Source of the DNA: Acetobacteraceae bacterium
Lineage (GTDB): Bacteria; Pseudomonadota; Alphaproteobacteria; Acetobacterales; Acetobacteraceae
DNA: 64,000 nt
Assembly (NCBI GenBank): GCA_965198915.1
Contig: CBDAQC010000002.1
Span: 1,053,284-1,117,283, forward strand
Direction: 5' to 3'
In this document: piece after piece, positions 1 to 64,000 of the stretch
Numbering within the stretch: position 1 is the stretch's first letter
Layout: each line of letters opens with the position of its first letter
Position numbers and translations under genes: made by a program
The notes under the pieces: generated by a model
Database searches by the model: none
Seen by the model: the letters and a program-made list of their open reading frames with translations, nothing else
Told to the model about the DNA's origin: nothing

Positions 1-637
1 CCGCCCGAACCCGCTCCACCCCCATGCGGCTGAACACGCAGCCGGCGATGTGGCGGAACAGCGGCAGACGCAGGCGCTGCGTGGTGGCGAACAGGTTCTG
101 CTGGCGGAACTCGGCGGCCACGAAGCCGGCCAGGTCGAAGCCGGAACGCGCGTCCAGCGTGGCCAGCGCGTTCAGCGTCGAGTCCAGCAGCTCGTTCAGC
201 CCGGCTTCCGTGGCGATGTCGAGCGCCAGGTAGCGGCGTATGGCCTCGTCCTCGCCCACCCCCTCGGCCATCATGGTGTCGAGGAAGATGTCGCCGAAAT
301 CGGCCGGGTAAGGTCCCTCGCGCAGCGCATCCGTGCCGGCGTTCCTGGGATGCGGCGAGCCGGCATAGGGCCACAGGAACTCGGCCTGCACCACGGGCAC
401 CGTCACCCGCTCGGCACTGGCCGGTATCAGATGGTCGGCCACGGTCTCCCCGGCCTGGGTCAGCTCGGTGACGACGATGTCCGCCGTCGCGATCACGCGA
501 TGCGCGGCCTCGCGCACCAGCGCCTCGGTGCCGATGAAGAACACGTCCTCGTCGCTGTCGCCGGCGATGTCGAGACGGTACGCCTTTGCCAGAGCTCGCG
601 CCTGTACACCGCCGGCAAAGACTACCCGTCTGGTCAT
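1..637 (-). CDS. WcbI-family polysaccharide biosynthesis putative acetyltransferase (partial, runs off the left edge)
   Basis: Not in the ORF track because there is no stop in the window. Manual translation from the ATG at 637 gives MTRRVVFAGGVQARALAKAY...EFLWPYAGSPHPRN...GPYPADFGDIFLD...RRYLALDI..., open to base 1 with GC3-rich codons. The FLWP..G.PHPRN..GPYP segment resembles WcbI-like proteins as I recall them. Confidence 0.6.
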   Translation of the reverse strand, partial: MTRRVVFAGGVQARALAKAYRLDIAGDSDEDVFFIGTEALVREAAHRVIATADIVVTELTQAGETVADHLIPASAERVTVPVVQAEFLWPYAGSPHPRNAGTDALREGPYPADFGDIFLDTMMAEGVGEDEAIRRYLALDIATEAGLNELLDSTLNALATLDARSGFDLAGFVAAEFRQQNLFATTQRLRLPLFRHIAGCVFSRMGVERVRA

Positions 638-729
638 GCAGCCCCTCGCCACCCCGCGGACGTTCTGGCAATTTACACGATGAAAATCAATGCGTATCAA
701 TCGGTTTTTTCGGAGCTCGCATCAGGTTT

Positions 730-955
730 GCGTCTTTTTTGAAAAGCGGAACCAAAAAGCTGCACTACCTGCAGGCGAAAACCAGCGTTCCGTAGGCGAA
801 AGGAAAGACCGGCTCTTCTGAGGAGAGGCAAACCTAACCGTGGCGGAAGCCAGCCTGGTGAGCCAGCTCGCATGTTCTTGTGGCCTTCAAAGGGCTACAA
901 GCCGCCAGAAGGCTATCAGCACGGATCTTGCAGAACTTTTGGTTCTGACGCTGGT
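730..955. other. Structured intergenic segment bounded by degenerate family-1 repeat arms
   Basis: GAACCAAAA (749-757) is complementary to TTTTGGTTC (937-945). Internal hairpins lie at 841-852, 855-866 and 877-901. Confidence 0.45.
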
Positions 956-1064
956 CCGCCGGCTTGCTCTATCATGACGCAGCCGGCTGCCACCGCGGCC
1001 GTCAGGCACCAGACTTCCTGGTAGTTTCGTGCAAACCGCTTGCCTGCTCTTCTGGGGAACAGCT

Positions 1065-2513
1065 TTGGACTTCACCGGCCTCACAGTGCTTTGCCTTGGC
1101 GACGTCATGCTGGACCGCTTCCAGCATGGCGATATCGACCGCATCTCCCCCGAAGCACCGGTCCCGGTGATCCGGCTGCGGGAGACGCGCGAGATGCCGG
1201 GCGGCGCCGGCAACGTCGCCTGCAACATCGCCTCCCTGGGCGCCCGCGCCGTGCTGGTGGGCCTGGTGGGGCAGGACGATACAGGCGCCAGGCTGCACCG
1301 CATCCTGGCGCAGCGCCCCGGCATCGAGCCCGCGCTGATCGTCAGCGCCCGCCGGCCCACCATCTGCAAGACGCGCTTCATCGCCGGCCGCCAGCAGGTG
1401 GTGCGCGCGGACGACGAAAGCGGCGCCCGGCTGTTCGAGGAAGAGGCCGCGGCACTGATGGCCGCGGTGGACGCCCGACTGGCCGAAGCCGGCGCGCTGA
1501 TCCTGTCCGACTACGGCAAATCCGCGCTGGAGCCTGCCGTGGTCGCCCACGCGATCGCCGCCGCGCGGCGCGCCGGCGTGCCCGTCTTCGTCGATCCCAA
1601 ATCAGCCGATTTCACCCGCTACCGGGGGGCCACCTGCATCACGCCCAACCTCAAGGAGTTCGCCGCCGCTGCCCGCGGACCGTGCGGCACCGAGGACGAG
1701 ATCGCCGCCGCCGCGCGCGACCTGCTGGAGGATTGCGCGGCGGACGCCATACTCGTCACCCGCTCCGAGCGCGGCATGACCCTGGTGGAGCGTACCGGCG
1801 AGGTCACCACCGTGCCGGCCCGCGCGCGCGAGGTGTTCGACGTCTCCGGCGCCGGGGACACTGTGATCGCCACGCTCGCTTTGGCGGTGGCCAGCGGCCG
1901 CACCCTGGCCCAGGCGATGCACATCGCCAACGCGGCGGCCGGCGTCGTCGTCAGCAAGCTCGGCACGGCGACCGCCAACATCGCCGAGGTGATGCACGAA
2001 CTCTCCGCCCAGGCGGACAAGCTGGCCGGCGCGCCGGCGCCCGGGCTGCAGAGCATGGAATCGGCCCTGGGCATGGTGGAGCTGTGGCGCGAGCAGGGCC
2101 TGCGCGTGGGCTTCACCAATGGCTGCTTCGACATCCTGCACCCCGGCCACGTGGCCCTGCTGGCCGCCGCTCGCCAGGCCTGCGACCGCCTGGTGGTGGC
2201 GCTGAACACGGATGAGAGCGTGGCTCGCCTGAAAGGCCCCACCCGGCCGGTCAACACCCTGGCCCAACGCGCCCAGGTGATGGCGGCGATACGCTTCGTC
2301 GATTGCGTGGTGGGTTTCGCCGAGGACACGCCGCTGGAGGTGATCACCCGCTTGCTGCCCGACGTGCTGGTGAAGGGTGCGGACTACACCGTGGCCCAGG
2401 TAGTGGGCGCCGACGTGGTGGTGGCCAATGGCGGGCGCGTGGTGCTGGCTGAGCTGGTGGCGGGGCAGTCGACTACCGGGATTATTGCGCGAGTCGGGGG
2501 CCGCGCTGCTTAA
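1065..2513 (+). CDS. hldE: Bifunctional D-glycero-beta-D-manno-heptose-7-phosphate kinase / heptose-1-phosphate adenylyltransferase
   Basis: PfkB-type kinase domain (GDVMLDRF, RISPEAPVPV, DVSGAGDTV) followed by a cytidylyltransferase-like domain (FTNGCFDILHPGH). TTG start at 1065 chosen after GGGGAAC. Confidence 0.93.
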   Translation: MDFTGLTVLCLGDVMLDRFQHGDIDRISPEAPVPVIRLRETREMPGGAGNVACNIASLGARAVLVGLVGQDDTGARLHRILAQRPGIEPALIVSARRPTICKTRFIAGRQQVVRADDESGARLFEEEAAALMAAVDARLAEAGALILSDYGKSALEPAVVAHAIAAARRAGVPVFVDPKSADFTRYRGATCITPNLKEFAAAARGPCGTEDEIAAAARDLLEDCAADAILVTRSERGMTLVERTGEVTTVPARAREVFDVSGAGDTVIATLALAVASGRTLAQAMHIANAAAGVVVSKLGTATANIAEVMHELSAQADKLAGAPAPGLQSMESALGMVELWREQGLRVGFTNGCFDILHPGHVALLAAARQACDRLVVALNTDESVARLKGPTRPVNTLAQRAQVMAAIRFVDCVVGFAEDTPLEVITRLLPDVLVKGADYTVAQVVGADVVVANGGRVVLAELVAGQSTTGIIARVGGRAA

Positions 2514-2657
2514 GGCCAGGGGCTCTGCCCCTGGACCCCGCTAAGGACAGTCGTCCTTAGAACCTTTTACACGCACACCGACGCAATTGGGTCTGGGGCC
2601 AAGGCCCGGTCACGCGCAAGCGTGTTTCGCACGACGGGGCTTGGGGCAGAGCCCCAA
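2512..2657. repeat. Family-2 palindromic element (copy A)
   Basis: Perfect terminal inverted repeat GGGGCTCTGCCCC (2519-2531) / GGGGCAGAGCCCC (2643-2655). The 54 bp at 2512-2565 are identical to the reverse complement of 62833-62886. Lies between convergent stop codons. Confidence 0.85.
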
Positions 2658-2659
2658 CT

Positions 2660-3313
2660 TTACTGCCACTTCAACCCGCTCACATCGAACATCGCCACCC
2701 GCTCCGCCTTCGAGGAAAGCCGCGCCTCCAGCGCCAGCGTGCGCGCGCTCGCCAGCCGGCTGACGAACCCGCCTGTATCAACCACCACCAGCGTCGCACT
2801 CTGCGGATCGGCCGAGCCCGATGCCTGGAACACGGCCGTCTCGCCGGCGTCGAAACTGGCACGCAGCTCGCAAACCTCGGCCACCTCGTCAAATGCCTGC
2901 CGGCTCAGCGTAATTACCACGCTGCGGCCGTAGGCGGGGCTCGCCCGCAGCTCCAGTACGCCAACGCTGCCACGCCCGCCGGAACCACCGCCTACCTCCA
3001 GGCTGCGGCTCAGCACCCGCGCGTGCCGCGTGGTGTCGTAGATCATCTCGTCCACTGTCTGGTAGTACAGCCACCCCGCTGGCGCGGCGCTGGCGAAGTC
3101 GCGCTGTGGCAGCGCGTCCTGCACCGCGGCCACATGCGCCATACCGCTGGCACTGGCCGGCCACGCCAAGTGGCAGCCGATCACCGCGCACTCGCCCAGT
3201 ATCACCCCGACGAACAGGAATTTCAGACGGTTTTTCTTCGTCCCGCAACGCTCGCAAGTGCGCGAACCGAGCCGCAGCTTCATGCTGCAACGCTCGCATC
3301 TGCCAAGCGCCAT
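2660..3313 (-). CDS. Hypothetical membrane-anchored protein with N-terminal zinc ribbon (CxxC...CxxC)
   Basis: RCERC...TCERCG, then a hydrophobic segment (FLFVGVILGECAVIGCHLAWP), then a globular domain ending FDVSGLKWQ. Confidence 0.7.
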   Translation of the reverse strand: MALGRCERCSMKLRLGSRTCERCGTKKNRLKFLFVGVILGECAVIGCHLAWPASASGMAHVAAVQDALPQRDFASAAPAGWLYYQTVDEMIYDTTRHARVLSRSLEVGGGSGGRGSVGVLELRASPAYGRSVVITLSRQAFDEVAEVCELRASFDAGETAVFQASGSADPQSATLVVVDTGGFVSRLASARTLALEARLSSKAERVAMFDVSGLKWQ

Positions 3314-3372
3314 CGCGTTACCCCTTAACAGACGTTAAGCGGAACGTAACGGCGCCGGTCCGGCCACCCTAA

Positions 3373-4650
3373 TCACATGTCGCGGCGCAAAGCCGCCAGG
3401 CCGCCCATCGCCGGGCGCAGCACGTCCGGCACCGTCACGCTGCCATCCGCCTGCTGGTAGTTCTCCAGCACGGCGATCAGCGCGCGGCCCACCGCCACGC
3501 CGGAGCCGTTCAGCGTGTGCGCGTGGGCCACCGTCTTGCCATCCGTCCCCCGATAGCGCGCATTCATGCGGCGCGCCTGGAACGCGCGCGTGTTGGAACA
3601 CGAGCTGATCTCGCGCCACATCGCCTGCCCCGGCAGCCACACCTCCAGGTCATGCGTGCGCGCGGCGCCGAACCCGGTATCGCCCGCGCACAGCAGCATG
3701 CGGCGATACGGAATTTCCAGCGCTTCCAGAACCGCTTCCGCACAGCGCGTCATGCGCTCGTGCTCGGCGTCGCTGTGGTCCGGGTGCGCGATGCTGACCA
3801 GCTCCACCTTGCGGAACTGGTGCTGGCGCAGCATGCCGCGCGTGTCGCGCCCCGCCGAGCCGGCCTCGCTGCGGAAACACTCGGTCAGCGCGGTGCGGCG
3901 TATCGGCAGCGCCGACTCGGCCAGGATGTCGCCCGCCACCATGTTGGTGATCGGCACCTCGGCGGTGGGTATCAGCCAGCGCCCGTCGGTGGTGCGGAAC
4001 GAATCCTCGGCGAATTTCGGCAACTGGTTGGTGCCGAAGAACGCCGCCTCGTTCACCAGCGCCGGCACGCTCACTTCCGTGTAGCCGTGTTGGGTGGTGT
4101 GCATGTCCAGCATGAACTGGCCCAGCGCGCGTTCCAGCCTGGCCAGCGCGCCGTGCAGGATTGTGAAGCGGCTGCCGGATATCTTGGCCGCGCGCTCGAA
4201 ATCCATCAGCCCCAGCGCCTCGCCCAGCTCGAAATGCTGGCGCGCCGGGAAGTCGAAGGCGCGCGGCGTGCCCCAGCGCTTCAGCTCGCGGTTGTCCGCC
4301 TCGTCCGTGCCGTCCGGCACCTCGCCGTCCAACACGTTCGGCAGGGCCGCCAGCGCCGTGCGCAGTTCGGCGTCCAGCTCGGCGCTGCGCCTGTCCAGCC
4401 GCTCCATCTCACCGCGCAATGCGGTGGCCTCCGCCTCCTGCACTTGCGTGTCGGCGCCGGTCCGCTTGGCCTGGCCGATCTCGCGCGCCAGCACGTTGCG
4501 GCGGGACTGTGCTTCCTGCTGCGCGGTGGCGGCCGCGCGGCGCTCCGCATCCAGCGCCAGAAGCGGGCCGGAGGCGCCCGGCAGGCGGCGGCGCACCATG
4601 GCGGCGTCGAACGCGTCCGGGTTCGTGCGTATCGTCTTGATGTCGTGCAT
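3373..4650 (-). CDS. serS: Serine--tRNA ligase
   Basis: MHDIKTIR start, [30 protein letters not shown] (motif 2), [29 protein letters not shown]. Confidence 0.97.
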
Positions 4651-4711
4651 TGGGGAAGGACGGCCTTCGGCGCTACGTGAAACGGCGGGCTGTGGTGGAG
4701 GCGAACCCTGC

Positions 4712-5500
4712 CTACACGTCCACCGGCTTCGGCTCCACCAGGCGCGCCGAGAAGATCGATATTTCGTACAGCGCGATCAGCGGCACCGCCAGGCCGGTTT
4801 GCGTAATAATGTCCGGCGGCGTCAGGATCGCCGCCACGATGAAACATCCGACATAGGCGTAGCGCCGGTATTTCCGCAAACCCCGCGAACTCACCAGCCC
4901 GACTTTCGCGCACAGCGTCAGCAGCACCGGCAGCTGGAACGCGATGCCGAATGCCATGATCAGCTTCATCACCAGCGAGAGGTACTCGCTCACCTTCGCC
5001 TGCAGCTCGATCTGCAGCACGTCCTTGCCGCCGGGCGTCTCGAAACTCAGGAAGAACTTCCACGCGAACGGGAACACGAAATAATACGCCAGCGCGGCAC
5101 CCGCCACGAACAGCACAGGTGTCGCGATGAGGAACGGCGCGAAGGCGCGGCGCTCGCTGCGATACAGGCCGGGCGCCACGAACAGCCAGATCTGGCTGGC
5201 GATCACCGGAAACGCGATGAACGTGGCGCCGAAGAACCCGACTTTCAGATAGGTGAAGAACGCCTCGTACAGCGCCGTATAGATCAGATGCGGCTGCTCG
5301 CCCTTGGCTTCCATGATGTGCGCCAAAGGCTGCGCCAGAAACAGGTAGATCGCGCCGGAGAAGTGGTAGCAGACGAAGAACGCCAGCACGAACGCCACCG
5401 CAGACCACAGCAGCCGGCGCCGCAGCTCCACCAGATGTTCCAGCAGGGGCATCGGCTTGTCATGGATCGGATCGTCCGGAGCCTGCACGGCGTCGGGCAT
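4712..5500 (-). CDS. tatC: Twin-arginine translocase subunit TatC
   Basis: [45 protein letters not shown]. Confidence 0.96.
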
Positions 5501-5503
5501 CGG

Positions 5504-6004
5504 TCAGCCCTGGCCGGCGTGGTCGGGCGCGGTGGCGTCAGGCGGTGTGGCGGCGGGTGTAGGCGCGGCGGGCGGTATGAACGCCGGCGCCGCCGCGGCC
5601 GGCGGGATGAACGCCGGTGCCGACTGGTCTGGCGCCGCGATGACCGTCTCCGGATGTGCCGGCACCGCGTGGGTCTGGTCCAGCGGCGTCATCACCGGCC
5701 GCACCGGATGGTCACGGAACGGATCGGCGAAGGCAGACCGCATCGTGTTGTCCGGGTCGATCGCGCGCTGCACCATCGCCTTGGGGTTCAGGCTGCGCAG
5801 CTCGTCGAACGAGGACTTCACGTCGCCCAGATCGGCCTCGCGTATCATCTCGTCCACATGGCCCTGGAACTCGCCCGCCATGCGGCGCAGCTTCTTGATG
5901 GTGTCGCTGACCGCCTTGATGGCCACCGGCATGTCTTTCGGCCCGATGGCGATAAGCGCCACCACACCAATCAGGGCGATCTCGGACCAGGCGAAGTCGA
6001 ACAT
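5504..6004 (-). CDS. tatB: Twin-arginine translocase subunit TatB
   Basis: MFDFAWSEIALIGVVALIAIGPKDMP, with a Pro/Ala-rich tail containing duplicated PAFIPPAA. Directly upstream of tatC. Confidence 0.93.
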   Translation of the reverse strand: MFDFAWSEIALIGVVALIAIGPKDMPVAIKAVSDTIKKLRRMAGEFQGHVDEMIREADLGDVKSSFDELRSLNPKAMVQRAIDPDNTMRSAFADPFRDHPVRPVMTPLDQTHAVPAHPETVIAAPDQSAPAFIPPAAAAPAFIPPAAPTPAATPPDATAPDHAGQG

Positions 6005-6160
6005 GGACGGGTCATACCCTGGGGTCGCGCCAGGCGGAAGGGCCAGGCGCCCTGCCTGACTGCCAGGCGTCTTGTCGCCTCAAGGTGGCGACGGACGGCG
6101 GGCTTTCCACCCCACCGGCCCCGCCTGCGCCGGCACGCGCCGGCCGATGCGAGAGGCCCG

Positions 6161-6706
6161 CTACTCCTCCGCCGCCTCCCCGCGCACCACCGTCTCCAGC
6201 ACAAGCTCGCCCCGCTTCGGCAGCTCGCTCAGATCCCGCAGCCCGAACTGCGCCAGGAAGCCCGGCGTGGTCGCCCACAGGGTGGGCCGCCCTGGCACGT
6301 CCCGGTGCCCCGCCGGACGCACCAGCGCTGCCTCCAGCAGCGCGTCCAGCGTTGCCTGGCTTAGTGCCGCGCCGCGTATCTCCTCGATCTGCGCCCGGGT
6401 CACCGGCTGGTGCCAGGCGATGATCGCCAGCGTCTCCATCGCCACGCGCGGCAGCCGCCGCGGGCGAGAGATCACCCGCGTCAGCCGCGGCGCCAGGTCC
6501 GGCGCCGTGCGGAACTGCCAGCCCAGCCCGATCTCGGCCAGCTCCACGCCGCGTCCGGCATAGCGCGCCTGCACCGCCCGCAGCGTCGCCTCCGCGTCCA
6601 CGTCCTCCGGCAGCAGGGCGGCAAGCGTGCGCGCGGGAACCGGGTCGGGGCTGGCGAAGACCAGCGCTTCGGCCAGGCGTAGGTGGTCCTCTGAGGGGTC
6701 GCTCAT
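6161..6706 (-). CDS. scpB: SMC-Scp complex subunit ScpB
   Basis: AEALVFAS, LPRVAMETLAIIAWHQPVTRAQIEEIRG, GRPTLWATTPGFLAQFGL. ATG at 6706; the longer ORF-track extension runs through a repeat. Confidence 0.93.
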   Translation of the reverse strand: MSDPSEDHLRLAEALVFASPDPVPARTLAALLPEDVDAEATLRAVQARYAGRGVELAEIGLGWQFRTAPDLAPRLTRVISRPRRLPRVAMETLAIIAWHQPVTRAQIEEIRGAALSQATLDALLEAALVRPAGHRDVPGRPTLWATTPGFLAQFGLRDLSELPKRGELVLETVVRGEAAEE

Positions 6707-6726
6707 GGCCGGAACAAAGGAAGAAA

Positions 6727-6844
6727 GGCCTTCTTTTTTGAAAAAAAGGAGCAAAAAACTTCTGTCTGTCCGGTGCGCGCGTTGCAGCCATCCGCGACAG
6801 CGCATCCAAAAGCTTTTTGCTTCTTTTTCTCGAAAAAGAAGGCC
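6727..6844. repeat. Family-1 REPIN-like palindromic doublet
   Basis: Left arm GGCCTTCTTTTTTGAAAAAAAGGAGCAAAAAACTT; inverted right arm AAAAGCTTTTTGCTTCTTTTTCTCGAAAAAGAAGGCC. Confidence 0.85.
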
Positions 6845-6857
6845 TTGCTTTCGTCCC

Positions 6858-7598
6858 TCACTCCAAAGGTCCCGCCACCAGAATAGGCGCAAACGGTTCA
6901 TCCTGCCGCAACCGCAGCCCGCCCCCGCGCGCCATCTCCAGCGAGGCGAGCAGCGTGCTGGCGATCGCCGCGCGGCGCTGCTGGCCGGACAGCGCGGCCG
7001 GGAGGAACACCTCCAGCGTGGTCCAGGGCGGTAGCGAGCCGAGCGTCGCCGACAGGCGGTGCAGCGCGTCCTGCACCGTCCAGAAACTGAGCTGCTTCGG
7101 CTGGTAGCTGACCTGTGCCGCCTTGCGCCGAAGCGCCTCCACATAGGCCCGCAGCAGCACCGGCAGGTCGGCGGCCAAGCGGGAGCGGTCCGTGGCGGTC
7201 AGGTCCTCCGCCGCACCGCGCCGGAACACGTCGATTCCCAGCACCGGGCGCGCGCCCAGCCAGGCAGCGGCCTGGCGCATGGCGGCCAGCTCGGCCAGCC
7301 GCGCCGCCAGCAGGTCGGCCGATTGCTCGCCTTCCGCAGCGTCAGGATCGTCCTGCGGCAGCAGCAGCCGCGATTTCAGCCAGGCCAGCCAGGCCGCCAT
7401 CACCAGCCAGTCCGCCGCCAGTTCCAGCCTCACTTGCGCCGCACCTTCGACGATGGCCAGGTACTGCTCCACCAGCGCCAGGATGGAGATGCGCGCGAGG
7501 TCCACCTTCTGCGCCCGCGCAAGATCCAGCAGCAGGTCCAGCGGGCCATCGAACCCGTCCAGCTGCAGCAGGAGTTTTTCGGCCGGCGTGTCAGACAT
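6858..7598 (-). CDS. scpA: Segregation and condensation protein A
   Basis: LQLDGFDGPLDLLLDLARAQKVDL...ISILALVEQYL, AADWLVMAAWLAWLKSRLLLP, ASLEMAR, QDEPFAPI. Confidence 0.93.
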   Translation of the reverse strand: MSDTPAEKLLLQLDGFDGPLDLLLDLARAQKVDLARISILALVEQYLAIVEGAAQVRLELAADWLVMAAWLAWLKSRLLLPQDDPDAAEGEQSADLLAARLAELAAMRQAAAWLGARPVLGIDVFRRGAAEDLTATDRSRLAADLPVLLRAYVEALRRKAAQVSYQPKQLSFWTVQDALHRLSATLGSLPPWTTLEVFLPAALSGQQRRAAIASTLLASLEMARGGGLRLRQDEPFAPILVAGPLE

Positions 7599-8295
7599 CG
7601 ATGTCCGGGTCCGGCGGCACGTGCGCCAGCCTCAACAAATGCTCGTACGCCCAGGTAACCGCGGGCACCAGCGTGTCGCCCAGCGGGTTGAAGGCGATGC
7701 CGTTGGCCCGCAGCAGCGCCGGGCCGGCGGTCAGGAAGATCAGCACAAAGGCGATCCCCAGCCGCTCCAGCCGCGCCCATTGCCGCGCCAACGCCCATGG
7801 CAACACGCCCACCGCGATGCGTCCGCCGTCCAGAGGCGGAATGGGCACCAGGTTGAACATGCCCAGTACCAGGTTGAGGATGATGAACGTATCGACGGCC
7901 TGTAGCACGGACGGGGACAGGCCGGACAGGCGCAGCGAAAACGCCGCCAGCAGCGCCAGGCTGAAATTCATCACCGGCCCGGCGATAGCCACCACCGCCA
8001 TCTGCTGGCGCGGGTAGCGGAACCGCATCGGATCGACCGGCACCGGCTTGGCCCAGCCGAACATGAACAGCACGTGGCCGACCGTGAGAAGCTGGCTGAC
8101 CAGCAGGAAGCCGGGTAGCAGGATGGTGCCCACGCGGTCCACATGCACCAGCGGGTTCAATGACAACCGGCCGGCGCGCCGGGCCGTGGTGTCGCCCATC
8201 GCCCAGGCGGCGTAGCCGTGCGCGAGCTCGTGCAGAATGATTGCCACCATGACCAGGGCGGCGGTGACGGCGGCTTGTTGGATCAGGGTTAGCAA
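7591..8295 (-). CDS. Site-2 protease family (M50) zinc metalloprotease
   Basis: HELAHG (HExxH), FGWAKPVP, AGPVMNF, FNLVPIPPLDGG (NxxPxxxxDG). The start is uncertain: TTG at 8295 chosen, immediately after a repeat. Confidence 0.88.
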   Translation of the reverse strand: MLTLIQQAAVTAALVMVAIILHELAHGYAAWAMGDTTARRAGRLSLNPLVHVDRVGTILLPGFLLVSQLLTVGHVLFMFGWAKPVPVDPMRFRYPRQQMAVVAIAGPVMNFSLALLAAFSLRLSGLSPSVLQAVDTFIILNLVLGMFNLVPIPPLDGGRIAVGVLPWALARQWARLERLGIAFVLIFLTAGPALLRANGIAFNPLGDTLVPAVTWAYEHLLRLAHVPPDPDIDV

Positions 8296-8304
8296 GGGAA
8301 CGAA

Positions 8305-8441
8305 GGCCTTCTTTTTTGAAAAAAAAAGCAAAAAACTTTTGCTCCCTCGTCGGTACACGGATCAGTCCAATCTGTGAAACGACCGGCTGGTACAGCGTAA
8401 GGGACAAAAGTTTTTTGGTTCTTTTTTTCAAAAAAGAACCG
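8305..8441. repeat. Family-1 REPIN-like palindromic doublet
   Basis: GGCCTTCTTTTTTGAAAAAAAAAGCAAAAAACTTTTG ... CAAAAGTTTTTTGGTTCTTTTTTTCAAAAAAGAACC, between the nagZ stop and the site-2 protease start. Confidence 0.85.
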
Positions 8442-8454
8442 CTTGCTTCTTTCA

Positions 8455-9426
8455 TCAGGCCAGCAGCCCCGCCCGCTCATCCGCCAGCGCCGCCGCGTCC
8501 AGCCCCCCTGGCCCCACCGCGGCCCGCGCCGCCGCCAGCCGCGCCAGGCACGCAGACGAAGCTTCCGGCACCGCCTCCAGCACGCCGCGTGAATCGGCCA
8601 GCACGCCGGAGCAGTGCAGCGCCACGTCGCACCCCGCCGCCAGCGCGGCCGCAGCCCGCGTGCCTGGCGCGCCGGTCAGTGCTTCCATCGCCAAATCGTC
8701 CGTCACCAGCACGCCCGCAAAGCCGATGGCCTCCGGCGCGCGTATCACGCGGCTGATGATGGCGGCGGACTGGGTGGCCGGGTTGGTCATGTCCTGCTGC
8801 ATGTAGCGGATATGGGCCGTCATCAGCCAGGGCAGCGTACGCAGGCGGCGGAACGGCAGCAGGTCGGTCTGGGACACGCCGTCCAGCACCGGCAGCTCCT
8901 TGTGGCTGTCGGCTCTGGCGCGGCCGTGGCCGGGCGCGTGCTTGCCCACCGGCTGCACGCCGGCCGCCAGCAGGCCCGCGGCATACGCGCCGGCAAGCTC
9001 GGCCACCACCTCCGGATCGTGCGAAAAGGCGCGGTCGCCGATCACGTCGTGCCCGTCCGGCGCCGCCACGTCCAGCACGGGGGCCGCCACCACGTCCAGC
9101 CCGGCTTGCGCGCAGTCCAGCCCGATCAGCGCCCCGGTCAGCCACGCCGCCCGCGCGCTGCGCAGCACTCGGACGGGCGGATGCGCGCGCCAGTGCGGCG
9201 GCCGCAGGCGCGCCACACGACCCCCCTCCTGATCCACCATCAGCACGCCTTCCGCGGGCAGCGCCCGCCGCAGCTCGGCCGTCAGCGCGGCAAGCTGCGC
9301 CGGGTCGGCCACGTTGCGGGCGAACAGGATGACGCCCAGCGGCTGCAGGTCGCGCAGCAGCGCCGCCTCGTCCGGCGAGAGCCGGAGGCCGCCAATGCCG
9401 ATGATCGCCGGACGCATCGCGGCCAC
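8455..9426 (-). CDS. nagZ: Beta-N-acetylhexosaminidase (GH3)
   Basis: GVILFARN, VDQEGGRVARL, KHAPGHG (GH3 KHxPGHG), MTAH, VTDDLAM. Confidence 0.93.
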   Translation of the reverse strand: MAAMRPAIIGIGGLRLSPDEAALLRDLQPLGVILFARNVADPAQLAALTAELRRALPAEGVLMVDQEGGRVARLRPPHWRAHPPVRVLRSARAAWLTGALIGLDCAQAGLDVVAAPVLDVAAPDGHDVIGDRAFSHDPEVVAELAGAYAAGLLAAGVQPVGKHAPGHGRARADSHKELPVLDGVSQTDLLPFRRLRTLPWLMTAHIRYMQQDMTNPATQSAAIISRVIRAPEAIGFAGVLVTDDLAMEALTGAPGTRAAAALAAGCDVALHCSGVLADSRGVLEAVPEASSACLARLAAARAAVGPGGLDAAALADERAGLLA

Positions 9427-9594
9427 GCCCTTCTAGATTGGGGTTGGGCGCAAGGCAGCACGTGCCCTGGCCAGGCACTTCTGGCGGAGTGTTACACGCC
9501 CTCTGCCAGCCGCTTTCACCTGGGCCGTCCCGCCAGCCGCGCGCCTGGGCTCAGACGGCTGTTCCCCGAGCGCCGCCGGAGCCGGCACGGCGGC

Positions 9595-10323
9595 TCAGAA
9601 CGCGGCGATGGAGCAATCCCCGCCTTTCGCCCGCACCTTGCCGCAGAACGCCGTCGCCGCCGCTATGTTGGCGAACCCGCCGGTGCGCAGGCGATACACC
9701 ACCCGGCCCGCAACGGTGGCACGCTCCACCTCGGGCGTATGACCGTCGAACAGTCCGGGAATCTTCTCCGCCAGCTTGCCCCAATCCTGCTCGGCGGCCT
9801 GCTGGCTTTCGAACGCCGCAAGCTGCACGGCTGTGCCGGGCGGCTGGTCGGCGGCCGGCATGGCGGCCTGCACGGAGGCATGTTGCACGGGGGCCGCGGG
9901 CGCCACGGCAGGCGCCGGCGCGGCTACGGCGACAGGCGCGGGCGCGACGGGCGCAGCCAAGGCCTGCTCCACCGGCTTGGGCGCCGAGCGTATCTTGGCG
10001 CGCAGCGCGTGCAGCGCCGGTTTCTCCGGCTCGGGCGCCAGGCGCTCCGCACCGCCGCTCACCTCATCGGCGCCCGCCACCTTCATGCCACCCGGGTCCA
10101 GCGGCTTGATACGCACCGGCCCGCTCTGCGCCAGTATCACCGGCACGCCGTGATGGGCGTGGTGGGACATGCTGAACACGCCGATCACCAGGGCCAGCAC
10201 GCCACCGAACCCGGCCGCCGCGATCGCCATGCGGCGCATGTCCGGATCCAACCCGCTGGCGGGTGCCGCGGGCCGGTAGGACGGGCGGCCAAAATTCTGG
10301 GTGATCTGCGGCACGTCTGACAT
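9595..10323 (-). CDS. SPOR domain-containing cell division/peptidoglycan-binding protein
   Basis: Single TM, Pro/Ala linker, C-terminal VQLAAFESQQAAEQDW...YRLRTGGF...FCGKVRAKGGDC. Sits between argS and nagZ as is usual. ATG at 10323. Confidence 0.88.
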   Translation of the reverse strand: MSDVPQITQNFGRPSYRPAAPASGLDPDMRRMAIAAAGFGGVLALVIGVFSMSHHAHHGVPVILAQSGPVRIKPLDPGGMKVAGADEVSGGAERLAPEPEKPALHALRAKIRSAPKPVEQALAAPVAPAPVAVAAPAPAVAPAAPVQHASVQAAMPAADQPPGTAVQLAAFESQQAAEQDWGKLAEKIPGLFDGHTPEVERATVAGRVVYRLRTGGFANIAAATAFCGKVRAKGGDCSIAAF

Positions 10324-10333
10324 CGGCAATTCC

Positions 10334-12127
10334 CTAACCGTCCCGCAACTCCTCGACGGGAACAACACCAAGCACGGCAAGACCGGACCTGATCACTACA
10401 GCAACCGAGGCCACCAAAGCCAGTCTCGCGAGCGTTTCCGCCGGCTGATCCTCCCGCAGAAACCGCAGCGTGGCCTCGGCGCGCCCCTGCTGCCACAATG
10501 TATTAAAGTCAGCCGCCAAGTCATAGAGAAAAAACGCTATTCGGTGCGGTTCATGCGCCAGGGCCGCGCCTTCCACCGTGCGCGGCCATTGCGCCAGGCG
10601 ACGCATCATCGCCAGTTCCGCCGGCGCTTCCAGACACGCCAGATCCACATGCGCCAGCGCTGCCGGCGTGATCGCCTCGGCACCGAACATCGGCCCGGCC
10701 TTGCGCAGCACGGAACGGCAGCGCGCATGCACGTACTGCACGTAATAGACCGGGTTCTCGCGCGTCTCTGCCACCGCCAAGTCCAGGTCGAACTCCATCT
10801 GCGCGTCCGGCTTGCGCGTCAGCATGGTGAAGCGCACCACGTCGCGCCCCACCTCGTCGATCAGGTCGCGCAGGGTCACGAAGCTGCCTGCGCGCTTGCT
10901 CATCTTCACGGCCACGCCGCCGCGCACCACGTGCACGATCTGGCACAGCAGGACGTCCAGCGCGTCTGCGCCCTCGGCCAGCGCGCGCACCGCCGCCTTC
11001 ATGCGGCTGACATAGCCGCCATGGTCCGCCCCCCACACGTCGATCATCAGCTTTGCGCCGCGCTGCGCCTTGTCGGCGTGGTTGGCGATGTCATTGGCAA
11101 AATACGTGTTGGTGCCGTCGGATTTCTTCAGCGGCCGGTCCACGTCGTCACCGAACTGGGTGGCGCGGAACAGCGTCTGCGGACGCGGCTCCCAGTCGTC
11201 CGGCGTCTTGCCCTTGGGCGGCTCCAGCACGCCCTCGTAGATCAGGCCGCGTTCCGCCAGCGTCGCGATCGCGCGCTCCGCCGCACCGCTGGCCAGCAGC
11301 GCGCGCTCGGAGGTGAACACGTCATGCACCACGCCCAGGGCCGCCAAATCCTCGCGTATGGCGGCCATCATCATGCTGATCGCCGTGTCGCGTACCGTGT
11401 CCAGCCACACTTCCGGCTCGGCCGGGGTCGCGTCCGGCCCGGCCAGCGCCGCGCCATGCGCCGCGGCCAGCGCCTCGCCCACCGGCACCAGGTAGTCGCC
11501 GCGGTATTGCAGGCCGCCAGGAACGGCGGCCGCATACGCCTCCTCGGTCAGCGTGGTGCCGAGCGCCTGCAGATAGCGCCAGTAGGCCGCCCAGGCGAGG
11601 GCCACCACCTGCGCGCCGGCGTCATTGACGTAGTATTCCTTTGTCACCGCAAACCCGGCCTTGGCCAGCAGGTTCGCGAGCGCATCGCCCACCACCGCAC
11701 CCCGGCAATGGCCAATATGCAGCGGCCCTGTCGGATTGGCGGAGACATATTCCACGTTGACCGCCACGCCCTGCCCGGCAGCGCTGTCGCCATATGCCTC
11801 GCCGGCCGCCAGGATCACCGGCAGCTGCGCCCGGAAGCTAGGCGCGCTCAGCCGCAGGTTGATGAAGCCCGGCCCGGCCGGTGCGGCCTCCGCCACGTCC
11901 GGATTGGCCGCGAGGTCGGCTGCCAGCACCGCCGCCAGCTCGGCCGGCTTGCGGCCGGCAGACTTCGCGCACACCATCGCCGCGTTGGTCGCCATGTCGC
12001 CATGTGCCGCCTCGCGCGTCGGTGTCACTTCCACGCGCGCTGACACCTCGGCGGGCAGCGCCGGCACCGCGCGCTGCAGCGCGGCCAGCACGTGGGCCCG
12101 CATGTCGGCATACAGGTTCTGGCTCAA
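10334..12127 (-). CDS. argS: Arginine--tRNA ligase
   Basis: GPGFINL, VEYVSANPTGPLHIGH (HIGH), GADHGGY, KMSKR, YVQYVHAR. TTG start after AGGA. Confidence 0.97.
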   Translation of the reverse strand: MSQNLYADMRAHVLAALQRAVPALPAEVSARVEVTPTREAAHGDMATNAAMVCAKSAGRKPAELAAVLAADLAANPDVAEAAPAGPGFINLRLSAPSFRAQLPVILAAGEAYGDSAAGQGVAVNVEYVSANPTGPLHIGHCRGAVVGDALANLLAKAGFAVTKEYYVNDAGAQVVALAWAAYWRYLQALGTTLTEEAYAAAVPGGLQYRGDYLVPVGEALAAAHGAALAGPDATPAEPEVWLDTVRDTAISMMMAAIREDLAALGVVHDVFTSERALLASGAAERAIATLAERGLIYEGVLEPPKGKTPDDWEPRPQTLFRATQFGDDVDRPLKKSDGTNTYFANDIANHADKAQRGAKLMIDVWGADHGGYVSRMKAAVRALAEGADALDVLLCQIVHVVRGGVAVKMSKRAGSFVTLRDLIDEVGRDVVRFTMLTRKPDAQMEFDLDLAVAETRENPVYYVQYVHARCRSVLRKAGPMFGAEAITPAALAHVDLACLEAPAELAMMRRLAQWPRTVEGAALAHEPHRIAFFLYDLAADFNTLWQQGRAEATLRFLREDQPAETLARLALVASVAVVIRSGLAVLGVVPVEELRDG

Positions 12128-12305
12128 AATCTGGTCCTAGGAGGGTGGCGAACCGGCTTCTAGCCCAGCCGCACCCGGCGGGTAACCACGTAAAGGCAGG
12201 CCAGCAGCCCGGCCGCCGCCCTGGTAATTCCGCGGCACCCCGGTATCACCTCCACCGCCTGCGCGACTCTGGCTGCGCGCCGGCCCAAACAACAGGAGAT
12301 GTCCC

Positions 12306-12680
12306 GTGTTCTCGCACATCATGATCGGCACCAACGACCTGGACCGCGCGAAAGCGTTCTACGACAAGCTGCTCGGCACGGTGGGCGTCCCGCCCGCCAA
12401 CATCGACGGCAACCGGATGTTCTACATGACGAAGACGGGCATCCTGTCGATCACCAAGCCGATCAACGGCGAGCCCGCGACGAACGCCAACGGCATGACG
12501 ATCGGCTTCGCTACCGACTCGCCCGAACAGACGCGCGCCTGGCACGAAGCCGGTTTGGCCGCCGGCGGCACCGATTGCGAGGACCCGCCCGGCGTGCGCG
12601 AAGGCGGCCTCGGCAAGCTGTATCTGGCCTATCTCCGCGATCCGGACGGGCACAAGCTCTGCGCGCTGCATCGCATGTAA
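12306..12680 (+). CDS. VOC/glyoxalase family protein
   Basis: MFSHIMIGTNDLDRAKAFYD...ANGMTIGF...WHEAGLAAGG...YLAYLRDPDGHKLCA. AGGAG RBS before the GTG. Confidence 0.9.
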   Translation: MFSHIMIGTNDLDRAKAFYDKLLGTVGVPPANIDGNRMFYMTKTGILSITKPINGEPATNANGMTIGFATDSPEQTRAWHEAGLAAGGTDCEDPPGVREGGLGKLYLAYLRDPDGHKLCALHRM

Positions 12681-12704
12681 GGGCGCGCAGCAGGCACACC
12701 GCGG

Positions 12705-12723
12705 ACCCGCCAAGCTGGCGGGT
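12705..12723 (+). terminator. GC hairpin downstream of the VOC gene (possible terminator stem)
   Basis: ACCCGCCA-AGC-TGGCGGGT perfect 8-bp stem; the U-tract is weak. Confidence 0.35.
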
Positions 12724-12902
12724 TCACCGCCTGGACGGGCCCGGTGGGCCGCTGGCCGCTTTTCTGATGCCGAGGGGCGGAAACCCCTTCTGTCACCGAC
12801 TGTGGGTCTGCCCGGAAGTCGCGGGTGCCCTGGCGCCGAACCCCATTCCGTAGAATTGCTGGTGACAGACACTCAACCCCGCACGCCACTCCGGACGCCA
12901 GA

Positions 12903-14036
12903 ATGATCCTGCCCGAACCCTTCCACGCGTTCAGCATCAGCCGGCTGGCGCACAAGCTGAAATCCGAAGGCCGGGCCGTGCTGCACATGGAATTCGGCCA
13001 GCCTTCCACCGGGGCGCCGAAAGCCGCCATCGCGGTGGCCCACCAGGTGCTGGACAGCGAGGCGCTGGGATATTGGGAAAGCCCGGCGCTGAAAGCGCGC
13101 ATAGCCCGCCTGTATGCCGAACGCTACGGCATCGAGGTCACCGCCGGCCAGGTGCTGCTGACCTGCGGGGCGTCGCCGGCGCTGGTGCTGGCGCTGGCAT
13201 CCAACTTCCGGCCCGGCGACCGCATCGCCCTCGCGCGGCCCGGCTACGTGGCCTACCGCAACACGTTGCGGGCGCTGCACATGCAGGCCCACGAGGTGCC
13301 CTGCGGGCCGGAGATGCGCTACCAGCTATCCGCCAGGCTGCTGGCCGGGATGGACCCGCCGCCCGCCGGCATCATCATGGCCAGTCCTGCCAACCCGACC
13401 GGCACGATCATCGAGCCGGGTGAGATGGCCGCGCTGGCCGCCATCTGCCGCGAGCGCGGCACCAGGATTATCTCGGACGAAATCTACCATGGGCTGAGCT
13501 ACGGTGAACCTGCGCGCTCGATGCTGGAGTTCGCCCCTGACGCCACGGTGATCAGCAGCTTTTCGAAATACTACAGCATGGCCGGCTGGCGCCTGGGCTG
13601 GCTGATCGTGCCCGCCGGCCGCTTCGACCTGACCTGGGCGTATGCCGGCAACATGTTCCTGACCCCGCCCAGCCTCAGCCAGCACGCTGCCCTCGCCGCA
13701 ATGGACAGCCACGCCGAGCTGGACGGACATCTTGCAACCTACCGCGAAAACCGCAGGCTGCTGCTGGAAGCGCTGCCCGCGTCGGGGCTGACCGCGATCG
13801 CCCCGCCCGATGGCGCCTTCTACATCTATGCAGATGTCGGGCACCTGACCCAGGATAGCCTGGCCTTCTGCACGCGGCTGCTGAACGACACCGGAGTGGC
13901 CATCGCGCCGGGCATCGACTTCGATCCGGTCGAAGGACGGCATTTCATTCGCATCAGTTTCGCGGTTTCCACGGCGGAAGTGCGCGAGGCGATCGCGCGG
14001 CTGGTGCCTTGGCTTGCTGGCGCGGCCGGGCGGTAA
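12903..14036 (+). CDS. Class I/II PLP-dependent aminotransferase (aspartate aminotransferase-like)
   Basis: SPANPTG, ISDEIYH, SFSKYYSMAGWRLGW (PLP lysine), PDGAFY, IAPGIDF. Confidence 0.9.
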   Translation: MILPEPFHAFSISRLAHKLKSEGRAVLHMEFGQPSTGAPKAAIAVAHQVLDSEALGYWESPALKARIARLYAERYGIEVTAGQVLLTCGASPALVLALASNFRPGDRIALARPGYVAYRNTLRALHMQAHEVPCGPEMRYQLSARLLAGMDPPPAGIIMASPANPTGTIIEPGEMAALAAICRERGTRIISDEIYHGLSYGEPARSMLEFAPDATVISSFSKYYSMAGWRLGWLIVPAGRFDLTWAYAGNMFLTPPSLSQHAALAAMDSHAELDGHLATYRENRRLLLEALPASGLTAIAPPDGAFYIYADVGHLTQDSLAFCTRLLNDTGVAIAPGIDFDPVEGRHFIRISFAVSTAEVREAIARLVPWLAGAAGR

Positions 14037-14047
14037 GGCTGAAGGAA

Positions 14048-14097
14048 GGCCTTCTTTTTCGAGAAAAAGAAGCAAGCTTTTGGTCCGCTGTCGCGGC
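14048..14097. repeat. Family-1 repeat, single left arm
   Basis: GGCCTTCTTTTTCGAGAAAAAGAAGCAAGCTTTTGGTCCGCTGTCGCG directly after the aminotransferase stop; no right arm found. Confidence 0.75.
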
Positions 14098-14136
14098 TTG
14101 GTGACACGTACGCCTGAGGCGCTGCCTGCGTGCTTA

Positions 14137-14244
14137 GTGTCTGTTGAAAACCCGACCAAGTGATTCGGCTGGCCGTCATTTTCGACCATCGGAGCACAGG
14201 AAATCGCCGTCAGATGGCCGCCGGGGCGAGTTTCAAACGGGCAC
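14137..14244. mobile_element. 108-bp MITE with IS5-family-like terminal inverted repeats
   Basis: Left end GTGTCTGTTGAAAAC (14137-14151). Right end GTTTCAAACGGGCAC (14230-14244), whose reverse complement is GTGCCCGTTTGAAAC. Flanked by direct TTA (14134-14136 and 14245-14247). No coding capacity. Confidence 0.6.
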
Positions 14245-14832
14245 TTAGGGCTCGTGGTTGCCGAAGATCGCCTGCTCTATTGCGGCCAACATCGCGTGCG
14301 CGGCGGCCATGTGGAGCTGCTGCACCACCTGCGCGTTTTCTGACGGCGCACGCAACACGTGGTCGAAGCTCCCCGGCATCGCCCCGCCCGCCTGCCCCGA
14401 GAATCCGAGTGTTGCCATGCCCATCCCACGCGCCGCTTCGGCCGCCAGGATCAGGTTTCTGGAGTTGCCGGAGGTGGAAAACGCGAGCAACACGTCGCCA
14501 GGCCTGCCCAGGGCACTCACCTGGCGCGCGAATACGGTCTCGAAGCCGTAATCATTGCCGCACGCGGTCAACACCGGTCCGCTCTCGCTCAACGCCAGCG
14601 CAGCGAGCGGCGCCCTGTCGATCATCAGCCGGCTCACATATTCGGCGGCGACATGCTGCGCATCCGCGGCGCTGCCGCCATTACCGGCGATCAGCAGCTT
14701 GCCGCCGGCCCGCAGGCTGGCGGTCACCATCCGCGCCGCGTCCTGCAGCATGGCGACGCAGGCCGCGTTTTCGGCCAGGGAGGCGGTCGCCCTGGCGGAG
14801 CGTTGCAGATAGGCTGAGACATCGTCTTGCAT
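14245..14832 (-). CDS. gmhA: Phosphoheptose (sedoheptulose-7-phosphate) isomerase, SIS domain
   Basis: GKLLIAGNGGSAADAQHVAAE, ACGNDYGF, FSTSGNSRN, QQLH. ATG at 14832. Confidence 0.9.
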   Translation of the reverse strand: MQDDVSAYLQRSARATASLAENAACVAMLQDAARMVTASLRAGGKLLIAGNGGSAADAQHVAAEYVSRLMIDRAPLAALALSESGPVLTACGNDYGFETVFARQVSALGRPGDVLLAFSTSGNSRNLILAAEAARGMGMATLGFSGQAGGAMPGSFDHVLRAPSENAQVVQQLHMAAAHAMLAAIEQAIFGNHEP

Positions 14833-15184
14833 GGACGCTCGTCTGCCCCATGACGGCCCGTTTTGAAATGGCCGATGCGGGCCGGCCGCCTGCAATCCTG
14901 CAAGAGCACGGGTTTCTGGCCTTGTGCAGTCGCACCAGCCGAGCTGGTCCTAACCGATCAGCGCGCTTGCGCAACTTCAGCATAGAGCCATCTGTTGACT
15001 GGCTCACCTGAGCCAGACGTAATGATTTCAGGAGAAATAACCATTTTTTGAGACTTGCCGGTGAAGTTGTTGCGAAGTAGCATACAACTCATGACCTGAC
15101 TCTCCGTTGGAAGAGGTTCGGAAGCGAAGCGGTATCCGACCATTCCGGCTGGCCAATCCACGGGCATCTTTCGACGGAGTCTGC

Positions 15185-15379
15185 ATGATAACCACGCTCA
15201 TCCTTATCTTCCTGTTCAATGGCCAGGAAGTCCGCATCGAACGGCCTATCGACATGGCAGCCTGCGCCAGCCAGACGACCGCGCAGATTCAGGCCGCGGA
15301 AGTGTTGCACGACCATCCGAAATACGTCTGGGATCACCGGTGGAGCTGCCGGATCGGCCGCATGGAAAAACAGGCCTGA
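15185..15379 (+). CDS. Small hypothetical exported/membrane peptide (64 aa)
   Basis: GGAG RBS, then MITTLILIFLFNGQEVRIERPIDMAAC...WSCRIG: hydrophobic N-terminus and two Cys, within a lower-GC segment. Confidence 0.5.
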   Translation: MITTLILIFLFNGQEVRIERPIDMAACASQTTAQIQAAEVLHDHPKYVWDHRWSCRIGRMEKQA

Positions 15380-15509
15380 TTCTGCTTAGGCTGTCTTCGG
15401 TATCTGTTTGTAAGCCTTCTCCAGCGGCGGAGCTTCAGGCGCCTGTGCACCTGGTCCGAAGAACGCGATCCGCCTCGTTGCTCTGAAATGCAGCCGGGTG
15501 TGACAGCCG

Positions 15510-16163
15510 TCAGTGGTCCGCCAGGTTTATCATGCTGAACGGGTGCGCCGGCACCGGACAGGACGCTGTTTCGGCAGGCTTGAGCGTCCGCAGATCGCTA
15601 AGCCAGCAGCGGTCCAGGATCGAGCAGTAACATAGCCGGAAAGTAATGTCGGCCAGGTGCGAGTCGAAGTTGCTGAACACGGCGGCATCGGCGGCGCTCC
15701 TGTCCATGCTGATCATCGTGCGGCTCTGGTCGGGCCGGATCACGTTGCCAGCGACGTCGCCCAGGCCGATACCGAGGGCCATGCGCGCATGCGCGGCCTT
15801 GGTGTCCGCCGACAGGCCGCAGCAGCGTTGCAGCAGCTCCGTCGCGTTACCCACGGGTCTGCCCGCGTAGAACACCTCGAAGCTTTCCACCTTGGCAGGA
15901 CCGACGCCCTCGTTACGGACATCCACGCTGACGAGCGCGTTCGTGCCGGTCAGGCGGCGTTCCTCGTCCACCTCCATGAACGGCCAGGAATTAGCCGCCA
16001 GAAGCTCGCGCTGTATCGATTCGCCGCGCATGCCGATGACCAGCGACACGAGCGAGATGAAGATGGCGGCGCTGGCCGCAAGGAAATCGAACCAGAAGCG
16101 GCCGGTGCGGCGCGGGGCGCCCTGTATCTCGTCCGGGGTGATGATGCGGTCCGTGTCGGGCAT
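15510..16163 (-). CDS. Hypothetical single-pass membrane protein
   Basis: TM segment FDFLAASAAIFISLVSLVI, then NSWPF...VRNEGVGPAKV...LCYCSILDRCW. GC3-rich codons; ATG at 16163. Confidence 0.7.
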   Translation of the reverse strand: MPDTDRIITPDEIQGAPRRTGRFWFDFLAASAAIFISLVSLVIGMRGESIQRELLAANSWPFMEVDEERRLTGTNALVSVDVRNEGVGPAKVESFEVFYAGRPVGNATELLQRCCGLSADTKAAHARMALGIGLGDVAGNVIRPDQSRTMISMDRSAADAAVFSNFDSHLADITFRLCYCSILDRCWLSDLRTLKPAETASCPVPAHPFSMINLADH

Positions 16164-16237
16164 TGCGTGTCCAGGAAGAAACGGTTGCGCATTCGGCTGC
16201 CTGGCGAACAATCGGCCGCCGCCATCGTTGCCGCCGT

Positions 16238-17281
16238 ATGGACCGTTTATGGACTCCGCGCCGCGTACTGGCCACCCCGTCCGCCCTTGCTTTGCCGGAA
16301 GGCCAGGCGATGGCGGAGCGCGCAGTGGCGGCCGGCGCCGAACTGGTGGCGTTGAAGGCTGACCGCCTGACCGGCCTGCCGGACGCCTACCGCGACGCCA
16401 AGACCACCATGGCGATCGTCACCGCCAGCCCGAGCCGCAGGCGCCTGCAGCCGATCCCGCCGAGTGCCGACTGGCGCTTCGACCTGGCAGAGGGCTGTCC
16501 CGCCCATTGCGCCTATTGCTACCTGGCCGGCTCGCTTGCCGGCCCGCCGATCATCCGTGTGTATGCGAATTTGGGCGAGATACTGGCGGAGTTGCCGGCC
16601 GCCGTGGGCCAGGGGCGCGTCACGTCCGCCTCGGTGGCGCGCGCGGCGGAGGGCACCACGTTCGAGTGCTCCTGCTATACGGACCCGCTGGCGCTGGAAC
16701 ACCTGACCGGCAGCCTGGCCGCCTGCATCACCCGCTTCGGCGCCTGGGAGGCGCCGGTGCAGCTCCGCTTCACCACCAAGTTCGCGGCCGTGGGGCCGTT
16801 GCTGGGCCTGCAACACAACCGCCGCACGCGCGTGCGCTTTTCGGTCAACGCGCGCGCCGCCGAACGGCACGAAGGCGGCGCGCCGCGCATGGCCGCGCGC
16901 CTGGCGGCGCTGCGCCAGATGGCACAGGCAGGTTATCCGATCGGCCTGACGGTGGCGCCCATCATGCGCGTGCCGGACTGGGCGGCGGCCTACGACACCC
17001 TGTTCGCCGATGTGGAGACGGCGCTGCGTGGCGTGCCGGATGTGGATTTGACGGCGGAGCTGATCACGCACCGGTTCACACCCAAATCCAAAGAGGTTCT
17101 GGCCGGCTGGTATCCCGGCAGCAGCCTGGAGATGGACGAAGCCGAGCGGGCGCGGAAGATGACGAAGTTCGGCTCGGTGAAATGGGTGTTCCCGAAGGAA
17201 CAGATGGCGGAGATGCGTGCCTCGGTGGAGGGCTCGCTGGTGCGGCACCTGCCGGCGGCGAGGCTGTTGTATTGGACGTGA
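16238..17281 (+). CDS. Spore photoproduct lyase family radical SAM protein
   Basis: LQPIPPSADW, CxxxCxxC motif GCPAHCAYCYL, FECSCYTDPLALEHLTG, LRFTTKF, ELITHRFT, KFGSVKWV. ATG at 16238. Confidence 0.85.
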   Translation: MDRLWTPRRVLATPSALALPEGQAMAERAVAAGAELVALKADRLTGLPDAYRDAKTTMAIVTASPSRRRLQPIPPSADWRFDLAEGCPAHCAYCYLAGSLAGPPIIRVYANLGEILAELPAAVGQGRVTSASVARAAEGTTFECSCYTDPLALEHLTGSLAACITRFGAWEAPVQLRFTTKFAAVGPLLGLQHNRRTRVRFSVNARAAERHEGGAPRMAARLAALRQMAQAGYPIGLTVAPIMRVPDWAAAYDTLFADVETALRGVPDVDLTAELITHRFTPKSKEVLAGWYPGSSLEMDEAERARKMTKFGSVKWVFPKEQMAEMRASVEGSLVRHLPAARLLYWT

Positions 17282-17310
17282 GAGGACGTTATAGTAGCGA
17301 AAGGAAGCAA

Positions 17311-17427
17311 GGAGTTCTTTTTGGAAAAAGAGAACCAAAAGACTTTCGCTCCCTGTAGGCGGCTGAAGGACAGGTGCGCGACAGCGGAGCAAAAGCTTTT
17401 TGCTTCTTTTTCTCGAAAAAGAAGGCC
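17311..17427. repeat. Family-1 REPIN-like palindromic doublet
   Basis: GGAGTTCTTTTTGGAAAAAGAGAACCAAAAGACTTT ... CGCGACAGCGGAGCAAAAGCTTTTTGCTTCTTTTTCTCGAAAAAGAAGGCC. Confidence 0.85.
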
Positions 17428-17439
17428 TGCCTTTCTCCC

Positions 17440-18900
17440 ATGCAAATCGGCGAAATCCTGGTAGCGCAAGGCCTGGTCAGCCTGGCCGACATGGCCACCG
17501 CGCACGAACGCCACCGCCGCGCCGGCGGGCGGCTGTCGGACGTGCTGATTGAGATGCGCCTGCTCTCCCAGGATGCGCTGCTGGGCGCACAGGAGCAGGT
17601 GAGCGCCACCGCACCGCTGCAGCCGCGCAGCCTGGCCGAGACGGGCGTGAACACGCAAAATCTGCTGGGCCTGATGCTGCGCTTCATGGCGCTGGAGTCA
17701 CGCGAGACCGCGGCCGAGATCATGGCGGCCATGAAGCTGCCCTACGGCATCGTGGAACGGCTGCTGGACGAGGCGCGCAACAGGAGCTGGGTGCAGGCGA
17801 TGGGCATCGGGTTGACGGGCCATGCCGCGGAGCCGCGCTACACGCTGAGCCAGGAAGGGCGCAGCGCATTGGCGGACGCAATGCTGCAGAGCCTGTATAT
17901 CGGCCCGGCACCTGTGCCGCTGGAGGTGTTCCAGGCGCAAGTGATGCGGCAACGCCTGGTGCGCGAGCGGCTGACCGCCGCTTCGTTGCGTAGCGGGATG
18001 GGCGGGCTGGCGATGCCCGACCACTTCCTGCGCAAGCTGCTGCCGGCGATCAACGCCGGCAGCTCGATCCTGCTGTTCGGGCCGCCCGGTAACGGCAAGA
18101 CGAGCGTGGCCTCGCGCATCGCCGCGCTGTTCCGCGAAGTGATCTACGTGCCGTACGCGGTGGAGATCGCGGGCCAGGTCATGCGCGTGTTCGACCCTGG
18201 GCTGCACATGCCGGTGGTCAGCGAGGAGGACCGCGCGCTGCTTGGCAGCGAGGGGCTGACGAGCGTGGCCTTCGACGACCGTTTCGCCCTCTGCCGCCGG
18301 CCTTTCGCCATGGCGGGCGGCGAGCTGACGATGGAAATGCTGGACCTGCAGTTCGACACGCACACGAAGTTCTATGACGCGCCGCTGCACGTGAAGGCGC
18401 TGGGTGGCGTGTTCCTGATCGACGATTTCGGCCGCCAGCGCATGGATCCGAAGGAGCTGCTGAACCGCTGGATCGTGCCGATGGAAAGCCGGGTGGATTA
18501 CCTGAAGCTGCATTCCGGCAAGAGCTTCAGCTTCCCCTTCGACGAGCTGCTGATCTTTTCGACCAATATCGATCCCAAGGAGATCATGGATCCGGCGCTG
18601 CTGCGGCGTATCCCCTACAAGATCAAGCTGTTCGCACCTGAGATGGACGAGTATCGCGCCATCTTTGCAATCGAGGCGGAGAAGCGCGGGCTGACGCTCG
18701 CGGACGGCTTGGTGGATTACGCGGCCTCTCTGCTCCTGAAAGGTGGGTTCGGGCTTGCGTATTTCCAGCCGAAATTCGTCTGCGAGCAGGCGGCGGAGAT
18801 GTGCCAGTCGTTCGGATTGGAGATGGTGGTGACGCGGGAGCTGGCGGCGGAGGCGTTGTCAAATTTATACGTGCAGATCGCGGATTTGGCGGGGGAGTGA
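17440..18900 (+). CDS. AAA+ ATPase with N-terminal MshEN-like repeat
   Basis: Walker A GPPGNGKT, Walker B VFLIDD, DPALLRRIPYKI. N-terminus QIGEILVAQGLVS...RLSDVLIEMRLLS. ATG at 17440. Confidence 0.8.
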   Translation: MQIGEILVAQGLVSLADMATAHERHRRAGGRLSDVLIEMRLLSQDALLGAQEQVSATAPLQPRSLAETGVNTQNLLGLMLRFMALESRETAAEIMAAMKLPYGIVERLLDEARNRSWVQAMGIGLTGHAAEPRYTLSQEGRSALADAMLQSLYIGPAPVPLEVFQAQVMRQRLVRERLTAASLRSGMGGLAMPDHFLRKLLPAINAGSSILLFGPPGNGKTSVASRIAALFREVIYVPYAVEIAGQVMRVFDPGLHMPVVSEEDRALLGSEGLTSVAFDDRFALCRRPFAMAGGELTMEMLDLQFDTHTKFYDAPLHVKALGGVFLIDDFGRQRMDPKELLNRWIVPMESRVDYLKLHSGKSFSFPFDELLIFSTNIDPKEIMDPALLRRIPYKIKLFAPEMDEYRAIFAIEAEKRGLTLADGLVDYAASLLLKGGFGLAYFQPKFVCEQAAEMCQSFGLEMVVTRELAAEALSNLYVQIADLAGE

Positions 18901-18904
18901 GAAA

Positions 18905-19090
18905 GGCCTTCTTTTTTGGAGACAGAAGCAACATTCTCAACCGATGGATTGCAGCGCGTCAGAATCGATTGCGTGAAGAATTATTGTGTCAAGCAAGAAT
19001 CGCCAGTAATAAGCAACCGAGCACGTGCTGTCTCCACATGCCGCGACAGCGCTGGCATTCTTTGCTTCTTCTTTTCAGAAAAGACGGTTT
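18905..19090. repeat. Family-1 doublet, degenerate, with long AT-rich spacer
   Basis: GGCCTTCTTTTTTGGAGACAGAAGC ... CCGCGACAGCGC...TTTGCTTCTTCTTTTCAGAAAAGACGG, between convergent stops. Confidence 0.7.
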
Positions 19091-19091
19091 G

Positions 19092-20546
19092 CTATCCTCC
19101 CGACCCCACCCGCTCGAACCGCGCCCGGTCCGCCGGAAGCAGCCGCACCGTCACATGCGCCGCCTGCTCGTCATCCTCGCGGCCGATCACTTCGCCATGC
19201 TCGTACAGCCAGGCCAGCCGCGCCCCATCCGAGTGCTCGATGTCGTAATCCGCCTGCTCCATGCCGGCGGCAATCCGCGCGTCCAGCATGGCCTTCAGCG
19301 CGTCCAGGCCCTCGCCGGTGATCGCAGATACCGCAACGCTGCCGGGCTTGGCCGGCAAAGCGTGCGCGCCGCCCAGCAAATCCGCCTTGTTCAGCACCTC
19401 GATCGTCCGGTCGCCGAAATCCTCGTCCAGCGTGCCGTCTTTGGCCATGCCGTCCAGCACCGCCAGCACGTCGGCGCGCTGCGCGGCGCTGTCCGGGTGC
19501 GCCGCGTCGCGTACGTGCAGGATCACGTCCGCCTCGGCCACCTCCTCCAGCGTGGCGCGGAAAGCCGCCACCAGTTCTGTCGGCAGCTCGCTGATGAAGC
19601 CTACGGTGTCGGACAGGATCACGCGCCGGCCGCTCGGCAGCACCAGCCCGCGCATCGTCGGATCAAGTGTTGCGAACAGCTGGTCCTGCGCGTGCACTTC
19701 GGCGCCGGTCAGCGCGTTGAACAGGGTGGATTTGCCGGCGTTCGTGTAGCCCACCAGCGCCACCATGGGGAACGGCACGCGCTTGCGGGCGCTGCGGTGC
19801 AGGCCGCGCGTCCGGCGCACCTGCTCCAGCTCGCGCTTCAGCTTCACGATCCGGTCGGTGATCAGCCTTCGGTCCGCCTCGATCTGCGTCTCGCCGGGGC
19901 CGCCCAGGAAGCCGAAGCCGCCGCGCTGGCGTTCCAGATGGGTCCAGGACCGCACCAGGCGCGAGCGCTGGTAGTCCAGATGCGCCAGTTCCACCTGCAG
20001 CGAGCCTTCGCGTGTCACGGCGCGCTCGCCGAAGATGTCCAGGATCAGGCCGGTGCGGTCGATCACCTTGCAGCCCCAGTTACGCTCCAGGTTGCGCTGC
20101 TGCACCGGGCTTAACGCCGCATCGACGATGGCCACGGTCACCTGTGCTTCGGCAAGATGGGCCTTCTCCGCCTCCATCTGCCCGGAGCCGAGCAGGGTAG
20201 AAGGCCTGCGGCCGCGCAGCGGCAGTATGGAGGTATGCACGACGACGAGGCCGATGGAGGCTGCGAGCCCGACTGCCTCCGCAAGCCTCGCCTCTGCTGC
20301 CCGGGATGGGTCTACCCCGGTGCGCTCGGCCGAGCTCGGCCGTTCCCAGGGCAAGATGACCGCGGCGCGCGTAGGCGCCGGCCGGCCGGCATGCGTGCGC
20401 TCCGGGCGCAGCACCGCCGTGTCCTGTTCGACAGCCGTGGTCTCACCGACCGTTCCGGGATCCTCGCCAGAAATCCCGGAGCCTTCGTCAGAAATCGCTT
20501 TCGGCAGGACTATCCTCCTTGGCCGCCGCGCCCTCCCTGGCTGCAT
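19092..20546 (-). CDS. hflX: GTPase HflX (start uncertain)
   Basis: [50 protein letters not shown] (G1), [17 protein letters not shown]. Downstream of hfq. Confidence 0.95.
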
Positions 20547-20769
20547 CGAACAGCTGAATGGGCGCGCCCGGCATGACGGTGCTTATGGCGTGTTTGTAGA
20601 CTAGCTGCGTGTGGCCGTCCCGGCGCAGCAGCACGGAAAAATTATCGAACCAGGTGATGATGCCCTGCAGCTTCACACCGTTTATCAGGAACACCGTCAC
20701 CGGCGTCTTGGCCTTGCGCACGTGATTGAGGAAAACGTCCTGCACGTTTTGCGGTTTTTCAGCAGCCAC
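20488..20769 (-). CDS. hfq: RNA chaperone Hfq
   Basis: [13 protein letters not shown]...[13 protein letters not shown]...DNFSVLL...[14 protein letters not shown] at 20769. Confidence 0.97.
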
Positions 20770-20937
20770 GAGGTTTGCCCTTCTTGTTTGCGCGGCCCTG
20801 CGTTGGTGCGGGCCGTGTCGACCGTTGACCCTGCAAACCCCATGCCGGGCTGTGCGAGCCTTAAGTTCGTTGCATCGCAACGTAGGCAGTTCCGTGGGAA
20901 AAAGAACTGAAAACGTCCCTCGCCCGGCGGATAGCGC

Positions 20938-21792
20938 CTATGCAGCAGCCACCCGGCGCGCCATCAACTCGAAAAGCATCCGTGCCACCGGGCCGGTCTT
21001 GCCCGTGCCCACCACCGTGCCGTCCAGCTGCAGGACCGGCTTCAGGAACGAGGTCGCTGAGGTCAGGAACACCTCGCGCGCGGCACGCAGCTCTGCCAGC
21101 GAAAACGCCCGTTCTTCAAGCACCACGCCGGCGCGCTGCATCTCCTCGATCAGCGCAGCCCGCGTGCAGCCGGGCAAAATGGCGTGGCTCAACGGCCGGG
21201 TGCGCAAGGTGCCGTCCGCGTCCACGATCCAGACCGAGGTGGACGCGCCCTCTGTCACCATCGCGTCCTCGTCGTACAGTATCGCTTCGCCGGCGCCCTG
21301 CACGCGCGCCGCCTGGCGCGCCAGCACGTTCGGCAGCAGCCCCACAGACTTGATGTCGCACCTGTCCCAACGCTGGTCCGGCAGTGTAACGGCGCTTATC
21401 GACCAGCCATCCAGGCTTTGCGGAAATGCCGGGGCGCGATGGAGCGTCACCACCAGTGCCGGCCTGGTGCCGGGGGCGGGAAACGCGTGCTCCCGCTTGG
21501 CCACACCGCGGGTGACCTGGATGTAGAGCAGGCCGGCGCGGCGGCGGTTGCGCGCGACGACCTCGCCCAGCACCACCGCCAGCGCCCGGCGTGCCACGGG
21601 CCAGCGTATCTGCAGCTCTCGCAGGCTGCGCGCGAGGCGGTCCAGATGCAGGTCCAGGTCGATCAGCCGGCCGCCATGCAAATAGGCGACCTCGTACACG
21701 CCGTCGGCGAACTGGTAGCCGCGATCCTCAATATGCACCACGGCCTGTGCGTGAGGTACGTAGCGGCCGTTCACGTAGGCTATGCGGCTCAT
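20938..21792 (-). CDS. dat: D-amino-acid transaminase (aminotransferase class IV)
   Basis: YVNGRYV, IEDRGYQFADGVYEV, RCDIKSVGLLPNVLA (PLP Lys), TEGASTS, ILPGCTR, EVFLTSAT. Confidence 0.88.
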   Translation of the reverse strand: MSRIAYVNGRYVPHAQAVVHIEDRGYQFADGVYEVAYLHGGRLIDLDLHLDRLARSLRELQIRWPVARRALAVVLGEVVARNRRRAGLLYIQVTRGVAKREHAFPAPGTRPALVVTLHRAPAFPQSLDGWSISAVTLPDQRWDRCDIKSVGLLPNVLARQAARVQGAGEAILYDEDAMVTEGASTSVWIVDADGTLRTRPLSHAILPGCTRAALIEEMQRAGVVLEERAFSLAELRAAREVFLTSATSFLKPVLQLDGTVVGTGKTGPVARMLFELMARRVAAA

Positions 21793-21800
21793 GAGGCAGG

Positions 21801-21835
21801 AAAGCCTTCTTTCTCGACGAGAAGAAGCAGGATCT
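21801..21835. repeat. Family-1 repeat, degenerate single arm
   Basis: AAGCCTTCTTTCTCGACGAGAAGAAGCAGG immediately upstream of the dat start. Confidence 0.55.
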
Positions 21836-21924
21836 CTGCGTCCCCGCTGCCGGCGCGGCGGGCATCCCCTGCCTCAGCCGACGCCCGCGATACAGAAAAG
21901 CAAGCTCCCTTGCGCCCATTCACG

Positions 21925-22410
21925 TCAAGCCGCGTCTTCAGCCCCGTCCTGCCCGGCCTGTTCCACGTAGGCCGGCGCTGGGCCGTTCGCCATCGGCGGC
22001 TGCTCCTCGCCTTCCTGCCCGTCGCGCTCGCGCCTTGGCTGGCCGTTCTGATACTGGCCATTCTGCTGGTGGCCCTGATGCTGCGGCTGGCCGCCATGCG
22101 CCTGGGCGTTCTGCTGGCTGGCCTGGTTGATGGCATTCAGGATGCGAAAGTAATGCTCGGCATATTGGAAGTAACTTTCCGCCATGACGCGGTCGCCTGA
22201 CCCCGTCGCATCACGCCCGAGCTGCAGGTATTTCTCGAACAGTTGCTGTGCCGTGCCGCGAATACGCAGATCCGGCCCGCTGCTGTCGAAGACATGGTTC
22301 CTGTTGAGCGGGATGTTGCCGCCATACTGGCGTGGGCTTCCGCCCCCGCCGCCACCACCGCCGCCGCCACCGTTACGATGGGAGCGTCCGCGCATGCGTT
22401 TCATGTTCAT
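21925..22410 (-). CDS. DUF4167 domain protein
   Basis: MKRMRGR, poly-Gly run, NHVFDSSGPDLRIRGTAQQLFEKYLQLGRDA...DRVMAESYFQYAEHYFRI. Downstream of prmC as is usual in alphaproteobacteria. Confidence 0.9.
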   Translation of the reverse strand: MNMKRMRGRSHRNGGGGGGGGGGGSPRQYGGNIPLNRNHVFDSSGPDLRIRGTAQQLFEKYLQLGRDATGSGDRVMAESYFQYAEHYFRILNAINQASQQNAQAHGGQPQHQGHQQNGQYQNGQPRRERDGQEGEEQPPMANGPAPAYVEQAGQDGAEDAA

Positions 22411-22663
22411 CCGATTACAATGTGCTTCCCTGTTGCAGCGCCGGCCCGTTCGGCTGCGGCCGGAAAGGGCTGCGAGCGAAACCTTCTATGGGCGGTCACC
22501 AGTTTGCCTTGCGGCTACGAACCATGGTCAGGTGGCCGAATCGGCCCTGTCCGACACCTAGTTCCGCAACGTGCCCGTGGCCGTAGCAAGTAAAATCCAC
22601 ATTGGGCACGCATCCGCGCGCGGCCGGACCCTAACCCGAAGCGGCGGTCCTGCCAAACATTTT

Positions 22664-23539
22664 CTATGCCGCCCCCGCACGCGTGAGTACCACGGCCCGT
22701 GCGATCCCGCCGAGATCGGCCCTGGCTTCCAGCTGGGCGAGATCGGCCCGTGCCGCAAGCCCGCGCACAGCTTCGTCCTGCCCGGCGCCCACTTCCAGCA
22801 CCGCCACGCCGCGCCGGTCCAGCAGGTTCGGCAGAGCGGGCAACAGGCGCCGGTAGGCGTCCAGCCCTTCTGCGCCGCCATCGAGGGCGCAAGCAGGCTC
22901 GAACAGCCGCACCTCAGGCATCAGCCCCGCCAGCGCGCGGGTTTCGATATAGGGCGGATTGCACAGGATAAGGTCGAATTGGCCGCGCAACGCGGCTGCC
23001 CAGTCGCCGGCCAGGAAGGCGCATCGGGCCGCCATCCCGTTGGCCGCCGAATTGCGCGCAGCCAGGCGGCACGCTGCCGGTGACAGATCCACACCCACCC
23101 CGAACGCGTCCGGGCAGGCAGACAGCACGGCGAGCAGCAGGCAGCCCGTGCCGGTGCCAAGATCCAGCACGCGTCTTGCCGCCGGCGCATGTGCCAGTGC
23201 CGCTTCAACCAGCGTCTCGCTATCCGGCCGCGGCACCAGCGTGTCCGGCGAGACCTCCAGCTCCAGGGTCCAGAAGCCGCGCCGGCCGGTGATAAGCGCC
23301 AGCGGCTCCCGCGCTGCACGCCTTGCAACCAGGCGAGCATACGATGCTTGGCCGATCTGCCCGGCCGGATCCAGCAGCTGGCCCGGCGGCAGGCCAAGCA
23401 GGTGAGCCGCGAGCAGGCGTGCCTCGCGCCGCGGCTGCTCCACGCCGGCATCTTGCAGAAGCCGGCACGCCCAGGCGAGTGCGGCGCCGAGCGGCATCGC
23501 CTTTTCCGGCGCTGCTGCGTTATCCTGCGCTGCAAGCAC
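22664..23539 (-). CDS. prmC: Release factor glutamine methyltransferase
   Basis: REPLALITG, TLVPRPDSETLVE, VLDLGTGTGCLL, ILCNPPYI, ALDGGAEGL. The start is uncertain (GTG 23539 or ATG 23497). Confidence 0.92.
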   Translation of the reverse strand: MLAAQDNAAAPEKAMPLGAALAWACRLLQDAGVEQPRREARLLAAHLLGLPPGQLLDPAGQIGQASYARLVARRAAREPLALITGRRGFWTLELEVSPDTLVPRPDSETLVEAALAHAPAARRVLDLGTGTGCLLLAVLSACPDAFGVGVDLSPAACRLAARNSAANGMAARCAFLAGDWAAALRGQFDLILCNPPYIETRALAGLMPEVRLFEPACALDGGAEGLDAYRRLLPALPNLLDRRGVAVLEVGAGQDEAVRGLAARADLAQLEARADLGGIARAVVLTRAGAA

Positions 23540-23556
23540 AGGATCATGAGGCGTAG

Positions 23557-24018
23557 ATGCGTCTGCCGAACCCATTCCTAATCCTGTCCGCCGCCTTGCT
23601 GGCAAGCCTGCCCGCCGCCGCCGGCGCGGTGGGCAGCACGGTCAGCTTCCACATCTCCGACGAGACCGACCCCGCCGAGATCACCGAGGCCACGACGGTG
23701 TTCATCAACGGCCAGCTCGTGGCGCATTTCGAGCTTTCCGCCACCCACCCATCCGGCAACGTGGCGGTCACCGTTCCGGCAGCGGACCGCTATGAATATG
23801 CGCTGTGCGGCCGCATCACCATACGCGCGGCAGACGGACACAGCGAAACCCATGTGCTGGACGACGGCGCCACGATGACCGACCCTGCCGGACGCAACCT
23901 GGAAGCGCTGGCATCCGACGGGTTCACCACCTTCTTCCTTGCGGAGCGAAGCGCTGGGCCGGCCGGGGCGCCCACGGACCTGCACAAAACGAATGTCTGT
24001 GCGATCCCCACGTCGTAG
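23557..24018 (+). CDS. Hypothetical secreted protein
   Basis: Signal peptide (FLILSAALLASLPAAAGA), beta-rich mature region with two Cys. Confidence 0.65.
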   Translation: MRLPNPFLILSAALLASLPAAAGAVGSTVSFHISDETDPAEITEATTVFINGQLVAHFELSATHPSGNVAVTVPAADRYEYALCGRITIRAADGHSETHVLDDGATMTDPAGRNLEALASDGFTTFFLAERSAGPAGAPTDLHKTNVCAIPTS

Positions 24019-24092
24019 GAGAGAACGGGCGCTGCCCGTCCGAAAAGCAGCAGGGGCGTCGAGACGCGCCGAAGCGCGCCTGCCGGGGCGCG

Positions 24093-25082
24093 CTAGAACT
24101 TCGCCGAAAGCGCCAGGGAGCCGAAGTTGAACAGCGATTTCTCGTGCTTGAACTCCGAACTCTGCCAGGTCTGCGTGTAGGTCAACCGCACCCCGTAATA
24201 CAGGACGGCCAGCCCGCCCTCGAACTCGCCCACATCCCAGATGTGGTGAACGTCACGTGAGTCGCTGCGAAACGTGCTGCCGTCCAGGGTGACGTCATAG
24301 CCCACCGCCTGGCCGTCCGCGCCGGCGAACGCGTACCAGGCAAACGGCCGCGCGTTGGTATAGGCGTCCGAGCCGTTCAGCCCGGGCTCGATGCGCGCCG
24401 TGCCGAAATCGCTCTGCAGCCCCTGCCCGAAGCGCAGCACCCCGCCCACCTGAACGTAGTCGCGTATGTCGCCTATGCTGACGGTGGCCGAGGGCAGCGC
24501 ATCGGTCTCGAACGGCCCGAACTGCGCCACCGGAATGCGGTAGGTGCGCTGGCCGAGCAACTGGAAGGCCGGCTGGTCGGGCAACTGGTAATGCCAGCCG
24601 CGGTTCTGCGTATCGCCGATGATGCTGTGGAAGCCGTTCTGCACCTCTTCGCCCAGCGCCGCCGGTCCCACCACGCCCAGGCTCAGGCTGACAAGGTCGC
24701 GGGAGCTCGCAGTGTCATGCACCAGCCCGGCGGTGGCGATCAGCACGCCGGCATAAGGGTGGTCATCCACAGGCGGCGGGCTCAGCTGGGTGTCGCGCGG
24801 CGTGAAGATGCTCTGGCTGATCTCCAGGCTTAGCCGGGTGGTTCCGTCGCCCCAGATGTTGCGTCCCAGCGCGGCCACCGGGCCCACCACGTCCTGCCCG
24901 CTCGTCCAGCCGAGCCGCAGGCCGCTGGTGTAATACTGATCCGAGGTGCCCTTCAGCGTCGATACCGCGTCGTTCTCCACCTGGATGGTGTAGATGCTGT
25001 CCTGGTCCAGCGGCGGCGCGGCGATGGCGGCGCCGCTCGCCAGCACGGAGGTCAGGGTCAGGCACCAGGTGCGAACGCGCAT
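24093..25082 (-). CDS. LpxR-family lipid A deacylase-like outer-membrane beta-barrel
   Basis: Signal peptide, VENDA...SDQYYTSGLRL, SQSIFTP, HPYAG, LGVVGPAALGEEVQNGFH, GWHYQL; ends FGSLALSAKF. ATG at 25082. Confidence 0.8.
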   Translation of the reverse strand: MRVRTWCLTLTSVLASGAAIAAPPLDQDSIYTIQVENDAVSTLKGTSDQYYTSGLRLGWTSGQDVVGPVAALGRNIWGDGTTRLSLEISQSIFTPRDTQLSPPPVDDHPYAGVLIATAGLVHDTASSRDLVSLSLGVVGPAALGEEVQNGFHSIIGDTQNRGWHYQLPDQPAFQLLGQRTYRIPVAQFGPFETDALPSATVSIGDIRDYVQVGGVLRFGQGLQSDFGTARIEPGLNGSDAYTNARPFAWYAFAGADGQAVGYDVTLDGSTFRSDSRDVHHIWDVGEFEGGLAVLYYGVRLTYTQTWQSSEFKHEKSLFNFGSLALSAKF

Positions 25083-25140
25083 GCTTGCTTCCACTTCACA
25101 GATCGCCGGCGGGTTTAGGCTGGGGTAGGCGAGGAAGAAA

Positions 25141-25275
25141 GGCCTTCTTTCCTGATAAGAAGCGCTTCGCGCCGCCGCTAGCGCCACGGCGTGCGGCGGT
25201 GCTGCCAGCGGGCGCACCTGCAGACGCGGCATGGATGCTGGGCAGGCTTAGGCGCAAAGTCGTCTTCTTTCTTCC
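25141..25275. repeat. Family-1 doublet, strongly degenerate
   Basis: GGCCTTCTTTCCTGATAAGAAGC ... CAAAGTCGTCTTCTTTCTTCC, between divergent genes. Confidence 0.45.
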
Positions 25276-25293
25276 TCTACCCGGAGTCGGCAC

Positions 25294-26646
25294 ATGCCAG
25301 CCCAGTCCGCGTTCGGCAAAATCACGAACGTGTTCGTCTATCTGTTCGAACGGCTGCTGCCCGATCCGTTCGTCTTCGCCATCCTTCTGACGCTGCTGAC
25401 GGCCGCCCTGGCCTTCCTGCTCGCCCCCCACGCAGCGCCAGGCGAAATACTCACCGCCTGGTATGGCGGCATCTTCCAAATCTTTCAGTTCGCCTTCCAG
25501 ATGGTGCTGATACTTGTCACCGGCTACGCGCTCAGCACGTCGCGCCCGGTGGCCGGGCTGCTGGCCCGCACGGCGCTGCTGCCGCGCACCGCCGGCCAGG
25601 CGGTAGCGCTGACCATGGTCGTCTCGATGGGCGCCAACCTGCTCAACTGGGGCTTCGGCCTGGTCGTATCGGCGCTGTTCGCCCGCCAGATCGCCCGCCG
25701 AGTCAGGGTCGATTTCGCGTGGCTGATGGCGGCGGCCTATGGCGGGTTCCTGATGTTCCCGCCCGGTCTCTCCAGCTCCATAGCGCTGGCCGAGGCCACG
25801 CCGGGCAGCGCACTCAACATCACCCAGAAGATCACCGGCCAGGTCGTCCCGCTGTCGCAGACCCTGCTGCCCTGGTTCAACATCCTCCCCACGCTGCTCA
25901 TCATCGTGGTGCTTCCGGTGATCTTCGTCCGGTCCGGTCCCGCGGAGGCGGACATCATCCCGGCCGATGCCGCCCGGCTGGACGCGGAAGATGCCGAGAC
26001 CGGCCCCCAAGCACATGCCGGCGGGCTGGCCGGCGCGCTGGACCGCGCCTGGATACTCAACGCCGCGATCGTGGCCGCGATCGCCGCCTATGTCGGACGC
26101 GCTCTGGCCCAGGGCGCCTTCCATCTCGACATCAACATGCTGATCCTGATCTTCCTCGGCGCCGGGCTCGCCCTGCACGCGCGGCCTGTCGCCTACGCGG
26201 CCGCCCTGCAGAAAGCCGCCCGCGTCACCGGCCCGCTGCTGCTGCAATATCCGTTCTACGGCGGCATCATGGGCATCATGACGACGACCGGTCTGGCGGG
26301 CGTCATCGCCACGCTGTTCGTGCGGGTCTCCACCCCGCACACCTTGCCGTTCTGGGGCTTCGTCTCGTCCATAATCATCAACCTGTTCGTGCCGAGCGGC
26401 GGCGGCCACTGGGCCGTGCAGGGCCCGTTCATCGTGCCGGCCGCCGCAACCCTGCACGTTCCGCAGGGATTGGCCGCGATGTCGGTGGCCTACGGCGAGT
26501 GCGTGGCCAACATGATACAGCCGTTCTGGGCGCTGCCGCTTCTTGCCATCGCCGGCATCGGCGTTCGCCGCGTGCTGGGGTTCAGCGTGATCAGCTTCCT
26601 GGTGTCACTCTTGGTCTACGGCGCGGCGATGCTGGTATTTGCCTAG
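25294..26646 (+). CDS. Short-chain fatty acid transporter (AtoE/TIGR00366-like)
   Basis: FERLLPDPFVFAILLT, FAFQMVLILVTGY, LNWGFGL, LLQYPFYGGIMGIM, NLFVPSGGGHWAVQGP, NMIQPFWALP. Confidence 0.88.
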   Translation: MPAQSAFGKITNVFVYLFERLLPDPFVFAILLTLLTAALAFLLAPHAAPGEILTAWYGGIFQIFQFAFQMVLILVTGYALSTSRPVAGLLARTALLPRTAGQAVALTMVVSMGANLLNWGFGLVVSALFARQIARRVRVDFAWLMAAAYGGFLMFPPGLSSSIALAEATPGSALNITQKITGQVVPLSQTLLPWFNILPTLLIIVVLPVIFVRSGPAEADIIPADAARLDAEDAETGPQAHAGGLAGALDRAWILNAAIVAAIAAYVGRALAQGAFHLDINMLILIFLGAGLALHARPVAYAAALQKAARVTGPLLLQYPFYGGIMGIMTTTGLAGVIATLFVRVSTPHTLPFWGFVSSIIINLFVPSGGGHWAVQGPFIVPAAATLHVPQGLAAMSVAYGECVANMIQPFWALPLLAIAGIGVRRVLGFSVISFLVSLLVYGAAMLVFA

Positions 26647-26690
26647 GCCCGCGCGAGATGCTGCGCTGCGTGTCCTGGGTGGGTAAAGCA

Positions 26691-26832
26691 GGCCTTCTTT
26701 TCTGAAGAAAAGAAGCAAAAGACGTTTGCTCCTGTCGACGCTGCAACGTAGCGCCAATTCAGAACTGCATCGAAGCTGCAGATGCGGGGAAGCAAAATTT
26801 TTTGGTTCTTTTTTTCAAAAAAGAACTGCTTG
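26691..26832. repeat. Family-1 REPIN-like palindromic doublet
   Basis: GGCCTTCTTTTCTGAAGAAAAGAAGCAAAAGACGTTTG ... GCAAAATTTTTTGGTTCTTTTTTTCAAAAAAGAAC. Confidence 0.8.
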
Positions 26833-26848
26833 CCTTCCTTCTGCCAAC

Positions 26849-28360
26849 CTAATTCCCAGCCACCTTGTCGCCACGGAAACTAGGCAGATCGCGCACATCC
26901 CAACCGCCGCCCAGCGCGCGCACCAGTGCCACGTCCGCCAGCACACGGCGCGTGCGCAGATCGGTTGCCGCCTGCTCGCTCTGCAGCTCGGCCGTCTGCG
27001 CAATCACCACGTCCAGGAAGTTCGTCGCCCCGTCCTTGAATAATGTCGTCGTCATCGCTTCGGTCTGCTGCGCCGCGCGCACGGCGGCGTCCTGCGCCTG
27101 CGTCTCCTGGGCCAGCAGCCGCAACTGGGAGAGCTCGTCCTCCACGTTCTGGAAAGCGGCCAGCACGGTTTCGCGGTAGCGGGCTTCGGCCTGGCGGTAT
27201 TGCGCAAGGGCGACCGCGAGCTCGGCATGGCGGAGCCCGCCCTCGAACAGCGGCAGCGCCACGCCGGGCCCGATGGCCCAGAAATCATTTGGCAAGCTGA
27301 ACAGCTGAAACCCCGTATCCTGAAGGCCGTACAGGATGCTAAGCGAAAAATTCGGGTAGAACGCCGCGCGCGTGACACCGATCGTATAGTTCGCCGCTGC
27401 CATCTGCCGCTCCGCCGAGGCCACGTCGGCGCGGCGTTCCAGAAGCGTGCTGGGCAACCCCGGCGAGACCTCCGGCAGGCCCAGCGTCCAGCGTGACGGC
27501 GCCAGGCTGAACGTTGCAGGCTGGCGCCCCACCAGCACGGCAATGGCGTGTTCCACCAGCGCCCGCTTGGCCGCGGTGTCGATGATCGCCGCCTCGGCGT
27601 TGCCCAGCTGCGTCTCCGCCCGTGCCACGTCGATGCCGGAGGCGATCTTGCCGGCGAAGCGGTTGCGCGTGATCTGCACGGCCCGGCGGTAGGCCGCAGC
27701 CGCGCTTTCCAGCACGCGCGCCTGCGCGTCGTAGCCGCGCAACGCCACGTAGTCGCTCGCCAGCTCCGCATGCAGGCTCAGCCGCATCGTTTCCAGATCG
27801 GCGGCACTCGCCTGTGCCGCGGCGCGGCCGGACCGGATGGCGTTGGCCGCTCGCTCCCACACGTCCACCTCGTAGTTCGCCTGCGTGCTTATGCTGTTGT
27901 CCAGGTACTGGTTCGGCTGTCCCGGCCGGCGCGTCGGCCGCCGGTCGCTCTGCCTGTCCTCATTGACCTGCCCGCCAAGGCTCAGAGTCGGATACAGGCC
28001 CGCGCGCGCTTCGGCGGCGAAACCCCTCGCCTGGTCCAAGGCGGCCAGGGAGACCGCGAGCGTGGGATTGCCGCCGTCCACCTGCGCCTCGAGGTCGTCG
28101 AGCACGGGGTCCTGGAAGACGTGCCACCAGTCGCCGCGTTTCAGGCCGTCGGCCGGCATGGCTGGCTGGAAGGCGGCCTCCTCCTTGTAGCGGGCCGGCA
28201 CGGCGGTGAGTGGCACATGGTAGTGCGGCGCCAGGTCGCAGCCGGCCAGCGCGGGGAGGAACAGCCAGGCGAGCAGGCCTGCCCTGAACGGGAGGACCCG
28301 CGCGCTTTGGTGCCGCGCAGGCGGGGCGATGCCGCTAAGCGGCTCAATCCTGGCAACCAA
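26849..28360 (-). CDS. Efflux outer-membrane factor lipoprotein (NodT/TolC family)
   Basis: Lipobox LAGC, DWWHVFQDPVLD, PSTLLERRADVASAE, RAAFYPNFSL, ALGGGW. Confidence 0.92.
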   Translation of the reverse strand: MVARIEPLSGIAPPARHQSARVLPFRAGLLAWLFLPALAGCDLAPHYHVPLTAVPARYKEEAAFQPAMPADGLKRGDWWHVFQDPVLDDLEAQVDGGNPTLAVSLAALDQARGFAAEARAGLYPTLSLGGQVNEDRQSDRRPTRRPGQPNQYLDNSISTQANYEVDVWERAANAIRSGRAAAQASAADLETMRLSLHAELASDYVALRGYDAQARVLESAAAAYRRAVQITRNRFAGKIASGIDVARAETQLGNAEAAIIDTAAKRALVEHAIAVLVGRQPATFSLAPSRWTLGLPEVSPGLPSTLLERRADVASAERQMAAANYTIGVTRAAFYPNFSLSILYGLQDTGFQLFSLPNDFWAIGPGVALPLFEGGLRHAELAVALAQYRQAEARYRETVLAAFQNVEDELSQLRLLAQETQAQDAAVRAAQQTEAMTTTLFKDGATNFLDVVIAQTAELQSEQAATDLRTRRVLADVALVRALGGGWDVRDLPSFRGDKVAGN

Positions 28361-28363
28361 GAT

Positions 28364-29650
28364 CTATTCCGAAGCGGGTGCGGGTGCGGCAGGGGCTGCA
28401 GTCACGGTCGGGTCGGCGGCCACGTCGACCGTGTCGCCGTCCTCGATCGTGTCCAGCGGTGTCGTGATCACCCGGTCGGCCGCGCTGATGCCGCCCTCGA
28501 TTTCGATCTGCGTGCCGAGGTTCCGGCCAATCGATACGTTCTTGAGAACCACGCGGTTGTGCGCGTCCACCGTCGCCAGTTGCGCACCGTGTGCGCGGAA
28601 GATCAGCGCGCTGGCCGGCACGCGCAGCACCGCGCCGTCGCCCGGCACCTCGAAGCGCACTTCGGCGAAGGTGCCTGCCCACAGCTTGCGATCCGGGTTC
28701 GGCGCCATGAGCTCCACCAGGACCGTCCGGCTTTCGGCGGCCACGGATTGCGACGTGGTGGCCAGCGTGGCCGGAAAACTCCGCCCGGGATATTGCGGCT
28801 CGGCAAGGCTCGCCTGCATGCCGGCTTTCAGCTCGCTCGCATAGGCCTGCGGCACCCGCACATAGACTCGCATCTCGTGCATGTCGGCGACCTTGAACAG
28901 CGGCACCGCCGTGCTGGAACCGCCGGTGATGAGCGCGCCGACATCGGTGTTGCGCGCCGTCACCACGCCGTCGAACGGTGCGACCAGCCTCTTGAAACTC
29001 TCCATTGCGCGCAGCCGGTCCACATGGGCCTTCTGCGCGGCCACGCCGGCGCGCCGCGCGGTGGCGTCGCCTTCCTTCTCGTCGGCCGATTGCTGCGAGA
29101 CGGAGTTCGAGGCGAGCAGCGCGTGCCAGCGTCTGGCCGTCAGTTCCGCGAAGCTGGATTGCGCCTCTGCCGCCGCCAGGTCCGCCTGGGCCTGGGCGTA
29201 TTCCTGGTCCAGGTCCGGCGTATCGATGGTGGCGAGCACCTGGCCCGCATGCACGCGGGCGCCGATGTCCTGGCTCCACCCCGCCAGATATCCGCTCACG
29301 CGCGCGTAGAGGGACGCCTCGTAGAACGCCTCCACGTCGCCCGGCAGAGTCAGGCTGCGCGGCGCATCGTCATGGAACGGATGGGCCACGCTCACCGTCG
29401 GCACCGCCTGCTGTCCGGTCCAGACCGCCAGCTCGGACTGGGACTGCCGGCGGGCGAAGATGCCCCAGGCGGCAGCCGCGCCGGCCAGCAGGACGGCCGC
29501 CACGGCGATCACGCCCAGGCGCCTCGGGCGGCTTGCCGCGGAGCGGTGTCCGTGCTGGCGGGCCTCGGCCTGCGTGCTGCTGGAGGTTTGCGCAGCTTCG
29601 CCCTGCAGCGGCAGCAGCGCCATGGGCTTGTCGTCCGGCATGTCGTTCAT
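28364..29650 (-). CDS. Efflux RND periplasmic adaptor (MFP)
   Basis: N-terminal TM, LYARVSGYL...DIGARVHAGQVLATIDTPDLDQ, LVAPFDGVVTARN, VRVPQ. Confidence 0.92.
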   Translation of the reverse strand: MNDMPDDKPMALLPLQGEAAQTSSSTQAEARQHGHRSAASRPRRLGVIAVAAVLLAGAAAAWGIFARRQSQSELAVWTGQQAVPTVSVAHPFHDDAPRSLTLPGDVEAFYEASLYARVSGYLAGWSQDIGARVHAGQVLATIDTPDLDQEYAQAQADLAAAEAQSSFAELTARRWHALLASNSVSQQSADEKEGDATARRAGVAAQKAHVDRLRAMESFKRLVAPFDGVVTARNTDVGALITGGSSTAVPLFKVADMHEMRVYVRVPQAYASELKAGMQASLAEPQYPGRSFPATLATTSQSVAAESRTVLVELMAPNPDRKLWAGTFAEVRFEVPGDGAVLRVPASALIFRAHGAQLATVDAHNRVVLKNVSIGRNLGTQIEIEGGISAADRVITTPLDTIEDGDTVDVAADPTVTAAPAAPAPASE

Positions 29651-32600
29651 TCCGCTGGCTGGAGCCTATTGGGCAGGCGGGCGCCTGCGGGCTGGGCCAG
29701 GTTCTCGCGCTTGTGGACCAGGCTGAAGATGGTGGGCACCACGAACAGCGTGGCGCAGGTGGCAAACAGCAGGCCGCCGATCACCGCGCGTCCCAGCGGG
29801 GCGTTCTGCTCGGCGCTGAGCGCGGTCGGGGCCAGGCCTATGCCCATGGCCAGCGCCGTCATCAGCACTGGCCGGAAGCGGGTGGCGCCGGCTTCCAGCG
29901 CGGCCTGCAGCGCGCTCATGCCGGATTGCATGCGCTCGCGTGCGAAGCTGATCACCAGGATCGAGTTGGCGGTGGCCACACCCATGCACATGATGGCACC
30001 CGTCAGCGCGGGAACGGACAGCGTGGTGCCTGTCAGAAACAGCATCCACACGATGCCGGCCAGCGCGCCGGGCAGGCCCAGCACGATCACCGCGGGGTCC
30101 GTCCAGCTTTGGAAGTTCACCACGATAAGCAGGTAGATGAGCACGATGGCGAAGGCCAAGCCGCCGAACAGCTGGGCATACGCCTCGCGCATGGTGGTCA
30201 CCTGGCCGCGCAGCGTGACCTGGCTGGCGTGCGGCAGGAACCGCGCCTGCCCGGCCACGATGCGGTTGATGTCGGCCGCCACGGCACCCAGGTCGCGGCC
30301 CTGGTTGGTGGCGTAGATGTCGATCACCGGCCGCACGTTGTAGTGCGAGACGACTGCATCGCTTGCCTCCGTGTGCACCGTCGCCAGCCCGCCCAGCAGC
30401 TCTGTCCGGCTGCCGGAGCCCAGCATGGTGTTCTGCAGATTGCCTATGGTGTCGAGGTCGTATTGCGGCGTCTGCACCACGATCGGGTAGGACACGCCGT
30501 TATGCGGGTTCAGCCAGAAGGTGGGTGCCGTCTGTATGCTGCCGGCCAGCGTATCCAGCATGGAGGTCGCGGCGTCCTTCTCGGTGATGCCCACCAGCGA
30601 GGCCAACTGGCGGTCCACGTCCACCCGCAGCGTGGGTTCGTTGAACGCCTGCTGGATGCGCGCGTCCGCCACGCCGGGCACGCGGGCGATACGCGCCAGC
30701 AGCCGGTCCGCATAGGCGCGGTTTGCCTGCAGGTCCTGGCCCACCACCTGCAGGTCGATGGGTGCCGGCAGGCCGAAATTGATGATCTGCGTGGTGATGT
30801 CGGCGGGCAGCAGCGCGAAGACGGTGCCTGGGAAGCGGCGCGGCAGGTATTCGCGCAGCTTGCGGGCATAGTCGTCCAGCGTGGCGCCTTTCAGGGTGAT
30901 CAGGATGTCCGCGTCGCCGCCGCTGATCGTGCCGGAATTGCCGTAGGCCAGGTTTATGCCGCTGACCGGCAGGCCGATATTGTCGACGATCGTGTCCAGA
31001 TGCACGGGCGGGATGACGTGGTCGCGTATGGCCTGTTCGATGCGTCCGCACAGGGCGGAGACGTCTTCTATGCGGGTGCCGGTCTGCGCACGCACGTGCA
31101 GCTTGATCTGATCGCTGTCGACAGCGGGAAAAAAGTTTTGGCCCAGGAAAGGAGCTAGGCAGAAGGACAGCAGCACCGCGGCGAAGAAGCCGAGTATGAC
31201 CCTGGGCCGGTTGGCGAGTGCCAGTTCGAGCAGTCCTACATAGCGGCCGCGCACGCGCTCGAAACGGGCCTCGAAGCCGCGCTGGAACCGGCCGAAGAAG
31301 CCCGGACGCGGCTGCGGACCGCTATGGTGCACGTGGCGTTGGAGGAGGAAGTTGGCCAGCGTCGGCACCAGCGTGCGCGAAAGTATGTAGGAGCCAATCA
31401 TGGCGAACACCACGGCTTCGGCCAGCGGCCGGAACAGGTAGCCGGCGACGCCGCCCAGGCTGAACATCGGCACGAACACGATGCAGATGCACAGCAGCGA
31501 GACTGTGGCGGGCACCACGATCTGGCGCGCGCCATCCAGGATGGCGGTCTCCACCGCCTTGCCGGTTTCCAGGTGATAGTTGATGTTCTCGATCGTGACG
31601 GTGGCGTCGTCCACCAATATGCCTACCGCCAGTGCGAGGCCGCCTAGCGTCATCACGTTGATCGTCTCGCCGACCACGGACAGCATGGTCACCGAGAACA
31701 ATATCGCCAGTGGTATCGACACGGTGATGATCAGCGTGGACCGCCAGCTGCCCAGGAAAATCAGAATCAGCAGGCCGGTGAGGCCGGCGGCAATAAGGCC
31801 CTCGCGCACCACGCCCATCACGGCGGACGTCACGAACACCGACTGGTCGCCCACCAGTTCGACGTGAAGGCTGGGCGGCAGGCCCGCCCTGATTTGCGGC
31901 AGGATGGCCTTCACCCCGGCGATGATGTCCAGCGTGGAGGCCGAGCCCGATTTCAGCACCGTCATCAGCACCGCATGGGTGCCGTCCTGGTGCACGATGT
32001 TGGTCTGCGGCGGCGATCCGTCGCGCACATGGGCCACGTCGCGCATGGTGACCACTGTGCCATTCACCGTCTTTACCGGCAGGTTCTCGAGATCCTCGAA
32101 CTCGCGCGGGGCGTCGTTGAGCGAGACGTTCCACTCGAAGCTGCCGACCTTCTGGGTGCCCACGGGGGTCACCAGGTTCTGCTCGGCCAGGGCCGCCACC
32201 ACGTCCTGCGCGGACAGCCCGCGCGCCTGCAATGCGTGGCTGTCGAGATCGATCTGTATCTGGCGCACCTTGCCGCCGTAGGGCGAGGGGATGGCGGAGC
32301 CGGGAACGGTGGCCAGCTGCGGGCGGATGAAGTTCTGGCCGTAGTCGAACAGCCGGTCCTGCGGCAGCGTGCTGCTGGACAGCGCCAGTTGCAGGATGGG
32401 CACGCTGGAGGCGCTGAACTCGAGTATCTGCGGCGGCGTGATCCCGGCCGGCAGTGCCTTCAGCACGGTCTGCGAGGCGGCTGTCACCTGTGCCAGCGCC
32501 GCGTTGATGTTCACGTTCGGCTGGAAGAACACCTTGACCACGCCGTAGCCGAACATCGACTGGCTTTCGATGTGGGCGATGTCGTTGACCTGCGAGCTGA

Positions 32601-32814
32601 GCGAGCGCTCGTAGTAGTAGATCACCCGTCCTGACATGTCGTCCGGCGACAGGCCGTTATAGGACCAGACGGCGGCGACCACGGGTATGCCGATATCGGG
32701 GAGTATGTCGGTGGCGGTGCGTACGGCCGAGAGCACGCCGAAGATCAGGATGAGCACGGCCATCACCACGAAGGTGTAGGGCCGGCTCAGGGCCACTTTC
32801 ACGATGCCGATCAT
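29647..32814 (-). CDS. Efflux RND transporter permease subunit
   Basis: 1055 aa with RND topology: ALSRPYTF, GILVDDATVTIENI, NFFPAVD, MGVATANSILV, RFRPVLMTA. Its stop overlaps the MFP start (ATGA). Confidence 0.95.
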   Translation of the reverse strand: MIGIVKVALSRPYTFVVMAVLILIFGVLSAVRTATDILPDIGIPVVAAVWSYNGLSPDDMSGRVIYYYERSLSSQVNDIAHIESQSMFGYGVVKVFFQPNVNINAALAQVTAASQTVLKALPAGITPPQILEFSASSVPILQLALSSSTLPQDRLFDYGQNFIRPQLATVPGSAIPSPYGGKVRQIQIDLDSHALQARGLSAQDVVAALAEQNLVTPVGTQKVGSFEWNVSLNDAPREFEDLENLPVKTVNGTVVTMRDVAHVRDGSPPQTNIVHQDGTHAVLMTVLKSGSASTLDIIAGVKAILPQIRAGLPPSLHVELVGDQSVFVTSAVMGVVREGLIAAGLTGLLILIFLGSWRSTLIITVSIPLAILFSVTMLSVVGETINVMTLGGLALAVGILVDDATVTIENINYHLETGKAVETAILDGARQIVVPATVSLLCICIVFVPMFSLGGVAGYLFRPLAEAVVFAMIGSYILSRTLVPTLANFLLQRHVHHSGPQPRPGFFGRFQRGFEARFERVRGRYVGLLELALANRPRVILGFFAAVLLSFCLAPFLGQNFFPAVDSDQIKLHVRAQTGTRIEDVSALCGRIEQAIRDHVIPPVHLDTIVDNIGLPVSGINLAYGNSGTISGGDADILITLKGATLDDYARKLREYLPRRFPGTVFALLPADITTQIINFGLPAPIDLQVVGQDLQANRAYADRLLARIARVPGVADARIQQAFNEPTLRVDVDRQLASLVGITEKDAATSMLDTLAGSIQTAPTFWLNPHNGVSYPIVVQTPQYDLDTIGNLQNTMLGSGSRTELLGGLATVHTEASDAVVSHYNVRPVIDIYATNQGRDLGAVAADINRIVAGQARFLPHASQVTLRGQVTTMREAYAQLFGGLAFAIVLIYLLIVVNFQSWTDPAVIVLGLPGALAGIVWMLFLTGTTLSVPALTGAIMCMGVATANSILVISFARERMQSGMSALQAALEAGATRFRPVLMTALAMGIGLAPTALSAEQNAPLGRAVIGGLLFATCATLFVVPTIFSLVHKRENLAQPAGARLPNRLQPAE

Positions 32815-32989
32815 CTAGCAGGCGCCCCGGTGTCGGCGGCCCGCGCAAGCCGCCCGGCCACTCACCTGGCGGAGGTGCGGCAAGCGCGGCGCGGCCGCCA
32901 CTAAATTCGCTGTTAAGGCCCCGAGACCCCGCATTGGGCGCGTGTCTTCAATGCCACAATCCAACTGAACAAATGACTTACAAGGCGAC

Positions 32990-33007
32990 CTGTCATCGAT
33001 CTGTAAC
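32990..33007 (+). promoter_or_regulatory. Pho-box-like / OmpR-family direct repeat
   Basis: CTGTCAT-CGAT-CTGTAAC: two half-sites at 11-bp spacing, about 69 bp upstream of the porin ATG. Confidence 0.55.
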
Positions 33008-33075
33008 GACAGCGCGCGGTGTCCTGGTTATTGTGCCGCCAACGCCTCCAAGGCGGCAATCAATTGGAGAAGTCC

Positions 33076-34809
33076 ATGGGCCTGCGCCTGTCCCGCTCGA
33101 CCCTCATGCTCGCGTCCGCGCTGGCTCTGACGGCAATCTGCCCCGACCTGGCGTCCGCACAGGACGGCACGGGGCAGCTCGGGTCCATCGAGAAGCAGAT
33201 ACAGGCATTGCAGGCCGAGCTGCGGCACATGAAATCGGAAATGGCAGAGCGCAACCGCGAGCTGCGCAGCGCGCGCGGCAGCCAGTCCTACGTGCCGCCG
33301 CCGCCCGCCAATCAGCCGGTGCCCATCACCCCGCAGATCCCGGCCGGCTATGCGCTGGTGCCGTCGGTGCCCGGCACCGCCGGCGGATCGCTGTCGCTGG
33401 TCAAGGTGGAGCAGCCGCCCGCGATGCCGAAGGGCTCGTTCAACGTAGGCGCCATCAACGTCCAGCTCGGCGGCTTCTTCGAAGGCGCCGGCTATTATCG
33501 GTCCCGCAACGAGGTCACCGACCTCGCGTCGAACTTCAACTCTGCGATCCCCCTGCGCGAGAGCCCGCTCTACCACGAAGCCGAAAGCGGCTTCAGCGCC
33601 CGCCAGAGCCGTATCACAGCCAACATGACGGCTGCGCCCGACGAGGTTACCAAGCTCGACGGCTATCTCGCCGTGGACTTCCTGAGCGCCGCGCCCACCG
33701 CAAACTATAACGAGAGCAGCAGCTACAACCCGCGTCTGCGTGAGGCTTGGATCAGCTACGCGCGCAGCGACCTCGGTTTCTACGCGCTGGCCGGGCAAAG
33801 CTGGACCCTGGCCACAATGAACTCGAAGGGAGTCGATCCCACGGCGATCAACGCGCCGCTGCAGATCGACCCGCAATACGTGGTAGGCTTCAATTGGGCC
33901 CGCCAGGCGCAGTTCCGCGTCGCCAAGAGCTTCGCGCACGACCAGTTCTGGCTGGCGCTGTCGGTGGAAAACCCGGAGACGATCGTCAGCGGCACGGCGC
34001 CCACGATCGAGGGCACCACGATCAACCAGACCAACCCGGGCACCGGCGTGAACGGCAACACCACGGTGAGCTCGGTCGCGGCAAACCCGACCTCCGCCAC
34101 CGCAGGCTCGCCCGCCTACTCCAACAACTTCGCGCCCGACGTCATCCTGAAGGCCACGGCCGATTTCGACCTCGCCCACTTGGAGGCGTACGGCCTGGGC
34201 CGCGTGTTCAACGATCGCACCAGCCAGCTCGGCACCGGCCAGAACAACACGCAGATCGGGGGCGGCTTCGGCGGCGGCGCCCTGGTGCACGCCATCCCGA
34301 AGCTGTTGGACGTCCAGTTGAGCGGCCTGGTCGGCGAGGGCATCGGCCGTTACGGCACGTCCCAGCTTGCCGACTCGACCTACAACTACCAGGGCAAGCC
34401 GGTTCCCCTGCCCGGCTACAGCGTGCTGGCCGGCGTGGTCGGCCATCCCACGCCGCAAATCGACCTCTACTCCTATGTCGGCGTGGAGCATGTCAGCGCC
34501 CGTTACGATCTGGGCGTGGTGGGCGGCAAGGAGAAGACGTTGGCTGGCTATGGCAGCTCGCTCATAAACAACGAGTCCTGCGAGACGGAGCTGTCCGACA
34601 CGCCGGCCGCTTGCGCACCGGCTTCCTCCGGCGACGGCCAGATCAACTTCGGCGGCTGGTACAAGTTCATCCAGGGCCCGTTCGGAAAGATGCAGATCGG
34701 CACACAGTATTCCTACACCCGCCGCTACCTGCTGCAGGGCATCGGCAAGACGCCGAAGACGGACGAGAACATGGTGTTCTTCAGCTTCCGCTGGTATCCG
34801 TTCACCTGA
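33076..34809 (+). CDS. Outer-membrane porin with N-terminal coiled coil (DcaP-like), paralog 1
   Basis: GGAGA RBS, signal peptide, coiled coil (IEKQIQALQAELRHMK), Pro-rich linker, FSARQSRI, aromatic C-terminal strand FFSFRWYPF. Confidence 0.75.
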   Translation: MGLRLSRSTLMLASALALTAICPDLASAQDGTGQLGSIEKQIQALQAELRHMKSEMAERNRELRSARGSQSYVPPPPANQPVPITPQIPAGYALVPSVPGTAGGSLSLVKVEQPPAMPKGSFNVGAINVQLGGFFEGAGYYRSRNEVTDLASNFNSAIPLRESPLYHEAESGFSARQSRITANMTAAPDEVTKLDGYLAVDFLSAAPTANYNESSSYNPRLREAWISYARSDLGFYALAGQSWTLATMNSKGVDPTAINAPLQIDPQYVVGFNWARQAQFRVAKSFAHDQFWLALSVENPETIVSGTAPTIEGTTINQTNPGTGVNGNTTVSSVAANPTSATAGSPAYSNNFAPDVILKATADFDLAHLEAYGLGRVFNDRTSQLGTGQNNTQIGGGFGGGALVHAIPKLLDVQLSGLVGEGIGRYGTSQLADSTYNYQGKPVPLPGYSVLAGVVGHPTPQIDLYSYVGVEHVSARYDLGVVGGKEKTLAGYGSSLINNESCETELSDTPAACAPASSGDGQINFGGWYKFIQGPFGKMQIGTQYSYTRRYLLQGIGKTPKTDENMVFFSFRWYPFT

Positions 34810-34914
34810 GGTTGCGAGCCGTCTTTGTGAGACGGACGAGGAGATTTCTGCCCTCCCGCCTTGCAGAGAGCCGAGCGTGTTTTGACACGGGGGCGCTGCG
34901 GCGGTGTGCGGAAA

Positions 34915-34950
34915 TCTCATTTTCTTTTTGCAGCGACGAAAGCCTTGCCT
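34915..34950. repeat. Family-1 repeat, degenerate right arm
   Basis: TTTTCTTTTTGCAGCGACGAAAGCCTTGCCT resembles the right-arm end ...AAAGAAGGCCTTGCTT. Confidence 0.4.
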
Positions 34951-34987
34951 GAAGCTGCGACGTTGACCGACGGCCCGGGAGGCCGTC

Positions 34988-35509
34988 ATGCGCACGATTA
35001 GCAGAATCACCCTGGCTGCCGCCGCAGCCGCCACGCTCGCAGCCTGCACCACCACCAGCGTGCTGGTCAGCGAGAACCCGTCGAAGAACCGGCCGCCGCA
35101 ATGGCCGGATTACTGGAGCCTGCCCGTGCAGGTAAGGGGTGCGGTGCCGCAGCTTGCGCAACCTGCGCTGGCGGGCCTGTTCCGCCCGGCCGCGCCGCCA
35201 CAGGCTGGCGCGCGACGGGTCGAGCTGTTCGTCAACCCTGCCCGCCTGCCGCCCTACGAGGCACTGTGCAGCAGGCCTGACATGTTCTCGTCCGGCACGC
35301 AGGACGGCTCGTACGCCTTCGTGGCCGGCGCCCTGTGCAATGGCGGATCAGTCGTAACCTACGCCACCGCGCACGTGCTGACGGCAAGCCTCTCGCCGGA
35401 CCAGATCCGGGGCAATCTGGAGATGATGCACCTGCAGCTCTGGCAGGCGCTGACCTACGGCAACAATCATCCGGAACTGGCGCACCCGAGCTGGATGTAC
35501 GGGCCGTAG
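34988..35509 (+). CDS. Hypothetical lipoprotein
   Basis: GGGAGG RBS; signal peptide ending LAAC (lipobox). Confidence 0.7.
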   Translation: MRTISRITLAAAAAATLAACTTTSVLVSENPSKNRPPQWPDYWSLPVQVRGAVPQLAQPALAGLFRPAAPPQAGARRVELFVNPARLPPYEALCSRPDMFSSGTQDGSYAFVAGALCNGGSVVTYATAHVLTASLSPDQIRGNLEMMHLQLWQALTYGNNHPELAHPSWMYGP

Positions 35510-35512
35510 CGT

Positions 35513-36889
35513 TCAGCGCTCCGCCGCGGTGAATACGACGTCCACGGCAAACCCGTCCGGCAGGTCGCTGAAGCGCAGGCGGAAGCCGTGCATCCGCAGT
35601 ATGGCGGCCACCAGGCTCAGGCCCAGCCCGGTGCCCGGGACGTTTGCCGCGGTAGCCGACCGGTAGAAGCGCTGGAGAACCGCGTCACGCTCGGCCCTGC
35701 CGATGCCTGGACCGTCATCCGTGACGCGCAGGACGGGTCCTTCCCCGCAGGCCAGCAGCCGGATGGAGACGGCGCCGCCCGGCGGCGCGAACTTGATCGC
35801 GTTGTCGAGCAGGTTGGCGCAAACCTCGAACAGTAGGTCGCGATCGCCGAAGACGCGTACGCCCCGGGGTGCATCGGCGGAGAAGCGCAGGGAACGTAGT
35901 TCGGCCACCGGCTGATACAGCTCGGCCGCCTCCTCCACCATCGCCGAGAGGTCGGTGTCGGCGAAGCCCGATCTGCGGCTGGCACTCTCCAACTCGCCGA
36001 TCCGCAGCAGGGCGGTGATGGTGCCGAAGCACTGGTCGAGGTCGGCGATCGCCTGCACCGCCACGTCGTCGAGTTCGGCCAGGGTGGAGGCGCGGCGCCG
36101 TCCGCCTTCCAGCCGGGCGCGCATCCGTGCGAGCGGACTGCGCAGGTTATGCGCGATGCCGTCGCCCACATCGCGCATCTCGGCCAGCAGGCGTTGCAGC
36201 CGGTCGAGCGCGCGGTTGACGCTGGCGGCCAGGATGTCGAAATCGTCGCGCGCCGCGCTGACCGGCAGGCGCTCATGCAGGTTGGCATCCATGATCCGGT
36301 CCAGCGTCGCGCGCAGGACGGCGACCCGCGACAGCGTCCTGGCGCTGGCCCAGACGCCGGCTGCGAGCGACAGCGCGATCGCCGGCGCCAGGCCGAGCGC
36401 CAAAGCGCGCCCGACCAGGCGCTGCAATTGCACCAGGTCCCGCCGGCTGCGGCCGATGATGGCGATGCGGCCGTCCGGCAGCCGCGTTGCCGCCGCGGTC
36501 ACCCGCTCCGCCACGGGGCCGCCCGGCGTGTCGCGGGTCACGCTGACCACATGGGTGCGGCCGTCTTGCGGCAGGTCCGCCGGGTAGCGCGCGACATCGC
36601 CGGCGAGCCTGCTGCCATCCGGCGCCCAGAGTGCGGCGAAGCTCAGCCGGTGCAGGTCGCCGGCGAACCTTGCCCGAAGGTCGCCCACGAGATCCTGCGG
36701 CGGCTCGCGCCCGAGCGCCGCGGCTTCGTTCAGCACGGTCCGCTCTATCCGGCCGGACTCGAAGACGGCGGTCTGCCAGTATATGAATGCGAACAGCGCG
36801 AGCGTGCTGGCGCCGAAGACGGTAGCGACCAGTGCCGAGTGGCGGAACGCGCTGGTGCGGAAGGCGTCGGCCCAGGCGGCGGGAAACAC
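35513..36889 (-). CDS. Sensor histidine kinase (HAMP-HisKA-HATPase)
   Basis: Two TM segments, IAHNLRSPL (H box), NLLDNAIKF, VTDDGPGI, GTGLGLSLV. Confidence 0.93.
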   Translation of the reverse strand: MFPAAWADAFRTSAFRHSALVATVFGASTLALFAFIYWQTAVFESGRIERTVLNEAAALGREPPQDLVGDLRARFAGDLHRLSFAALWAPDGSRLAGDVARYPADLPQDGRTHVVSVTRDTPGGPVAERVTAAATRLPDGRIAIIGRSRRDLVQLQRLVGRALALGLAPAIALSLAAGVWASARTLSRVAVLRATLDRIMDANLHERLPVSAARDDFDILAASVNRALDRLQRLLAEMRDVGDGIAHNLRSPLARMRARLEGGRRRASTLAELDDVAVQAIADLDQCFGTITALLRIGELESASRRSGFADTDLSAMVEEAAELYQPVAELRSLRFSADAPRGVRVFGDRDLLFEVCANLLDNAIKFAPPGGAVSIRLLACGEGPVLRVTDDGPGIGRAERDAVLQRFYRSATAANVPGTGLGLSLVAAILRMHGFRLRFSDLPDGFAVDVVFTAAER

Positions 36890-36953
36890 GCGATGTGTTC
36901 TTTCCAGGAAGCGGGATTGTCGTCGGCTGTCGCGAAGCTGAAGCGCGGGCCCG

Positions 36954-37682
36954 TCAGCTCACGGCAGGCCCGCGGAAGACGAAGCCGCTGCCTTTCACGC
37001 TTTCGATCATCGAGGCCGCGCCCGGCACGTCTATCTTGCGCCGCAGCCGTCCGACATGCACGTCCACCAGGTTGGTCTGCGGCACGAACCTGTAATGCCA
37101 CACGTCTTCCAGCAGCATGGTCCGCGTCACCACCTGCCCCGGCCGGCGCATCAGATATTCCAGCAGCCGAAACTCCCGCGGAAGTATGTCGAGCGGCTTT
37201 CCGTTACGGCGTGCGACCCGATCGATCAGGTCGAGCTCGAAACCGCCTGCGCGCAGCACCGTCTCGCGCAGGTCGAGCGGGCGGCGCAGCAGCGCGTCCA
37301 CGCGGGCCGCGAGTTCCTCGAACGCGAACGGCTTGGTCAGGTAGTCGTCGCCGCCCGCCTTCAGACCGCGCACGCGCTCGTTGACGGCGGCTAGCGCGCT
37401 GAGCACGAGAACAGGCATGGCGGCGCCACGCTCCCGCAGCTTCTCGACAATGGCGAGGCCGTCCATGTCGGGCAGCATGCGATCCATGATCAGCAGCCCG
37501 AACTGCCGGGCGCCGGCCGCCTCCAGCGCGTGCGCGCCGTCCTGCACCCAGTCCACGTCGTAGCCGCGCACGCGCAGATCGTCGGCGATCTCGCTCGCCA
37601 TCGGCGCGTCGTCCTCGACCAGAAGCAGACGCGCCAGCACCCGCTCCTGCCCGGCACGCGCCGTCCCGATGTCCTCGCCCAT
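36954..37682 (-). CDS. OmpR/PhoB-family response regulator
   Basis: LLVEDD, IMDRMLPDMDG, GGDDYLTKPF, winged helix EFRLLEYL...TNLVDVHVGRLRRKI...GSGF. Confidence 0.93.
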   Translation of the reverse strand: MGEDIGTARAGQERVLARLLLVEDDAPMASEIADDLRVRGYDVDWVQDGAHALEAAGARQFGLLIMDRMLPDMDGLAIVEKLRERGAAMPVLVLSALAAVNERVRGLKAGGDDYLTKPFAFEELAARVDALLRRPLDLRETVLRAGGFELDLIDRVARRNGKPLDILPREFRLLEYLMRRPGQVVTRTMLLEDVWHYRFVPQTNLVDVHVGRLRRKIDVPGAASMIESVKGSGFVFRGPAVS

Positions 37683-37848
37683 TGCCGTCCGCTCCGAAGG
37701 CGAATGCATCAGGATGGGGCAGGCTGAGGCCGCGATCCATTAAACACGGAGTTAGGCGAGCGTTGCGGAGGCTGACCGGGCGTAAACTCCGGCCTGCCCC
37801 TGCTGGCGGCTAACCCCGCTTCCCGACAGGAGCGTTCCGGCCTCGGTC

Positions 37849-39636
37849 CTACTGGAACGGGAAATATCGGAAGCTGAAGAAGAACGCGTTGCTGTCCGCC
37901 TTGGGCGTAGGCCCTACTCCCTGGAAGATGTAGCGCTTCGAGTAGGCGTATTGGGTGCCCACCTGCACCGTTCCGAAATCGCCATGCAGCAGGCGATACC
38001 AGGCGCCTACCGTTCCCTGCACCACACCGGATGTGTTGCCGACGCACTCGCTGCTCGGCGCGTCCTCGATGCTGCAGCCGGCGTTGTTGTATAGCGGGTT
38101 GCCGTAGCCATAAGCCGTGACCTTCCCCTTGCTGACCGTATCCGAGTAGCGCGCCGAGACCTGGTCCGTGCCGAGATAGGCGTAGACGTCCATCTGCTGC
38201 GTGGGATGGCCGATGAGGCCGATCAGCGCCTCGTAGCCGGGCAGCGGGTCCGGCTTACCCGCGGCGTTGATCGTCGAGTCGGGGAGCTGCACCGGGTCGT
38301 AGCGGCTGATCGCACGGCCGGCCAGGCCGCTGACCTGGAAGTCCAGCAGCTTCGGAATCACGTGTATCAGGGCCGCGGCCCCGCCGCCGCCGCCGATCTC
38401 GGTGTTGTTCTCGCCCGTGCCCAACTGGCTGACGCGGTCGTTGAACACCCGGCCGATGGCGAATGCCTCCAGATGGGCCAGGTTGTAATCCGCCGTCGCC
38501 TTGACGATGACGTCCGGGGCGAAATTGTTGGAATAGACCGGTGAGCCGTTCGTCGCGCTGGTCGGGCTGGCTGCGACGGACGAAACCGTGGTGTTGCCGT
38601 TCACGCCGGTGCCGGGATTGGTGATGTTGATGGTGCTGCCGGGGATGACCGGCGTGGTGCCGCCATAGATGGTCTCCGGGTTCTCGACCGAGAGGGCGAC
38701 ATGATACTGGTCGTGCAGGAAGCTCTTGGTCAGGCGAAGCTGGGCTTGGCGGGCATAGGTGAAGCCGGGCACGTAGTTAGGATCGATCGTCTGGGGCGGA
38801 TTGACGTTGAGCGGGTCCATGCCGACCCGGTTCATCGTCAGCAGCGACCAGGCCTGTCCGGCCAGCACCTCGAAGCCCCAATCGCTCCTGTCATAGGCCA
38901 CCCAGGCTTCGCGTATGCGCGGCGTCCAGCTGTTGCTTTCGTTGGAGTTCGCCGTGGTCGCCGCGCCCTGGAAGTCGATCGCGAGATAGGACCGCAGCTC
39001 GGTATCCTCGTCCGGGCTGGCGGTTGCCAGGCCGGTCAGGCGGCTAGTGCGCGCGCTGAACACCAACTCGCCCTCGTGATGCAGCGGCGAGTTCGCCAGT
39101 GGGATGCCGCTGGTGTAATTGGATTGAATGTCCTCCACGCTGTTGCGCGACCGATACACACCGTCGCCGGTGAGGTATCCGCCGAGTTGCACGTTAATAG
39201 CGCCGATCTGGAAGCTGCCCTGGTGCAGCTTCGGCGGCGGCTGGACAGGCACCAGCGTCAGCGCGCCCGTGGCAGAGCCCGGCGCCGCGGGAAGCAGGGC
39301 GTAGCCGGCCGGGATCTGCGGCGTCAGCGGCAATGGCTGCGAGGCGGGCGGCGTAGGCGCCTGGACGGGACTGGCCGGCCGCCTGCGGTCCTGTTCGGCC
39401 TCCTGCAGCTTCAGCCGGCGTAGCTCGGCCTTCAGCGCCCTGAGCTGCTGCTCGACGGACTGCATCTGCGCGTCCGAGACCTGTGCCCGCGCCTGGCCGC
39501 ATTGCAGGACCAGAACCGCCATCGCGGCGCCTGCTGCCAAAGCCGCCCGGTTGGGGCGCGCGTGCCCAAGCCGGCCAGCGGCCCGGGCAACGCCGGTCCT
39601 GCCGCTTGTGGCCGCTCGCGCCGTGCTTGAAGCCAT
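37849..39636 (-). CDS. Outer-membrane porin with N-terminal coiled coil (DcaP-like), paralog 2
   Basis: Clear paralog of 33076-34809 (TPQIPAGYAL, GAINVQLGG, TNPGTGVNGNTTVSSVAA, YSNNFAPDVI); ends FFSFRYFPFQ. Confidence 0.75.
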   Translation of the reverse strand: MASSTARAATSGRTGVARAAGRLGHARPNRAALAAGAAMAVLVLQCGQARAQVSDAQMQSVEQQLRALKAELRRLKLQEAEQDRRRPASPVQAPTPPASQPLPLTPQIPAGYALLPAAPGSATGALTLVPVQPPPKLHQGSFQIGAINVQLGGYLTGDGVYRSRNSVEDIQSNYTSGIPLANSPLHHEGELVFSARTSRLTGLATASPDEDTELRSYLAIDFQGAATTANSNESNSWTPRIREAWVAYDRSDWGFEVLAGQAWSLLTMNRVGMDPLNVNPPQTIDPNYVPGFTYARQAQLRLTKSFLHDQYHVALSVENPETIYGGTTPVIPGSTINITNPGTGVNGNTTVSSVAASPTSATNGSPVYSNNFAPDVIVKATADYNLAHLEAFAIGRVFNDRVSQLGTGENNTEIGGGGGAAALIHVIPKLLDFQVSGLAGRAISRYDPVQLPDSTINAAGKPDPLPGYEALIGLIGHPTQQMDVYAYLGTDQVSARYSDTVSKGKVTAYGYGNPLYNNAGCSIEDAPSSECVGNTSGVVQGTVGAWYRLLHGDFGTVQVGTQYAYSKRYIFQGVGPTPKADSNAFFFSFRYFPFQ

Positions 39637-39819
39637 CTGTGTCTTCCAGAATTACAGCCGAATTGCCGGCGGTTGCACCAGGTCTGGCCCGTCGCTGACA
39701 GGCCGGAACGATACAGCCATTTCAATCCACACTGGTCAACTAGGAATAAAGCAAGACGCCGCCTTCTGTGTTCTGCCGGCCACCGGCGAGCCGAAACGTC
39801 GCGGCGTGCCGGCTGCGCG

Positions 39820-40440
39820 TCAGCTTGGCCGGGCCATCATGGGCGGCGCGAACAACTCCGGCGTGAGGACGGGCGCGGTGTCTATGTCGGCCAGGGTCAG
39901 TTCCAGCGTCCGGTGGTAGGGATCGGTCACCGACACGCCGAGCAGACGGAGCGGGTGGTCCGCCATCTGCAGCGTCAGGCTGCCCTGCCCGGCCGCGCCG
40001 GTCTTGCTCAGCGAAACCTGCAATGACGTGCCCTGGTGCACCAGGGAGTCGACCGTCACGTCGCCATCAAGGTGGATTTCCGGCGCCAGCAGGATGCCCA
40101 GCGGCGTGCGCGATAGCGGTTGCGTGGTTAACGCGCCGTTGCTGCGGTCCAGGATGCGCACCCGCCCGCCGCTGATCACCATCACCCGCGCGCCCGGCCC
40201 CTGGTAGTCCAGCCGCAGATGTCCCGGCCGGTCCAGCCACACCAGCCCCGCCGCCGTCCCGTAATCGCCGGTCTGCAGGAAATGCGCCTCGAAGCGCGGC
40301 ATCGCGTTCAGGTAGGCGGTGATCCGCGCGAGGTCGGACTGATCATTCCGGGACAGGACGGGCGCTGTCCTGGTCATGCAGCCGGAGGCCGCCAAGGCCA
40401 CCGCCAGCCAGGTGAAGGCTTTCGATCCAGGCCGCTTCAT
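39820..40440 (-). CDS. lolA: LolA-family lipoprotein carrier-like protein
   Basis: ITAYLN...FEAHFLQ...LDRPGHLRLDY...PLSRTPLGILL...VTDP...LF. Its ATG overlaps the glk stop (ATGA). The N-terminus has LAASGC. Confidence 0.75.
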   Translation of the reverse strand: MKRPGSKAFTWLAVALAASGCMTRTAPVLSRNDQSDLARITAYLNAMPRFEAHFLQTGDYGTAAGLVWLDRPGHLRLDYQGPGARVMVISGGRVRILDRSNGALTTQPLSRTPLGILLAPEIHLDGDVTVDSLVHQGTSLQVSLSKTGAAGQGSLTLQMADHPLRLLGVSVTDPYHRTLELTLADIDTAPVLTPELFAPPMMARPS

Positions 40441-41405
40441 GTCGTGTGCTCCTTGGCGAACGCCGCGGCCGCCCCGAACAGGCCTGGTTCGGGATGGGTG
40501 ATCAGCTTCACCGGCACCCCGGCCAGCATCGGCTCCATGCGTCCCTTGGCGCGGAAACGCGCGGCGAAGCCGCTGCCCGGCAGCTTGGCAGCCAGACGGG
40601 CGCCCACCCCGCCGGCCAGCACCACGCCGTGCGCCCCCTGCGCCAAAGCGATGTCGCCGGCCAGGCTGCCGAGGCACAGGCAGAACCGGTCCAGTGCCGC
40701 TACTGCCAGCCGGTCCGTTCCGCTGAGGGCCGCCTGCCACAGATCCTTGACGTCGCGCTGGGGCGGCGTCTCGCCCTCCTGCTCCGCCAGGAACGCGTGG
40801 ATATGCGCCAGGCCAGGGCCGGAGACGATACGCTCGGCGGACACCCTGTCGAAGTCCCGGCGCAACCGGGCCAGGAGGCAGTCCTCCAGCGGGTCGACCG
40901 GCGCCCAGCCGATATGGCCGCCTTCCGTCTCCATCACCTGATAGCCGGTGGCGCCGCGCAGCACATGGGCCACGCCCAGTCCGGTGCCTGGCCCCACCAC
41001 GCCTATCACGCCCACCACGGGCAGCGGCACGTCCGGCCCGGCGATGCGCTCCAGATAGTGTTCGGGAAGCTGCGCCACCGCGTGGCCCACCGCGCCGAAA
41101 TCGTTGATCAGCGTCATACGCTCCAGCCCCAGCTCCTGCGCCAGCAAAGCCGGCTGCAGGACCCAGGTGCTGTTGGTCAGCTTCAACGCCGCGCCGGCAA
41201 TGGGCGAGGCGATCGCCAGCGCGGCGGAAGCGGGCAGCTTCTGGCCAGCTCTCGACGCGTAGTCGGCCCAGGCCGCCACGATACCGTCGTAATCGCCCGT
41301 GTGCAGCGTCACCGGCTCGCCCAGCCCGGTCACCCGGCCAGCGACCACGCTCGCCAGGGCAAAGCGTACATGCGTCCCGCCGAGATCCACGCAAACGAGG
41401 TCCAA
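40437..41405 (-). CDS. glk: Glucokinase
   Basis: VDLGGTHVRFA, LTNSTW, LINDFGA, GPGTGLGVA, TEGGH, VSAERIVSGPGL, GVVLAGG. Confidence 0.93.
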   Translation of the reverse strand: MDLVCVDLGGTHVRFALASVVAGRVTGLGEPVTLHTGDYDGIVAAWADYASRAGQKLPASAALAIASPIAGAALKLTNSTWVLQPALLAQELGLERMTLINDFGAVGHAVAQLPEHYLERIAGPDVPLPVVGVIGVVGPGTGLGVAHVLRGATGYQVMETEGGHIGWAPVDPLEDCLLARLRRDFDRVSAERIVSGPGLAHIHAFLAEQEGETPPQRDVKDLWQAALSGTDRLAVAALDRFCLCLGSLAGDIALAQGAHGVVLAGGVGARLAAKLPGSGFAARFRAKGRMEPMLAGVPVKLITHPEPGLFGAAAAFAKEHTT

Positions 41406-41551
41406 ACCCCTAGCCTCCCAGGTTAGTCGATTCTGCTTTACGTCACCCTCCAGCGGCCCGCCAGAAGGGGCAAGGTTGCGTTTGCCGGGGCGCTGCGGTT
41501 ATGACCTACCGGATGTTGGATGGCCTCAAGACCACCATCGGGGGGACGGGT

Positions 41552-41977
41552 ATGCGGGCGGCGGCTCTCTGCCTCTGGTCCGTGCTCTTCGGTTTCCACC
41601 CTGCGACAGCAGCACCGCCACCGCAGCAGGAGCTTGCCGGCCCGTCCCGGGACTCCGGCACGGCCCAGCCGAGCGTGCGTCCGGCAATGGCCGAGCACGA
41701 GGCGGAGCGGCTGCCGTCCGTGGTGTTCGCGCCCGGTTCCGCCCGGCTGACGCCGAGTGCGACGCGGCTACTCGACAGTTTCGGACGATCCCTGGCCGAT
41801 GACAGGCTGCGGCTGGATTGCCGCTCCGGGGCGGACCGCGACCTGGCGGGACGGCGGGCCGATGCGGTGGCCGGCTACCTGGAACAGAATTTCGGCGTGC
41901 CGCGCGAGCGCATACAGGTGGTGATCGCGGGCAAGGTGGACGACCGGCGGGTTGCCCTGGAAGATCTGGGGCAGTGA
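41552..41977 (+). CDS. Small exported OmpA-like domain protein
   Basis: Signal peptide, VVFAPGSARLTP, LAGRRADAVAGYL..FGVPRERI. Confidence 0.7.
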   Translation: MRAAALCLWSVLFGFHPATAAPPPQQELAGPSRDSGTAQPSVRPAMAEHEAERLPSVVFAPGSARLTPSATRLLDSFGRSLADDRLRLDCRSGADRDLAGRRADAVAGYLEQNFGVPRERIQVVIAGKVDDRRVALEDLGQ

Positions 41978-41984
41978 AGTGAGC

Positions 41985-42122
41985 CAGGGGTTTCGCCCCT
42001 GGACCCCGCACGTCCGTTCGAAACTCGCTTGGCGGCCACCTAAAGTCCGCTCCGCTGCGACACGCATCCTAAAAAGGGGTCTGGGGCCAAGGCCCCAGCG
42101 GGGTTTGGGGCAGAGCCCCAAC
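41985..42122. repeat. Family-2 palindromic element (copy B)
   Basis: GCCAGGGGTTTCGCCCCTGGACCCCGC ... GGGTCTGGGGCCAAGGCCC...GGGGTTTGGGGCAGAGCCCCAAC shares both ends with copy A. Lies between convergent genes. Confidence 0.8.
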
Positions 42123-42139
42123 CTTGCCTCCGCCCAGAA

Positions 42140-43402
42140 CTAAGTCAGCCCGCTCGCCACATCCCGCAACACCCGCGCCGCGCGCCAGACATCCTCGTAG
42201 CCCACGTAGAGCGGCGTCATGCCGAACCTCAGCACATCCGGGTCGCGATAATCGCCAATGACACCGCGGGCGATCAGCGCCTCCATTACCGCCTGCGCGT
42301 GCGGGTGCGCGAAGGAGACGTGGCTGCCGCGTGCGTCCGCCGCGCGTGGGGTCAGAAGGGTCAGCCCTGCGCCAGCGCAGCCGGCCTCCACGCACGCGAT
42401 GAAGAACGTGCATAGCCCGGCCGATTTGCGGGCGAGCGCGGCCGGGTCGGCCTCCAGCGCCAGGTCCACGCCACATTCCAGCGCGGCCAGGCTCACGATC
42501 GGCGGGGTGCCGCAGAGGAATCTGCGTATGCCGTCCGCGGGCACGTAGCCGGCGCTGAACGCGAACGGCGTGGCGTGGCCCATCCAGCCGGTCAGCGGCG
42601 AAACCAAAGCCGGTTGCAGGTCACGCGCGACATAGAGGAACGCCGGCGCGCCCGGGCCACCGTTGAGGTATTTGTAGCCGCAGCCCACCGCGAGCTGCAC
42701 GCCGGCCGCGTTCAGGTCCAGCCCGACTGCCCCGGTGCTATGCGCGAGGTCCCAGACGACCAGCGCGCCTTTGGCCTGCAACGTTGCAGTCATCGAAGCC
42801 AGGTCGAAGCGCTCGCCCGTCTTGTAGTGCACATGCGTGAGCAGCACGATGGTCTCCGCGCCGGCGGCCGCGAGGATGTCCTGCCGCGGCAGCGTGCGGA
42901 CGACCACATCTTGCGGCCCGGCCGCCAGGCCCTGGGCGATGTAGAGGTCTGTCGGGAAGTTGCCTTCCTCTGAGAGGATGACACGGCGGCGCGGGGCGGC
43001 CGCCAGGGCTGCGAATAGCAGCTTGTAGAGGTTGACAGAGGTCGAGTCGGCGACGATCACCTCGTCATCTTGCGCGCCGATGAGGCGGGCGATCTTGGCG
43101 CCCACGCGCTGGGGCGCGTCCATCCAGCCAGCAGCCTGCCAACTGCGTATCAGCTCCTGACCCCACTCCTCCTGCAGCACGCGCGCCACGTAGTCCGGGG
43201 TGGCCTTCGGCAGCGCGCCCAGCGAGTTGCCATCGAGGTAGATCACCCCTTCCGGCAGGGCGAAGCGATCGCGGAAGGACGCGAGGCTGTCTTGCGCATC
43301 GCGTGCGCGCGCCTCTTGCAGGCTCGTCAGGCGGTCTGCCGTGTCCGGGACCTCTGGTTCAGGGTCACGCCTGTTGGCTGAGGTCGCGGCGGCCTGTTCC
43401 AT
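42140..43402 (-). CDS. kynU: Kynureninase
   Basis: IYLDGNSLGALP, WDLAHSTGA, GCGYKYLNGGPGAPAFLYV, GWMGH, RGSHVS, GVIGDYR, RFGMTPLY. Confidence 0.93.
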   Translation of the reverse strand: MEQAAATSANRRDPEPEVPDTADRLTSLQEARARDAQDSLASFRDRFALPEGVIYLDGNSLGALPKATPDYVARVLQEEWGQELIRSWQAAGWMDAPQRVGAKIARLIGAQDDEVIVADSTSVNLYKLLFAALAAAPRRRVILSEEGNFPTDLYIAQGLAAGPQDVVVRTLPRQDILAAAGAETIVLLTHVHYKTGERFDLASMTATLQAKGALVVWDLAHSTGAVGLDLNAAGVQLAVGCGYKYLNGGPGAPAFLYVARDLQPALVSPLTGWMGHATPFAFSAGYVPADGIRRFLCGTPPIVSLAALECGVDLALEADPAALARKSAGLCTFFIACVEAGCAGAGLTLLTPRAADARGSHVSFAHPHAQAVMEALIARGVIGDYRDPDVLRFGMTPLYVGYEDVWRAARVLRDVASGLT

Positions 43403-43506
43403 GAGGGTGGCATACAGGCTGGCGGGCGGACGGAGAAGCCCGTCTAATTTTGCAGAAAAGAGGCAGAATATTGCACCGCGAAGTGGGCCGTGTCAGGCAG
43501 CCATGT

Positions 43507-43758
43507 TCAGGCCGTCAATCCATTTGCGGAAGTAACCACGCGCGTGCTGCGCGTGCGGCGAAGCACGCGGGACAGGGTCACGCCGGCGCTTAGCCACAGC
43601 ACAGGCAGTCCGACCAGACCAGCAGCGGCGCAGCAAGGCACGACAGTATCGAAGTTGCAGCCTGCCAGGCTGGCGGCTGCCCCGCTGCAAACGCCGGACG
43701 CCAGTCCGATGCCGGCCAGTTCAAGAACGCCCAATGTAAAAACCTTGTTCTGCGCCAT
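43507..43758 (-). CDS. Small Cys-containing hydrophobic hypothetical protein (83 aa)
   Basis: AGGA RBS before the ATG, hydrophobic Gly/Ala-rich segments and a basic tail; no family recognised. Confidence 0.4.
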   Translation of the reverse strand: MAQNKVFTLGVLELAGIGLASGVCSGAAASLAGCNFDTVVPCCAAAGLVGLPVLWLSAGVTLSRVLRRTRSTRVVTSANGLTA

Positions 43759-43800
43759 GGGAACATCCTGATCAAGCAGAGCGGCAACGCGGAGGTGGAA

Positions 43801-43825
43801 CGGCCCGCCGCATAGCGGCGGGCCG
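43801..43825 (-). terminator. Probable intrinsic terminator stem after the PEP-CTERM gene
   Basis: Perfect 11-bp stem CGGCCCGCCGC-ATA-GCGGCGGGCCG, 7 bp after the stop; short U-tract. Confidence 0.55.
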
Positions 43826-43832
43826 GCAGGCT

Positions 43833-44471
43833 TCAGGCGGCAGTGCGACGGCGGCGCTTCATCACGAGACCGACGAGGCCGGCGCCGAGCAGCGTCAGCG
43901 AAGCAGGCTCTGGCACGCCGACCGCGCGGCCGAGCGTCGGCACGGCGACGGAGTCGATGTTGGACGCCTCCGTGTCGTTCGTGGCAGTGCCGGGCGCGTA
44001 TTTCTGCAACTGCGCGTCCTGGTCGTCGGCGAAGATCGCGTACGGGCCGGTGCTTTTGGTGAACAGGGTGAAGGTGCCAAGGTCGCCGGCCTGGCCGCCC
44101 AGCGCGGCGCCGTTAGTGGTAGCGCCGGTGTAGGTGGCGCGCACGTCGTCGATGCTCGCGTTGTTGTTCGGCGCTTCCGCCTGCGCGTAAGTGGTCAGAT
44201 TCTTGTTCAGCGCGAACGTCCAGCTTCCTGCGTTCACGAGATTGTCCGACTTCAGTGATCCGGCGCCGAAATCATACAGCGTGAAGAAAACGGCCGATGT
44301 GCTCGGGTTGATTTCTTCATCGGACGAGAGGGTTGCGCTATACGTGTAGTCGAAGCCGCCCGTCACCGCGACAGGATTGCCGACGAGCGAGATGATGATG
44401 CTCGCCTGCGCCGGCGCGGCGGACGCGACGAAACCCAGGCCGATCGCGGCCGCCATTAAGTAGTTCCGCAT
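43833..44471 (-). CDS. PEP-CTERM sorting domain surface protein
   Basis: Signal peptide, Thr/Ser/Asn-rich body, C-terminal VPEPASLTLLGAGLVGLVMKRRRR. ATG at 44471 after GGGGAAAG. Confidence 0.9.
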   Translation of the reverse strand: MRNYLMAAAIGLGFVASAAPAQASIIISLVGNPVAVTGGFDYTYSATLSSDEEINPSTSAVFFTLYDFGAGSLKSDNLVNAGSWTFALNKNLTTYAQAEAPNNNASIDDVRATYTGATTNGAALGGQAGDLGTFTLFTKSTGPYAIFADDQDAQLQKYAPGTATNDTEASNIDSVAVPTLGRAVGVPEPASLTLLGAGLVGLVMKRRRRTAA

Positions 44472-44802
44472 TTTACTTTCCCCAGCAAATATTGTTAACA
44501 GCTGCTGAGTATTCAGCGGCCGGATCTTATGAAGTGCCGGCGTACGTTTATATTCCGTTCGCCGTCTAAGCTTCATACATCGGAACGCACCATTACGAAA
44601 CTAGTGGCATAACGCAGGCGGAAACACGTTTAGTTTACGTGCACCTCCGAAATAACGTGAAACTACTACCAATCAGCTTAAGTGAAAAAGTAAATGCCAT
44701 TGCAAGTCGCATCATGTATTTGCCGGCGACTTGAAGATGTAAATTTCATCAGACAGCACAACTACGGATTGTGCGCTATCCGGACTTGCAGCCTGCGTTG
44801 CT

Positions 44803-45978
44803 TCAGCCGGCGGCGCGGCCGGTCAGCTGTTGCCGAACATGTGAACCTTCCGTCAGCCGGGAGGCACCGTCAGTGACCACAACCTGCCCGGGGGACAGCC
44901 CCGAAGAGATTACCGCCACCTGTTCGTCCTGGCGCGCGACTGTCACGGGGTGGCGGGTGGCGGTGTCATGATCCAGCGTAAACACGAACGCGCCCTGCGG
45001 CCCGCGCTGCACCGCGGCGGTGGGCACCGTGATCACCCCGTGATCCACCCGCAGTGAAAGCCGGACGTTGACGAACGCGCCGGGCCACAGGCGCAGCGCC
45101 GGGTTGGGGAAGATCGCCTTCAGCTTGATGGTGCCGGTGTTCTGGTCCACCTCGTTGTCCAGCACCGCCACCCGGCCGCGATCGAGCACCGGCGGGGATG
45201 CGCCCGCCTCACTCTCTCCACCTTCCTGCGGTAGGGCTTCCACCTCGGCGCCACCCTGCGGCCTGGCCGCCTCTATCGCGGCCACCACCTGCGGCAGCGT
45301 CTGCTGCGGCAAGGTGAACACAACGCTGATCGGCCGCAGCGTGGTGACCACGGTCAGCGGTGTCACGTCCGTGCTGTGCACCAGGTTGCCCACGTCCACC
45401 TGGCGTATGCCGGTCCGTCCGTCCACCGGCGCGCGTATCGTGGTGTAGCTGAGGTTGGTCTGCGCGCTGTCGATCTGCGCCTGGTCCTGCCTGATGATCG
45501 CCTGGTCCTGCGCCACCAGGGAGCGTTGCGTGTCCGCCTGCTGCGCCGTGGTGTACTGGGTCTTTGCCAGCTTGTCGTAGCGCGCCAGGTCACGCTCCAC
45601 GTTGGACAAGGTCGCCTCGTCCTGCGCCTTCTTCGCCACCGCCTGATCATAGGCCGCCTGGTAGGTGCGCGCGTCGATGCGCGCCAGCACGTCGCCGGCA
45701 TGCACCTCCTGGCCTTCGCGGAAATGTATCTCGGTAAGCGGCCCGTCCACATTCGGGTGAATATTGACCGTGTTCAGCGCCTGCACCGTGCCTATGCCGT
45801 CCACCGTCAGCGGAACGTCCTGCACCCGCGCCTGCGCGGTGCTTACCGGGATCGACGTGTCTGACGCGGCCGGGCCGGCCGGCTTGCTGCCGGTGCGCAG
45901 CTTCACCAGCCCCACGATCGCCAGCACCACGACGGCGATCACGGCCGCCACGACCAGGCCACGCAGGAAGCGCTTCAT
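44803..45978 (-). CDS. MdtA-like efflux RND periplasmic adaptor
   Basis: GIGTVQALNTVNIHP.VDG.L, FREGQEV..GDVLARID, TIRAPVDGRTGIRQVDVGNLV, DQNTGTIKLKA, LWPGAFVNVRL. Confidence 0.9.
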   Translation of the reverse strand: MKRFLRGLVVAAVIAVVVLAIVGLVKLRTGSKPAGPAASDTSIPVSTAQARVQDVPLTVDGIGTVQALNTVNIHPNVDGPLTEIHFREGQEVHAGDVLARIDARTYQAAYDQAVAKKAQDEATLSNVERDLARYDKLAKTQYTTAQQADTQRSLVAQDQAIIRQDQAQIDSAQTNLSYTTIRAPVDGRTGIRQVDVGNLVHSTDVTPLTVVTTLRPISVVFTLPQQTLPQVVAAIEAARPQGGAEVEALPQEGGESEAGASPPVLDRGRVAVLDNEVDQNTGTIKLKAIFPNPALRLWPGAFVNVRLSLRVDHGVITVPTAAVQRGPQGAFVFTLDHDTATRHPVTVARQDEQVAVISSGLSPGQVVVTDGASRLTEGSHVRQQLTGRAAG

Positions 45979-47456
45979 GAGGGGGGATACACCGTATGGG
46001 GAGGAGCCGTGAGAACGGGGCCGGACCAGCCACCGCCCAGAGCCTTATATAGCGAAACCACCGCTTCGAAGCGTGCGATGCGGACCTGCGCCAGCGTGTC
46101 CTGGTCACCGAAAAGCGTCGTCTGCGTGTTCAGCACGGTGACGATGTCGATCGTGCCGACACTGAGCTGGGCGCGCGCGATGTCGAGCGAGCGCTGGGCG
46201 GTGCGCACCGCCTCGGCTTCCAGCGCTTCCTGCGCGGCGGCGTAGCTCACCTGGGTCAGTGCCGTTTCGGTGTCGTTCAGCGCCTGCAGCACCGCCTTTG
46301 CGTAGTCGGCGGCCAATTCCTTGTAGCGGCCCTTCGCCTCGCCCAGCGTGCCGGCTTTGGCGCCGTTGTCGAAGATCGTCTGGGTCAGCTGACTTACCAG
46401 ACTGGCCACCACCGTGCCGGGCCCGGTGATCGTGGACAGCGCCAGGCTGGACAGCCCGCCCGAGGCGGTGATCTGCAGGGAGGGGAAGAAGCTCGCAACG
46501 TCCTGCCTCACCGTCTGGTTCTGCGCCACCAGCTGGGCCTCGGCGCTCTCCACGTCCGGGCGCCGGCGCAACAGGTCGGACGGCAGGCCGGGCGCCACTT
46601 CCGGCAGATGCAGGCTCACCAGCGGCTTGGGGTCGATCACGATGCGCTCGGGCGGAATGCCCACCAATATGCCGAGCGCGATCCGCTCCTGCTCGTAGCT
46701 GCTCTGCAATGACGGTATCTGCGCGCGGTAGCCGGCCACCAGCGCCTCCTGCTGGCTCACATCCAGCAGGCTGGCGGTGCCAACCGCGAGCCGCCCGCGA
46801 TAATAGGCCAGCACGTCCAGGGACGATTTCAGATTGCCCTGGGCGATCACCAGCCGGTCCCGGTAGCCGGCCGCCTGGAAATAGGTGGTGGCAATCGAGC
46901 TCGAGGTGGTCAGCCACACCGTCTGCGCATCGAACCGGCTGTATAGCGCCAGCGCGCGGGCGTTGCGCAGCGCGTCCAGGTTCATCCCCCAAAAATCCAC
47001 CTGGTAGGAGGCGTTCAGCTCGGCGGAGTAGATACGCGTGTCGGTATAGGTGGCGCCGCCGCCGAACAGCGTGGCGAAGGCAGGCGGCAGCCCGGCCGTG
47101 CTGAGCGACGTCTGGCTGCCTGTACGCTGGTAGTTCTGCGTCGCCGTGCCGGTGATCCCCGGCAGCAGCGGACTGCCGGCGACGCGCGCCGCCTGGTCCG
47201 CCTGCACGATGCGCGCGGCCGCCGCCTGCACGTCCAGGCTTGCCACTGCCGCCTGTTCGATCAGCCTGTCCAGTTCCGGCACCCCGAAATTGCGCCACCA
47301 GTCGGTGGGCGGCACCTGGGCCATCGGTGGCACCTGACGTGGGCTGGTGAACGCGGCTGGCACGTCCAGCGCGGGCCGGTGGTAGCGCGGCCCTACACCG
47401 CAGCCGGCGACGGCCAGGACCGCGAGCAGCGCTCCGGCACGACGTTTTGGGGACAT
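45975..47456 (-). CDS. Efflux outer-membrane factor lipoprotein (NodT/TolC family)
   Basis: Lipobox VAGC, DWWRNFG, PSDLLRRRPDVESAE, YKALGGGW. Its stop overlaps the MFP start. Confidence 0.92.
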   Translation of the reverse strand: MSPKRRAGALLAVLAVAGCGVGPRYHRPALDVPAAFTSPRQVPPMAQVPPTDWWRNFGVPELDRLIEQAAVASLDVQAAAARIVQADQAARVAGSPLLPGITGTATQNYQRTGSQTSLSTAGLPPAFATLFGGGATYTDTRIYSAELNASYQVDFWGMNLDALRNARALALYSRFDAQTVWLTTSSSIATTYFQAAGYRDRLVIAQGNLKSSLDVLAYYRGRLAVGTASLLDVSQQEALVAGYRAQIPSLQSSYEQERIALGILVGIPPERIVIDPKPLVSLHLPEVAPGLPSDLLRRRPDVESAEAQLVAQNQTVRQDVASFFPSLQITASGGLSSLALSTITGPGTVVASLVSQLTQTIFDNGAKAGTLGEAKGRYKELAADYAKAVLQALNDTETALTQVSYAAAQEALEAEAVRTAQRSLDIARAQLSVGTIDIVTVLNTQTTLFGDQDTLAQVRIARFEAVVSLYKALGGGWSGPVLTAPPHTVYPPS

Positions 47457-47574
47457 GGAGGTGATTTACGTAGGTTGCCGGGATCACGCAATTGGGAGTG
47501 CGTGAAAAGCCGGAAAGGCTTTCGTCTTTGTCCGCGGCCGAAGATTTCGTCGGGTGCCTACAAGAAAGTAAGAG

Positions 47575-47630
47575 AGCGGTTTTTTTAAGAACCAAAAACT
47601 TTGTCTCTGTTCGGTGCGCGTTGCTGCGGA
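47575..47630. repeat. Family-1 repeat remnant
   Basis: GCGGTTTTTTTAAGAACCAAAAACTTTGTCTCTGTTCGGTGCGCGTTGC resembles the arm plus spacer of the 6727 copy. Confidence 0.55.
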
Positions 47631-47734
47631 AACGTAAGTACGTGGGCCGCGGGCATTGCTGCGGCAGCTTCGCTTTGGTCCACAGCCGGAAACGCTCTAT
47701 ACGATTGTTCCCCCCGGAGCACCCTCACCCGACC

Positions 47735-48454
47735 ATGCCCGCCACCGCGCATCGTTTTCAAGGCGAACACCTCCTGCTCGACCCTGCCGGCCTGCTCATC
47801 TGGCCGGCGCAGTCGCTGCTCGCGGTGGCGGACCTCCATCTGGAAAAAGGCACCGCTGCGGCAGCGATCGGTCAGCTCGTGCCGCCCTGGGACACCGCGC
47901 AGACCCTGGCCAGACTGGCCGCCGCGATTGCCCTGTATCGCCCGACCACCATCGTGGCCGTGGGTGACAGCTTCCACGACGCCCATGCCGCCACACGCCT
48001 CTCGGTGATCGACCACGCCGTGCTGACCGCGTTGACGCACCGCGCCCGGTTCGTCTGGATACATGGCAACCACGATCCCCACCCGCCCGAAGGATTGCTG
48101 GGCCACAGCGCACCGGAGTTCACCGCCGGCCCGATCACCTTCCGCCACCAGACCGACTCACGCACACAGGGTGAAATCAGCGGCCACTTCCACCCGAAGG
48201 CCCGGGTGCAGACGCGCGCCACCACCATCGCGCGGCCCTGCTTCATGGCCGATCCGTCGCGCATCATCCTGCCGTCCTTCGGCGCCTATACCGGCGGGCT
48301 GGACATACTTGCCCCGGCCATCACCCGGCACTTCCCACGCGGCGGCCAGGCTTTCCTGCTGGGCCAGACCCGCCTGTTCACCTTCGACGTACCCGCGCCC
48401 AGCCCCCCGGCGGCAAAGCTTGCCCCTGCAGCGCGCCCACACAAATCCGGCTGA
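47735..48454 (+). CDS. pdeM: Ligase-associated DNA damage response endonuclease (metallophosphoesterase)
   Basis: VADLHLEKG, VGDSFHD, IHGNHDP, FRH, ISGHFHPK, ILPSFGAYTGGL. ATG at 47735. Confidence 0.88.
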   Translation: MPATAHRFQGEHLLLDPAGLLIWPAQSLLAVADLHLEKGTAAAAIGQLVPPWDTAQTLARLAAAIALYRPTTIVAVGDSFHDAHAATRLSVIDHAVLTALTHRARFVWIHGNHDPHPPEGLLGHSAPEFTAGPITFRHQTDSRTQGEISGHFHPKARVQTRATTIARPCFMADPSRIILPSFGAYTGGLDILAPAITRHFPRGGQAFLLGQTRLFTFDVPAPSPPAAKLAPAARPHKSG

Positions 48455-49875
48455 TGCCCGACACAACCATCCTCTGGTTCCGCCAGGACCTCCGCCTGGC
48501 CGACAACCCCGCGCTGACCGCCGCGCTCGCCGGCCAGGCGCGCATCCTGCCCATCTACATCCTGGACGACAGCCAGGCCTGGCCGATCGGCGGCGCCGGG
48601 CGCTGGTGGCTGCACCACAGCCTGGCCGCCCTCGCAGCCAGCCTGGCCAGGCACAAGGCGCGCCTCATCCTGCGCCGCGGCAACCCCGCGCTGATACTGC
48701 CGGCCCTGGCAACGGAGCTGGGCACGGCGGCGATACATGCGGGCATCGCCCACGAACCCGCCTGGCGGGCAGCCGACACGGCGGTGGCGGCCGCCTTGCC
48801 GGCTGCGACACGGTTGGTCCTGCACCGCACCGCCACGCTGATCGACCCGGACCGGATACGCAGCAAGACCAACACGGTATACGGCATGTACTCTCCGTTC
48901 GCGCGCGCGGTCGAAGCGCTCGGCGAGCCGGCCGATCCGCTTCCCGCACCGGCCAGGATCCCCAGTACCACCGCCGCATCCGACAGGCTGGAAGACTGGC
49001 ACCTGCTGCCCACCCACCCGGATTGGGCCGGCGGGCTGCGCGCGCTGTGGACCCCTGGCGAGCAGGCGGCCGAAGCGCGGCTGCGGCATTTCGTGAGCGG
49101 GAGCGTCACGCGCTACGGCACCGGGCGGAACCTGCCCGGCGAGGACGGCACGTCCATGCTCTCCCCCCATTTGCATTGGGGCGAGATCTCGCCGCGCACC
49201 GTCTGGCACGCCAGCCGCACGGAGGCAGACACGCCGGACCACCACACATACCGCCGCGAGCTCATCTGGCGCGACTTCTCGGCCTATCTCCTCTGGCACA
49301 ATCCCACCCTGCCGGAAGCACCGCTTCGTCCGGCCTTCGCCCGGCTGGCGTTCCGCAAGGACGCGCGGGAGCTGGATGCCTGGCATCACGGTCGCACCGG
49401 CGTGCCCATCGTGGATGCCGGCATGCGCCAGCTCTGGCAGACCGGCTGGATGCACAACCGCGTCCGCATGATCGCCGCCAGCTTCCTGGTGAAGCATTTG
49501 CTGATCTCCTGGCAGGACGGCGAAGCCTGGTTCTGGGACACGCTTGTGGATGCCGACCTGGCCAGCAATGCCGCGAGCTGGCAATGGATTGCGGGAACCG
49601 GAATAGACAGCCAGCCGTTCTTCCGCGTGTTCAATCCGGTCACCCAGGGTCAGAAGTTCGATGCCGATGGCGCCTACGTACGACGCTTCGTTCCCGAACT
49701 CGCGGCGTTGCCGGACCGCTTCCTGCATGCGCCGTGGACGGCCCCGGCGCAGGAACTCGCCCGGGCTGGCGTGACCCTGGGCGAGACCTACCCGGAGCCG
49801 ATCGTGGAGCTGGCAGCGGGGCGTAACCGCGCGCTGGATGTCTATCGCCGAACCGTCAAAGACCAGGCCAAGTGA
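48454..49875 (+). CDS. CPD photolyase (class III/PhrA-like cryptochrome-photolyase)
   Basis: LWFRQDLRLADNPAL, TSMLSPHLHWGEIS, TGVPIVDAGMRQLWQTGWMHNRVRM, DADLASN...WQW, FRVFNP. TGATG overlap with pdeM. Confidence 0.95.
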   Translation: MPDTTILWFRQDLRLADNPALTAALAGQARILPIYILDDSQAWPIGGAGRWWLHHSLAALAASLARHKARLILRRGNPALILPALATELGTAAIHAGIAHEPAWRAADTAVAAALPAATRLVLHRTATLIDPDRIRSKTNTVYGMYSPFARAVEALGEPADPLPAPARIPSTTAASDRLEDWHLLPTHPDWAGGLRALWTPGEQAAEARLRHFVSGSVTRYGTGRNLPGEDGTSMLSPHLHWGEISPRTVWHASRTEADTPDHHTYRRELIWRDFSAYLLWHNPTLPEAPLRPAFARLAFRKDARELDAWHHGRTGVPIVDAGMRQLWQTGWMHNRVRMIAASFLVKHLLISWQDGEAWFWDTLVDADLASNAASWQWIAGTGIDSQPFFRVFNPVTQGQKFDADGAYVRRFVPELAALPDRFLHAPWTAPAQELARAGVTLGETYPEPIVELAAGRNRALDVYRRTVKDQAK

Positions 49876-50573
49876 ACGCCGTCTCCGACATCGGCCTTGC
49901 CACCCAGATACCGCTCGACCGCCCCCTGCGCATCGTGGGTGACGTGCATGGCGACCAGCGCGCCTTCGCCTTCGCGGCCGACACCGACCGTTTCGTCATC
50001 CAGCTCGGCGACCTGATCGACGCGGGGCCCGACAGCGCCGGCGCCCTTCGCCTGATGTTCCGCCTGATCGACGAGGGGCGCGGACTGTTCCTCGTCGGCA
50101 ACCATGACCGCAAGCTGGGCCGCGCGCTGCGCGGCGAACGCGTGCGTGGCGGCCCGCAACTGGAGGCCACCATGGCCGCACTCGATCCCGAACTGCGCGC
50201 GCGCGCGCTGGCGGAGCTGGAGCGCGCGCCGGCCTGGATCGTCCACGACCACCGCTTCTTCGTCCACGCCGCCTTCCACACCGGCATGCTCGCCAATCCG
50301 CCGCCCGATCCGCTCGGGCCGGTGAACCCGCTGCTCTCGCGCGCCCTGTTCGGCGAGACGACCGGCCGCACTCAGCCTGACGGCTTCCCAGAGCGGCTGC
50401 TGCGCTGGGTGAACCACATCCCGGCCGGCATGACAGTCTATTGCGGCCACGACCAGCGCAGCCGCGACGGACGGCCCTGGGTGACGCATGGTGAGAATGG
50501 CGGCACGGCGATGTTCATGGATACCGGTGCGGGCAAGGGCGGGCACTTGAGCTGGATCGATCTGGATCCGTAA
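49872..50573 (+). CDS. Stand-alone metallophosphoesterase, PrpE/Pnkp-phosphatase-like
   Basis: IVGDVHG, LGDLIDAGPDS, GNHDRKL, VHAA, ALFGETTG..QPDGFP.R, YCGHD, MDTGAGKGG. GTGA overlap with the photolyase stop. Confidence 0.8.
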   Translation: MNAVSDIGLATQIPLDRPLRIVGDVHGDQRAFAFAADTDRFVIQLGDLIDAGPDSAGALRLMFRLIDEGRGLFLVGNHDRKLGRALRGERVRGGPQLEATMAALDPELRARALAELERAPAWIVHDHRFFVHAAFHTGMLANPPPDPLGPVNPLLSRALFGETTGRTQPDGFPERLLRWVNHIPAGMTVYCGHDQRSRDGRPWVTHGENGGTAMFMDTGAGKGGHLSWIDLDP

Positions 50574-50574
50574 G

Positions 50575-50710
50575 CGAGGCAGCTAGACCCTCTTCTCTGA
50601 AGGCAAGAGACAGAAGACTTCTGCTCCGCGGAGGCGCGGCCGGCCCGGAATTCCGCCGGCAGCGGATGAAGGTTTCCTGGTTTTATTTTCAGGAAGAAGC
50701 TGCTTTCCTG
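50575..50710. repeat. Family-1 doublet, strongly degenerate
   Basis: CTCTTCTCTGAAGGCAAGAGACAGAAGACTTCTGCTCCGC ... GGTTTTATTTTCAGGAAGAAGCTGCTTTCC. Confidence 0.45.
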
Positions 50711-50778
50711 CTTTTTGCTTTGCCGCGTTTTACCGCGATGGCGTAACTTTGCGGGATTCCAGCGGAGACACAACAAGC

Positions 50779-52515
50779 ATGAAGCGCGCAGCCCTTCTCG
50801 CCAGCGTTTTCCTGTGCACGGCCAACGCACACGCCGCGAACCTTCCCGCCGTCGTCAGCCGCGGCATCACCGATCTCGGCCGCGCCGCACCGGATACGCA
50901 GATACATCTTGCAATCACGCTCGCCTACCGCGACCAAGCCGGGCTCGACGCTTTCGTGCAGGCCGTGGGCACGCCAGGCTCTCCGCAATACCGGCAGTAT
51001 TTGACCGCGGAACAATTCAACGCGCGCTTCGCACCGTCGCCGGAAGACTACGCCGGGGTGGTGGCGGCCCTTCAGCGCGCCGGCCTGCAGATCGTGCAGA
51101 CCTATGAGAACCGCACAGTCATCGACGTTGCCGGCAGCGCGCAGGCCGTGGACGCCTATTTCGCCACCGAAATCCATAGCGTGGCACAGGCCGGCCATGG
51201 CACGCGCTACGCGAACCTGACCCCGGCCACCATGCCGGCCGAGCTTGCCGGCACCGTACGCACCATACTGGGCCTGGACAACATCGTCCGGCTGCATCCG
51301 CTGAACAGGCGCGTGGCCAGGGTGCCGCAGGGCAAGCCGGATGCCACCGCCGCCGCCCAGCCGATCGAGCGCACCACCGGCGGCAGTTTTGCCGGCATCT
51401 ACCCGGGCGGCATCGCGGCGGCCTACAAATTCCCCTCGCTGTCCGGCACCACAGGCACCGGCCACGGCATCGGCATCGTCATCGATTCCGACATCGCGAA
51501 CGCGGACCTGTCCACCTTCTGGACGGCGGCCGGCGTGAAGCGCACTGGCACGTTCACCCGCGTCCTCGTCAACGGCACCAATCCGGGCGTCAACGCCGAC
51601 GTGGGCGAGACGGCTATCGATACAGAGACGACCTCCGGCCTCAATCCGGGCTCCAACATCACGCTCTACCTGGTCAGCTCGCTGGACGACACGCCGATCG
51701 AGGACGCCTACAACCAGGCGGTTTCCGCCCATGTGGTGGACGTGGTCAGTTCCAGCTTCGGCGGCTGTGAGCCGGACGACACACCGTTTGCCACGGCTAC
51801 CAACATGATCGCCGAACAGGGTGCCGCCAAAGGCATCACGTTCACCGCTTCCTCCGGAGACGCCGGTGGCGATTGCGAGGACGAGACGGCCGCGGGCAAA
51901 GTCTACTACGAGCCCGACATCGTCAGCACGCCTTCGGCCGATCCGTATTTCGTGGCGGTCGGCGGCACCACGCTGAAGATCAACGCGAGCACCGGCGCCC
52001 GCACGTCGGAGACCGCCTGGAGCCCCGGCGGTGCCAATGGCGGCGGTGGTGGCGGCGTCTCCAGCTTCTGGGCGCTGCCCAGCTACCAGACAGGTGTCAC
52101 CGGCATTGCCGTGGTGCCGACGATCACCGCCAAGCCGCCCGACAGCCAGCCCAAAAGCGGCTTCAAGGGCCGCAACGTGCCGGACATCTCCATGGACGCC
52201 AGCAACGCCACAGGCTCCTACGTTGCGGTGTACGACACGCCCGATGGCGGCTGGACGGGCTACGGCGGCACGTCGGTCGCAAACCCGATCTTCGCCGCCC
52301 TGGTGGCACAGCAGAACGAGAAGACCGGCACCGCCGCCGGTTTTCTCAACACCGCGCTCTACGCCACCTACACGGCGAACGGCACCAAGCCGGCCGGCGT
52401 GTACGGGACGGATTTCTACGACGTGAAGACCGGCAGCATAGGTGCGGGCTGGTCGGCGAAGACGGGCTTCGACCAGGCGACGGGAATCGGCACGATCTTG
52501 GACGGCGCGTTTTAG
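50779..52515 (+). CDS. Secreted S53 (sedolisin/kumamolisin) peptidase with pro-domain
   Basis: Signal peptide, pro-kumamolisin-like region (YLTAEQFNARFAP), catalytic E..D (GETAIDTE), oxyanion ASSGDAG, GRNVPDIS, GGTS nucleophile, FYDVKTG...DQATGIGT. Confidence 0.9.
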   Translation: MKRAALLASVFLCTANAHAANLPAVVSRGITDLGRAAPDTQIHLAITLAYRDQAGLDAFVQAVGTPGSPQYRQYLTAEQFNARFAPSPEDYAGVVAALQRAGLQIVQTYENRTVIDVAGSAQAVDAYFATEIHSVAQAGHGTRYANLTPATMPAELAGTVRTILGLDNIVRLHPLNRRVARVPQGKPDATAAAQPIERTTGGSFAGIYPGGIAAAYKFPSLSGTTGTGHGIGIVIDSDIANADLSTFWTAAGVKRTGTFTRVLVNGTNPGVNADVGETAIDTETTSGLNPGSNITLYLVSSLDDTPIEDAYNQAVSAHVVDVVSSSFGGCEPDDTPFATATNMIAEQGAAKGITFTASSGDAGGDCEDETAAGKVYYEPDIVSTPSADPYFVAVGGTTLKINASTGARTSETAWSPGGANGGGGGGVSSFWALPSYQTGVTGIAVVPTITAKPPDSQPKSGFKGRNVPDISMDASNATGSYVAVYDTPDGGWTGYGGTSVANPIFAALVAQQNEKTGTAAGFLNTALYATYTANGTKPAGVYGTDFYDVKTGSIGAGWSAKTGFDQATGIGTILDGAF

Positions 52516-52530
52516 AAAGTAAGTAAGCCA

Positions 52531-52669
52531 GGCCTTCTTTTTTGAAAAAAAGAAGCAAAAAACTTTTGTCTCTCCGCATCTGCACCAGCCGGGTGCTCCT
52601 GGAGATGCCGGGACGCTGCGGCGTCGGGGAACAAAAGTTTTTTGCTTCTTTTTTTCAAAAAAGAAGGCC
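52531..52669. repeat. Family-1 REPIN-like palindromic doublet (well conserved)
   Basis: GGCCTTCTTTTTTGAAAAAAAGAAGCAAAAAACTTTTG ... CAAAAGTTTTTTGCTTCTTTTTTTCAAAAAAGAAGGCC: near-perfect inverted arms. Confidence 0.9.
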
Positions 52670-52678
52670 TTGCTTCCT

Positions 52679-54232
52679 TCACTCCATCGAAACCCGCATC
52701 TCCGGCCCGTCCAGAAAAGCCGCCGCATTGCGCCGCATCGCCGCCACCTTGCCCGGATCCATCTTGGCGAGCGTGCGCAACGGCATCGCCACGCGCATGT
52801 TGCCCGCCAGCAGCTTCTCGTGCCGCGCGAAGAAATCCCAGTACAGGTAATTGAACGGGCAGGCATTGGCGCCCACCGCATCCTTCACGTCGTACAGGCA
52901 GCCTTTGCAGTAATCGCTCATCCGGTTGATGTAGGCGCCTGACGCCGCGTAGGGCTTGGAGCCGATGATGCCGCCATCGGCGAACAGCGCCATGCCCCGC
53001 ACGTTCGGCATCTCCACCCATTGATACGCGTCCGCATAGACGATCAGATACCACTCATCCACGTCGTCAGGATGCAGCCCGGCCAGCAGCGCGAAATTGC
53101 CGGTGATCATCAGGCGCTGGATGTGATGCGCGTAGGCGTGCGTCAGCGTGTCGGTAATGGCGTGGTGCAGGCAGTTCATCCGCGTCTTGCCGGTCCAGTA
53201 GAACCACGGCATGCGGCGCGTCGCCTGCAGCATGTTCTTGCCCGCGTATTCGGGCATGTTGGCCCAGTAGATGCCGCGCACGAACTCCCGCCACCCGAGT
53301 ATCTGCCGGATGAAGCCTTCCACCGCGTTCAGCTTCGCGTGCCCCGCGCGATACGCGGCCTCCGCCGCCTCGCAGATCTCGCGCGGCTGCAGCAGGCCGA
53401 GATTCAGGGAGGTGGAGACCAGCGCGTGAAACAGCACCGGCTCGCCGGCTTTCATCGCGTCCTGGAACGTGCCGAAGCTCGGCAGACGGTTGGCGATGAA
53501 GTCGGCCAGCGCCTCGCGCGCCTGCGCACCGGTGACGGGAAGCGCGAAATCGGCCGCACTACCGGCGTGGCTGGGAAATGCGTGCTCCACCAGTTCGATC
53601 ACCTCGCGTGTGATCGCGTCGGGCGGAAAGCGCGGCACCGGCGGGTTGGCCACCGTTTTCGGCAGGCTCGCGCGGTTCTCCACGTCGTAATTCCAGGCGC
53701 CACCCTCCGGCGCCTCGCCGTCCATTAGGAAGCCGTGCCGCCGGCGCATCTCACGGTAGAAGAACTCCATGCGCAGGCCGCGCCGGCCGCGTGCCCAGAA
53801 AATGAAATCCTGTATGCGGGCGAAGAAGCGCGTGTCGTCGCGTACGTCCACTTCCACGCCGGCCACTTCCTGCCAGTGCCGGAAATCCTCCGCCAACCGC
53901 CACTCACCAGGCTCGGTCACCACCACGCGCGCGCTGCCGTGCTTCGCCAGCGCCCGCAGCATCTCGCCGCGCAGGCTCTGCGTGTTGGCCGGATCGTCCA
54001 GCGTCACATAGTCCACCTGCACGCCGCGCGCCCGCAGGGCCTGGGCAAAATGCCGCATGCCGGACAGCACGAGCACGATCTTCTTCGCGTGGTGGCGCAC
54101 ATAGGTGCACTCGGCCTGCACTTCTGCCATCAGCACCACGTCGCGTGCCGGATCGAGGTCGCCGAGACTGGAAATGCCCGGGCTGAGCTGGTCGCCCAGG
54201 ATCACCCGCAACGTGCCACCAGCTTCGCTCAT
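52679..54232 (-). CDS. Fe-S bacterial cryptochrome/(6-4) photolyase, PhrB/CryB-like
   Basis: ILGDQL, YVRHHAKKI, FGTFQDAM, RQILGWREF, YAHHIQRLM, WVEMPNV, KPYAASGAYINRMSDYC. Four Fe-S Cys positions: MNC, YCKGC, ACPF. ATG at 54232. Confidence 0.93.
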   Translation of the reverse strand: MSEAGGTLRVILGDQLSPGISSLGDLDPARDVVLMAEVQAECTYVRHHAKKIVLVLSGMRHFAQALRARGVQVDYVTLDDPANTQSLRGEMLRALAKHGSARVVVTEPGEWRLAEDFRHWQEVAGVEVDVRDDTRFFARIQDFIFWARGRRGLRMEFFYREMRRRHGFLMDGEAPEGGAWNYDVENRASLPKTVANPPVPRFPPDAITREVIELVEHAFPSHAGSAADFALPVTGAQAREALADFIANRLPSFGTFQDAMKAGEPVLFHALVSTSLNLGLLQPREICEAAEAAYRAGHAKLNAVEGFIRQILGWREFVRGIYWANMPEYAGKNMLQATRRMPWFYWTGKTRMNCLHHAITDTLTHAYAHHIQRLMITGNFALLAGLHPDDVDEWYLIVYADAYQWVEMPNVRGMALFADGGIIGSKPYAASGAYINRMSDYCKGCLYDVKDAVGANACPFNYLYWDFFARHEKLLAGNMRVAMPLRTLAKMDPGKVAAMRRNAAAFLDGPEMRVSME

Positions 54233-54310
54233 GTTGCACTCCAAGCTTCGGGCGGCACATGGGGCGTCCAACCGGGTTCGCACGGGTCTTGCGGAGTGTT
54301 GACGAAGCAA

Positions 54311-54478
54311 GGCCGCCTTTTTTTAAAAAAGGGGCTGGGTTTTTGCCCGTTCACTGCTGCCGCGCCTTGGCTGTCCTGCGGCTGACGCTGCTGGGCAGAC
54401 GGAAATCAGCGAGTCGTCCCTACTCGCCGAGCCGCCGCGTGAAAAAGTTTTTGCTTCTTTACGCAAAAGAACGCCTTC
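54311..54478. repeat. Family-1 doublet, degenerate
   Basis: GGCCGCCTTTTTTTAAAAAAGGGG ... AAAAAGTTTTTGCTTCTTTACGCAAAAGAACGCC, between the divergent phrB-like and sixA genes. Confidence 0.7.
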
Positions 54479-54507
54479 CTTGCCGCGTCCGTGGTGTTCT
54501 CTCCGCA

Positions 54508-55050
54508 ATGCGTCAGCTCCTCCTTCTCCGCCATGCCAAGTCGTCCTGGGACGATGCCGCCCAGTCGGACCACGCTCGTCCGCTGAACCCGCGCGGCCGC
54601 AGTGCCGCCGCGGCGATGCGGGACGTCTTCCGCAACCTGAGCCTGGTGCCCGACGTGGTTCTGGTCTCCTCGGCACGGCGCACCCGGCAAACGCTGGACG
54701 CTTTGGCACCCTGGGACGAGACGCCGATCATCGAACCGATGGACGGCCTGTATCTCGCCTCGCCTGCCCACATCCTCGCGATCGTCTCCGGTGTGGCGGA
54801 AACCGTGCGCAGCCTGATGGTGGTGGGCCACAATCCCGGCCTGCACGAACTTGCGATGATACTGGCCGGCCCGCATGCTATGTCATCGCACGGTCACATG
54901 GCCCGCCAACTCGCCGAGGGCTTTCCAGCCGGCGCACTGGCGGAGTTCACCGTGGCAAACAGCTGGCACGCACTCGATCCGCAATCCGGCTCTGCCGAAG
55001 GCGCCGGACGCCTGGTCCGTTTCGTGCGGCCGCGAGACCTGTCGGAGTAG
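54508..55050 (+). CDS. sixA: SixA-like histidine phosphatase
   Basis: MRQLLLLRHAKSSW (RHA motif), DHARPLNPRG, SSARRTRQT, VGHNPGL. Confidence 0.88.
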   Translation: MRQLLLLRHAKSSWDDAAQSDHARPLNPRGRSAAAAMRDVFRNLSLVPDVVLVSSARRTRQTLDALAPWDETPIIEPMDGLYLASPAHILAIVSGVAETVRSLMVVGHNPGLHELAMILAGPHAMSSHGHMARQLAEGFPAGALAEFTVANSWHALDPQSGSAEGAGRLVRFVRPRDLSE

Positions 55051-55057
55051 TGTCGCC

Positions 55058-56620
55058 GTGAACGCGCTTCCGCCCGAGGCCCAGGACCAAAGGGAGGCCG
55101 CGCAAACCGCATCCGGCTTCGAGGCCGCGCCCGCCGTGCCGGACGTGACGCTCACCTTCGAGCTGGACCCGCAGGACGCGCCCCGTCTGTTGCGCCTGCC
55201 CGCGCTGCAGGCCAGGCGCATGGGCGCTATACGTAGCGTGCCGGTGAACCACATCTGGCACGACACAGCAGAGGCTTTCCTGGCCGACCAGGGTCTTGCG
55301 CTGTGCCAAACGACGGGAAAAGCGGGCACATGGCGTCTTGAGCGCCTCTCGCCCGGGGACGCCCTGGCATGGCCGCCCGCAACCTGTCCGCCGGTTCTGG
55401 CCGAAGCCGACAGCCTGGAAGGCCTGCAGGACGTGCCGGCAAACGGACTCGTTGCGGCCGCGGCGTTCACCGGAAAGTGCCGCAGCGTGATTCTGCACCT
55501 GGATGGCGGCCCCGGACGGATCGAAATAGTGGAAGGCGCCATACGCGGCGTGGCGGAGGACCAGCCCGCCTGCCGCCTGCTGGTGACCGGCGCGCCAGCC
55601 GATGCCGCCGCCCTGGCTGCTGCAATGGCCGCTACGATACGCCTGTGTGTGCCGCGCCAGAGCCTGGCCGCCTCTGCCCTGGCGTTTGCCCGCGGCTGGA
55701 CACCGCCTCCCCGGCAGACAGGCGCGCCCCGCCTGACGCCAGGCCTGAGCGCCTCGGACGCGCTCGCCTGCATTACCGCCCACCTGGCCGAGGTGATCCT
55801 GCACTGGTCGGACCTCGTGCCGCAGGCCGCGGCACCCGAGCCGGTGCACCAGATGCGCGTAGCCGTCCGCCGCCTGCGCTCTGCCCTCTCCGTCTTCCGC
55901 CGCGCCGCCATGCACAATCAGGGCGGAGCAGGCTGGCTGCTGGAACTATCCGCCGCGCTGCGCGACCTCGCCGCCCGCCTGGGTGGCGCGCGCGACTGGG
56001 ATGTGTTCATCGGCGAGACGGGCGTTGATATACAGGCGGCGTTCCCGGCGGACCGGCGCATCACTCTCCTGCTCGCCGCCGCCAGCCGAAAGCGGGCCGC
56101 TTCCTACGCCGAGCTCGCCACCTACCTGGCCAGCCAGCAATGGGCGCTGCTCTCGCTGGAGCTTGCCTTGTTGCCGACCACGCGGCCGTGGGACAGGACC
56201 GGGGACACAGACGTGCTGGCCGCCGGCGCCCATCTTTACGCCGCGCGCGCACTGGACCGTCGCCTGAAACGGCTGTTGACGCCCGGCGCCGACCTGTCAG
56301 GCCTGCCGGCTGCCGAGCTGCACGAGACGCGCAAGCAGGCCAAGCGCCTGCGCTATGCCACCGAGTTCTTCGCCCCGCTGTTCCCCGGCAAGGCGACACG
56401 CAAATACATCGCCAGATTATCGGACCTGCAGGAAGTTCTGGGCGCGGTGAACGATACCGCCGTGGCCGCCCACCTGACGGACCAGCTGGCGGGTGGAACG
56501 GACCGTGCCTTCGCAGCCGGCGTGGTGCAGGGTTTTGGTGCGGCACGCGGGCGGCGGGCGGCGGCCAAAGCGCAGGAGGCCTGGCGCCGGTTTACCCGCG
56601 CTTCGGTATTCTGGGACTAG
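55058..56620 (+). CDS. CYTH-like plus CHAD domain protein
   Basis: C-terminal CHAD (EPVHQMRVAVRRLRSAL, ARDWDV, LHETRKQAKRLRYATEFF, LQEVLGAVND). The N-terminal CYTH-like region has a degenerate ExExK. Confidence 0.85.
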   Translation: MNALPPEAQDQREAAQTASGFEAAPAVPDVTLTFELDPQDAPRLLRLPALQARRMGAIRSVPVNHIWHDTAEAFLADQGLALCQTTGKAGTWRLERLSPGDALAWPPATCPPVLAEADSLEGLQDVPANGLVAAAAFTGKCRSVILHLDGGPGRIEIVEGAIRGVAEDQPACRLLVTGAPADAAALAAAMAATIRLCVPRQSLAASALAFARGWTPPPRQTGAPRLTPGLSASDALACITAHLAEVILHWSDLVPQAAAPEPVHQMRVAVRRLRSALSVFRRAAMHNQGGAGWLLELSAALRDLAARLGGARDWDVFIGETGVDIQAAFPADRRITLLLAAASRKRAASYAELATYLASQQWALLSLELALLPTTRPWDRTGDTDVLAAGAHLYAARALDRRLKRLLTPGADLSGLPAAELHETRKQAKRLRYATEFFAPLFPGKATRKYIARLSDLQEVLGAVNDTAVAAHLTDQLAGGTDRAFAAGVVQGFGAARGRRAAAKAQEAWRRFTRASVFWD

Positions 56621-56628
56621 GCAAGGAA

Positions 56629-56760
56629 GGCCTTCTTTTTCGAGAAAAAAAGCAAAAAGCTTTTGCTCCGCTATCGCCGGGCATTGAAGCGCGCGCGCAA
56701 ACAACGCGCAGCCGACGGAGACATAAGTTTTCTGGTACTTTTTTTTTAAAAAAGAAGCGC
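56629..56760. repeat. Family-1 REPIN-like palindromic doublet
   Basis: GGCCTTCTTTTTCGAGAAAAAAAGCAAAAAGCTTTTGCTCCGCT ... AAGTTTTCTGGTACTTTTTTTTTAAAAAAGAAGC. Confidence 0.8.
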
Positions 56761-56954
56761 TTTCTCTGCTGCCTCATGGACCAGGGCGAAATACCCGGTC
56801 CAACGCAAGGTGCATCCAGGCCCGAGCGGGTGCTCAGCCTTTGCTGCGGGTGCGAAGGTTGCCATCCTCTGAATACCACCGTTATGTTCCGCGCGGCAGC
56901 CTCGCCGTCCCGGCGGGCCATGACCGCCGCCTTGCCACACAGGATCGCACCATC

Positions 56955-58259
56955 ATGACCGGCGCCCCGATCGGATCAGTCACCGTCACCATGGACGGCA
57001 CCGACAAGTCAGCCTCCCTGCCCCTGCTCGCCGGCACGATAGGCCCTTCGGTATTCGACATACGCAAGCTGTACACCGACCTGGACGTGTTCACCTACGA
57101 TCCGGGCTACGGCGGCACCGCGGCCTGCGAGAGCCGAATCACCTATATCGACGGCGACGAGGGCATCCTGCTGCACCGCGGCTACCCGATCGACCAGCTC
57201 GCCGAGCAGTCCACCTTCCTGGAAGTGGCCCACCTGCTGCTCAACGGCGAACTGCCGAACCGGGAGGAGCTCGCCGAGTTCGAGCGCGGCGTCATGCTGC
57301 ACACCATGGTGCACGAGCAGTTGCGCCAGTTCTACAACGGCTTCCGGCGTGACGCCCATCCGATGGCGGTGATCTGCGGCGTCGTCGGCGCCCTGTCCGC
57401 CTTCTATCATGACAGCCTGGACGTCACGAACGCGGACCATCGCCGGATCAGCGCCTTCCGCCTGATCGCCAAACTGCCCACAATCGCCGCCTGGGCCTAC
57501 AAATACTCTATCGGTCAGCCGTTCATGTATCCGCGCAATGATCTAGGCTATGCCGAGAACTTTCTCTACATGATGAACGCCGTGCCGGCCGAGCCGTATC
57601 ACGTGAACCCGGTGCTGGCCCGCGCCATGGATCGCATCCTGATCCTGCATGCCGACCACGAGCAGAACGCGTCCACCAGCACCGTGCGCCTGGCCGGCTC
57701 GACCGGCGCTAACCCGTTCGCCTGCATCGCCGCCGGCATCGCCAGCCTGTGGGGCCCCGCCCATGGCGGCGCCAACGAGGCGGTGCTGAAGATGCTGGCC
57801 GAGATCGGCCACAAGGACCACATCCCCGACTTCATCGCCCGCGTGAAGGACAAGAACAGCGGCGTGCGCCTGATGGGCTTCGGCCACCGCGTGTACAAGA
57901 ACTACGACCCGCGCGCCAAAATCATGGAGCGTACCTGCCACGAGGTGCTGGACGAGCTGGGCATCAAGGACGATCCGCTGCTGGACCTGGCCCTCGAGCT
58001 GGAGCGCATCGCCCTGCACGACGACTACTTCATCAGCAAAAAGCTCTACCCCAACGTCGATTTCTACTCTGGCATTATCCTCAAGGCGATGGGCATCCCC
58101 ACCAGCATGTTCACCGTGCTGTTCGCGGTGGCGCGCACCGTGGGCTGGATCAGCCAGTGGAAGGAGATGATGGAGGACCCGCTGCAGCGCATCGGCCGGC
58201 CGCGGCAGGTCTATACCGGGCACGCCCAGCGTGATTTCGTGGCGTTGCAGGCGCGCTAG
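56955..58259 (+). CDS. gltA: Citrate synthase (type II)
   Basis: [79 protein letters not shown]. Confidence 0.97.
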
Positions 58260-58260
58260 C

Positions 58261-58788
58261 TTGCGCGCCTGGCGGCCCGGCCTGCCCTTCCTGCTTCTGG
58301 CGTCCGTCCTGGCAGGGCAGGCCCGCGCGCAGGATGCGTCCGGCGGTCTCTGCTCGGCAGACGAGGTCAAGCTGTTCGCCTGCGTGCTGAAAACCCGTCA
58401 GCAGGTCGGCTTCTGCCTGGGCAAGTCCGACCTCAAGATGCGGCTCGTGGTCCTGTCCGGCGAGACGCAAGCCTCTTCCCCGGTCCGCAACCTGCGCGAG
58501 GCGCCGATCGGCAGCAACGCGCATGGCGACATCATCACCTTACGCGGCAGCACGAAAGACGGCCCGGTCGCCCTCTATGTGGACTTCCTGCCCGACGACC
58601 TTGTGCCCCCGGTGCTGGTCATGGAATCCGGCAAGCAGGAGATCAAGGAGCCCTGCGCCTCGGCATCGTTCGAGTCGGAGAGCACGGAGGTCTCTGTCGG
58701 TGGTGTCCGGCGCGTCGCCAGGCTTCCCGGCCTGGTGGAGATCGGCATCGCCAAGCCGCTCACGCCCGCGCCGGAGTGGCCGGACTGA
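58261..58788 (+). CDS. Hypothetical secreted Cys-containing protein
   Basis: Signal peptide ending ARA, LC...E...FAC...C pattern. TTG start assumed. Confidence 0.6.
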   Translation: MRAWRPGLPFLLLASVLAGQARAQDASGGLCSADEVKLFACVLKTRQQVGFCLGKSDLKMRLVVLSGETQASSPVRNLREAPIGSNAHGDIITLRGSTKDGPVALYVDFLPDDLVPPVLVMESGKQEIKEPCASASFESESTEVSVGGVRRVARLPGLVEIGIAKPLTPAPEWPD

Positions 58789-58828
58789 GGCGAGACGCTG
58801 AGGGCCATTTGCCAGCGCCATCCTTGGG

Positions 58829-59053
58829 TCAGCACTCGCACCCGCGCGTGGCGCCGGTCGAGGAGCGGGTGATGTGATGGTCGATCCACTCGCTCACCAG
58901 CGCACGGGCCTCGCTCAGCCCCGCCTCCGGATGGTGTATGCGGTATAGCGTCGTGCAGCTCTGGAACGCCGCCATGTCGTCGGTTCCGGCCCGGCGCAGC
59001 TCGCGATAGGCGGTCACCACCGCGCGTTCGCATCTCCGTCCGATCTCGGCCAA
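58829..59053 (-). CDS. Small hypothetical helical protein (74 aa)
   Basis: GGAGG RBS 6 nt before the TTG; CERAVVTAYRELR...LYRIHHPE...LVSEWIDH, ends GCEC. Confidence 0.65.
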   Translation of the reverse strand: MAEIGRRCERAVVTAYRELRRAGTDDMAAFQSCTTLYRIHHPEAGLSEARALVSEWIDHHITRSSTGATRGCEC

Positions 59054-59196
59054 CACCTGCCTCCAGTTGCGAATCACTCTTATCTGGTAGGAACAATACG
59101 CCCGTTCCGCCACCCCTCGCAACTGTCGGCTTGGGCTTGGGTTGCCCGCCGATTGGCGGCAGGGCAGAACGGACCCTGATTTCGAGGTGGGCGCTG

Positions 59197-59898
59197 ATGG
59201 CGGCAGGTGTGGCTACGGATTGGGACAGGGATGCGGCGCTGACCACGGCGCGCATCCTGCTGGAGATCGGCGCGCTCAACTTCCGCCCGGATGAGCCCTA
59301 CACCCTGACCTCCGGCTGGAAGTCGCCCGTCTATATCGATTGCCGCAAGATCATTTATTTTCCGCACGCCCGGAAAAAGATCTGCCAACTGGGCGTGGAG
59401 AAGCTGAACCGCCACATAGGCTACGAACAGATCGAGGTGGTGGCAGGCGGCGAGACGGCCGGCATCCCATTCGCCGCCTGGATGGCGGATTTGATGCACA
59501 CGCCCATGGCCTATGTGCGCAAGCAGCCGAAAGGTTTCGGCAAGAACGCGCTCATTGAAGGCGACGTGCCGGACGGGCGCCGCACGCTGCTGGTCGAGGA
59601 CCTGACCACGGACGGACGATCGAAGATCAAGTTCACCCAATCCCTGCGCGACGCCGGCGCCCTGGTGAACCACGCTTTCGTGGTGTTCTATTACGGCGTG
59701 TTCCCCGGCAGCCTGGAAAAACTGGCGCAGATGGACATCGCGCTGCACCATCTGTGCACCTGGTGGGACGTGCTGGAAGCCTGCCGCGACCGGCCGTATT
59801 TCCCGGAACACCATCTGGCCGAAGTGCGGCGGTTTTTGGAGAACCCGGTAGGCTGGTCGAAAGCGCGGGGAGCGGACGTGGAGGCCGCCCAGCAGTAG
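59197..59898 (+). CDS. pyrE: Orotate phosphoribosyltransferase
   Basis: LTSGWKSPVYIDCRK, GGETAGIPFAA, YVRKQPKGFG, LLVEDLTTDG (PRPP loop). Confidence 0.92.
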   Translation: MAAGVATDWDRDAALTTARILLEIGALNFRPDEPYTLTSGWKSPVYIDCRKIIYFPHARKKICQLGVEKLNRHIGYEQIEVVAGGETAGIPFAAWMADLMHTPMAYVRKQPKGFGKNALIEGDVPDGRRTLLVEDLTTDGRSKIKFTQSLRDAGALVNHAFVVFYYGVFPGSLEKLAQMDIALHHLCTWWDVLEACRDRPYFPEHHLAEVRRFLENPVGWSKARGADVEAAQQ

Positions 59899-59940
59899 AG
59901 TACGTAGTTGGCCTGCCCGCTCAGACATCTGTGCAGGCAC

Positions 59941-59983
59941 GGAGCAGGCTTTCTGCCTCTTGCACAACGAAAGCCTTGCTTCC
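59941..59983. repeat. Family-1 repeat, degenerate right arm
   Basis: GGAGCAGGCTTTCTGCCTCTTGCACAACGAAAGCCTTGCTTCC. Confidence 0.4.
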
Positions 59984-60039
59984 TTTCTTCCCTGAACATT
60001 GTTAACCCTGCTCCAGGCCCAGCCAAGGATCAGCTCGCC

Positions 60040-61236
60040 ATGGACAGTCCAGCCAGCTTCGACTTCGCCAACCCTGCCCTGCGCGCAAACCCCTACCCCG
60101 CCTATCGTTTCCTGCGCGAAGCCGCGCCCATCTGGCGCGCGCCCAGCGGGCACTGGATCGTCTCAACCCATGCCGGCTGCACCGCCTTGCTGCGCGACCC
60201 GGTCATGGGCCGGGAGGACACGAACATGCGCAGCCCGGAGCTGATGGCCGAATACGCCGTGGCCTCGCTGACGCGGATGATGCTTTTCGTCGATCCGCCT
60301 GTGCACACGCGTCTGCGCGGCCTGGTCAGCAAGGCCTTTACCGCCCGGCGCATGGAGGCGCTGCGCCCGCGCATCGAGGCGATCGTGGACGCGCTGATCG
60401 ACCGGGTGGCCGGCCAGGGCGGCATGGACGTGATACGCGACTTCGCCCATCGCCTGCCGGTGACCGTCATCTGCGACATGCTCGGCATGCCGGAGAGCGA
60501 CCGCGGCCCGTTCCTGGAGGAGAGCACGGTCCGCGGCCGCATACTCGATCCGGTCGCACTCAGCCGGGAGGAGCTCGATGATGCCAACCGCGGCTCGCGC
60601 GCGTCCTCGGAGTATTTCCGCGGCCTGCTGGCCTATCGCCGGCAGAACCCCGGCGACGATCTGGCGACGGCGCTGGTGCAGGCGCGCGAGGCGGACGACA
60701 CGCTGAGCGACGACGAGATCGTCTCCAACATCGCCCTGCTGTTCGGCGCCGGCCACGAGACGACGACGAACCTGATCGGCAACGGCGTGCTGGCGCTGCA
60801 CCGAAATCCGGCGCAGCTGGCGCGCCTGCGCGCGGACCCCGGGCTGATTCCGAACGCGGTGGAGGAGCTGCTGCGCTACGACAGCCCGGTCCAGCTGACC
60901 GGCCGTATCGCCACGCAGGACCACGAGATCATGGGCGAGCGCATCGAGAAAGGCGGCCATGTCATAGCGTTACTCGGCGCGGCGAACCACGATCCGGCGG
61001 CCTATGAGGGCGACCCGGACACGCTGGACGTGGGCCGGCCGGGCGTGCGCGCCATCAGTTTCGGCGGCGGCCTGCATTTCTGCCTGGGTGCGCAGCTTGC
61101 GCGCATCGAGGGCGAGATCGCCTTCCGCCGCCTGCTGGAACGCCTGCCCGCGATGCGCCTGACCGACCCGGAACACGCGGCCTGGAAGCCGACGGTGACG
61201 TTGCGGGGGCTGGTGGAACTTGGCGCGGAGTGGTAG
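60040..61236 (+). CDS. Cytochrome P450
   Basis: DPPVHTRLR, GAGHETT, EELLRYDSP (ExxR), heme loop FGGGLHFCLG. Confidence 0.95.
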   Translation: MDSPASFDFANPALRANPYPAYRFLREAAPIWRAPSGHWIVSTHAGCTALLRDPVMGREDTNMRSPELMAEYAVASLTRMMLFVDPPVHTRLRGLVSKAFTARRMEALRPRIEAIVDALIDRVAGQGGMDVIRDFAHRLPVTVICDMLGMPESDRGPFLEESTVRGRILDPVALSREELDDANRGSRASSEYFRGLLAYRRQNPGDDLATALVQAREADDTLSDDEIVSNIALLFGAGHETTTNLIGNGVLALHRNPAQLARLRADPGLIPNAVEELLRYDSPVQLTGRIATQDHEIMGERIEKGGHVIALLGAANHDPAAYEGDPDTLDVGRPGVRAISFGGGLHFCLGAQLARIEGEIAFRRLLERLPAMRLTDPEHAAWKPTVTLRGLVELGAEW

Positions 61237-61287
61237 CTTAACGTCGTTTAGGGCTTACGCCCTAACGCGGTAGGGAGAACATCCAAG

Positions 61288-62757
61288 ATGGCGACCGAGC
61301 ATTTCGACGTGGTTATCATAGGGGCCGGTCTGTCCGGAATCGGCGCCGGCTGCCACATGAAGATGCAGTGCCCGAAAAAGACCTACGTCGTGCTCGAAAG
61401 CCGCGAGACGATCGGCGGCACGTGGGACCTGTTCCGCTACCCGGGCATTCGCTCGGATTCGGACATGTACACGCTCGGCTACGTGTTCCGCCCCTGGACG
61501 GAGGCCAAGGCGATCGCCGACGGCCCGTCCATCCTGAAATATGTGCGCGAGACGGCAGAGATCTACGGCGTCGACCGGAACATACGCTTCAAGCACAAGG
61601 TGATGCAGGCGGACTGGTCCTCCGAAGACGCGCTGTGGACCGTGCAGGCCGAGGCGGACGGCCAGCCTGTCACCTTCACCTGCGGCTTCCTGTTCACCTG
61701 CAGCGGCTATTACGACTACGCCGGCGGCTACACGCCGGATTTCGCCGGGCGTGACAGTTACAAGGGCCAGGTAATCCACCCGCAATTCTGGCCGGAAAAC
61801 CTGGACACAGCCGGCAAGAGCGTGGTGGTGATCGGCAGCGGCGCCACTGCCGTGACCCTGGTGCCCGCGCTTGCCAAGACCGCGTCGCATGTGACGATGC
61901 TGCAACGCTCGCCCAGCTACGTGGCCTCGCGCCCCGCCGAGGACGCCTTCGCGAACCGGCTGCGGAAATACCTGCCGTCGAAGCTCGCCTATAGCCTTAT
62001 CCGCTGGCGCAACGTTGGGCTGCAGCTCTTCCTGTTCAACATGGCGCGCAGCAAGCCCGCCAAATTCAAGCAGCAGCTGATCAGCCTGGTTTCAAAAGAG
62101 CTCGGCGCGGATTACGACGTGGCCACCCATTTCACGCCGAAATACAATCCCTGGGATCAGCGGCTTTGCCTGGTTCCTGACTCCGACTTGTTCCAGGCGA
62201 TCAAGACGGGCCGTGCCACCGTGGTCACCGACACGATCGAGCGCTTCACCGAGACGGGAATCAAGCTGGCGTCCGGCCAGGAATTGCCGGCCGACATCGT
62301 GGTGACCGCGACCGGCCTGAAGATGCAGATCCTGAGCGGCATGGCGATCAGCGTCGACGGCACGCGTATCGATTTCGGCCGCATGATGAGCTACAAGGGA
62401 ATGATGTATTCGGACGTGCCGAACCTGGCCACCGCGTTCGGCTACACAAATGCGTCGTGGACGCTGAAGGCCGATCTCACCTCCTCCTATGTCTGCCGCC
62501 TGCTGAACTACATGGACCAGCGTGGTTTTGCGGAAGCCCGGCCGATACGCGATGCGGCCGTGCAGGAGATGCCGTTCCTGGACTTCTCGTCCGGCTACGT
62601 GCAGCGCGCGCTGTCGGAACTGCCGCGCCAGGGCACCACGAAGCCCTGGAAGCTGAACCAGAATTACGCGCTGGATCTGATGGCGCTGAAGTTCGGCAAG
62701 CTGGATGACGGTACGATGGTGTTCAAGCGGCGCAAGGAACGCAAGCAGGCGGCTTGA
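61288..62757 (+). CDS. Flavin-containing (Baeyer-Villiger, EthA-like) monooxygenase
   Basis: IIGAGLSG, GGTWDLFRYPGIRSDSD, YKGQVIHPQFW (FxGxxxHxxxW-like), GSGATAVT, PWDQRLC, DIVVTATG. Confidence 0.92.
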   Translation: MATEHFDVVIIGAGLSGIGAGCHMKMQCPKKTYVVLESRETIGGTWDLFRYPGIRSDSDMYTLGYVFRPWTEAKAIADGPSILKYVRETAEIYGVDRNIRFKHKVMQADWSSEDALWTVQAEADGQPVTFTCGFLFTCSGYYDYAGGYTPDFAGRDSYKGQVIHPQFWPENLDTAGKSVVVIGSGATAVTLVPALAKTASHVTMLQRSPSYVASRPAEDAFANRLRKYLPSKLAYSLIRWRNVGLQLFLFNMARSKPAKFKQQLISLVSKELGADYDVATHFTPKYNPWDQRLCLVPDSDLFQAIKTGRATVVTDTIERFTETGIKLASGQELPADIVVTATGLKMQILSGMAISVDGTRIDFGRMMSYKGMMYSDVPNLATAFGYTNASWTLKADLTSSYVCRLLNYMDQRGFAEARPIRDAAVQEMPFLDFSSGYVQRALSELPRQGTTKPWKLNQNYALDLMALKFGKLDDGTMVFKRRKERKQAA

Positions 62758-62789
62758 GAGCGAAGCGGTTCGTTTCTTGAGCCAAGGGC

Positions 62790-62886
62790 GGGACGCTGCC
62801 CCAAACCCCCATTTGTTTGGGTGCGTGTTAACAGGTTCTAAGGACGACTGTCCTTAGCGGGGTCCAGGGGCAGAGCCCCTGGCCTT
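62790..62886. repeat. Family-2 palindromic element (copy C, inverted)
   Basis: 62833-62886 is the exact reverse complement of 2512-2565. Lies between convergent genes. Confidence 0.85.
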
Positions 62887-62911
62887 GCCTAAGGTCAACG
62901 GCTCAGGGTGC

Positions 62912-64000
62912 CTACGGTGCATCCGCCATCAGATAGCTATGCACCGCCTGGACCACCACCGATCCCTCGCCCACGCCGGCCGCCACGCGTTTCACCGAAC
63001 CGGCGCGCACGTCGCCCACCGCGTAGATGCCCGGCAGGCTGGTGGCGAACTGGCCGCAGCCGTCCTGCCCGGTCACCACGAAACCTTTCTCGTCCAGGTT
63101 CAGGCAGTCGCGCAGCCATTCGGAATTCGGTTCGGCGCCGATCATCACGAACAGCGCGCCGATCTTGCGGGTCTCGCTCTCGCCGGTCTTGCTGTTGGTC
63201 CAGGTGATCTCGCGCAGGTAATCGTCCCCCGAAAGCGCGGTCACTTCGGTGTTCGCGTGAAGCGTTATCTTTTCCGAGCACTCGATACGCTGCAGCAGGT
63301 AGTCGCTCATCGTGTCTGCCAGGCCATCGCTGCGCACCAGCATGTGCACATGCGCCACGGTGCGCGACAGGAACACCGCCGCCTGCCCCGCGGAATTTCC
63401 GCCGCCCACCACCACGACGTCCGCGCCAGAACACAGCCCGGCTTCGACGCCGGTGGCGGCGTATTGGATTCCCTGGCCTTCGAAATGTTCGTAGTCGGCC
63501 ACGTCCAGCTTGCGATAGCGTGCGCCGGTCGCCACGATTATGCTGCGGGCCCGCACCGAACTGTCGTCTTCCATCTGCAGCCGGTACGGCCTGGCGCGGC
63601 AATCGATGGCGCGCACCGCGCGCGATACCGAAAGCCTGGCGCCGAATTTCTGAGCCTGCACCTGGGCCCGCGCGGCCAGTGCCTGGCCTGAGATACCGGT
63701 CGGGAAACCAAGATAGTTCTCGATCTTCGACGATGTTCCGGCCTGGCCGCCAGGTGCCAGCTTCTCCAGAACGATTGTGGCCAGGCCTTCCGAGGCCGCA
63801 TAGACGGCGGCGGCCAGGCCGGATGGCCCCGCGCCCACCACCGCCACGTCGAACACCGCATCGTCCTGCACCGTCTCGCTCAGGCCGAGCGCATCGGCCA
63901 GCGCCATGATGGTCGGCCGCCGCAGGACGTGATCGTTCGGCGCCACGACGACAGGAAGATCCTCCGGCGCGATCTTGAAGCAGCCGAAGAACTCGTCGGC
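62912..64000 (-). CDS. Thioredoxin-reductase-like FAD/NAD(P) oxidoreductase lacking CxxC (partial, runs off the right edge)
   Basis: VVGAGPSGL, GGQAGTSSKIENYLGFP, IVATGA, VVGGGNSAG, TSLPGIYAVGDVR, SVKRVAAGVGEG. The frame stays open to 64000. Confidence 0.88.
   Translation of the reverse strand, partial: ADEFFGCFKIAPEDLPVVVAPNDHVLRRPTIMALADALGLSETVQDDAVFDVAVVGAGPSGLAAAVYAASEGLATIVLEKLAPGGQAGTSSKIENYLGFPTGISGQALAARAQVQAQKFGARLSVSRAVRAIDCRARPYRLQMEDDSSVRARSIIVATGARYRKLDVADYEHFEGQGIQYAATGVEAGLCSGADVVVVGGGNSAGQAAVFLSRTVAHVHMLVRSDGLADTMSDYLLQRIECSEKITLHANTEVTALSGDDYLREITWTNSKTGESETRKIGALFVMIGAEPNSEWLRDCLNLDEKGFVVTGQDGCGQFATSLPGIYAVGDVRAGSVKRVAAGVGEGSVVVQAVHSYLMADAP

Follow-up and report, generated by a model that had tools for sequence, protein, structure and literature searches.

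The REP, REPIN and BIME sequences of Escherichia coli and Pseudomonas are short hairpin units that occur as inverted doublets and singlets in hundreds of copies; they are extragenic, mostly at 3' ends or between the genes of operons, are not accompanied by target duplications, and the roles proposed for them are mRNA 3'-end protection, partial termination and the binding of gyrase and IHF. One end of a REP is tagged with the tetranucleotide GTAG or CGTC, and CGTC REPs are missing in Acetobacteraceae (Di Nocera 2013, PMC3733652). The Correia elements (CREE/NEMIS) of Neisseria are foldback elements of 100-190 bp with long inverted ends, present in hundreds beside genes. The ERIC/IRU sequences of enterobacteria and the RIME/Sm-repeats of rhizobia are imperfect palindromes, 100-150 bp long and located in intergenic DNA that is transcribed; they are old and confined to particular lineages, and no enzyme that mobilises them is known. 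Finally, the attC site of integrons is an imperfect palindrome with conserved ends and a centre of variable length, which begins at the stop of the preceding ORF, ends shortly before the next one and is thought to work as a folded single strand.

The repeat family that we describe here, from a 4.44-Mb Acetobacteraceae genome, is similar to each of these systems in the features named, probably also in lacking a target duplication as REPs do, and it shares with the Correia elements the lack of a known transposase, size subclasses due to internal differences and, probably, co-transcription as long hairpins, but it differs from all of them. Unlike REP, REPIN and BIME sequences, its units are A/T-tract and not GC-rich hairpins, its doublets enclose a GC-rich hairpin core of 45-100 nt and its ends lie within a few bases of stop and start codons. 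It has no sequence relation to the Correia elements and belongs to a different host family, shows no apparent IHF-like site, and a TA duplication is seen in a few copies only and is not general. Compared with ERIC/IRU and RIME/Sm-repeats it is present in far more copies, with about 830 loci that account for 2% of the genome, its arms are conserved family-wide and its position at gene boundaries is precise. Identity with an attC array was rejected, as the elements are dispersed on all six contigs, among housekeeping genes and at co-directional, convergent and divergent junctions alike, they do not form a co-oriented cassette array beside an integrase, and the R/L core-site sequences are absent. 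On balance, we favour the reading that this is an ancient, Acetobacteraceae-restricted, non-autonomous foldback intergenic repeat, similar to REPIN, BIME, Correia and ERIC elements, the arms of which are now under selection, probably as a strand-symmetric hairpin at 3' ends or between cistrons; the role of the arms at gene ends is one that we infer.

An arm HMM was trained on 12 arms from the window, by which we mean the whole 64-kb stretch of DNA analysed, and was applied to the 16 loci that the sequence-only reading had named as copies. Searching the whole genome with the arm HMM gave 1272 arms, arranged as 444 inverted doublets and 384 single arms, which take up 2.04% of the DNA and sit in gene-to-gene gaps at ~830 loci. 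The repeat family proposed for the window is real, and much larger than the sequence-only reading had seen. Each doublet, 140-190 bp in length, is a single long palindrome in which two arms of ~50 nt, acting as terminal inverted repeats with a complementarity of up to 96%, enclose the core. From its outer to its inner end the arm reads (GNAA)2-3-GGCC-TTCTTTTTTGAAAAAAAGAAG-CAAAAAACTTTTG, the outer (GNAA)2-3-GGCC being followed by a 10-bp A/T-tract hairpin (xTTCTTTTTT-GA-AAAAAAGAAy) and then by CAAAAAACTTTTG. Arms had been described as individually palindromic and paired in inverted orientation, and the genome bears this out, with 444 '+-' pairs against 1-1-1 for the remaining arrangements; the REPIN-like architecture, with hairpin-bearing arms in inverted doublets and singlets, likewise stands. 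The spacer, on the other hand, is not unrelated sequence as had been claimed, because three conserved size classes of core exist (144, 166 and 188 bp), each itself palindromic and all carrying the common arms. The host genome is 67% G+C, and the elements supply phased A/T tracts: 87% of the A or T runs of at least 6 lie inside them.

Within the window, the 22-mer CTTCTTTTTCGAGAAAAAGAAG had 10 matches with up to 3 mismatches and none in 100 shuffles, and an arm-core 31-mer had 7 matches and none in shuffles. The 16 named copies resolve into six intact doublets, one solid single arm, two degenerate doublets and weak remnants, whereas locus 34915 has no support as a copy (arm HMM E 9.9). The first intact doublet (6715..6855, 141 bp, arms with E 2.5e-15 and 7.4e-15) spans the gap from the stop of scpA, named via Pfam (TGA, minus strand, 6858-6860), to the ATG of the next gene (6705-6707). 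The second (8293..8452, 160 bp), found by the arm HMM, lies between two genes on the minus strand and combines a type-1 with a type-2 arm. The other four, for which the arm HMM was complemented by Pfam, lie at 17300..17438, between an SPL-family gene (stop at 17281) and an ORF with its ATG at 17440; at 26680..26841, between convergent genes, namely a short-chain fatty acid transporter (stop 26646) and a minus-strand gene (stop 26849); at 52519..52680; and, upstream of citrate synthase (56841), at 56618..56765, where the element begins at the TAG that closes a CHAD-domain gene (54875-56620). The copy at 52519..52680, of the 166-bp class, is the best preserved, with arms 96% complementary and an RNA minimum free energy of −93 kcal/mol, and it forms the whole spacer of a convergent pair, a pro-kumamolisin-like peptidase (stop 52515) and a photolyase-related DPRP gene (stop 52679).

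The solid single arm, which is truncated (14041..14088, plus strand, E 6e-11), lies 5 nt past the stop of an aminotransferase gene (12825-14036; Pfam). The degenerate doublets are found at 18900..19086, where both arms have E 7e-4, ~110 nt of foreign sequence interrupts the core and the element begins 1 nt past the TGA of ORF 17440-18900, and at 54304..54483, adjoining the start of the DPRP gene (arms E 0.0027 and 1.4e-6). The remaining copies are weaker: a remnant arm at 733..761 (nhmmer E 0.004), the '730' copy of the sequence-only reading, at a junction that holds recognisable copies in sister species G163 and G159; a decayed copy at 21798..21925 of which the left arm alone is still detectable (21798-21829, E 0.005); a decayed copy with eroded A/T tracts at 25131..25290 (arm remnant 25131-25158, E 5e-4); a remnant arm at 47565..47608 (plus strand, E 0.006); a very degenerate doublet at 50585..50710, past the stop at 50573, which is a weak call (arms E 0.057 and 4.0); and a marginal terminal remnant at 59966..59986 (minus strand), just before ORF 59908-61236, which is not secure because its E value is only 0.12. 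Three of the degenerate copies are independently backed by intact copies at the orthologous sites of sister species: 18905 in G164 and G159, 21801 in G164, G163 and G159 (the G156 site is empty, with 38 nt), and 25141 in G164, G163 and G159, where the copies are of the 188-bp class.

In the Acetobacteraceae the repeat is carried by 41 of 143 genera (43 of 151 family genomes), and none of the 248 genomes searched from other families of Alphaproteobacteria has it; it is restricted to Acetobacteraceae, as the suggestion of a lineage-specific element had anticipated. Its spread over genera is patchy, yet the arms are near-identical. The whole window gave no Rfam match at the gathering score and, at a relaxed E-value, sub-threshold matches only, to generic long-hairpin models (miRNA precursors), and the searchable literature yielded no description of this family, which agrees with the suspicion that it was undescribed.

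The origin of the copies was considered in light of enzymes that could have moved them. The doublet and singlet architecture with a hairpin in each unit is what one would expect of REPINs that a cognate RAYT mobilises, but this explanation, put forward in the sequence-only reading, is close to refuted. A search for RAYT/Y1 transposases (PF01797) that detects them in 6 control genomes finds none here or in congeners G069, G154, G156 and G160; PF01797 occurs in only 4 of 16 carriers of the repeat, and those Y1 genes are not flanked by arms. The arms also end in (GNAA)n-GGCC, with no GTAG or CGTC tag. The family could instead be a MITE that is purely selfish and still active and that a transposase moves in trans, the arms being conserved by the requirements of transposition alone and the abutment on stop codons being a target preference, for instance for the TA in TAA/TAG, with the first purine of the element rebuilding the stop. 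Terminal inverted repeats, a patchy distribution with near-identical arms, presence or absence that varies between species, TA(A/G) on either side of three ribosomal-cluster copies and TAA or TAG as 23 of 37 sampled adjacent stops are consistent with such an element. However, no IS has its ends, the IS1595 and IS630 copies present having unrelated ones, and 5'-facing ends are not enriched in T. The 41 intervals between convergent single arms contain unrelated host genes, and neither an autonomous IS with the same ends nor a nuclease cassette was found. In a k-mer test for target-site duplication, shared flanking 4-5-mers showed no excess and 6-mers a slight, position-less one (17 vs 8.3), although a duplication may have eroded because the copies are old.

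Orthologous sites were compared between species. The site at 6715..6855 is filled in G164, G163 and G159 and in the C4 paralogue, and it is empty in seven congeners, where stop and start overlap or are 1-4 nt apart; the 8293..8452 site is empty in about ten congeners, with an ATGA stop/start overlap, and that of 17300..17438 holds in G164 a 139-nt spacer, non-element or decayed, with the ATG kept. Over 23 syntenic junctions we observed a mosaic of filled, empty and decayed sites, so that orthologous loci do differ between species in presence and in decay. Copies entered gene junctions, and because the same sites in related species are empty and tight, the elements stand exactly between a stop and the next start or stop. 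As neither a target-site duplication nor a mobilising enzyme was found, mobility is deduced from the comparison between species only. The proposed continued activity is not borne out: the best full-length partner of the 444 doublets has a median identity of 85%, and only 4 of the 444 have one at 95% or above, which indicates that most copies are old. The rplO/secY copy has been retained long-term, with a single match spanning the element in 13 congeners down to 75% identity. The age of the copies, together with arms that stay conserved in place while cores drift, argues against a selfish, active MITE, which we hold to be rather unlikely.

The placement of the elements relative to genes is precise. 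Relative to the element end, the upstream stop has a median position of −3 nt (75% within −13..+1) and is in phase with the (GNAA) units of the arm, and a long-ORF stop falls within −16..+14 of 528 of 888 element ends, compared with 88 of 888 random positions; the impression that copies begin just after stop codons thus holds genome-wide, and in other genera the same is seen for 135 of 242 ends. In 48 of 81 convergent gene pairs both stops are within 10 nt of the element, which is the entire spacer, and single arms abut a stop (105) or a start (63) with their outer end and only rarely with their inner one (12 and 10). Junction types are occupied roughly in proportion to their number, and copies are present within essential clusters, between tuf and rpsJ, rplO and secY, and rpoA and rplQ. 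The earlier observation of starts that follow an element directly with no Shine-Dalgarno holds for ORF 17440 and for the gene after scpA. These features could reflect coupling at the RNA level, in which the long hairpin would juxtapose the upstream stop and the downstream start and terminating ribosomes could reinitiate across its base, an insertion between overlapping genes thereby being harmless. Empty sites have overlapping or adjacent stops and starts, filled sites keep the two at opposite stem bases, and several downstream genes lack a Shine-Dalgarno, all as such coupling would predict. Nevertheless, we consider it improbable, since starts lie at widely varying distances from the element, with no sharp peak, highly expressed genes such as those of the ribosomal operons retain their own AGGAG after the element, the element is equally common between convergent genes, and predicted folds are equally stable in sense and antisense (real copies have a mean of −80 kcal/mol), the sense strand being favoured neither in stability nor in G-U pairs.

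We sought in the arms themselves the signature of selection. Identity between orthologues is 0.88 for arm cores (median 0.92), 0.60 for doublet cores and 0.85 for flanking coding DNA, and in non-orthologous controls it is 0.81 for arms and 0.52 for cores; the cores have drifted near to the similarity of unrelated copies, with the arms held almost constant. Conservation is strong over the whole 35-nt arm core, beyond the T-tract alone, and a private arm variant, CTCGAAAAAG, is common to five orthologues. Gene conversion could account for part of the homogeneity of the arms, as hinted at by the differing core classes that one orthologous site can carry, and the clear decay of the orthologous copies 25141 and 21801 means that not all copies are constrained. 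The arm hairpin (helix 1) is paired in 98.4% of cells, with double changes at 4 pairs, and its covariation score of 0.172 compares with 0.051 for shuffles (0 of 500 reach 0.172) and at most 0.056 when slid. In this genome the helix is closed by C..G in 672 arms and by G..C in 174, mixed pairs being hardly ever seen. The local hairpin is kept by compensatory changes. Copy-specific compensatory changes were not seen in the long stem of the doublet; proximal arms are no different from distal ones, and neither orientation is preferred.

Such conservation could also be read at the DNA level, the arms being sites for a host protein (nucleoid-associated, gyrase, GapR-type or a hairpin/cruciform binder) that organises supercoiling or insulates transcription units, a role in which gyrase and IHF have been proposed to act at BIME/REP. 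Conservation of the entire 35-nt arm core, the strict symmetry of the element with respect to strand and transcription direction, the phased A/T tracts against a background of 67% G+C and the filling of junction types roughly by their number all suit a protein site, but the arm stem varies by compensatory changes, which speak for a single strand that folds rather than for a duplex motif, and we hold this explanation, too, to be rather unlikely.

In the reading that we favour, of an old foldback repeat with selected arms, the arms would now be kept for a strand-symmetric job at gene ends, most likely as a REP-like 3'-end or intercistronic hairpin that would halt exonucleases and serve as an intrinsic terminator or attenuator in both directions, probably a partial one. 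Its geometry is terminator-like on either strand, with a GC stem, an A-tract upstream and a U-tract downstream; the consensus on both strands is ...GCAAAAAA-CUUUUGCUCCC[GC core]GGGAGCAAAAG-UUUUUUGC..., in which the last stem pairs are A-U. A stem that is A-U rich where it adjoins the U-tract is atypical of strong terminators. The elements cannot be efficient terminators, because they lie inside the tuf/rpsJ, rplO/secY and rpoA/rplQ junctions and at formerly overlapping stop/start junctions. Alternatively, a host protein that recognises the hairpin may bind the arms, and a specific binding partner is favoured because arm conservation far exceeds what a U-tract needs. A scan of 5000-20000 for sigma-70 sites gave no promoter-like site. 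A further, tentative possibility is that the arms are a domesticated, family-wide cis-element, a hairpin read by a conserved Acetobacteraceae factor and the main gene-boundary signal of the lineage. The A/T-tract hairpin would then be maintained through compensatory substitutions across genera as a bidirectional attenuator or insulator and 3'-end stabiliser; the elements would be 'translation-transparent', with the stop at one foot of the stem and the start at the other, and an original homing to stop codons, with a purine after TA rebuilding TAA/TAG, is conceivable.

If the favoured reading is true, about 1/8 of the gene junctions in this lineage, including those of ribosomal-protein operons, are built from one repeat, and many Acetobacteraceae would be affected, including the cultured Gluconacetobacter, Acidiphilium and Roseomonas. 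In annotation, starts directly past an element and 3' UTRs are easily mis-called. Work on engineered expression in acetic acid bacteria would have in the element a natural boundary module that is ready for use, and the family can also serve as a sharp marker in taxonomy. For the biology of repeats, it would represent a high-copy REPIN-like family with no RAYT, the arms of which are conserved in place across species, and thus a good system to study how selfish hairpin repeats turn into host elements.

The 22-mer palindrome first recognised in the window gave 10 matches with at most three mismatches, compared with none in shuffled sequence, and the 31-mer arm core gave 7 compared with none, confirming that a repeat family exists in this DNA. 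The named loci share one architecture, in which a left arm, AAGGAAGCAAGGCCTTCTTTTTTGAAAAAAAGAAGCAAAAAACTTTTGCTCCC, is followed by a GC-rich centre and then by the reverse complement of the arm. A profile of the arm (arm HMM), built from 12 window arms and applied at a strict threshold of E <= 0.01, identified 14 arms in the window, corresponding to six intact doublets and arms at 14041 and 54442. A permissive run revealed weak arm remnants at 733, 18900/19061, 21798, 25131, 47565, 50585 and 54304 and a marginal arm at 59966, with no credible match at 34915; the copies named in the sequence-only reading are thus recovered as doublets, single arms or remnants, except that the one at 34915 is unsupported and the one at 59966 is marginal. 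The window genes flanking elements are scpA, an aminotransferase, an SPL-family gene, a short-chain fatty acid transporter, a pro-kumamolisin-like peptidase, a photolyase-related DPRP gene, a CHAD protein and citrate synthase. ORF 17440-18900 has its ATG straight after an element, and this ATG is conserved in the congener G164; the ORF matched no Pfam family at E <= 1e-5, "AAA ATPase" being its label in the sequence-only reading. In the degenerate element at 18900-19086 the core is interrupted by ~110 nt of lower-GC sequence (18931-19061), which the orthologues in G164 and in another congener, G159, lack and which may be another small insertion.

Across the source genome (4.44 Mb, 67% G+C, six contigs), the genome-wide count that had been proposed as a check returned 1272 arms with the arm HMM, spread over all contigs and arranged as 444 convergent doublets (141-189 bp) and 384 single arms, with each other arrangement found once. 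Together the elements make up 2.04% of the genome (90.8 kb) and contain 87% of its A or T runs of 6 nt or longer. The doublets fall into length classes of ~144, 166 and 188 bp, and since the copies of a class (118, 131 and 111, respectively) share a conserved GC-rich core that is specific to the class and is again a palindrome, the earlier description of the spacer as unrelated was wrong. Each real copy folds into one long hairpin, at about -80 kcal/mol on average. Their outer ends are, genome-wide, tetranucleotide repeats, (GNAA)2-3, as at window 52505-52530, and stop codons are in phase with these units (for example GTAA-GTAA-GCCA-GGCC). A run of three units carrying TAA would close every reading frame, yet T occupies the N position in only 5-21% of the units.

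The element lies exactly at gene boundaries, and it is strand-symmetric. By a crude GC3-based gene caller, doublet junctions comprise 259 co-directional, 81 convergent and 47 divergent pairs, roughly in proportion to junction numbers. Relative to the projected end of the element, the upstream stop codon has a median position of -3 nt, with 75% within -13 to +1 nt, and stops cluster at 8, 12-14 and 16-17 nt from the TTCTTTT anchor, in register with the (GNAA) units at the element ends. In a test independent of the gene caller, the stop of a long ORF lay within -16 to +14 nt of 528 of 888 element ends compared with 88 of 888 random positions, bearing out the adjacency to stop codons that had been noted in the sequence-only reading, and the same test in other genera gave 135 of 242 ends. 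Both stops touch the element in 48 of the 81 convergent pairs, so there the element is the entire spacer. Downstream starts are often 0-20 nt beyond the element, several of them lacking a Shine-Dalgarno sequence (among these the starts of the ORF at 17440 and of the gene after scpA), as the sequence-only reading had also claimed; a fixed Shine-Dalgarno-like spacing between the AAGG of the arm and the downstream start was rejected, the distribution being broad. Single arms adjoin a stop (105) or a start (63) with their outer end and far less often with their inner end (12 and 10, respectively). The idea that arms bracket genes as cassettes was rejected because neighbouring single arms are oriented almost at random (38, 30, 23 and 22), and there is no preferred orientation relative to transcription, including among heterotypic doublets. 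Three copies lie in the ribosomal cluster on contig C6, at tuf|rpsJ, rplO|secY and rpoA|rplQ (L274:14811-14921, L275:4509-4642 and L275:8794-8903, in coordinates of the extracted loci); each of them has TA(A/G) at either flank and precedes an AGGA/AGGAG Shine-Dalgarno sequence, and at least 13 congeners have kept the copy at rplO|secY.

The element is a palindromic repeat, dispersed through the genome, that had a mobile origin and is now old. The scpA junction is filled in the source genome, in its paralogous segment on contig C4 and in three of the close congeners, whereas it is empty in seven other congeners, in which the two genes overlap or are 1-4 nt apart; at the junction after that of scpA, the empty state in congeners is an ATGA overlap. 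Over 23 syntenic junctions, five congeners display a mosaic of filled, empty and decayed states, and the presence/absence differences at orthologous junctions that the sequence-only reading had proposed to look for are therefore found. Intact orthologues in sister species show the remnants at 18905, 21801 and 25141 to be decayed copies, and the A/T tracts are the first to be lost in decaying copies. One and the same junction can carry different core classes depending on the species (window ~24050 and ~28300), which points to repeated insertion or to conversion between copies via their shared arms. The copies are old, as the best full-length partner of a doublet has a median identity of 85% and reaches at least 95% in only 4 of 444. 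No general signal of target-site duplication was found at element flanks. A ~40-kb syntenic segment is duplicated between C2:1028800-1065400 (window 1-12140) and C4:39800-79650 at 79-89% identity, and the C4 segment includes orthologous copies of the elements at 6715 and 8293. Either an old segmental duplication or acquisition from a related species could account for it. In all close congeners (G156, G163 and G159) synteny breaks off at window ~12.7 kb (~12690), where the C4 segment likewise ends, and the rest of the window maps to other contigs or elsewhere in these three genomes.

The sequence-only reading had likened the family to REPINs mobilised by RAYT transposases, and had suggested a search for a cognate RAYT or IS transposase. 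PF01797 (Y1/RAYT) was absent from the source genome and four congeners; it is found in 4 of 16 carriers of the element and 0 of 12 non-carriers, and the Y1 genes of other carriers are not flanked by arms, so that a RAYT/Y1 mobiliser was rejected. An autonomous partner between distant convergent single arms was also rejected, as these intervals are unrelated to one another apart from an IS1595-family element inserted into two copies of the repeat; the ORFs within them encode small membrane proteins or are ordinary genes of the host, and no nuclease cassette was found there. Outside the window, at C6:235836-236767 and C6:407390-408254, the two copies of this IS (~870 bp, 99.8% identical) both interrupt an element close to the CTTTTG in one of its arms, and the IS may prefer the repeat as a target. 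Its ends, GGGGCTGGCCTAGATAA, are unrelated to the element, which excludes it as partner IS, and the same holds for a single IS630-family element (C2:1542304-1543365, outside the window; ends CTAGAGCGGTTTCAC) that adjoins a truncated element rather than surrounding one. Genome-wide there are very few IS copies compared with ~830 repeat loci.

In a scan of one genome per species, the exact 26-mer was found almost only in Acetobacteraceae, including Gluconacetobacter liquefaciens, G. tumulicola, Roseomonas sp. GC11, Acidiphilium sp. PA and Acidocella, the remaining carriers being numerous MAGs from bogs, lichens and lakes. When the family was sampled evenly, the arm 29-mer was present in 43 of 151 genomes, representing 41 of 143 genera, at 1 to 785 copies, with no match for a control pattern in the same 151 genomes and none for the 29-mer in 248 genomes from other alphaproteobacterial families; within the window's own genus, all 26 species genomes carry the element. 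The copy in G. liquefaciens is placed as in the source genome, with a stop directly before it and an ATG ~30 nt beyond. In G098, a genome of a distant genus, ~26 copies (loci L254-L273) have the same arms around a different short hairpin (ACTCTGGGCC...GGCCCAGAGT), and therefore the arm is the conserved module while cores are lineage-specific. BLAST against a plasmid collection gave no match, and metagenome loci around scpA gave no near-identical strains, with a best protein identity of 85%.

The arm hairpins are under constraint. Among copies of the genome, the major allele has a mean frequency of 0.89-0.92 at arm-core positions, compared with 0.61-0.69 in central cores and 0.67-0.69 over the outermost 13 nt. 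Orthologous copies are 0.88 identical in arm cores (median 0.92), 0.60 in central cores and 0.85 in flanking coding DNA, against 0.81 for arms and 0.52 for central cores in non-orthologous controls. A private arm variant is common to five orthologues, which argues that the arms are probably conserved in place and not only homogenised. Copy-specific compensation in the long stem was rejected, as real elements are no stabler than chimeras of the halves of different copies. The 10-bp hairpin within each arm does show compensatory changes: its closing pair in the source genome is C..G in 672 arms and G..C in 174, almost never mixed, and an alignment with 20 distant-genus arms has double changes at four pairs (U-A, G-C, A-U and C-G at one position) with 98.4% of cells paired. 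The covariation score of this hairpin is 0.172 compared with 0.051 in shuffles (none of 500 reaches it) and at most 0.056 when slid. RNA-specific selection was rejected since sense and antisense are alike in fold energy and G-U pairs, and arms proximal and distal relative to transcription are equally conserved.

In build and behaviour the nearest kin are REPIN/BIME, Correia and ERIC/RIME elements. The element differs from REPINs in having neither a RAYT nor a GTAG/CGTC tag, and from classic MITEs in having no partner IS and, so far, no target duplication. Rfam holds no family for it and we found no description in the full-text literature, searched with the sequence itself and with repeat terms plus Acetobacteraceae names; judged against these, it is probably an undescribed family, as had been suspected. 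It is notable for its abundance, the family-wide conservation of its arms, its exact placement at gene boundaries and its missing mobiliser.

The transcript of either strand would consist of an A-tract, the stem CUUUUGCUCCC-[GC core]-GGGAGCAAAAG and then a U-tract, an order that matches the geometry of a bidirectional intrinsic terminator, and at many convergent pairs the element is the sole intergenic DNA. As RNA, the arms (GAAAAAAAGAAGCAAAAAAC and its U-rich complement) would give (AAN)n tracts and U-tracts; Hfq binds two sequence types, (AAN)n tracts and U-tracts. The element cannot be a strong terminator, because copies lie within the ribosomal cluster and between formerly overlapping genes. 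Options that would fit are partial termination or attenuation, shielding of the upstream mRNA from 3' exonucleases, and recognition by a host protein specific for the hairpin; that the arm is conserved over its whole length favours a putative specific binding partner. From its sequence and placement, we infer that the element may have a REP-like role, acting as a symmetric 3'-end or intercistronic hairpin.

Follow-up and report, generated by a model that had tools for sequence, protein, structure and literature searches.

Overlapping pdeM, class III photolyase and Pnkp-type metallophosphoesterase genes in Acetobacteraceae: a candidate extension of the Lhr-Core/MPE/Exo/Lig cluster

What do a nuclease, a photolyase and a phosphoesterase do together when their genes share stop and start codons, and do such genes form a new repair operon or belong to a system already described? 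The question is raised by three genes, pdeM, phr and MPP, in a stretch of 64,000 nucleotides from an Acetobacteraceae bacterium (the window), for which a preliminary description had proposed a candidate new operon for damage repair.

Table 1. Features of the pdeM-phr-MPP locus; positions are those of the window.
Feature	Position	Strand	Details
pdeM (MPE-type Mn-dependent ssDNA endonuclease, by family)	47735..48454	+	239 aa; TIGR04123
phr, class III (PhrA-type) CPD photolyase	48454..49875	+	473 aa; PF00875 + PF03441
MPP, stand-alone Pnkp-type binuclear metallophosphoesterase, uncharacterised subfamily	49872..50573	+	233 aa; PF00149
TGATG overlap, pdeM/phr	48452..48456	+	read from 'ggcTGATGccc'
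GTGA overlap, phr/MPP	49872..49875	+	read from 'aaGTGAac'
Conserved block CTATACGAT...GGAG, 5' of pdeM ATG; candidate promoter/RBS region	47697..47719	+	alignment
Terminator-like hairpin, then T run, 3' of MPP gene	50690..50710	+	consensus scan, pattern match only
PhrB-type (6-4) FeS-BCP photolyase, convergent neighbour, outside operon	52679..54310	-	PF04244 2e-79

Direct reading of the sequence confirms the two overlaps, TGATG and GTGA, that join the three plus-strand genes (Table 1). At the first junction the pdeM stop codon TGA (48452-48454) runs into the phr ATG (48454-48456), and at the second the MPP start codon GTG (49872-49874) precedes the phr stop codon TGA (49873-49875) by one base. 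The ATG of pdeM is conserved in its closest relatives. The possibility that the GTG of MPP is the wrong start was considered and rejected: the N-terminus is conserved in the closest relatives (residues 1-233), an overlapping start is found in 27 of 35 loci and the first strand of the AF2 model uses residues 19-22. Upstream of pdeM, the columns of the CTATACGAT...GGAG block are invariant in an intergenic alignment with loci L011, L013, L014 and L015, and the detached triplet may have its promoter or RBS there; a sigma-70 consensus scan of 47300-51000 gave no promoter, so a function for the block can only be inferred. A search of the window for the alphaproteobacterial LexA-type repeat GAAC-N7-GAAC returned one site, at 41725, far from the operon. 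SOS control was rejected, a lone site being no more than is expected by chance.

The gene identities proposed in the preliminary description hold up in HMM searches. PdeM scores 206.6 bits on TIGR04123 (cut-off 150), a whole-genome search agrees, and the gene is single-copy in this genome. Its best solved relative is the Pseudomonas putida nuclease MPE (6nvo/6nvp, 1e-19), and in the HMMER alignment to 6nvo the motifs GDxxH, GNHD and GHxHP line up (PdeM segments vaDlHleK / GDsfH / GNHD / GHfHP). The binuclear metal ligands and the equivalents of the nuclease-specific His81 and His113, residues whose roles in P. putida MPE have been described (PMC7826289), are all present. The phr product contains PF00875 (1e-43) and PF03441 (5e-87), has no second strong copy in the genome and matches Agrobacterium fabrum PhrA best among solved structures (4u63, 1.5e-139; E. 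coli 1dnp about 4e-77); by sequence it is assigned to class III (PhrA-type) and not to the E. coli-type class I. The PhrB-type photolyase reported some 2 kb downstream is real and is a close relative of A. fabrum PhrB (4dja, 8e-179; 9hnk, 6e-188), so that both A. fabrum photolyases, PhrA (4U63) and PhrB (4DJA), have a counterpart here. Unlike A. fabrum phrA, the PhrA-type gene here lies between pdeM and MPP with stop/start overlaps on both sides.

The third protein had been called Pnkp/PrpE-like, lacking the kinase and ligase modules of Pnkp, and this assignment is supported. Its best NCBIfam match is the phosphatase module of Pnkp [TIGR04075, about 67 bits (67.3), model positions 212-399 of 851, cut-off 750], followed by PrpE [NF010148, about 37 bits (36.7), cut-off 340] and ApaH [NF001204 and TIGR00668, about 25 bits (24.8), cut-off 176]. 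Both the Pnkp and PrpE models thus match, all scores lie below their cut-offs, and the order Pnkp > PrpE > ApaH is the same in 35 of the 35 family members scored. The phosphatase domain of Clostridium thermocellum Pnkp (CthPnkp, PDB 4J6O), an enzyme of Pnkp-Hen1 RNA repair, is the best match by sequence (3e-11) and by fold: it heads the Foldseek matches of the AF2 model (pLDDT 90.8) with a TM of 0.71-0.73. The active-site set of CthPnkp (Asp187, His189, Asp233, Asn263, His264, His323, His376 and Asp392; PMC3675462) is complete in MPP, with D24, H26, D47, N77, H78, H132/H136, H193 and D217 as equivalents, and thus includes all metal ligands and the phosphate-binding His of GNH(D/E). D47, N77, H78, H132, H136, H193 and D217 are invariant across 76 orthologues and D24 and H26 are kept in 75 of them; in a separate 35-row alignment (A1) the same set is invariant except for H136, which is nearly so. 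MPP also has a candidate Cth-loop-like insert, conserved in its orthologues as GE(T/P)TGR..DG(F/Y)PER..W, in which ALFGETTGRTQPDGFPERLLRW aligns with ALYGETTGETDEYGLPVRYDW of 4j6o (Cth-loop, α6-loop-α7). In CthPnkp this insert is a proposed polynucleotide clamp. The PrpE model covers the same region, so the segment is not exclusive to Pnkp.

MPP differs from CthPnkp in being a stand-alone protein of 233 aa, in its low score against the Pnkp cut-off, in its setting in a DNA repair/photolyase operon and not beside Hen1 (no Hen1 methyltransferase gene was seen among the ORFs around the triplet), and in one residue. In CthPnkp the 3'/2'-phosphomonoesterase depends on Arg237 as an essential residue, whereas the kcat of the cyclic phosphodiesterase does not require it (PMC3675462). 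The equivalent motif-II position (51) is variable in MPP. It is Ala in the window protein, and the six commonest residues among the 76 orthologues (Y 32, S 14, H 13, D 4, N 3, G 3) do not include Arg. The lack of this Arg makes it less likely that MPP simply copies the monoesterase mechanism of Pnkp. The same position bears on a reading of MPP as a PPP-type protein Ser/Thr/Tyr phosphatase that regulates repair proteins. The lambda-phosphatase-like fold would fit such an enzyme, and the databases name the family only 'metallophosphoesterase' or 'protein phosphatase', the latter being the JGI label of many homologues. The arginine of GDxxDRG, however, is present across PPP protein phosphatases, as it is in the lambda phosphatase and Pnkp comparators, and is missing here; protein phosphatase models match just 1-2 of 35 members, and weakly; and no kinase partner is found nearby. 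Gene 3 is distinct from the canonical lambda-phosphatase-type enzyme with the arginine (GDYVDRGP), which this genome encodes at another locus. We regard a protein phosphatase as barely credible.

A stronger competitor is an Ap4A/Np4N hydrolase or Np4-decapping enzyme, an analogue of PrpE (Bacillus subtilis) and ApaH that would clear stress alarmones for the family and ride on the repair/photolyase transcript for co-expression under UV or oxidative stress. MPP belongs to the same lambda-phosphatase-like clade as these hydrolases, and all 35 members match the PrpE (best 5e-20) and ApaH (best 3e-12) models significantly, if below threshold. Both E. coli ApaH and 2qjc, described as a putative Ap4A-ase, are among the top Foldseek matches; the genome has no true ApaH (best match 32.6 bits against a cut-off of 176); and an enzyme acting on an anhydride or diester would be less affected by losing the phosphate-binding Arg. 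On the other side, the scores fall far short of the PrpE and ApaH cut-offs (37/340 and 25/176), the Pnkp module outscores both in every member, 4j6o is best by sequence and fold together, and the gene context differs from that of PrpE and ApaH. On balance we consider an Ap4A hydrolase unlikely, though worth keeping in view in what follows. End cleaning (of 3'-P or 2',3'>P) and Ap4A clearance, the two activities first suggested for gene 3, are both still plausible.

The preliminary description had stressed that PdeM is found here without Lhr, ligase or exonuclease. This is true of the 64-kb window, where none of the three genes occurs, and not of the genome. Lhr (TIGR04121, 1049.2 bits), Exo (TIGR04122, 442.8 bits) and Lig (TIGR04120, 764.4 bits) are all above cut-off and, with PdeM, complete the four-gene ligase-associated DNA damage response set. 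Upstream on the same contig, C2:905.7-914.5 kb holds lhr, exo and lig, the last two separated by two unrelated ORFs; lhr (C2:905728-908088) is some 190 kb from pdeM (C2:1101036), so the four genes are not clustered and pdeM does not adjoin the Lhr-Core gene. The four-gene cluster of Lhr-Core, MPE (PdeM), Exo and ATP-dependent DNA ligase was described by the Shuman laboratory (PMC7826289; NCBIfam TIGR04120-04123). PdeM here is a full TIGR04123 member, and relatives show the published order lig-exo (divergent) lhr-pdeM. The locus differs from the published cluster in the class III CPD photolyase and Pnkp-type MPP that follow pdeM, and in the distance of this distal part from lhr, exo and lig, which leads us to read the triplet as a detached distal part of the known cluster.

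The neighbourhoods of related loci bear this out and do not support a separate new operon: in most relatives these genes end a longer run, lhr-pdeM-[phr]-MPP, and in many exo and lig lie divergent upstream of it. Among 80 related loci, 24 are lhr-pdeM-MPP, 17 lhr-pdeM-phr-MPP and nine pdeM-phr-MPP without lhr; the nine include the window's clade and several relatives (81-95% MPP identity). The phr-containing layout spans the MPP tree, its deepest branch included. The ancestral layout of the family is likely to have been (lig, exo, divergent) lhr-pdeM-phr-MPP, and a rearrangement in the window's clade would have placed pdeM-phr-MPP behind an RND efflux operon, some 190 kb away from the lhr, exo and lig genes. 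That the triplet is instead a self-contained light-linked operon, independent of Lhr, ligase and exonuclease, seems very unlikely to us. The nine loci of the window's clade and several relatives with no lhr upstream, and the triplet's own conserved upstream block, would suit such an operon, but the detached layout is a derived one shown by a minority of loci: lhr is directly 5' of pdeM in 41 of the 80. The genome also retains intact Lhr, Exo and Lig genes and a single pdeM, so PdeM most simply still serves the Lhr/Exo/Lig system.

The triplet is not peculiar to one strain, and so escapes one of the refuting conditions set in the preliminary description. Across 201 Acetobacteraceae genomes (143 genera) MPP is a near-universal single-copy gene (190 genomes), and pdeM and phr occur in 156 and 157. 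Where two of the genes share a contig, more than 90% of pairs are within 8 kb of each other and in this order (pdeM->phr 93/97, phr->MPP 90/96, pdeM->MPP 73/78). The phr stop is overlapped by 4 or 1 nt by an MPP-frame start in 27 of 35 related loci, and the pdeM/phr junction overlaps by 1 or 4 nt in 16 of 29; these frequencies exceed chance. The tight operon structure claimed for the locus is borne out. When phr is missing, MPP abuts pdeM directly (24 + 1 loci, gaps mostly ≤23 nt).

These patterns also bear on whether the linkage is historical, phr and MPP having been inserted or having drifted beside Lhr-PdeM and been co-transcribed as general UV/stress genes, each acting alone, with a role for MPP unrelated to PdeM products. 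Such a history would account for the 20 genomes in which phr->MPP adjacency survives the loss or relocation of pdeM (e.g. G093, G178, G089 and G200), for MPP found without either partner, and for the different gene, often a FAD oxidoreductase of ~445 aa, that follows phr in other Alphaproteobacteria and suggests juxtaposed units. It sits poorly with order and orientation kept in >90% of same-contig pairs over 143 genera and with stop/start overlaps kept at both junctions; and MPP abutting pdeM where phr is missing indicates selection for co-expression with pdeM, not drift. We think a purely historical linkage improbable. Most family genomes without pdeM have MPP, as do some without phr, and genomes of 1.9-2.7 Mb are among these; MPP must therefore also work without PdeM. 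Its presence in 190 of 201 genomes, some without pdeM or phr, would also fit a housekeeping nucleotide hydrolase of the Ap4A type, as would the SixA-like phosphatase and CHAD pair that often follows it; the strongly conserved 4-nt overlap with phr and place inside a DNA repair cluster speak against that assignment.

Outside the family, a photolyase lies directly 3' of pdeM in 23 of 100 pdeM loci from other alphaproteobacterial families, followed by another gene, often that for the ~445-aa FAD oxidoreductase, and such an MPP in none of the 100. The pdeM-photolyase link is therefore widespread in Alphaproteobacteria, and MPP alone has been added specifically in this family and is not a general requirement of Lhr-PdeM systems. 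Distant MPP homologues (42-50% identity; P0132, P0137, P0141, P0146) show no link to pdeM, all four contexts being unrelated, one of them in a phage beside a portal gene; the linked MPP orthogroup is thus family-specific.

Multidomain relatives of MPP are fusions with an AAA_33 polynucleotide-kinase-like domain, in both orders. They are closer to MPP in sequence (E 1e-22 to 1e-34), and those with N-terminal kinase and C-terminal phosphatase have the same motif-II Tyr variant (GDxxDYGP) as most of the orthogroup. The two fusions examined, P0233 (Tyr variant) and P0194 (motif II missed by the pattern search), are on phage-like contigs and have T4-Rnl1-type RNA ligase genes only a few genes away. 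Unlike MPP, these proteins are kinase-fused and appear to serve phage RNA (tRNA) repair and not a chromosomal DNA repair cluster. None of the fused relatives examined is a nucleotide-metabolism protein, which counts against an Ap4A hydrolase, and the fusion and RNA ligase context strengthens the case for MPP as a putative end-cleaning enzyme.

The gene identities, the conserved order and overlaps, the presence of Lhr, Exo and Lig at a distant site and the pdeM-phr link beyond the family are best explained, with what we put at about an even chance, by a coupled unit that is the distal part of an enlarged, Acetobacteraceae-specific Lhr-Core/MPE/Exo/Lig cluster in which MPP heals 3' ends. The pdeM-phr-MPP genes would form a single translationally coupled transcription unit. 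PdeM would cut single-stranded or distorted DNA that Lhr exposes at damage sites. Cuts by PdeM/MPE give mixed 3'-PO4 and 3'-OH ends (PMC7826289), and a fraction of those made here would bear a 3'-phosphate. MPP would turn 3' ends blocked by 3'-PO4, and perhaps those with 2',3'-cyclic or other blocks, into 3'-OH, from which polymerase and the ATP-dependent ligase could complete repair. Healing of 3' ends in the manner of Pnkp is our best guess for MPP, held with moderate confidence. Counting against it are the variable motif-II position, the genomes with MPP and no pdeM, the 100 pdeM loci outside the family with no such MPP, and the unrelated contexts of homologues at 50% identity or less. The photolyase would reverse CPDs in the light, and its joining to PdeM and MPP would give the unit light and dark routes against UV damage together.

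A bolder scheme, which we hold to be quite unlikely, has lhr-pdeM-phr-MPP as a photolyase-guided, light-independent excision route for UV lesions. In the dark the photolyase would bind a CPD, flip the lesion out and mark the site; Lhr would unwind, PdeM would incise the exposed strand, MPP would heal the 3'-phosphate ends, and Exo and the ATP-dependent ligase would complete repair. If true, the scheme would add a second excision pathway to that of UvrABC, and would account both for phr immediately following pdeM at roughly one in four alphaproteobacterial pdeM loci and for the phr/MPP frame overlap in 27 of 35 related loci.

The Lhr-PdeM core cluster is already known; the extension by a class III photolyase and MPP appears to be new. 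The literature examined on the Lhr-Core/MPE cluster mentions neither addition, and no paper describing the triplet was found, in agreement with the preliminary description. Two comparative facts give direct, testable leads on the role of this widespread cluster. The CPD photolyase inserted immediately 3' of pdeM in many Alphaproteobacteria suggests UV damage as one kind of substrate, and one large family has added a predicted Pnkp-type phosphoesterase, the activity that the 3'-phosphate ends made by MPE would need. The lack in MPP of an otherwise conserved phosphate-binding arginine bears on monoesterase versus diesterase tuning in this enzyme clade.

Three smaller observations concern the surroundings of MPP. 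A fusion of a photolyase C-terminus with MPP (P0239) was considered as a Rosetta-stone link and rejected: lhr, pdeM and phr are fragmented in its contig (L091), which makes a frameshift artefact the most likely source of the fusion. The region 3' of MPP often holds a SixA-like phosphatase gene paired with a CHAD gene. A PhrB-type gene also lies 3' of MPP in loci L012, L014, L017-L019 and L022.

The window encodes, in succession, the MPE-type nuclease PdeM, a photolyase (Phr) and a 233-aa binuclear metallophosphoesterase (MPP). The preliminary description reported these three genes, their overlaps and a PhrB-type photolyase downstream, and all of this is borne out. In ggcTGATGccc the pdeM stop and the phr ATG share one base, and in aaGTGAac the GTG of gene 3 lies over the phr TGA by four bases. 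Identification of gene 1 as PdeM agrees with the TIGR04123 profile; its closest solved relative is P. putida Nuclease MPE (PDB-id: 6nvo, 1e-19), whose metal-binding and nuclease-specific histidine motifs line up with gene 1. Gene 2 is far nearer to Agrobacterium PhrA (PDB-id: 4u63, 1.5e-139) than to the E. coli photolyase (3.9e-77) and is therefore a class III CPD photolyase. A weak third photolyase/cryptochrome-like match (34% identity to gene 2 over 169 aa) lies on contig C6.

Features of the window and of contigs C2 and C6 of the same genome
Feature	Position	Strand	Remarks
Block 5' of divergent RND outer-membrane gene	window 47457-47530		hairpin at 47506-47522
pdeM	window 47735-48454	+	TIGR04123, 206.6 bits (cut-off 150)
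phr, class III CPD photolyase	window 48454-49875	+	both photolyase domains, closest to 4u63
MPP, calcineurin-like metallophosphoesterase, 233 aa	window 49872-50573	+	best family match Pnkp phosphatase module
Weaker copy of 49-nt repeat	window 50589-50610
Terminator-like hairpin, 3' of gene 3	window 50690-50710
Sedolisin/kumamolisin-like peptidase gene	window 50749-52515	+	Pro-kuma_activ domain; between MPP and phrB
Inverted repeat pair, 49 nt	window 52521-52569 and 52631-52679		96% complementary; between sedolisin stop and phrB end
PhrB-type (6-4) photolyase	window 52679-54310		convergent
SixA-like histidine phosphatase	window 54259-55050	+
CHAD-domain protein	window 54875-56620	+
Ligase-associated lhr, intact	C2:905728-908088	-	1049 bits
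Exonuclease gene (exo)	C2:908894-909874		443 bits
Two ORFs parting exo from lig	C2:910222-912467		SDR oxidoreductase-like (-), LysR-type regulator-like (+); N-terminal motifs only
ATP-dependent ligase gene (lig)	C2:912921-914489		764 bits
Lambda-phosphatase-type MPP, 237 aa	C2:1680788-1681501		fetched locus L200, 1453-2166 (+)
Third photolyase/cryptochrome-like match	C6:261199-261705

Scanning the gene 3 protein against one genome per species gave 80 loci, nearly all labelled Acetobacteraceae, Rhodospirillales or unclassified (alpha)proteobacterial MAGs, with lichens and bogs as frequent sources; cultured organisms among them are Lichenicoccus roseus, Acidisoma, Acidiphilium iwatense and Acidocella. 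Layouts were called by tblastn with the window's proteins and the Lhr, Exo and Lig of the same genome. The order lhr-pdeM-MPP occurs in 24 of the 80 loci, lhr-pdeM-phr-MPP in 17 and pdeM-phr-MPP with no lhr upstream in nine; the last group includes the clade of the window, in which the triplet has an RND efflux operon upstream in place of lhr. The rest are mostly cut by contig ends. Many loci have exo and lig upstream of lhr and divergent. Loci without phr have MPP closed up onto pdeM (gap mostly ≤ 23 nt). The phr-containing layout is found throughout the MPP tree, the deepest branch included, whereas the layout without phr belongs mainly to a single clade of 22 MAGs; the photolyase-containing order is thus probably ancestral in the Acetobacteraceae.

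A second, unbiased sample, drawn from the GTDB family Acetobacteraceae (201 genomes, 143 genera), bears out this survey. MPP is present in 190 of these genomes, pdeM in 156 and phr in 157. Where both members of a pair lie on the same contig, they keep strand and order and are at most 8 kb apart in 93/97 cases for pdeM and phr, 90/96 for phr and MPP and 73/78 for pdeM and MPP. Among the matches listed, the triplet is strictly contiguous in 40 genomes and carries an insert in 26 more. In 27 of 35 loci a start codon in frame with MPP shares 4 or 1 nt with the phr stop; at the pdeM/phr junction an overlap of either length is seen in 16 of 29. The preliminary description named a triplet unique to this strain as a refuting case, and this is clearly not what is found. 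A purely historical linkage of photolyase, MPP and pdeM appears improbable as a reading of this retained order.

Outside the family, pdeM occurs in 106 of 301 alphaproteobacterial genomes. A PhrA-like photolyase lies downstream of pdeM on the same strand in 23 of 100 pdeM loci fetched from other families, directly after it in most, the usual order being lhr-pdeM-phr, while MPP is present in none of the 100. MPP homologues at ≤ 50% identity have unrelated gene contexts. The link between pdeM and photolyase is therefore broad, and MPP is an Acetobacteraceae-specific addition. Outside the family the gene after phr is often a conserved FAD/NAD-binding oxidoreductase of ~445 aa (MKIAVIGSGIAGL...GGHSNTV...DTGFIV; loci L120, L127, L132, L173 and L199), an arrangement suggesting that the photolyase connects the Lhr-PdeM unit with a set of genes for photo-oxidative stress. 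At L092-L094, a 232-aa MPP with 42% identity to gene 3 and the canonical Arg is encoded immediately 5' of a portal gene, on a phage-like contig.

In the 4.44-Mb genome a search found pdeM as a single copy, in the window (C2:1053284-1117283). The four-gene Lhr/PdeM/Exo/Lig set is complete, with pdeM ~190 kb from the other three. Two ORFs lie between exo and lig, so the 'home' cluster has been rearranged too. At the level of gene order and junctions, these comparisons show pdeM-phr-MPP as one apparently coupled unit, which is the far end of an enlarged Lhr/PdeM/Exo/Lig cluster, here separated from the rest. The fully autonomous three-gene operon of the preliminary description is, beside that complete set, a quite improbable reading.

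Gene 3 had been called Pnkp/PrpE-like, and this order of resemblance stands: the Pnkp phosphatase module scores 67 bits (model positions 212-399 of 851), PrpE 37 and ApaH 25, but all three lie far below the curated cut-offs of their models. The same ranking is seen in 35 of 35 members tested, none above any cut-off. The best PDB sequence match is the phosphatase domain of C. thermocellum Pnkp (PDB-id: 4j6o, 3e-11), which is also top by fold for the AlphaFold model (pLDDT 90.8, TM 0.71-0.73). Lambda phosphatase, a putative Ap4A-ase, E. coli ApaH and PP1 enzymes come next; that MPP is a protein phosphatase we regard as extremely improbable. The orthologues conserve every metal ligand as well as the phosphate-binding His of GNHD (D47, N77, H78, H132, H136, H193 and D217 in 76/76; D24 and H26 in 75/76), and likewise the Pnkp-type loop GE(T/P)TGR..DG(F/Y)PER..W. 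Unlike CthPnkp, MPP is stand-alone and has no Arg237 equivalent, the GDxxDRG arginine being replaced by Ala in the window and by Y/S/H/D/N/G in orthologues. The 3'/2'-phosphomonoesterase of CthPnkp cannot do without Arg237, whereas its 2',3'-cyclic phosphodiesterase does not need this residue for kcat (PMC3675462).

An exhaustive representative search with MPP returned 1445 matches, 56 of them below 1e-30. Multidomain relatives are fusions with an AAA_33 polynucleotide-kinase-like domain, in both orders, and one relative is fused to a poly(A)-polymerase head domain. The Tyr variant GDxxDYGP seen among MPP orthologues is also carried by the N-kinase/C-phosphatase fusions. Two fusion proteins, P0233 (Tyr variant) and P0194 (in which the search pattern did not find motif II), are encoded on phage-like contigs with T4-Rnl1-type RNA ligase genes a few genes off. 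The arginine-less form is therefore found in proteins that have the look of true end-healing enzymes. A 552-aa 'photolyase C-terminus + MPP' fusion called at L091 6001-7659 was rejected: on that contig lhr, pdeM and phr are broken into fragments, and the fusion probably reflects a frameshift in the assembly.

A 3'-PO4 end blocks ligase and polymerases. Substrates of the P. putida MPE are ssDNA, flaps, bulges and the strand opposite nicks, and its cuts leave a mix of 3'-PO4 and 3'-OH ends (PMC7826289). PdeM cuts would yield some ends unusable by ligase and polymerases, and a Pnkp-type phosphoesterase whose gene comes straight after pdeM or pdeM-phr is the obvious candidate for removing the 3'-PO4. 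We infer, with about even confidence, that MPP heals the 3' ends of PdeM products and that the photolyase adds a light-dependent route for CPDs. The main counter-evidence to healing is the missing Arg237 equivalent, the retention of MPP in genomes without pdeM or phr, small ones included, and the Lhr-PdeM clusters outside the family that have no such enzyme. The main rival, in which MPP is a PrpE/ApaH-like hydrolase of Ap4A or Np4 caps expressed together with repair genes, fits the near-universal distribution of MPP in the family, the frequent SixA-like/CHAD neighbours downstream and the genome search, which found no true ApaH; we consider it possible though rather unlikely, with historical linkage, autonomous operon and protein phosphatase less likely still. 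The separate lambda-phosphatase-type MPP of this genome is canonical (GDYVDRGP, GNHE, GHTP), in a gene context unrelated to the triplet.

The component families are known and the Lhr-Core/MPE/Exo/Lig cluster is already published; in comparison, the Acetobacteraceae version adds a class III photolyase and the stand-alone MPP after pdeM. Our literature searches found no description of the pdeM-photolyase link, of class III photolyase insertion after pdeM, of the stand-alone, arginine-less Pnkp-type phosphoesterase added across the Acetobacteraceae or of conserved translational coupling of the three genes. The enlarged cluster gives testable leads on the role of the Lhr-PdeM pathway, and MPP defines an uncharacterised enzyme subfamily.

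Further features adjoin the triplet. The sedolisin gene is found only in some closest relatives (L012, L013, L025), and in L014 phrB directly follows MPP; the gene seems to have been inserted recently, with the inverted repeats and their weaker copy on its flanks (core of the 49-nt pair CTTCTTTTTTGAAAAAAAGAAG). In L011 and L013 the spacer upstream of pdeM contains similar A/T-rich palindromes, and the repeats resemble a small family of mobile or REP-like elements. The SixA-like/CHAD pair, whose starts as annotated run into neighbouring genes and probably lie too far 5', follows MPP directly or within ~1 kb in many relatives (e.g. L040, L053, L056, L060, L061, L068, L073, L079). The block beside the RND gene (GATTTACG..CGCAATTGGGAG..GTGAAAAG..GGAAAGGCCTTC) is highly conserved in L011-L015 and may serve to regulate the efflux operon.
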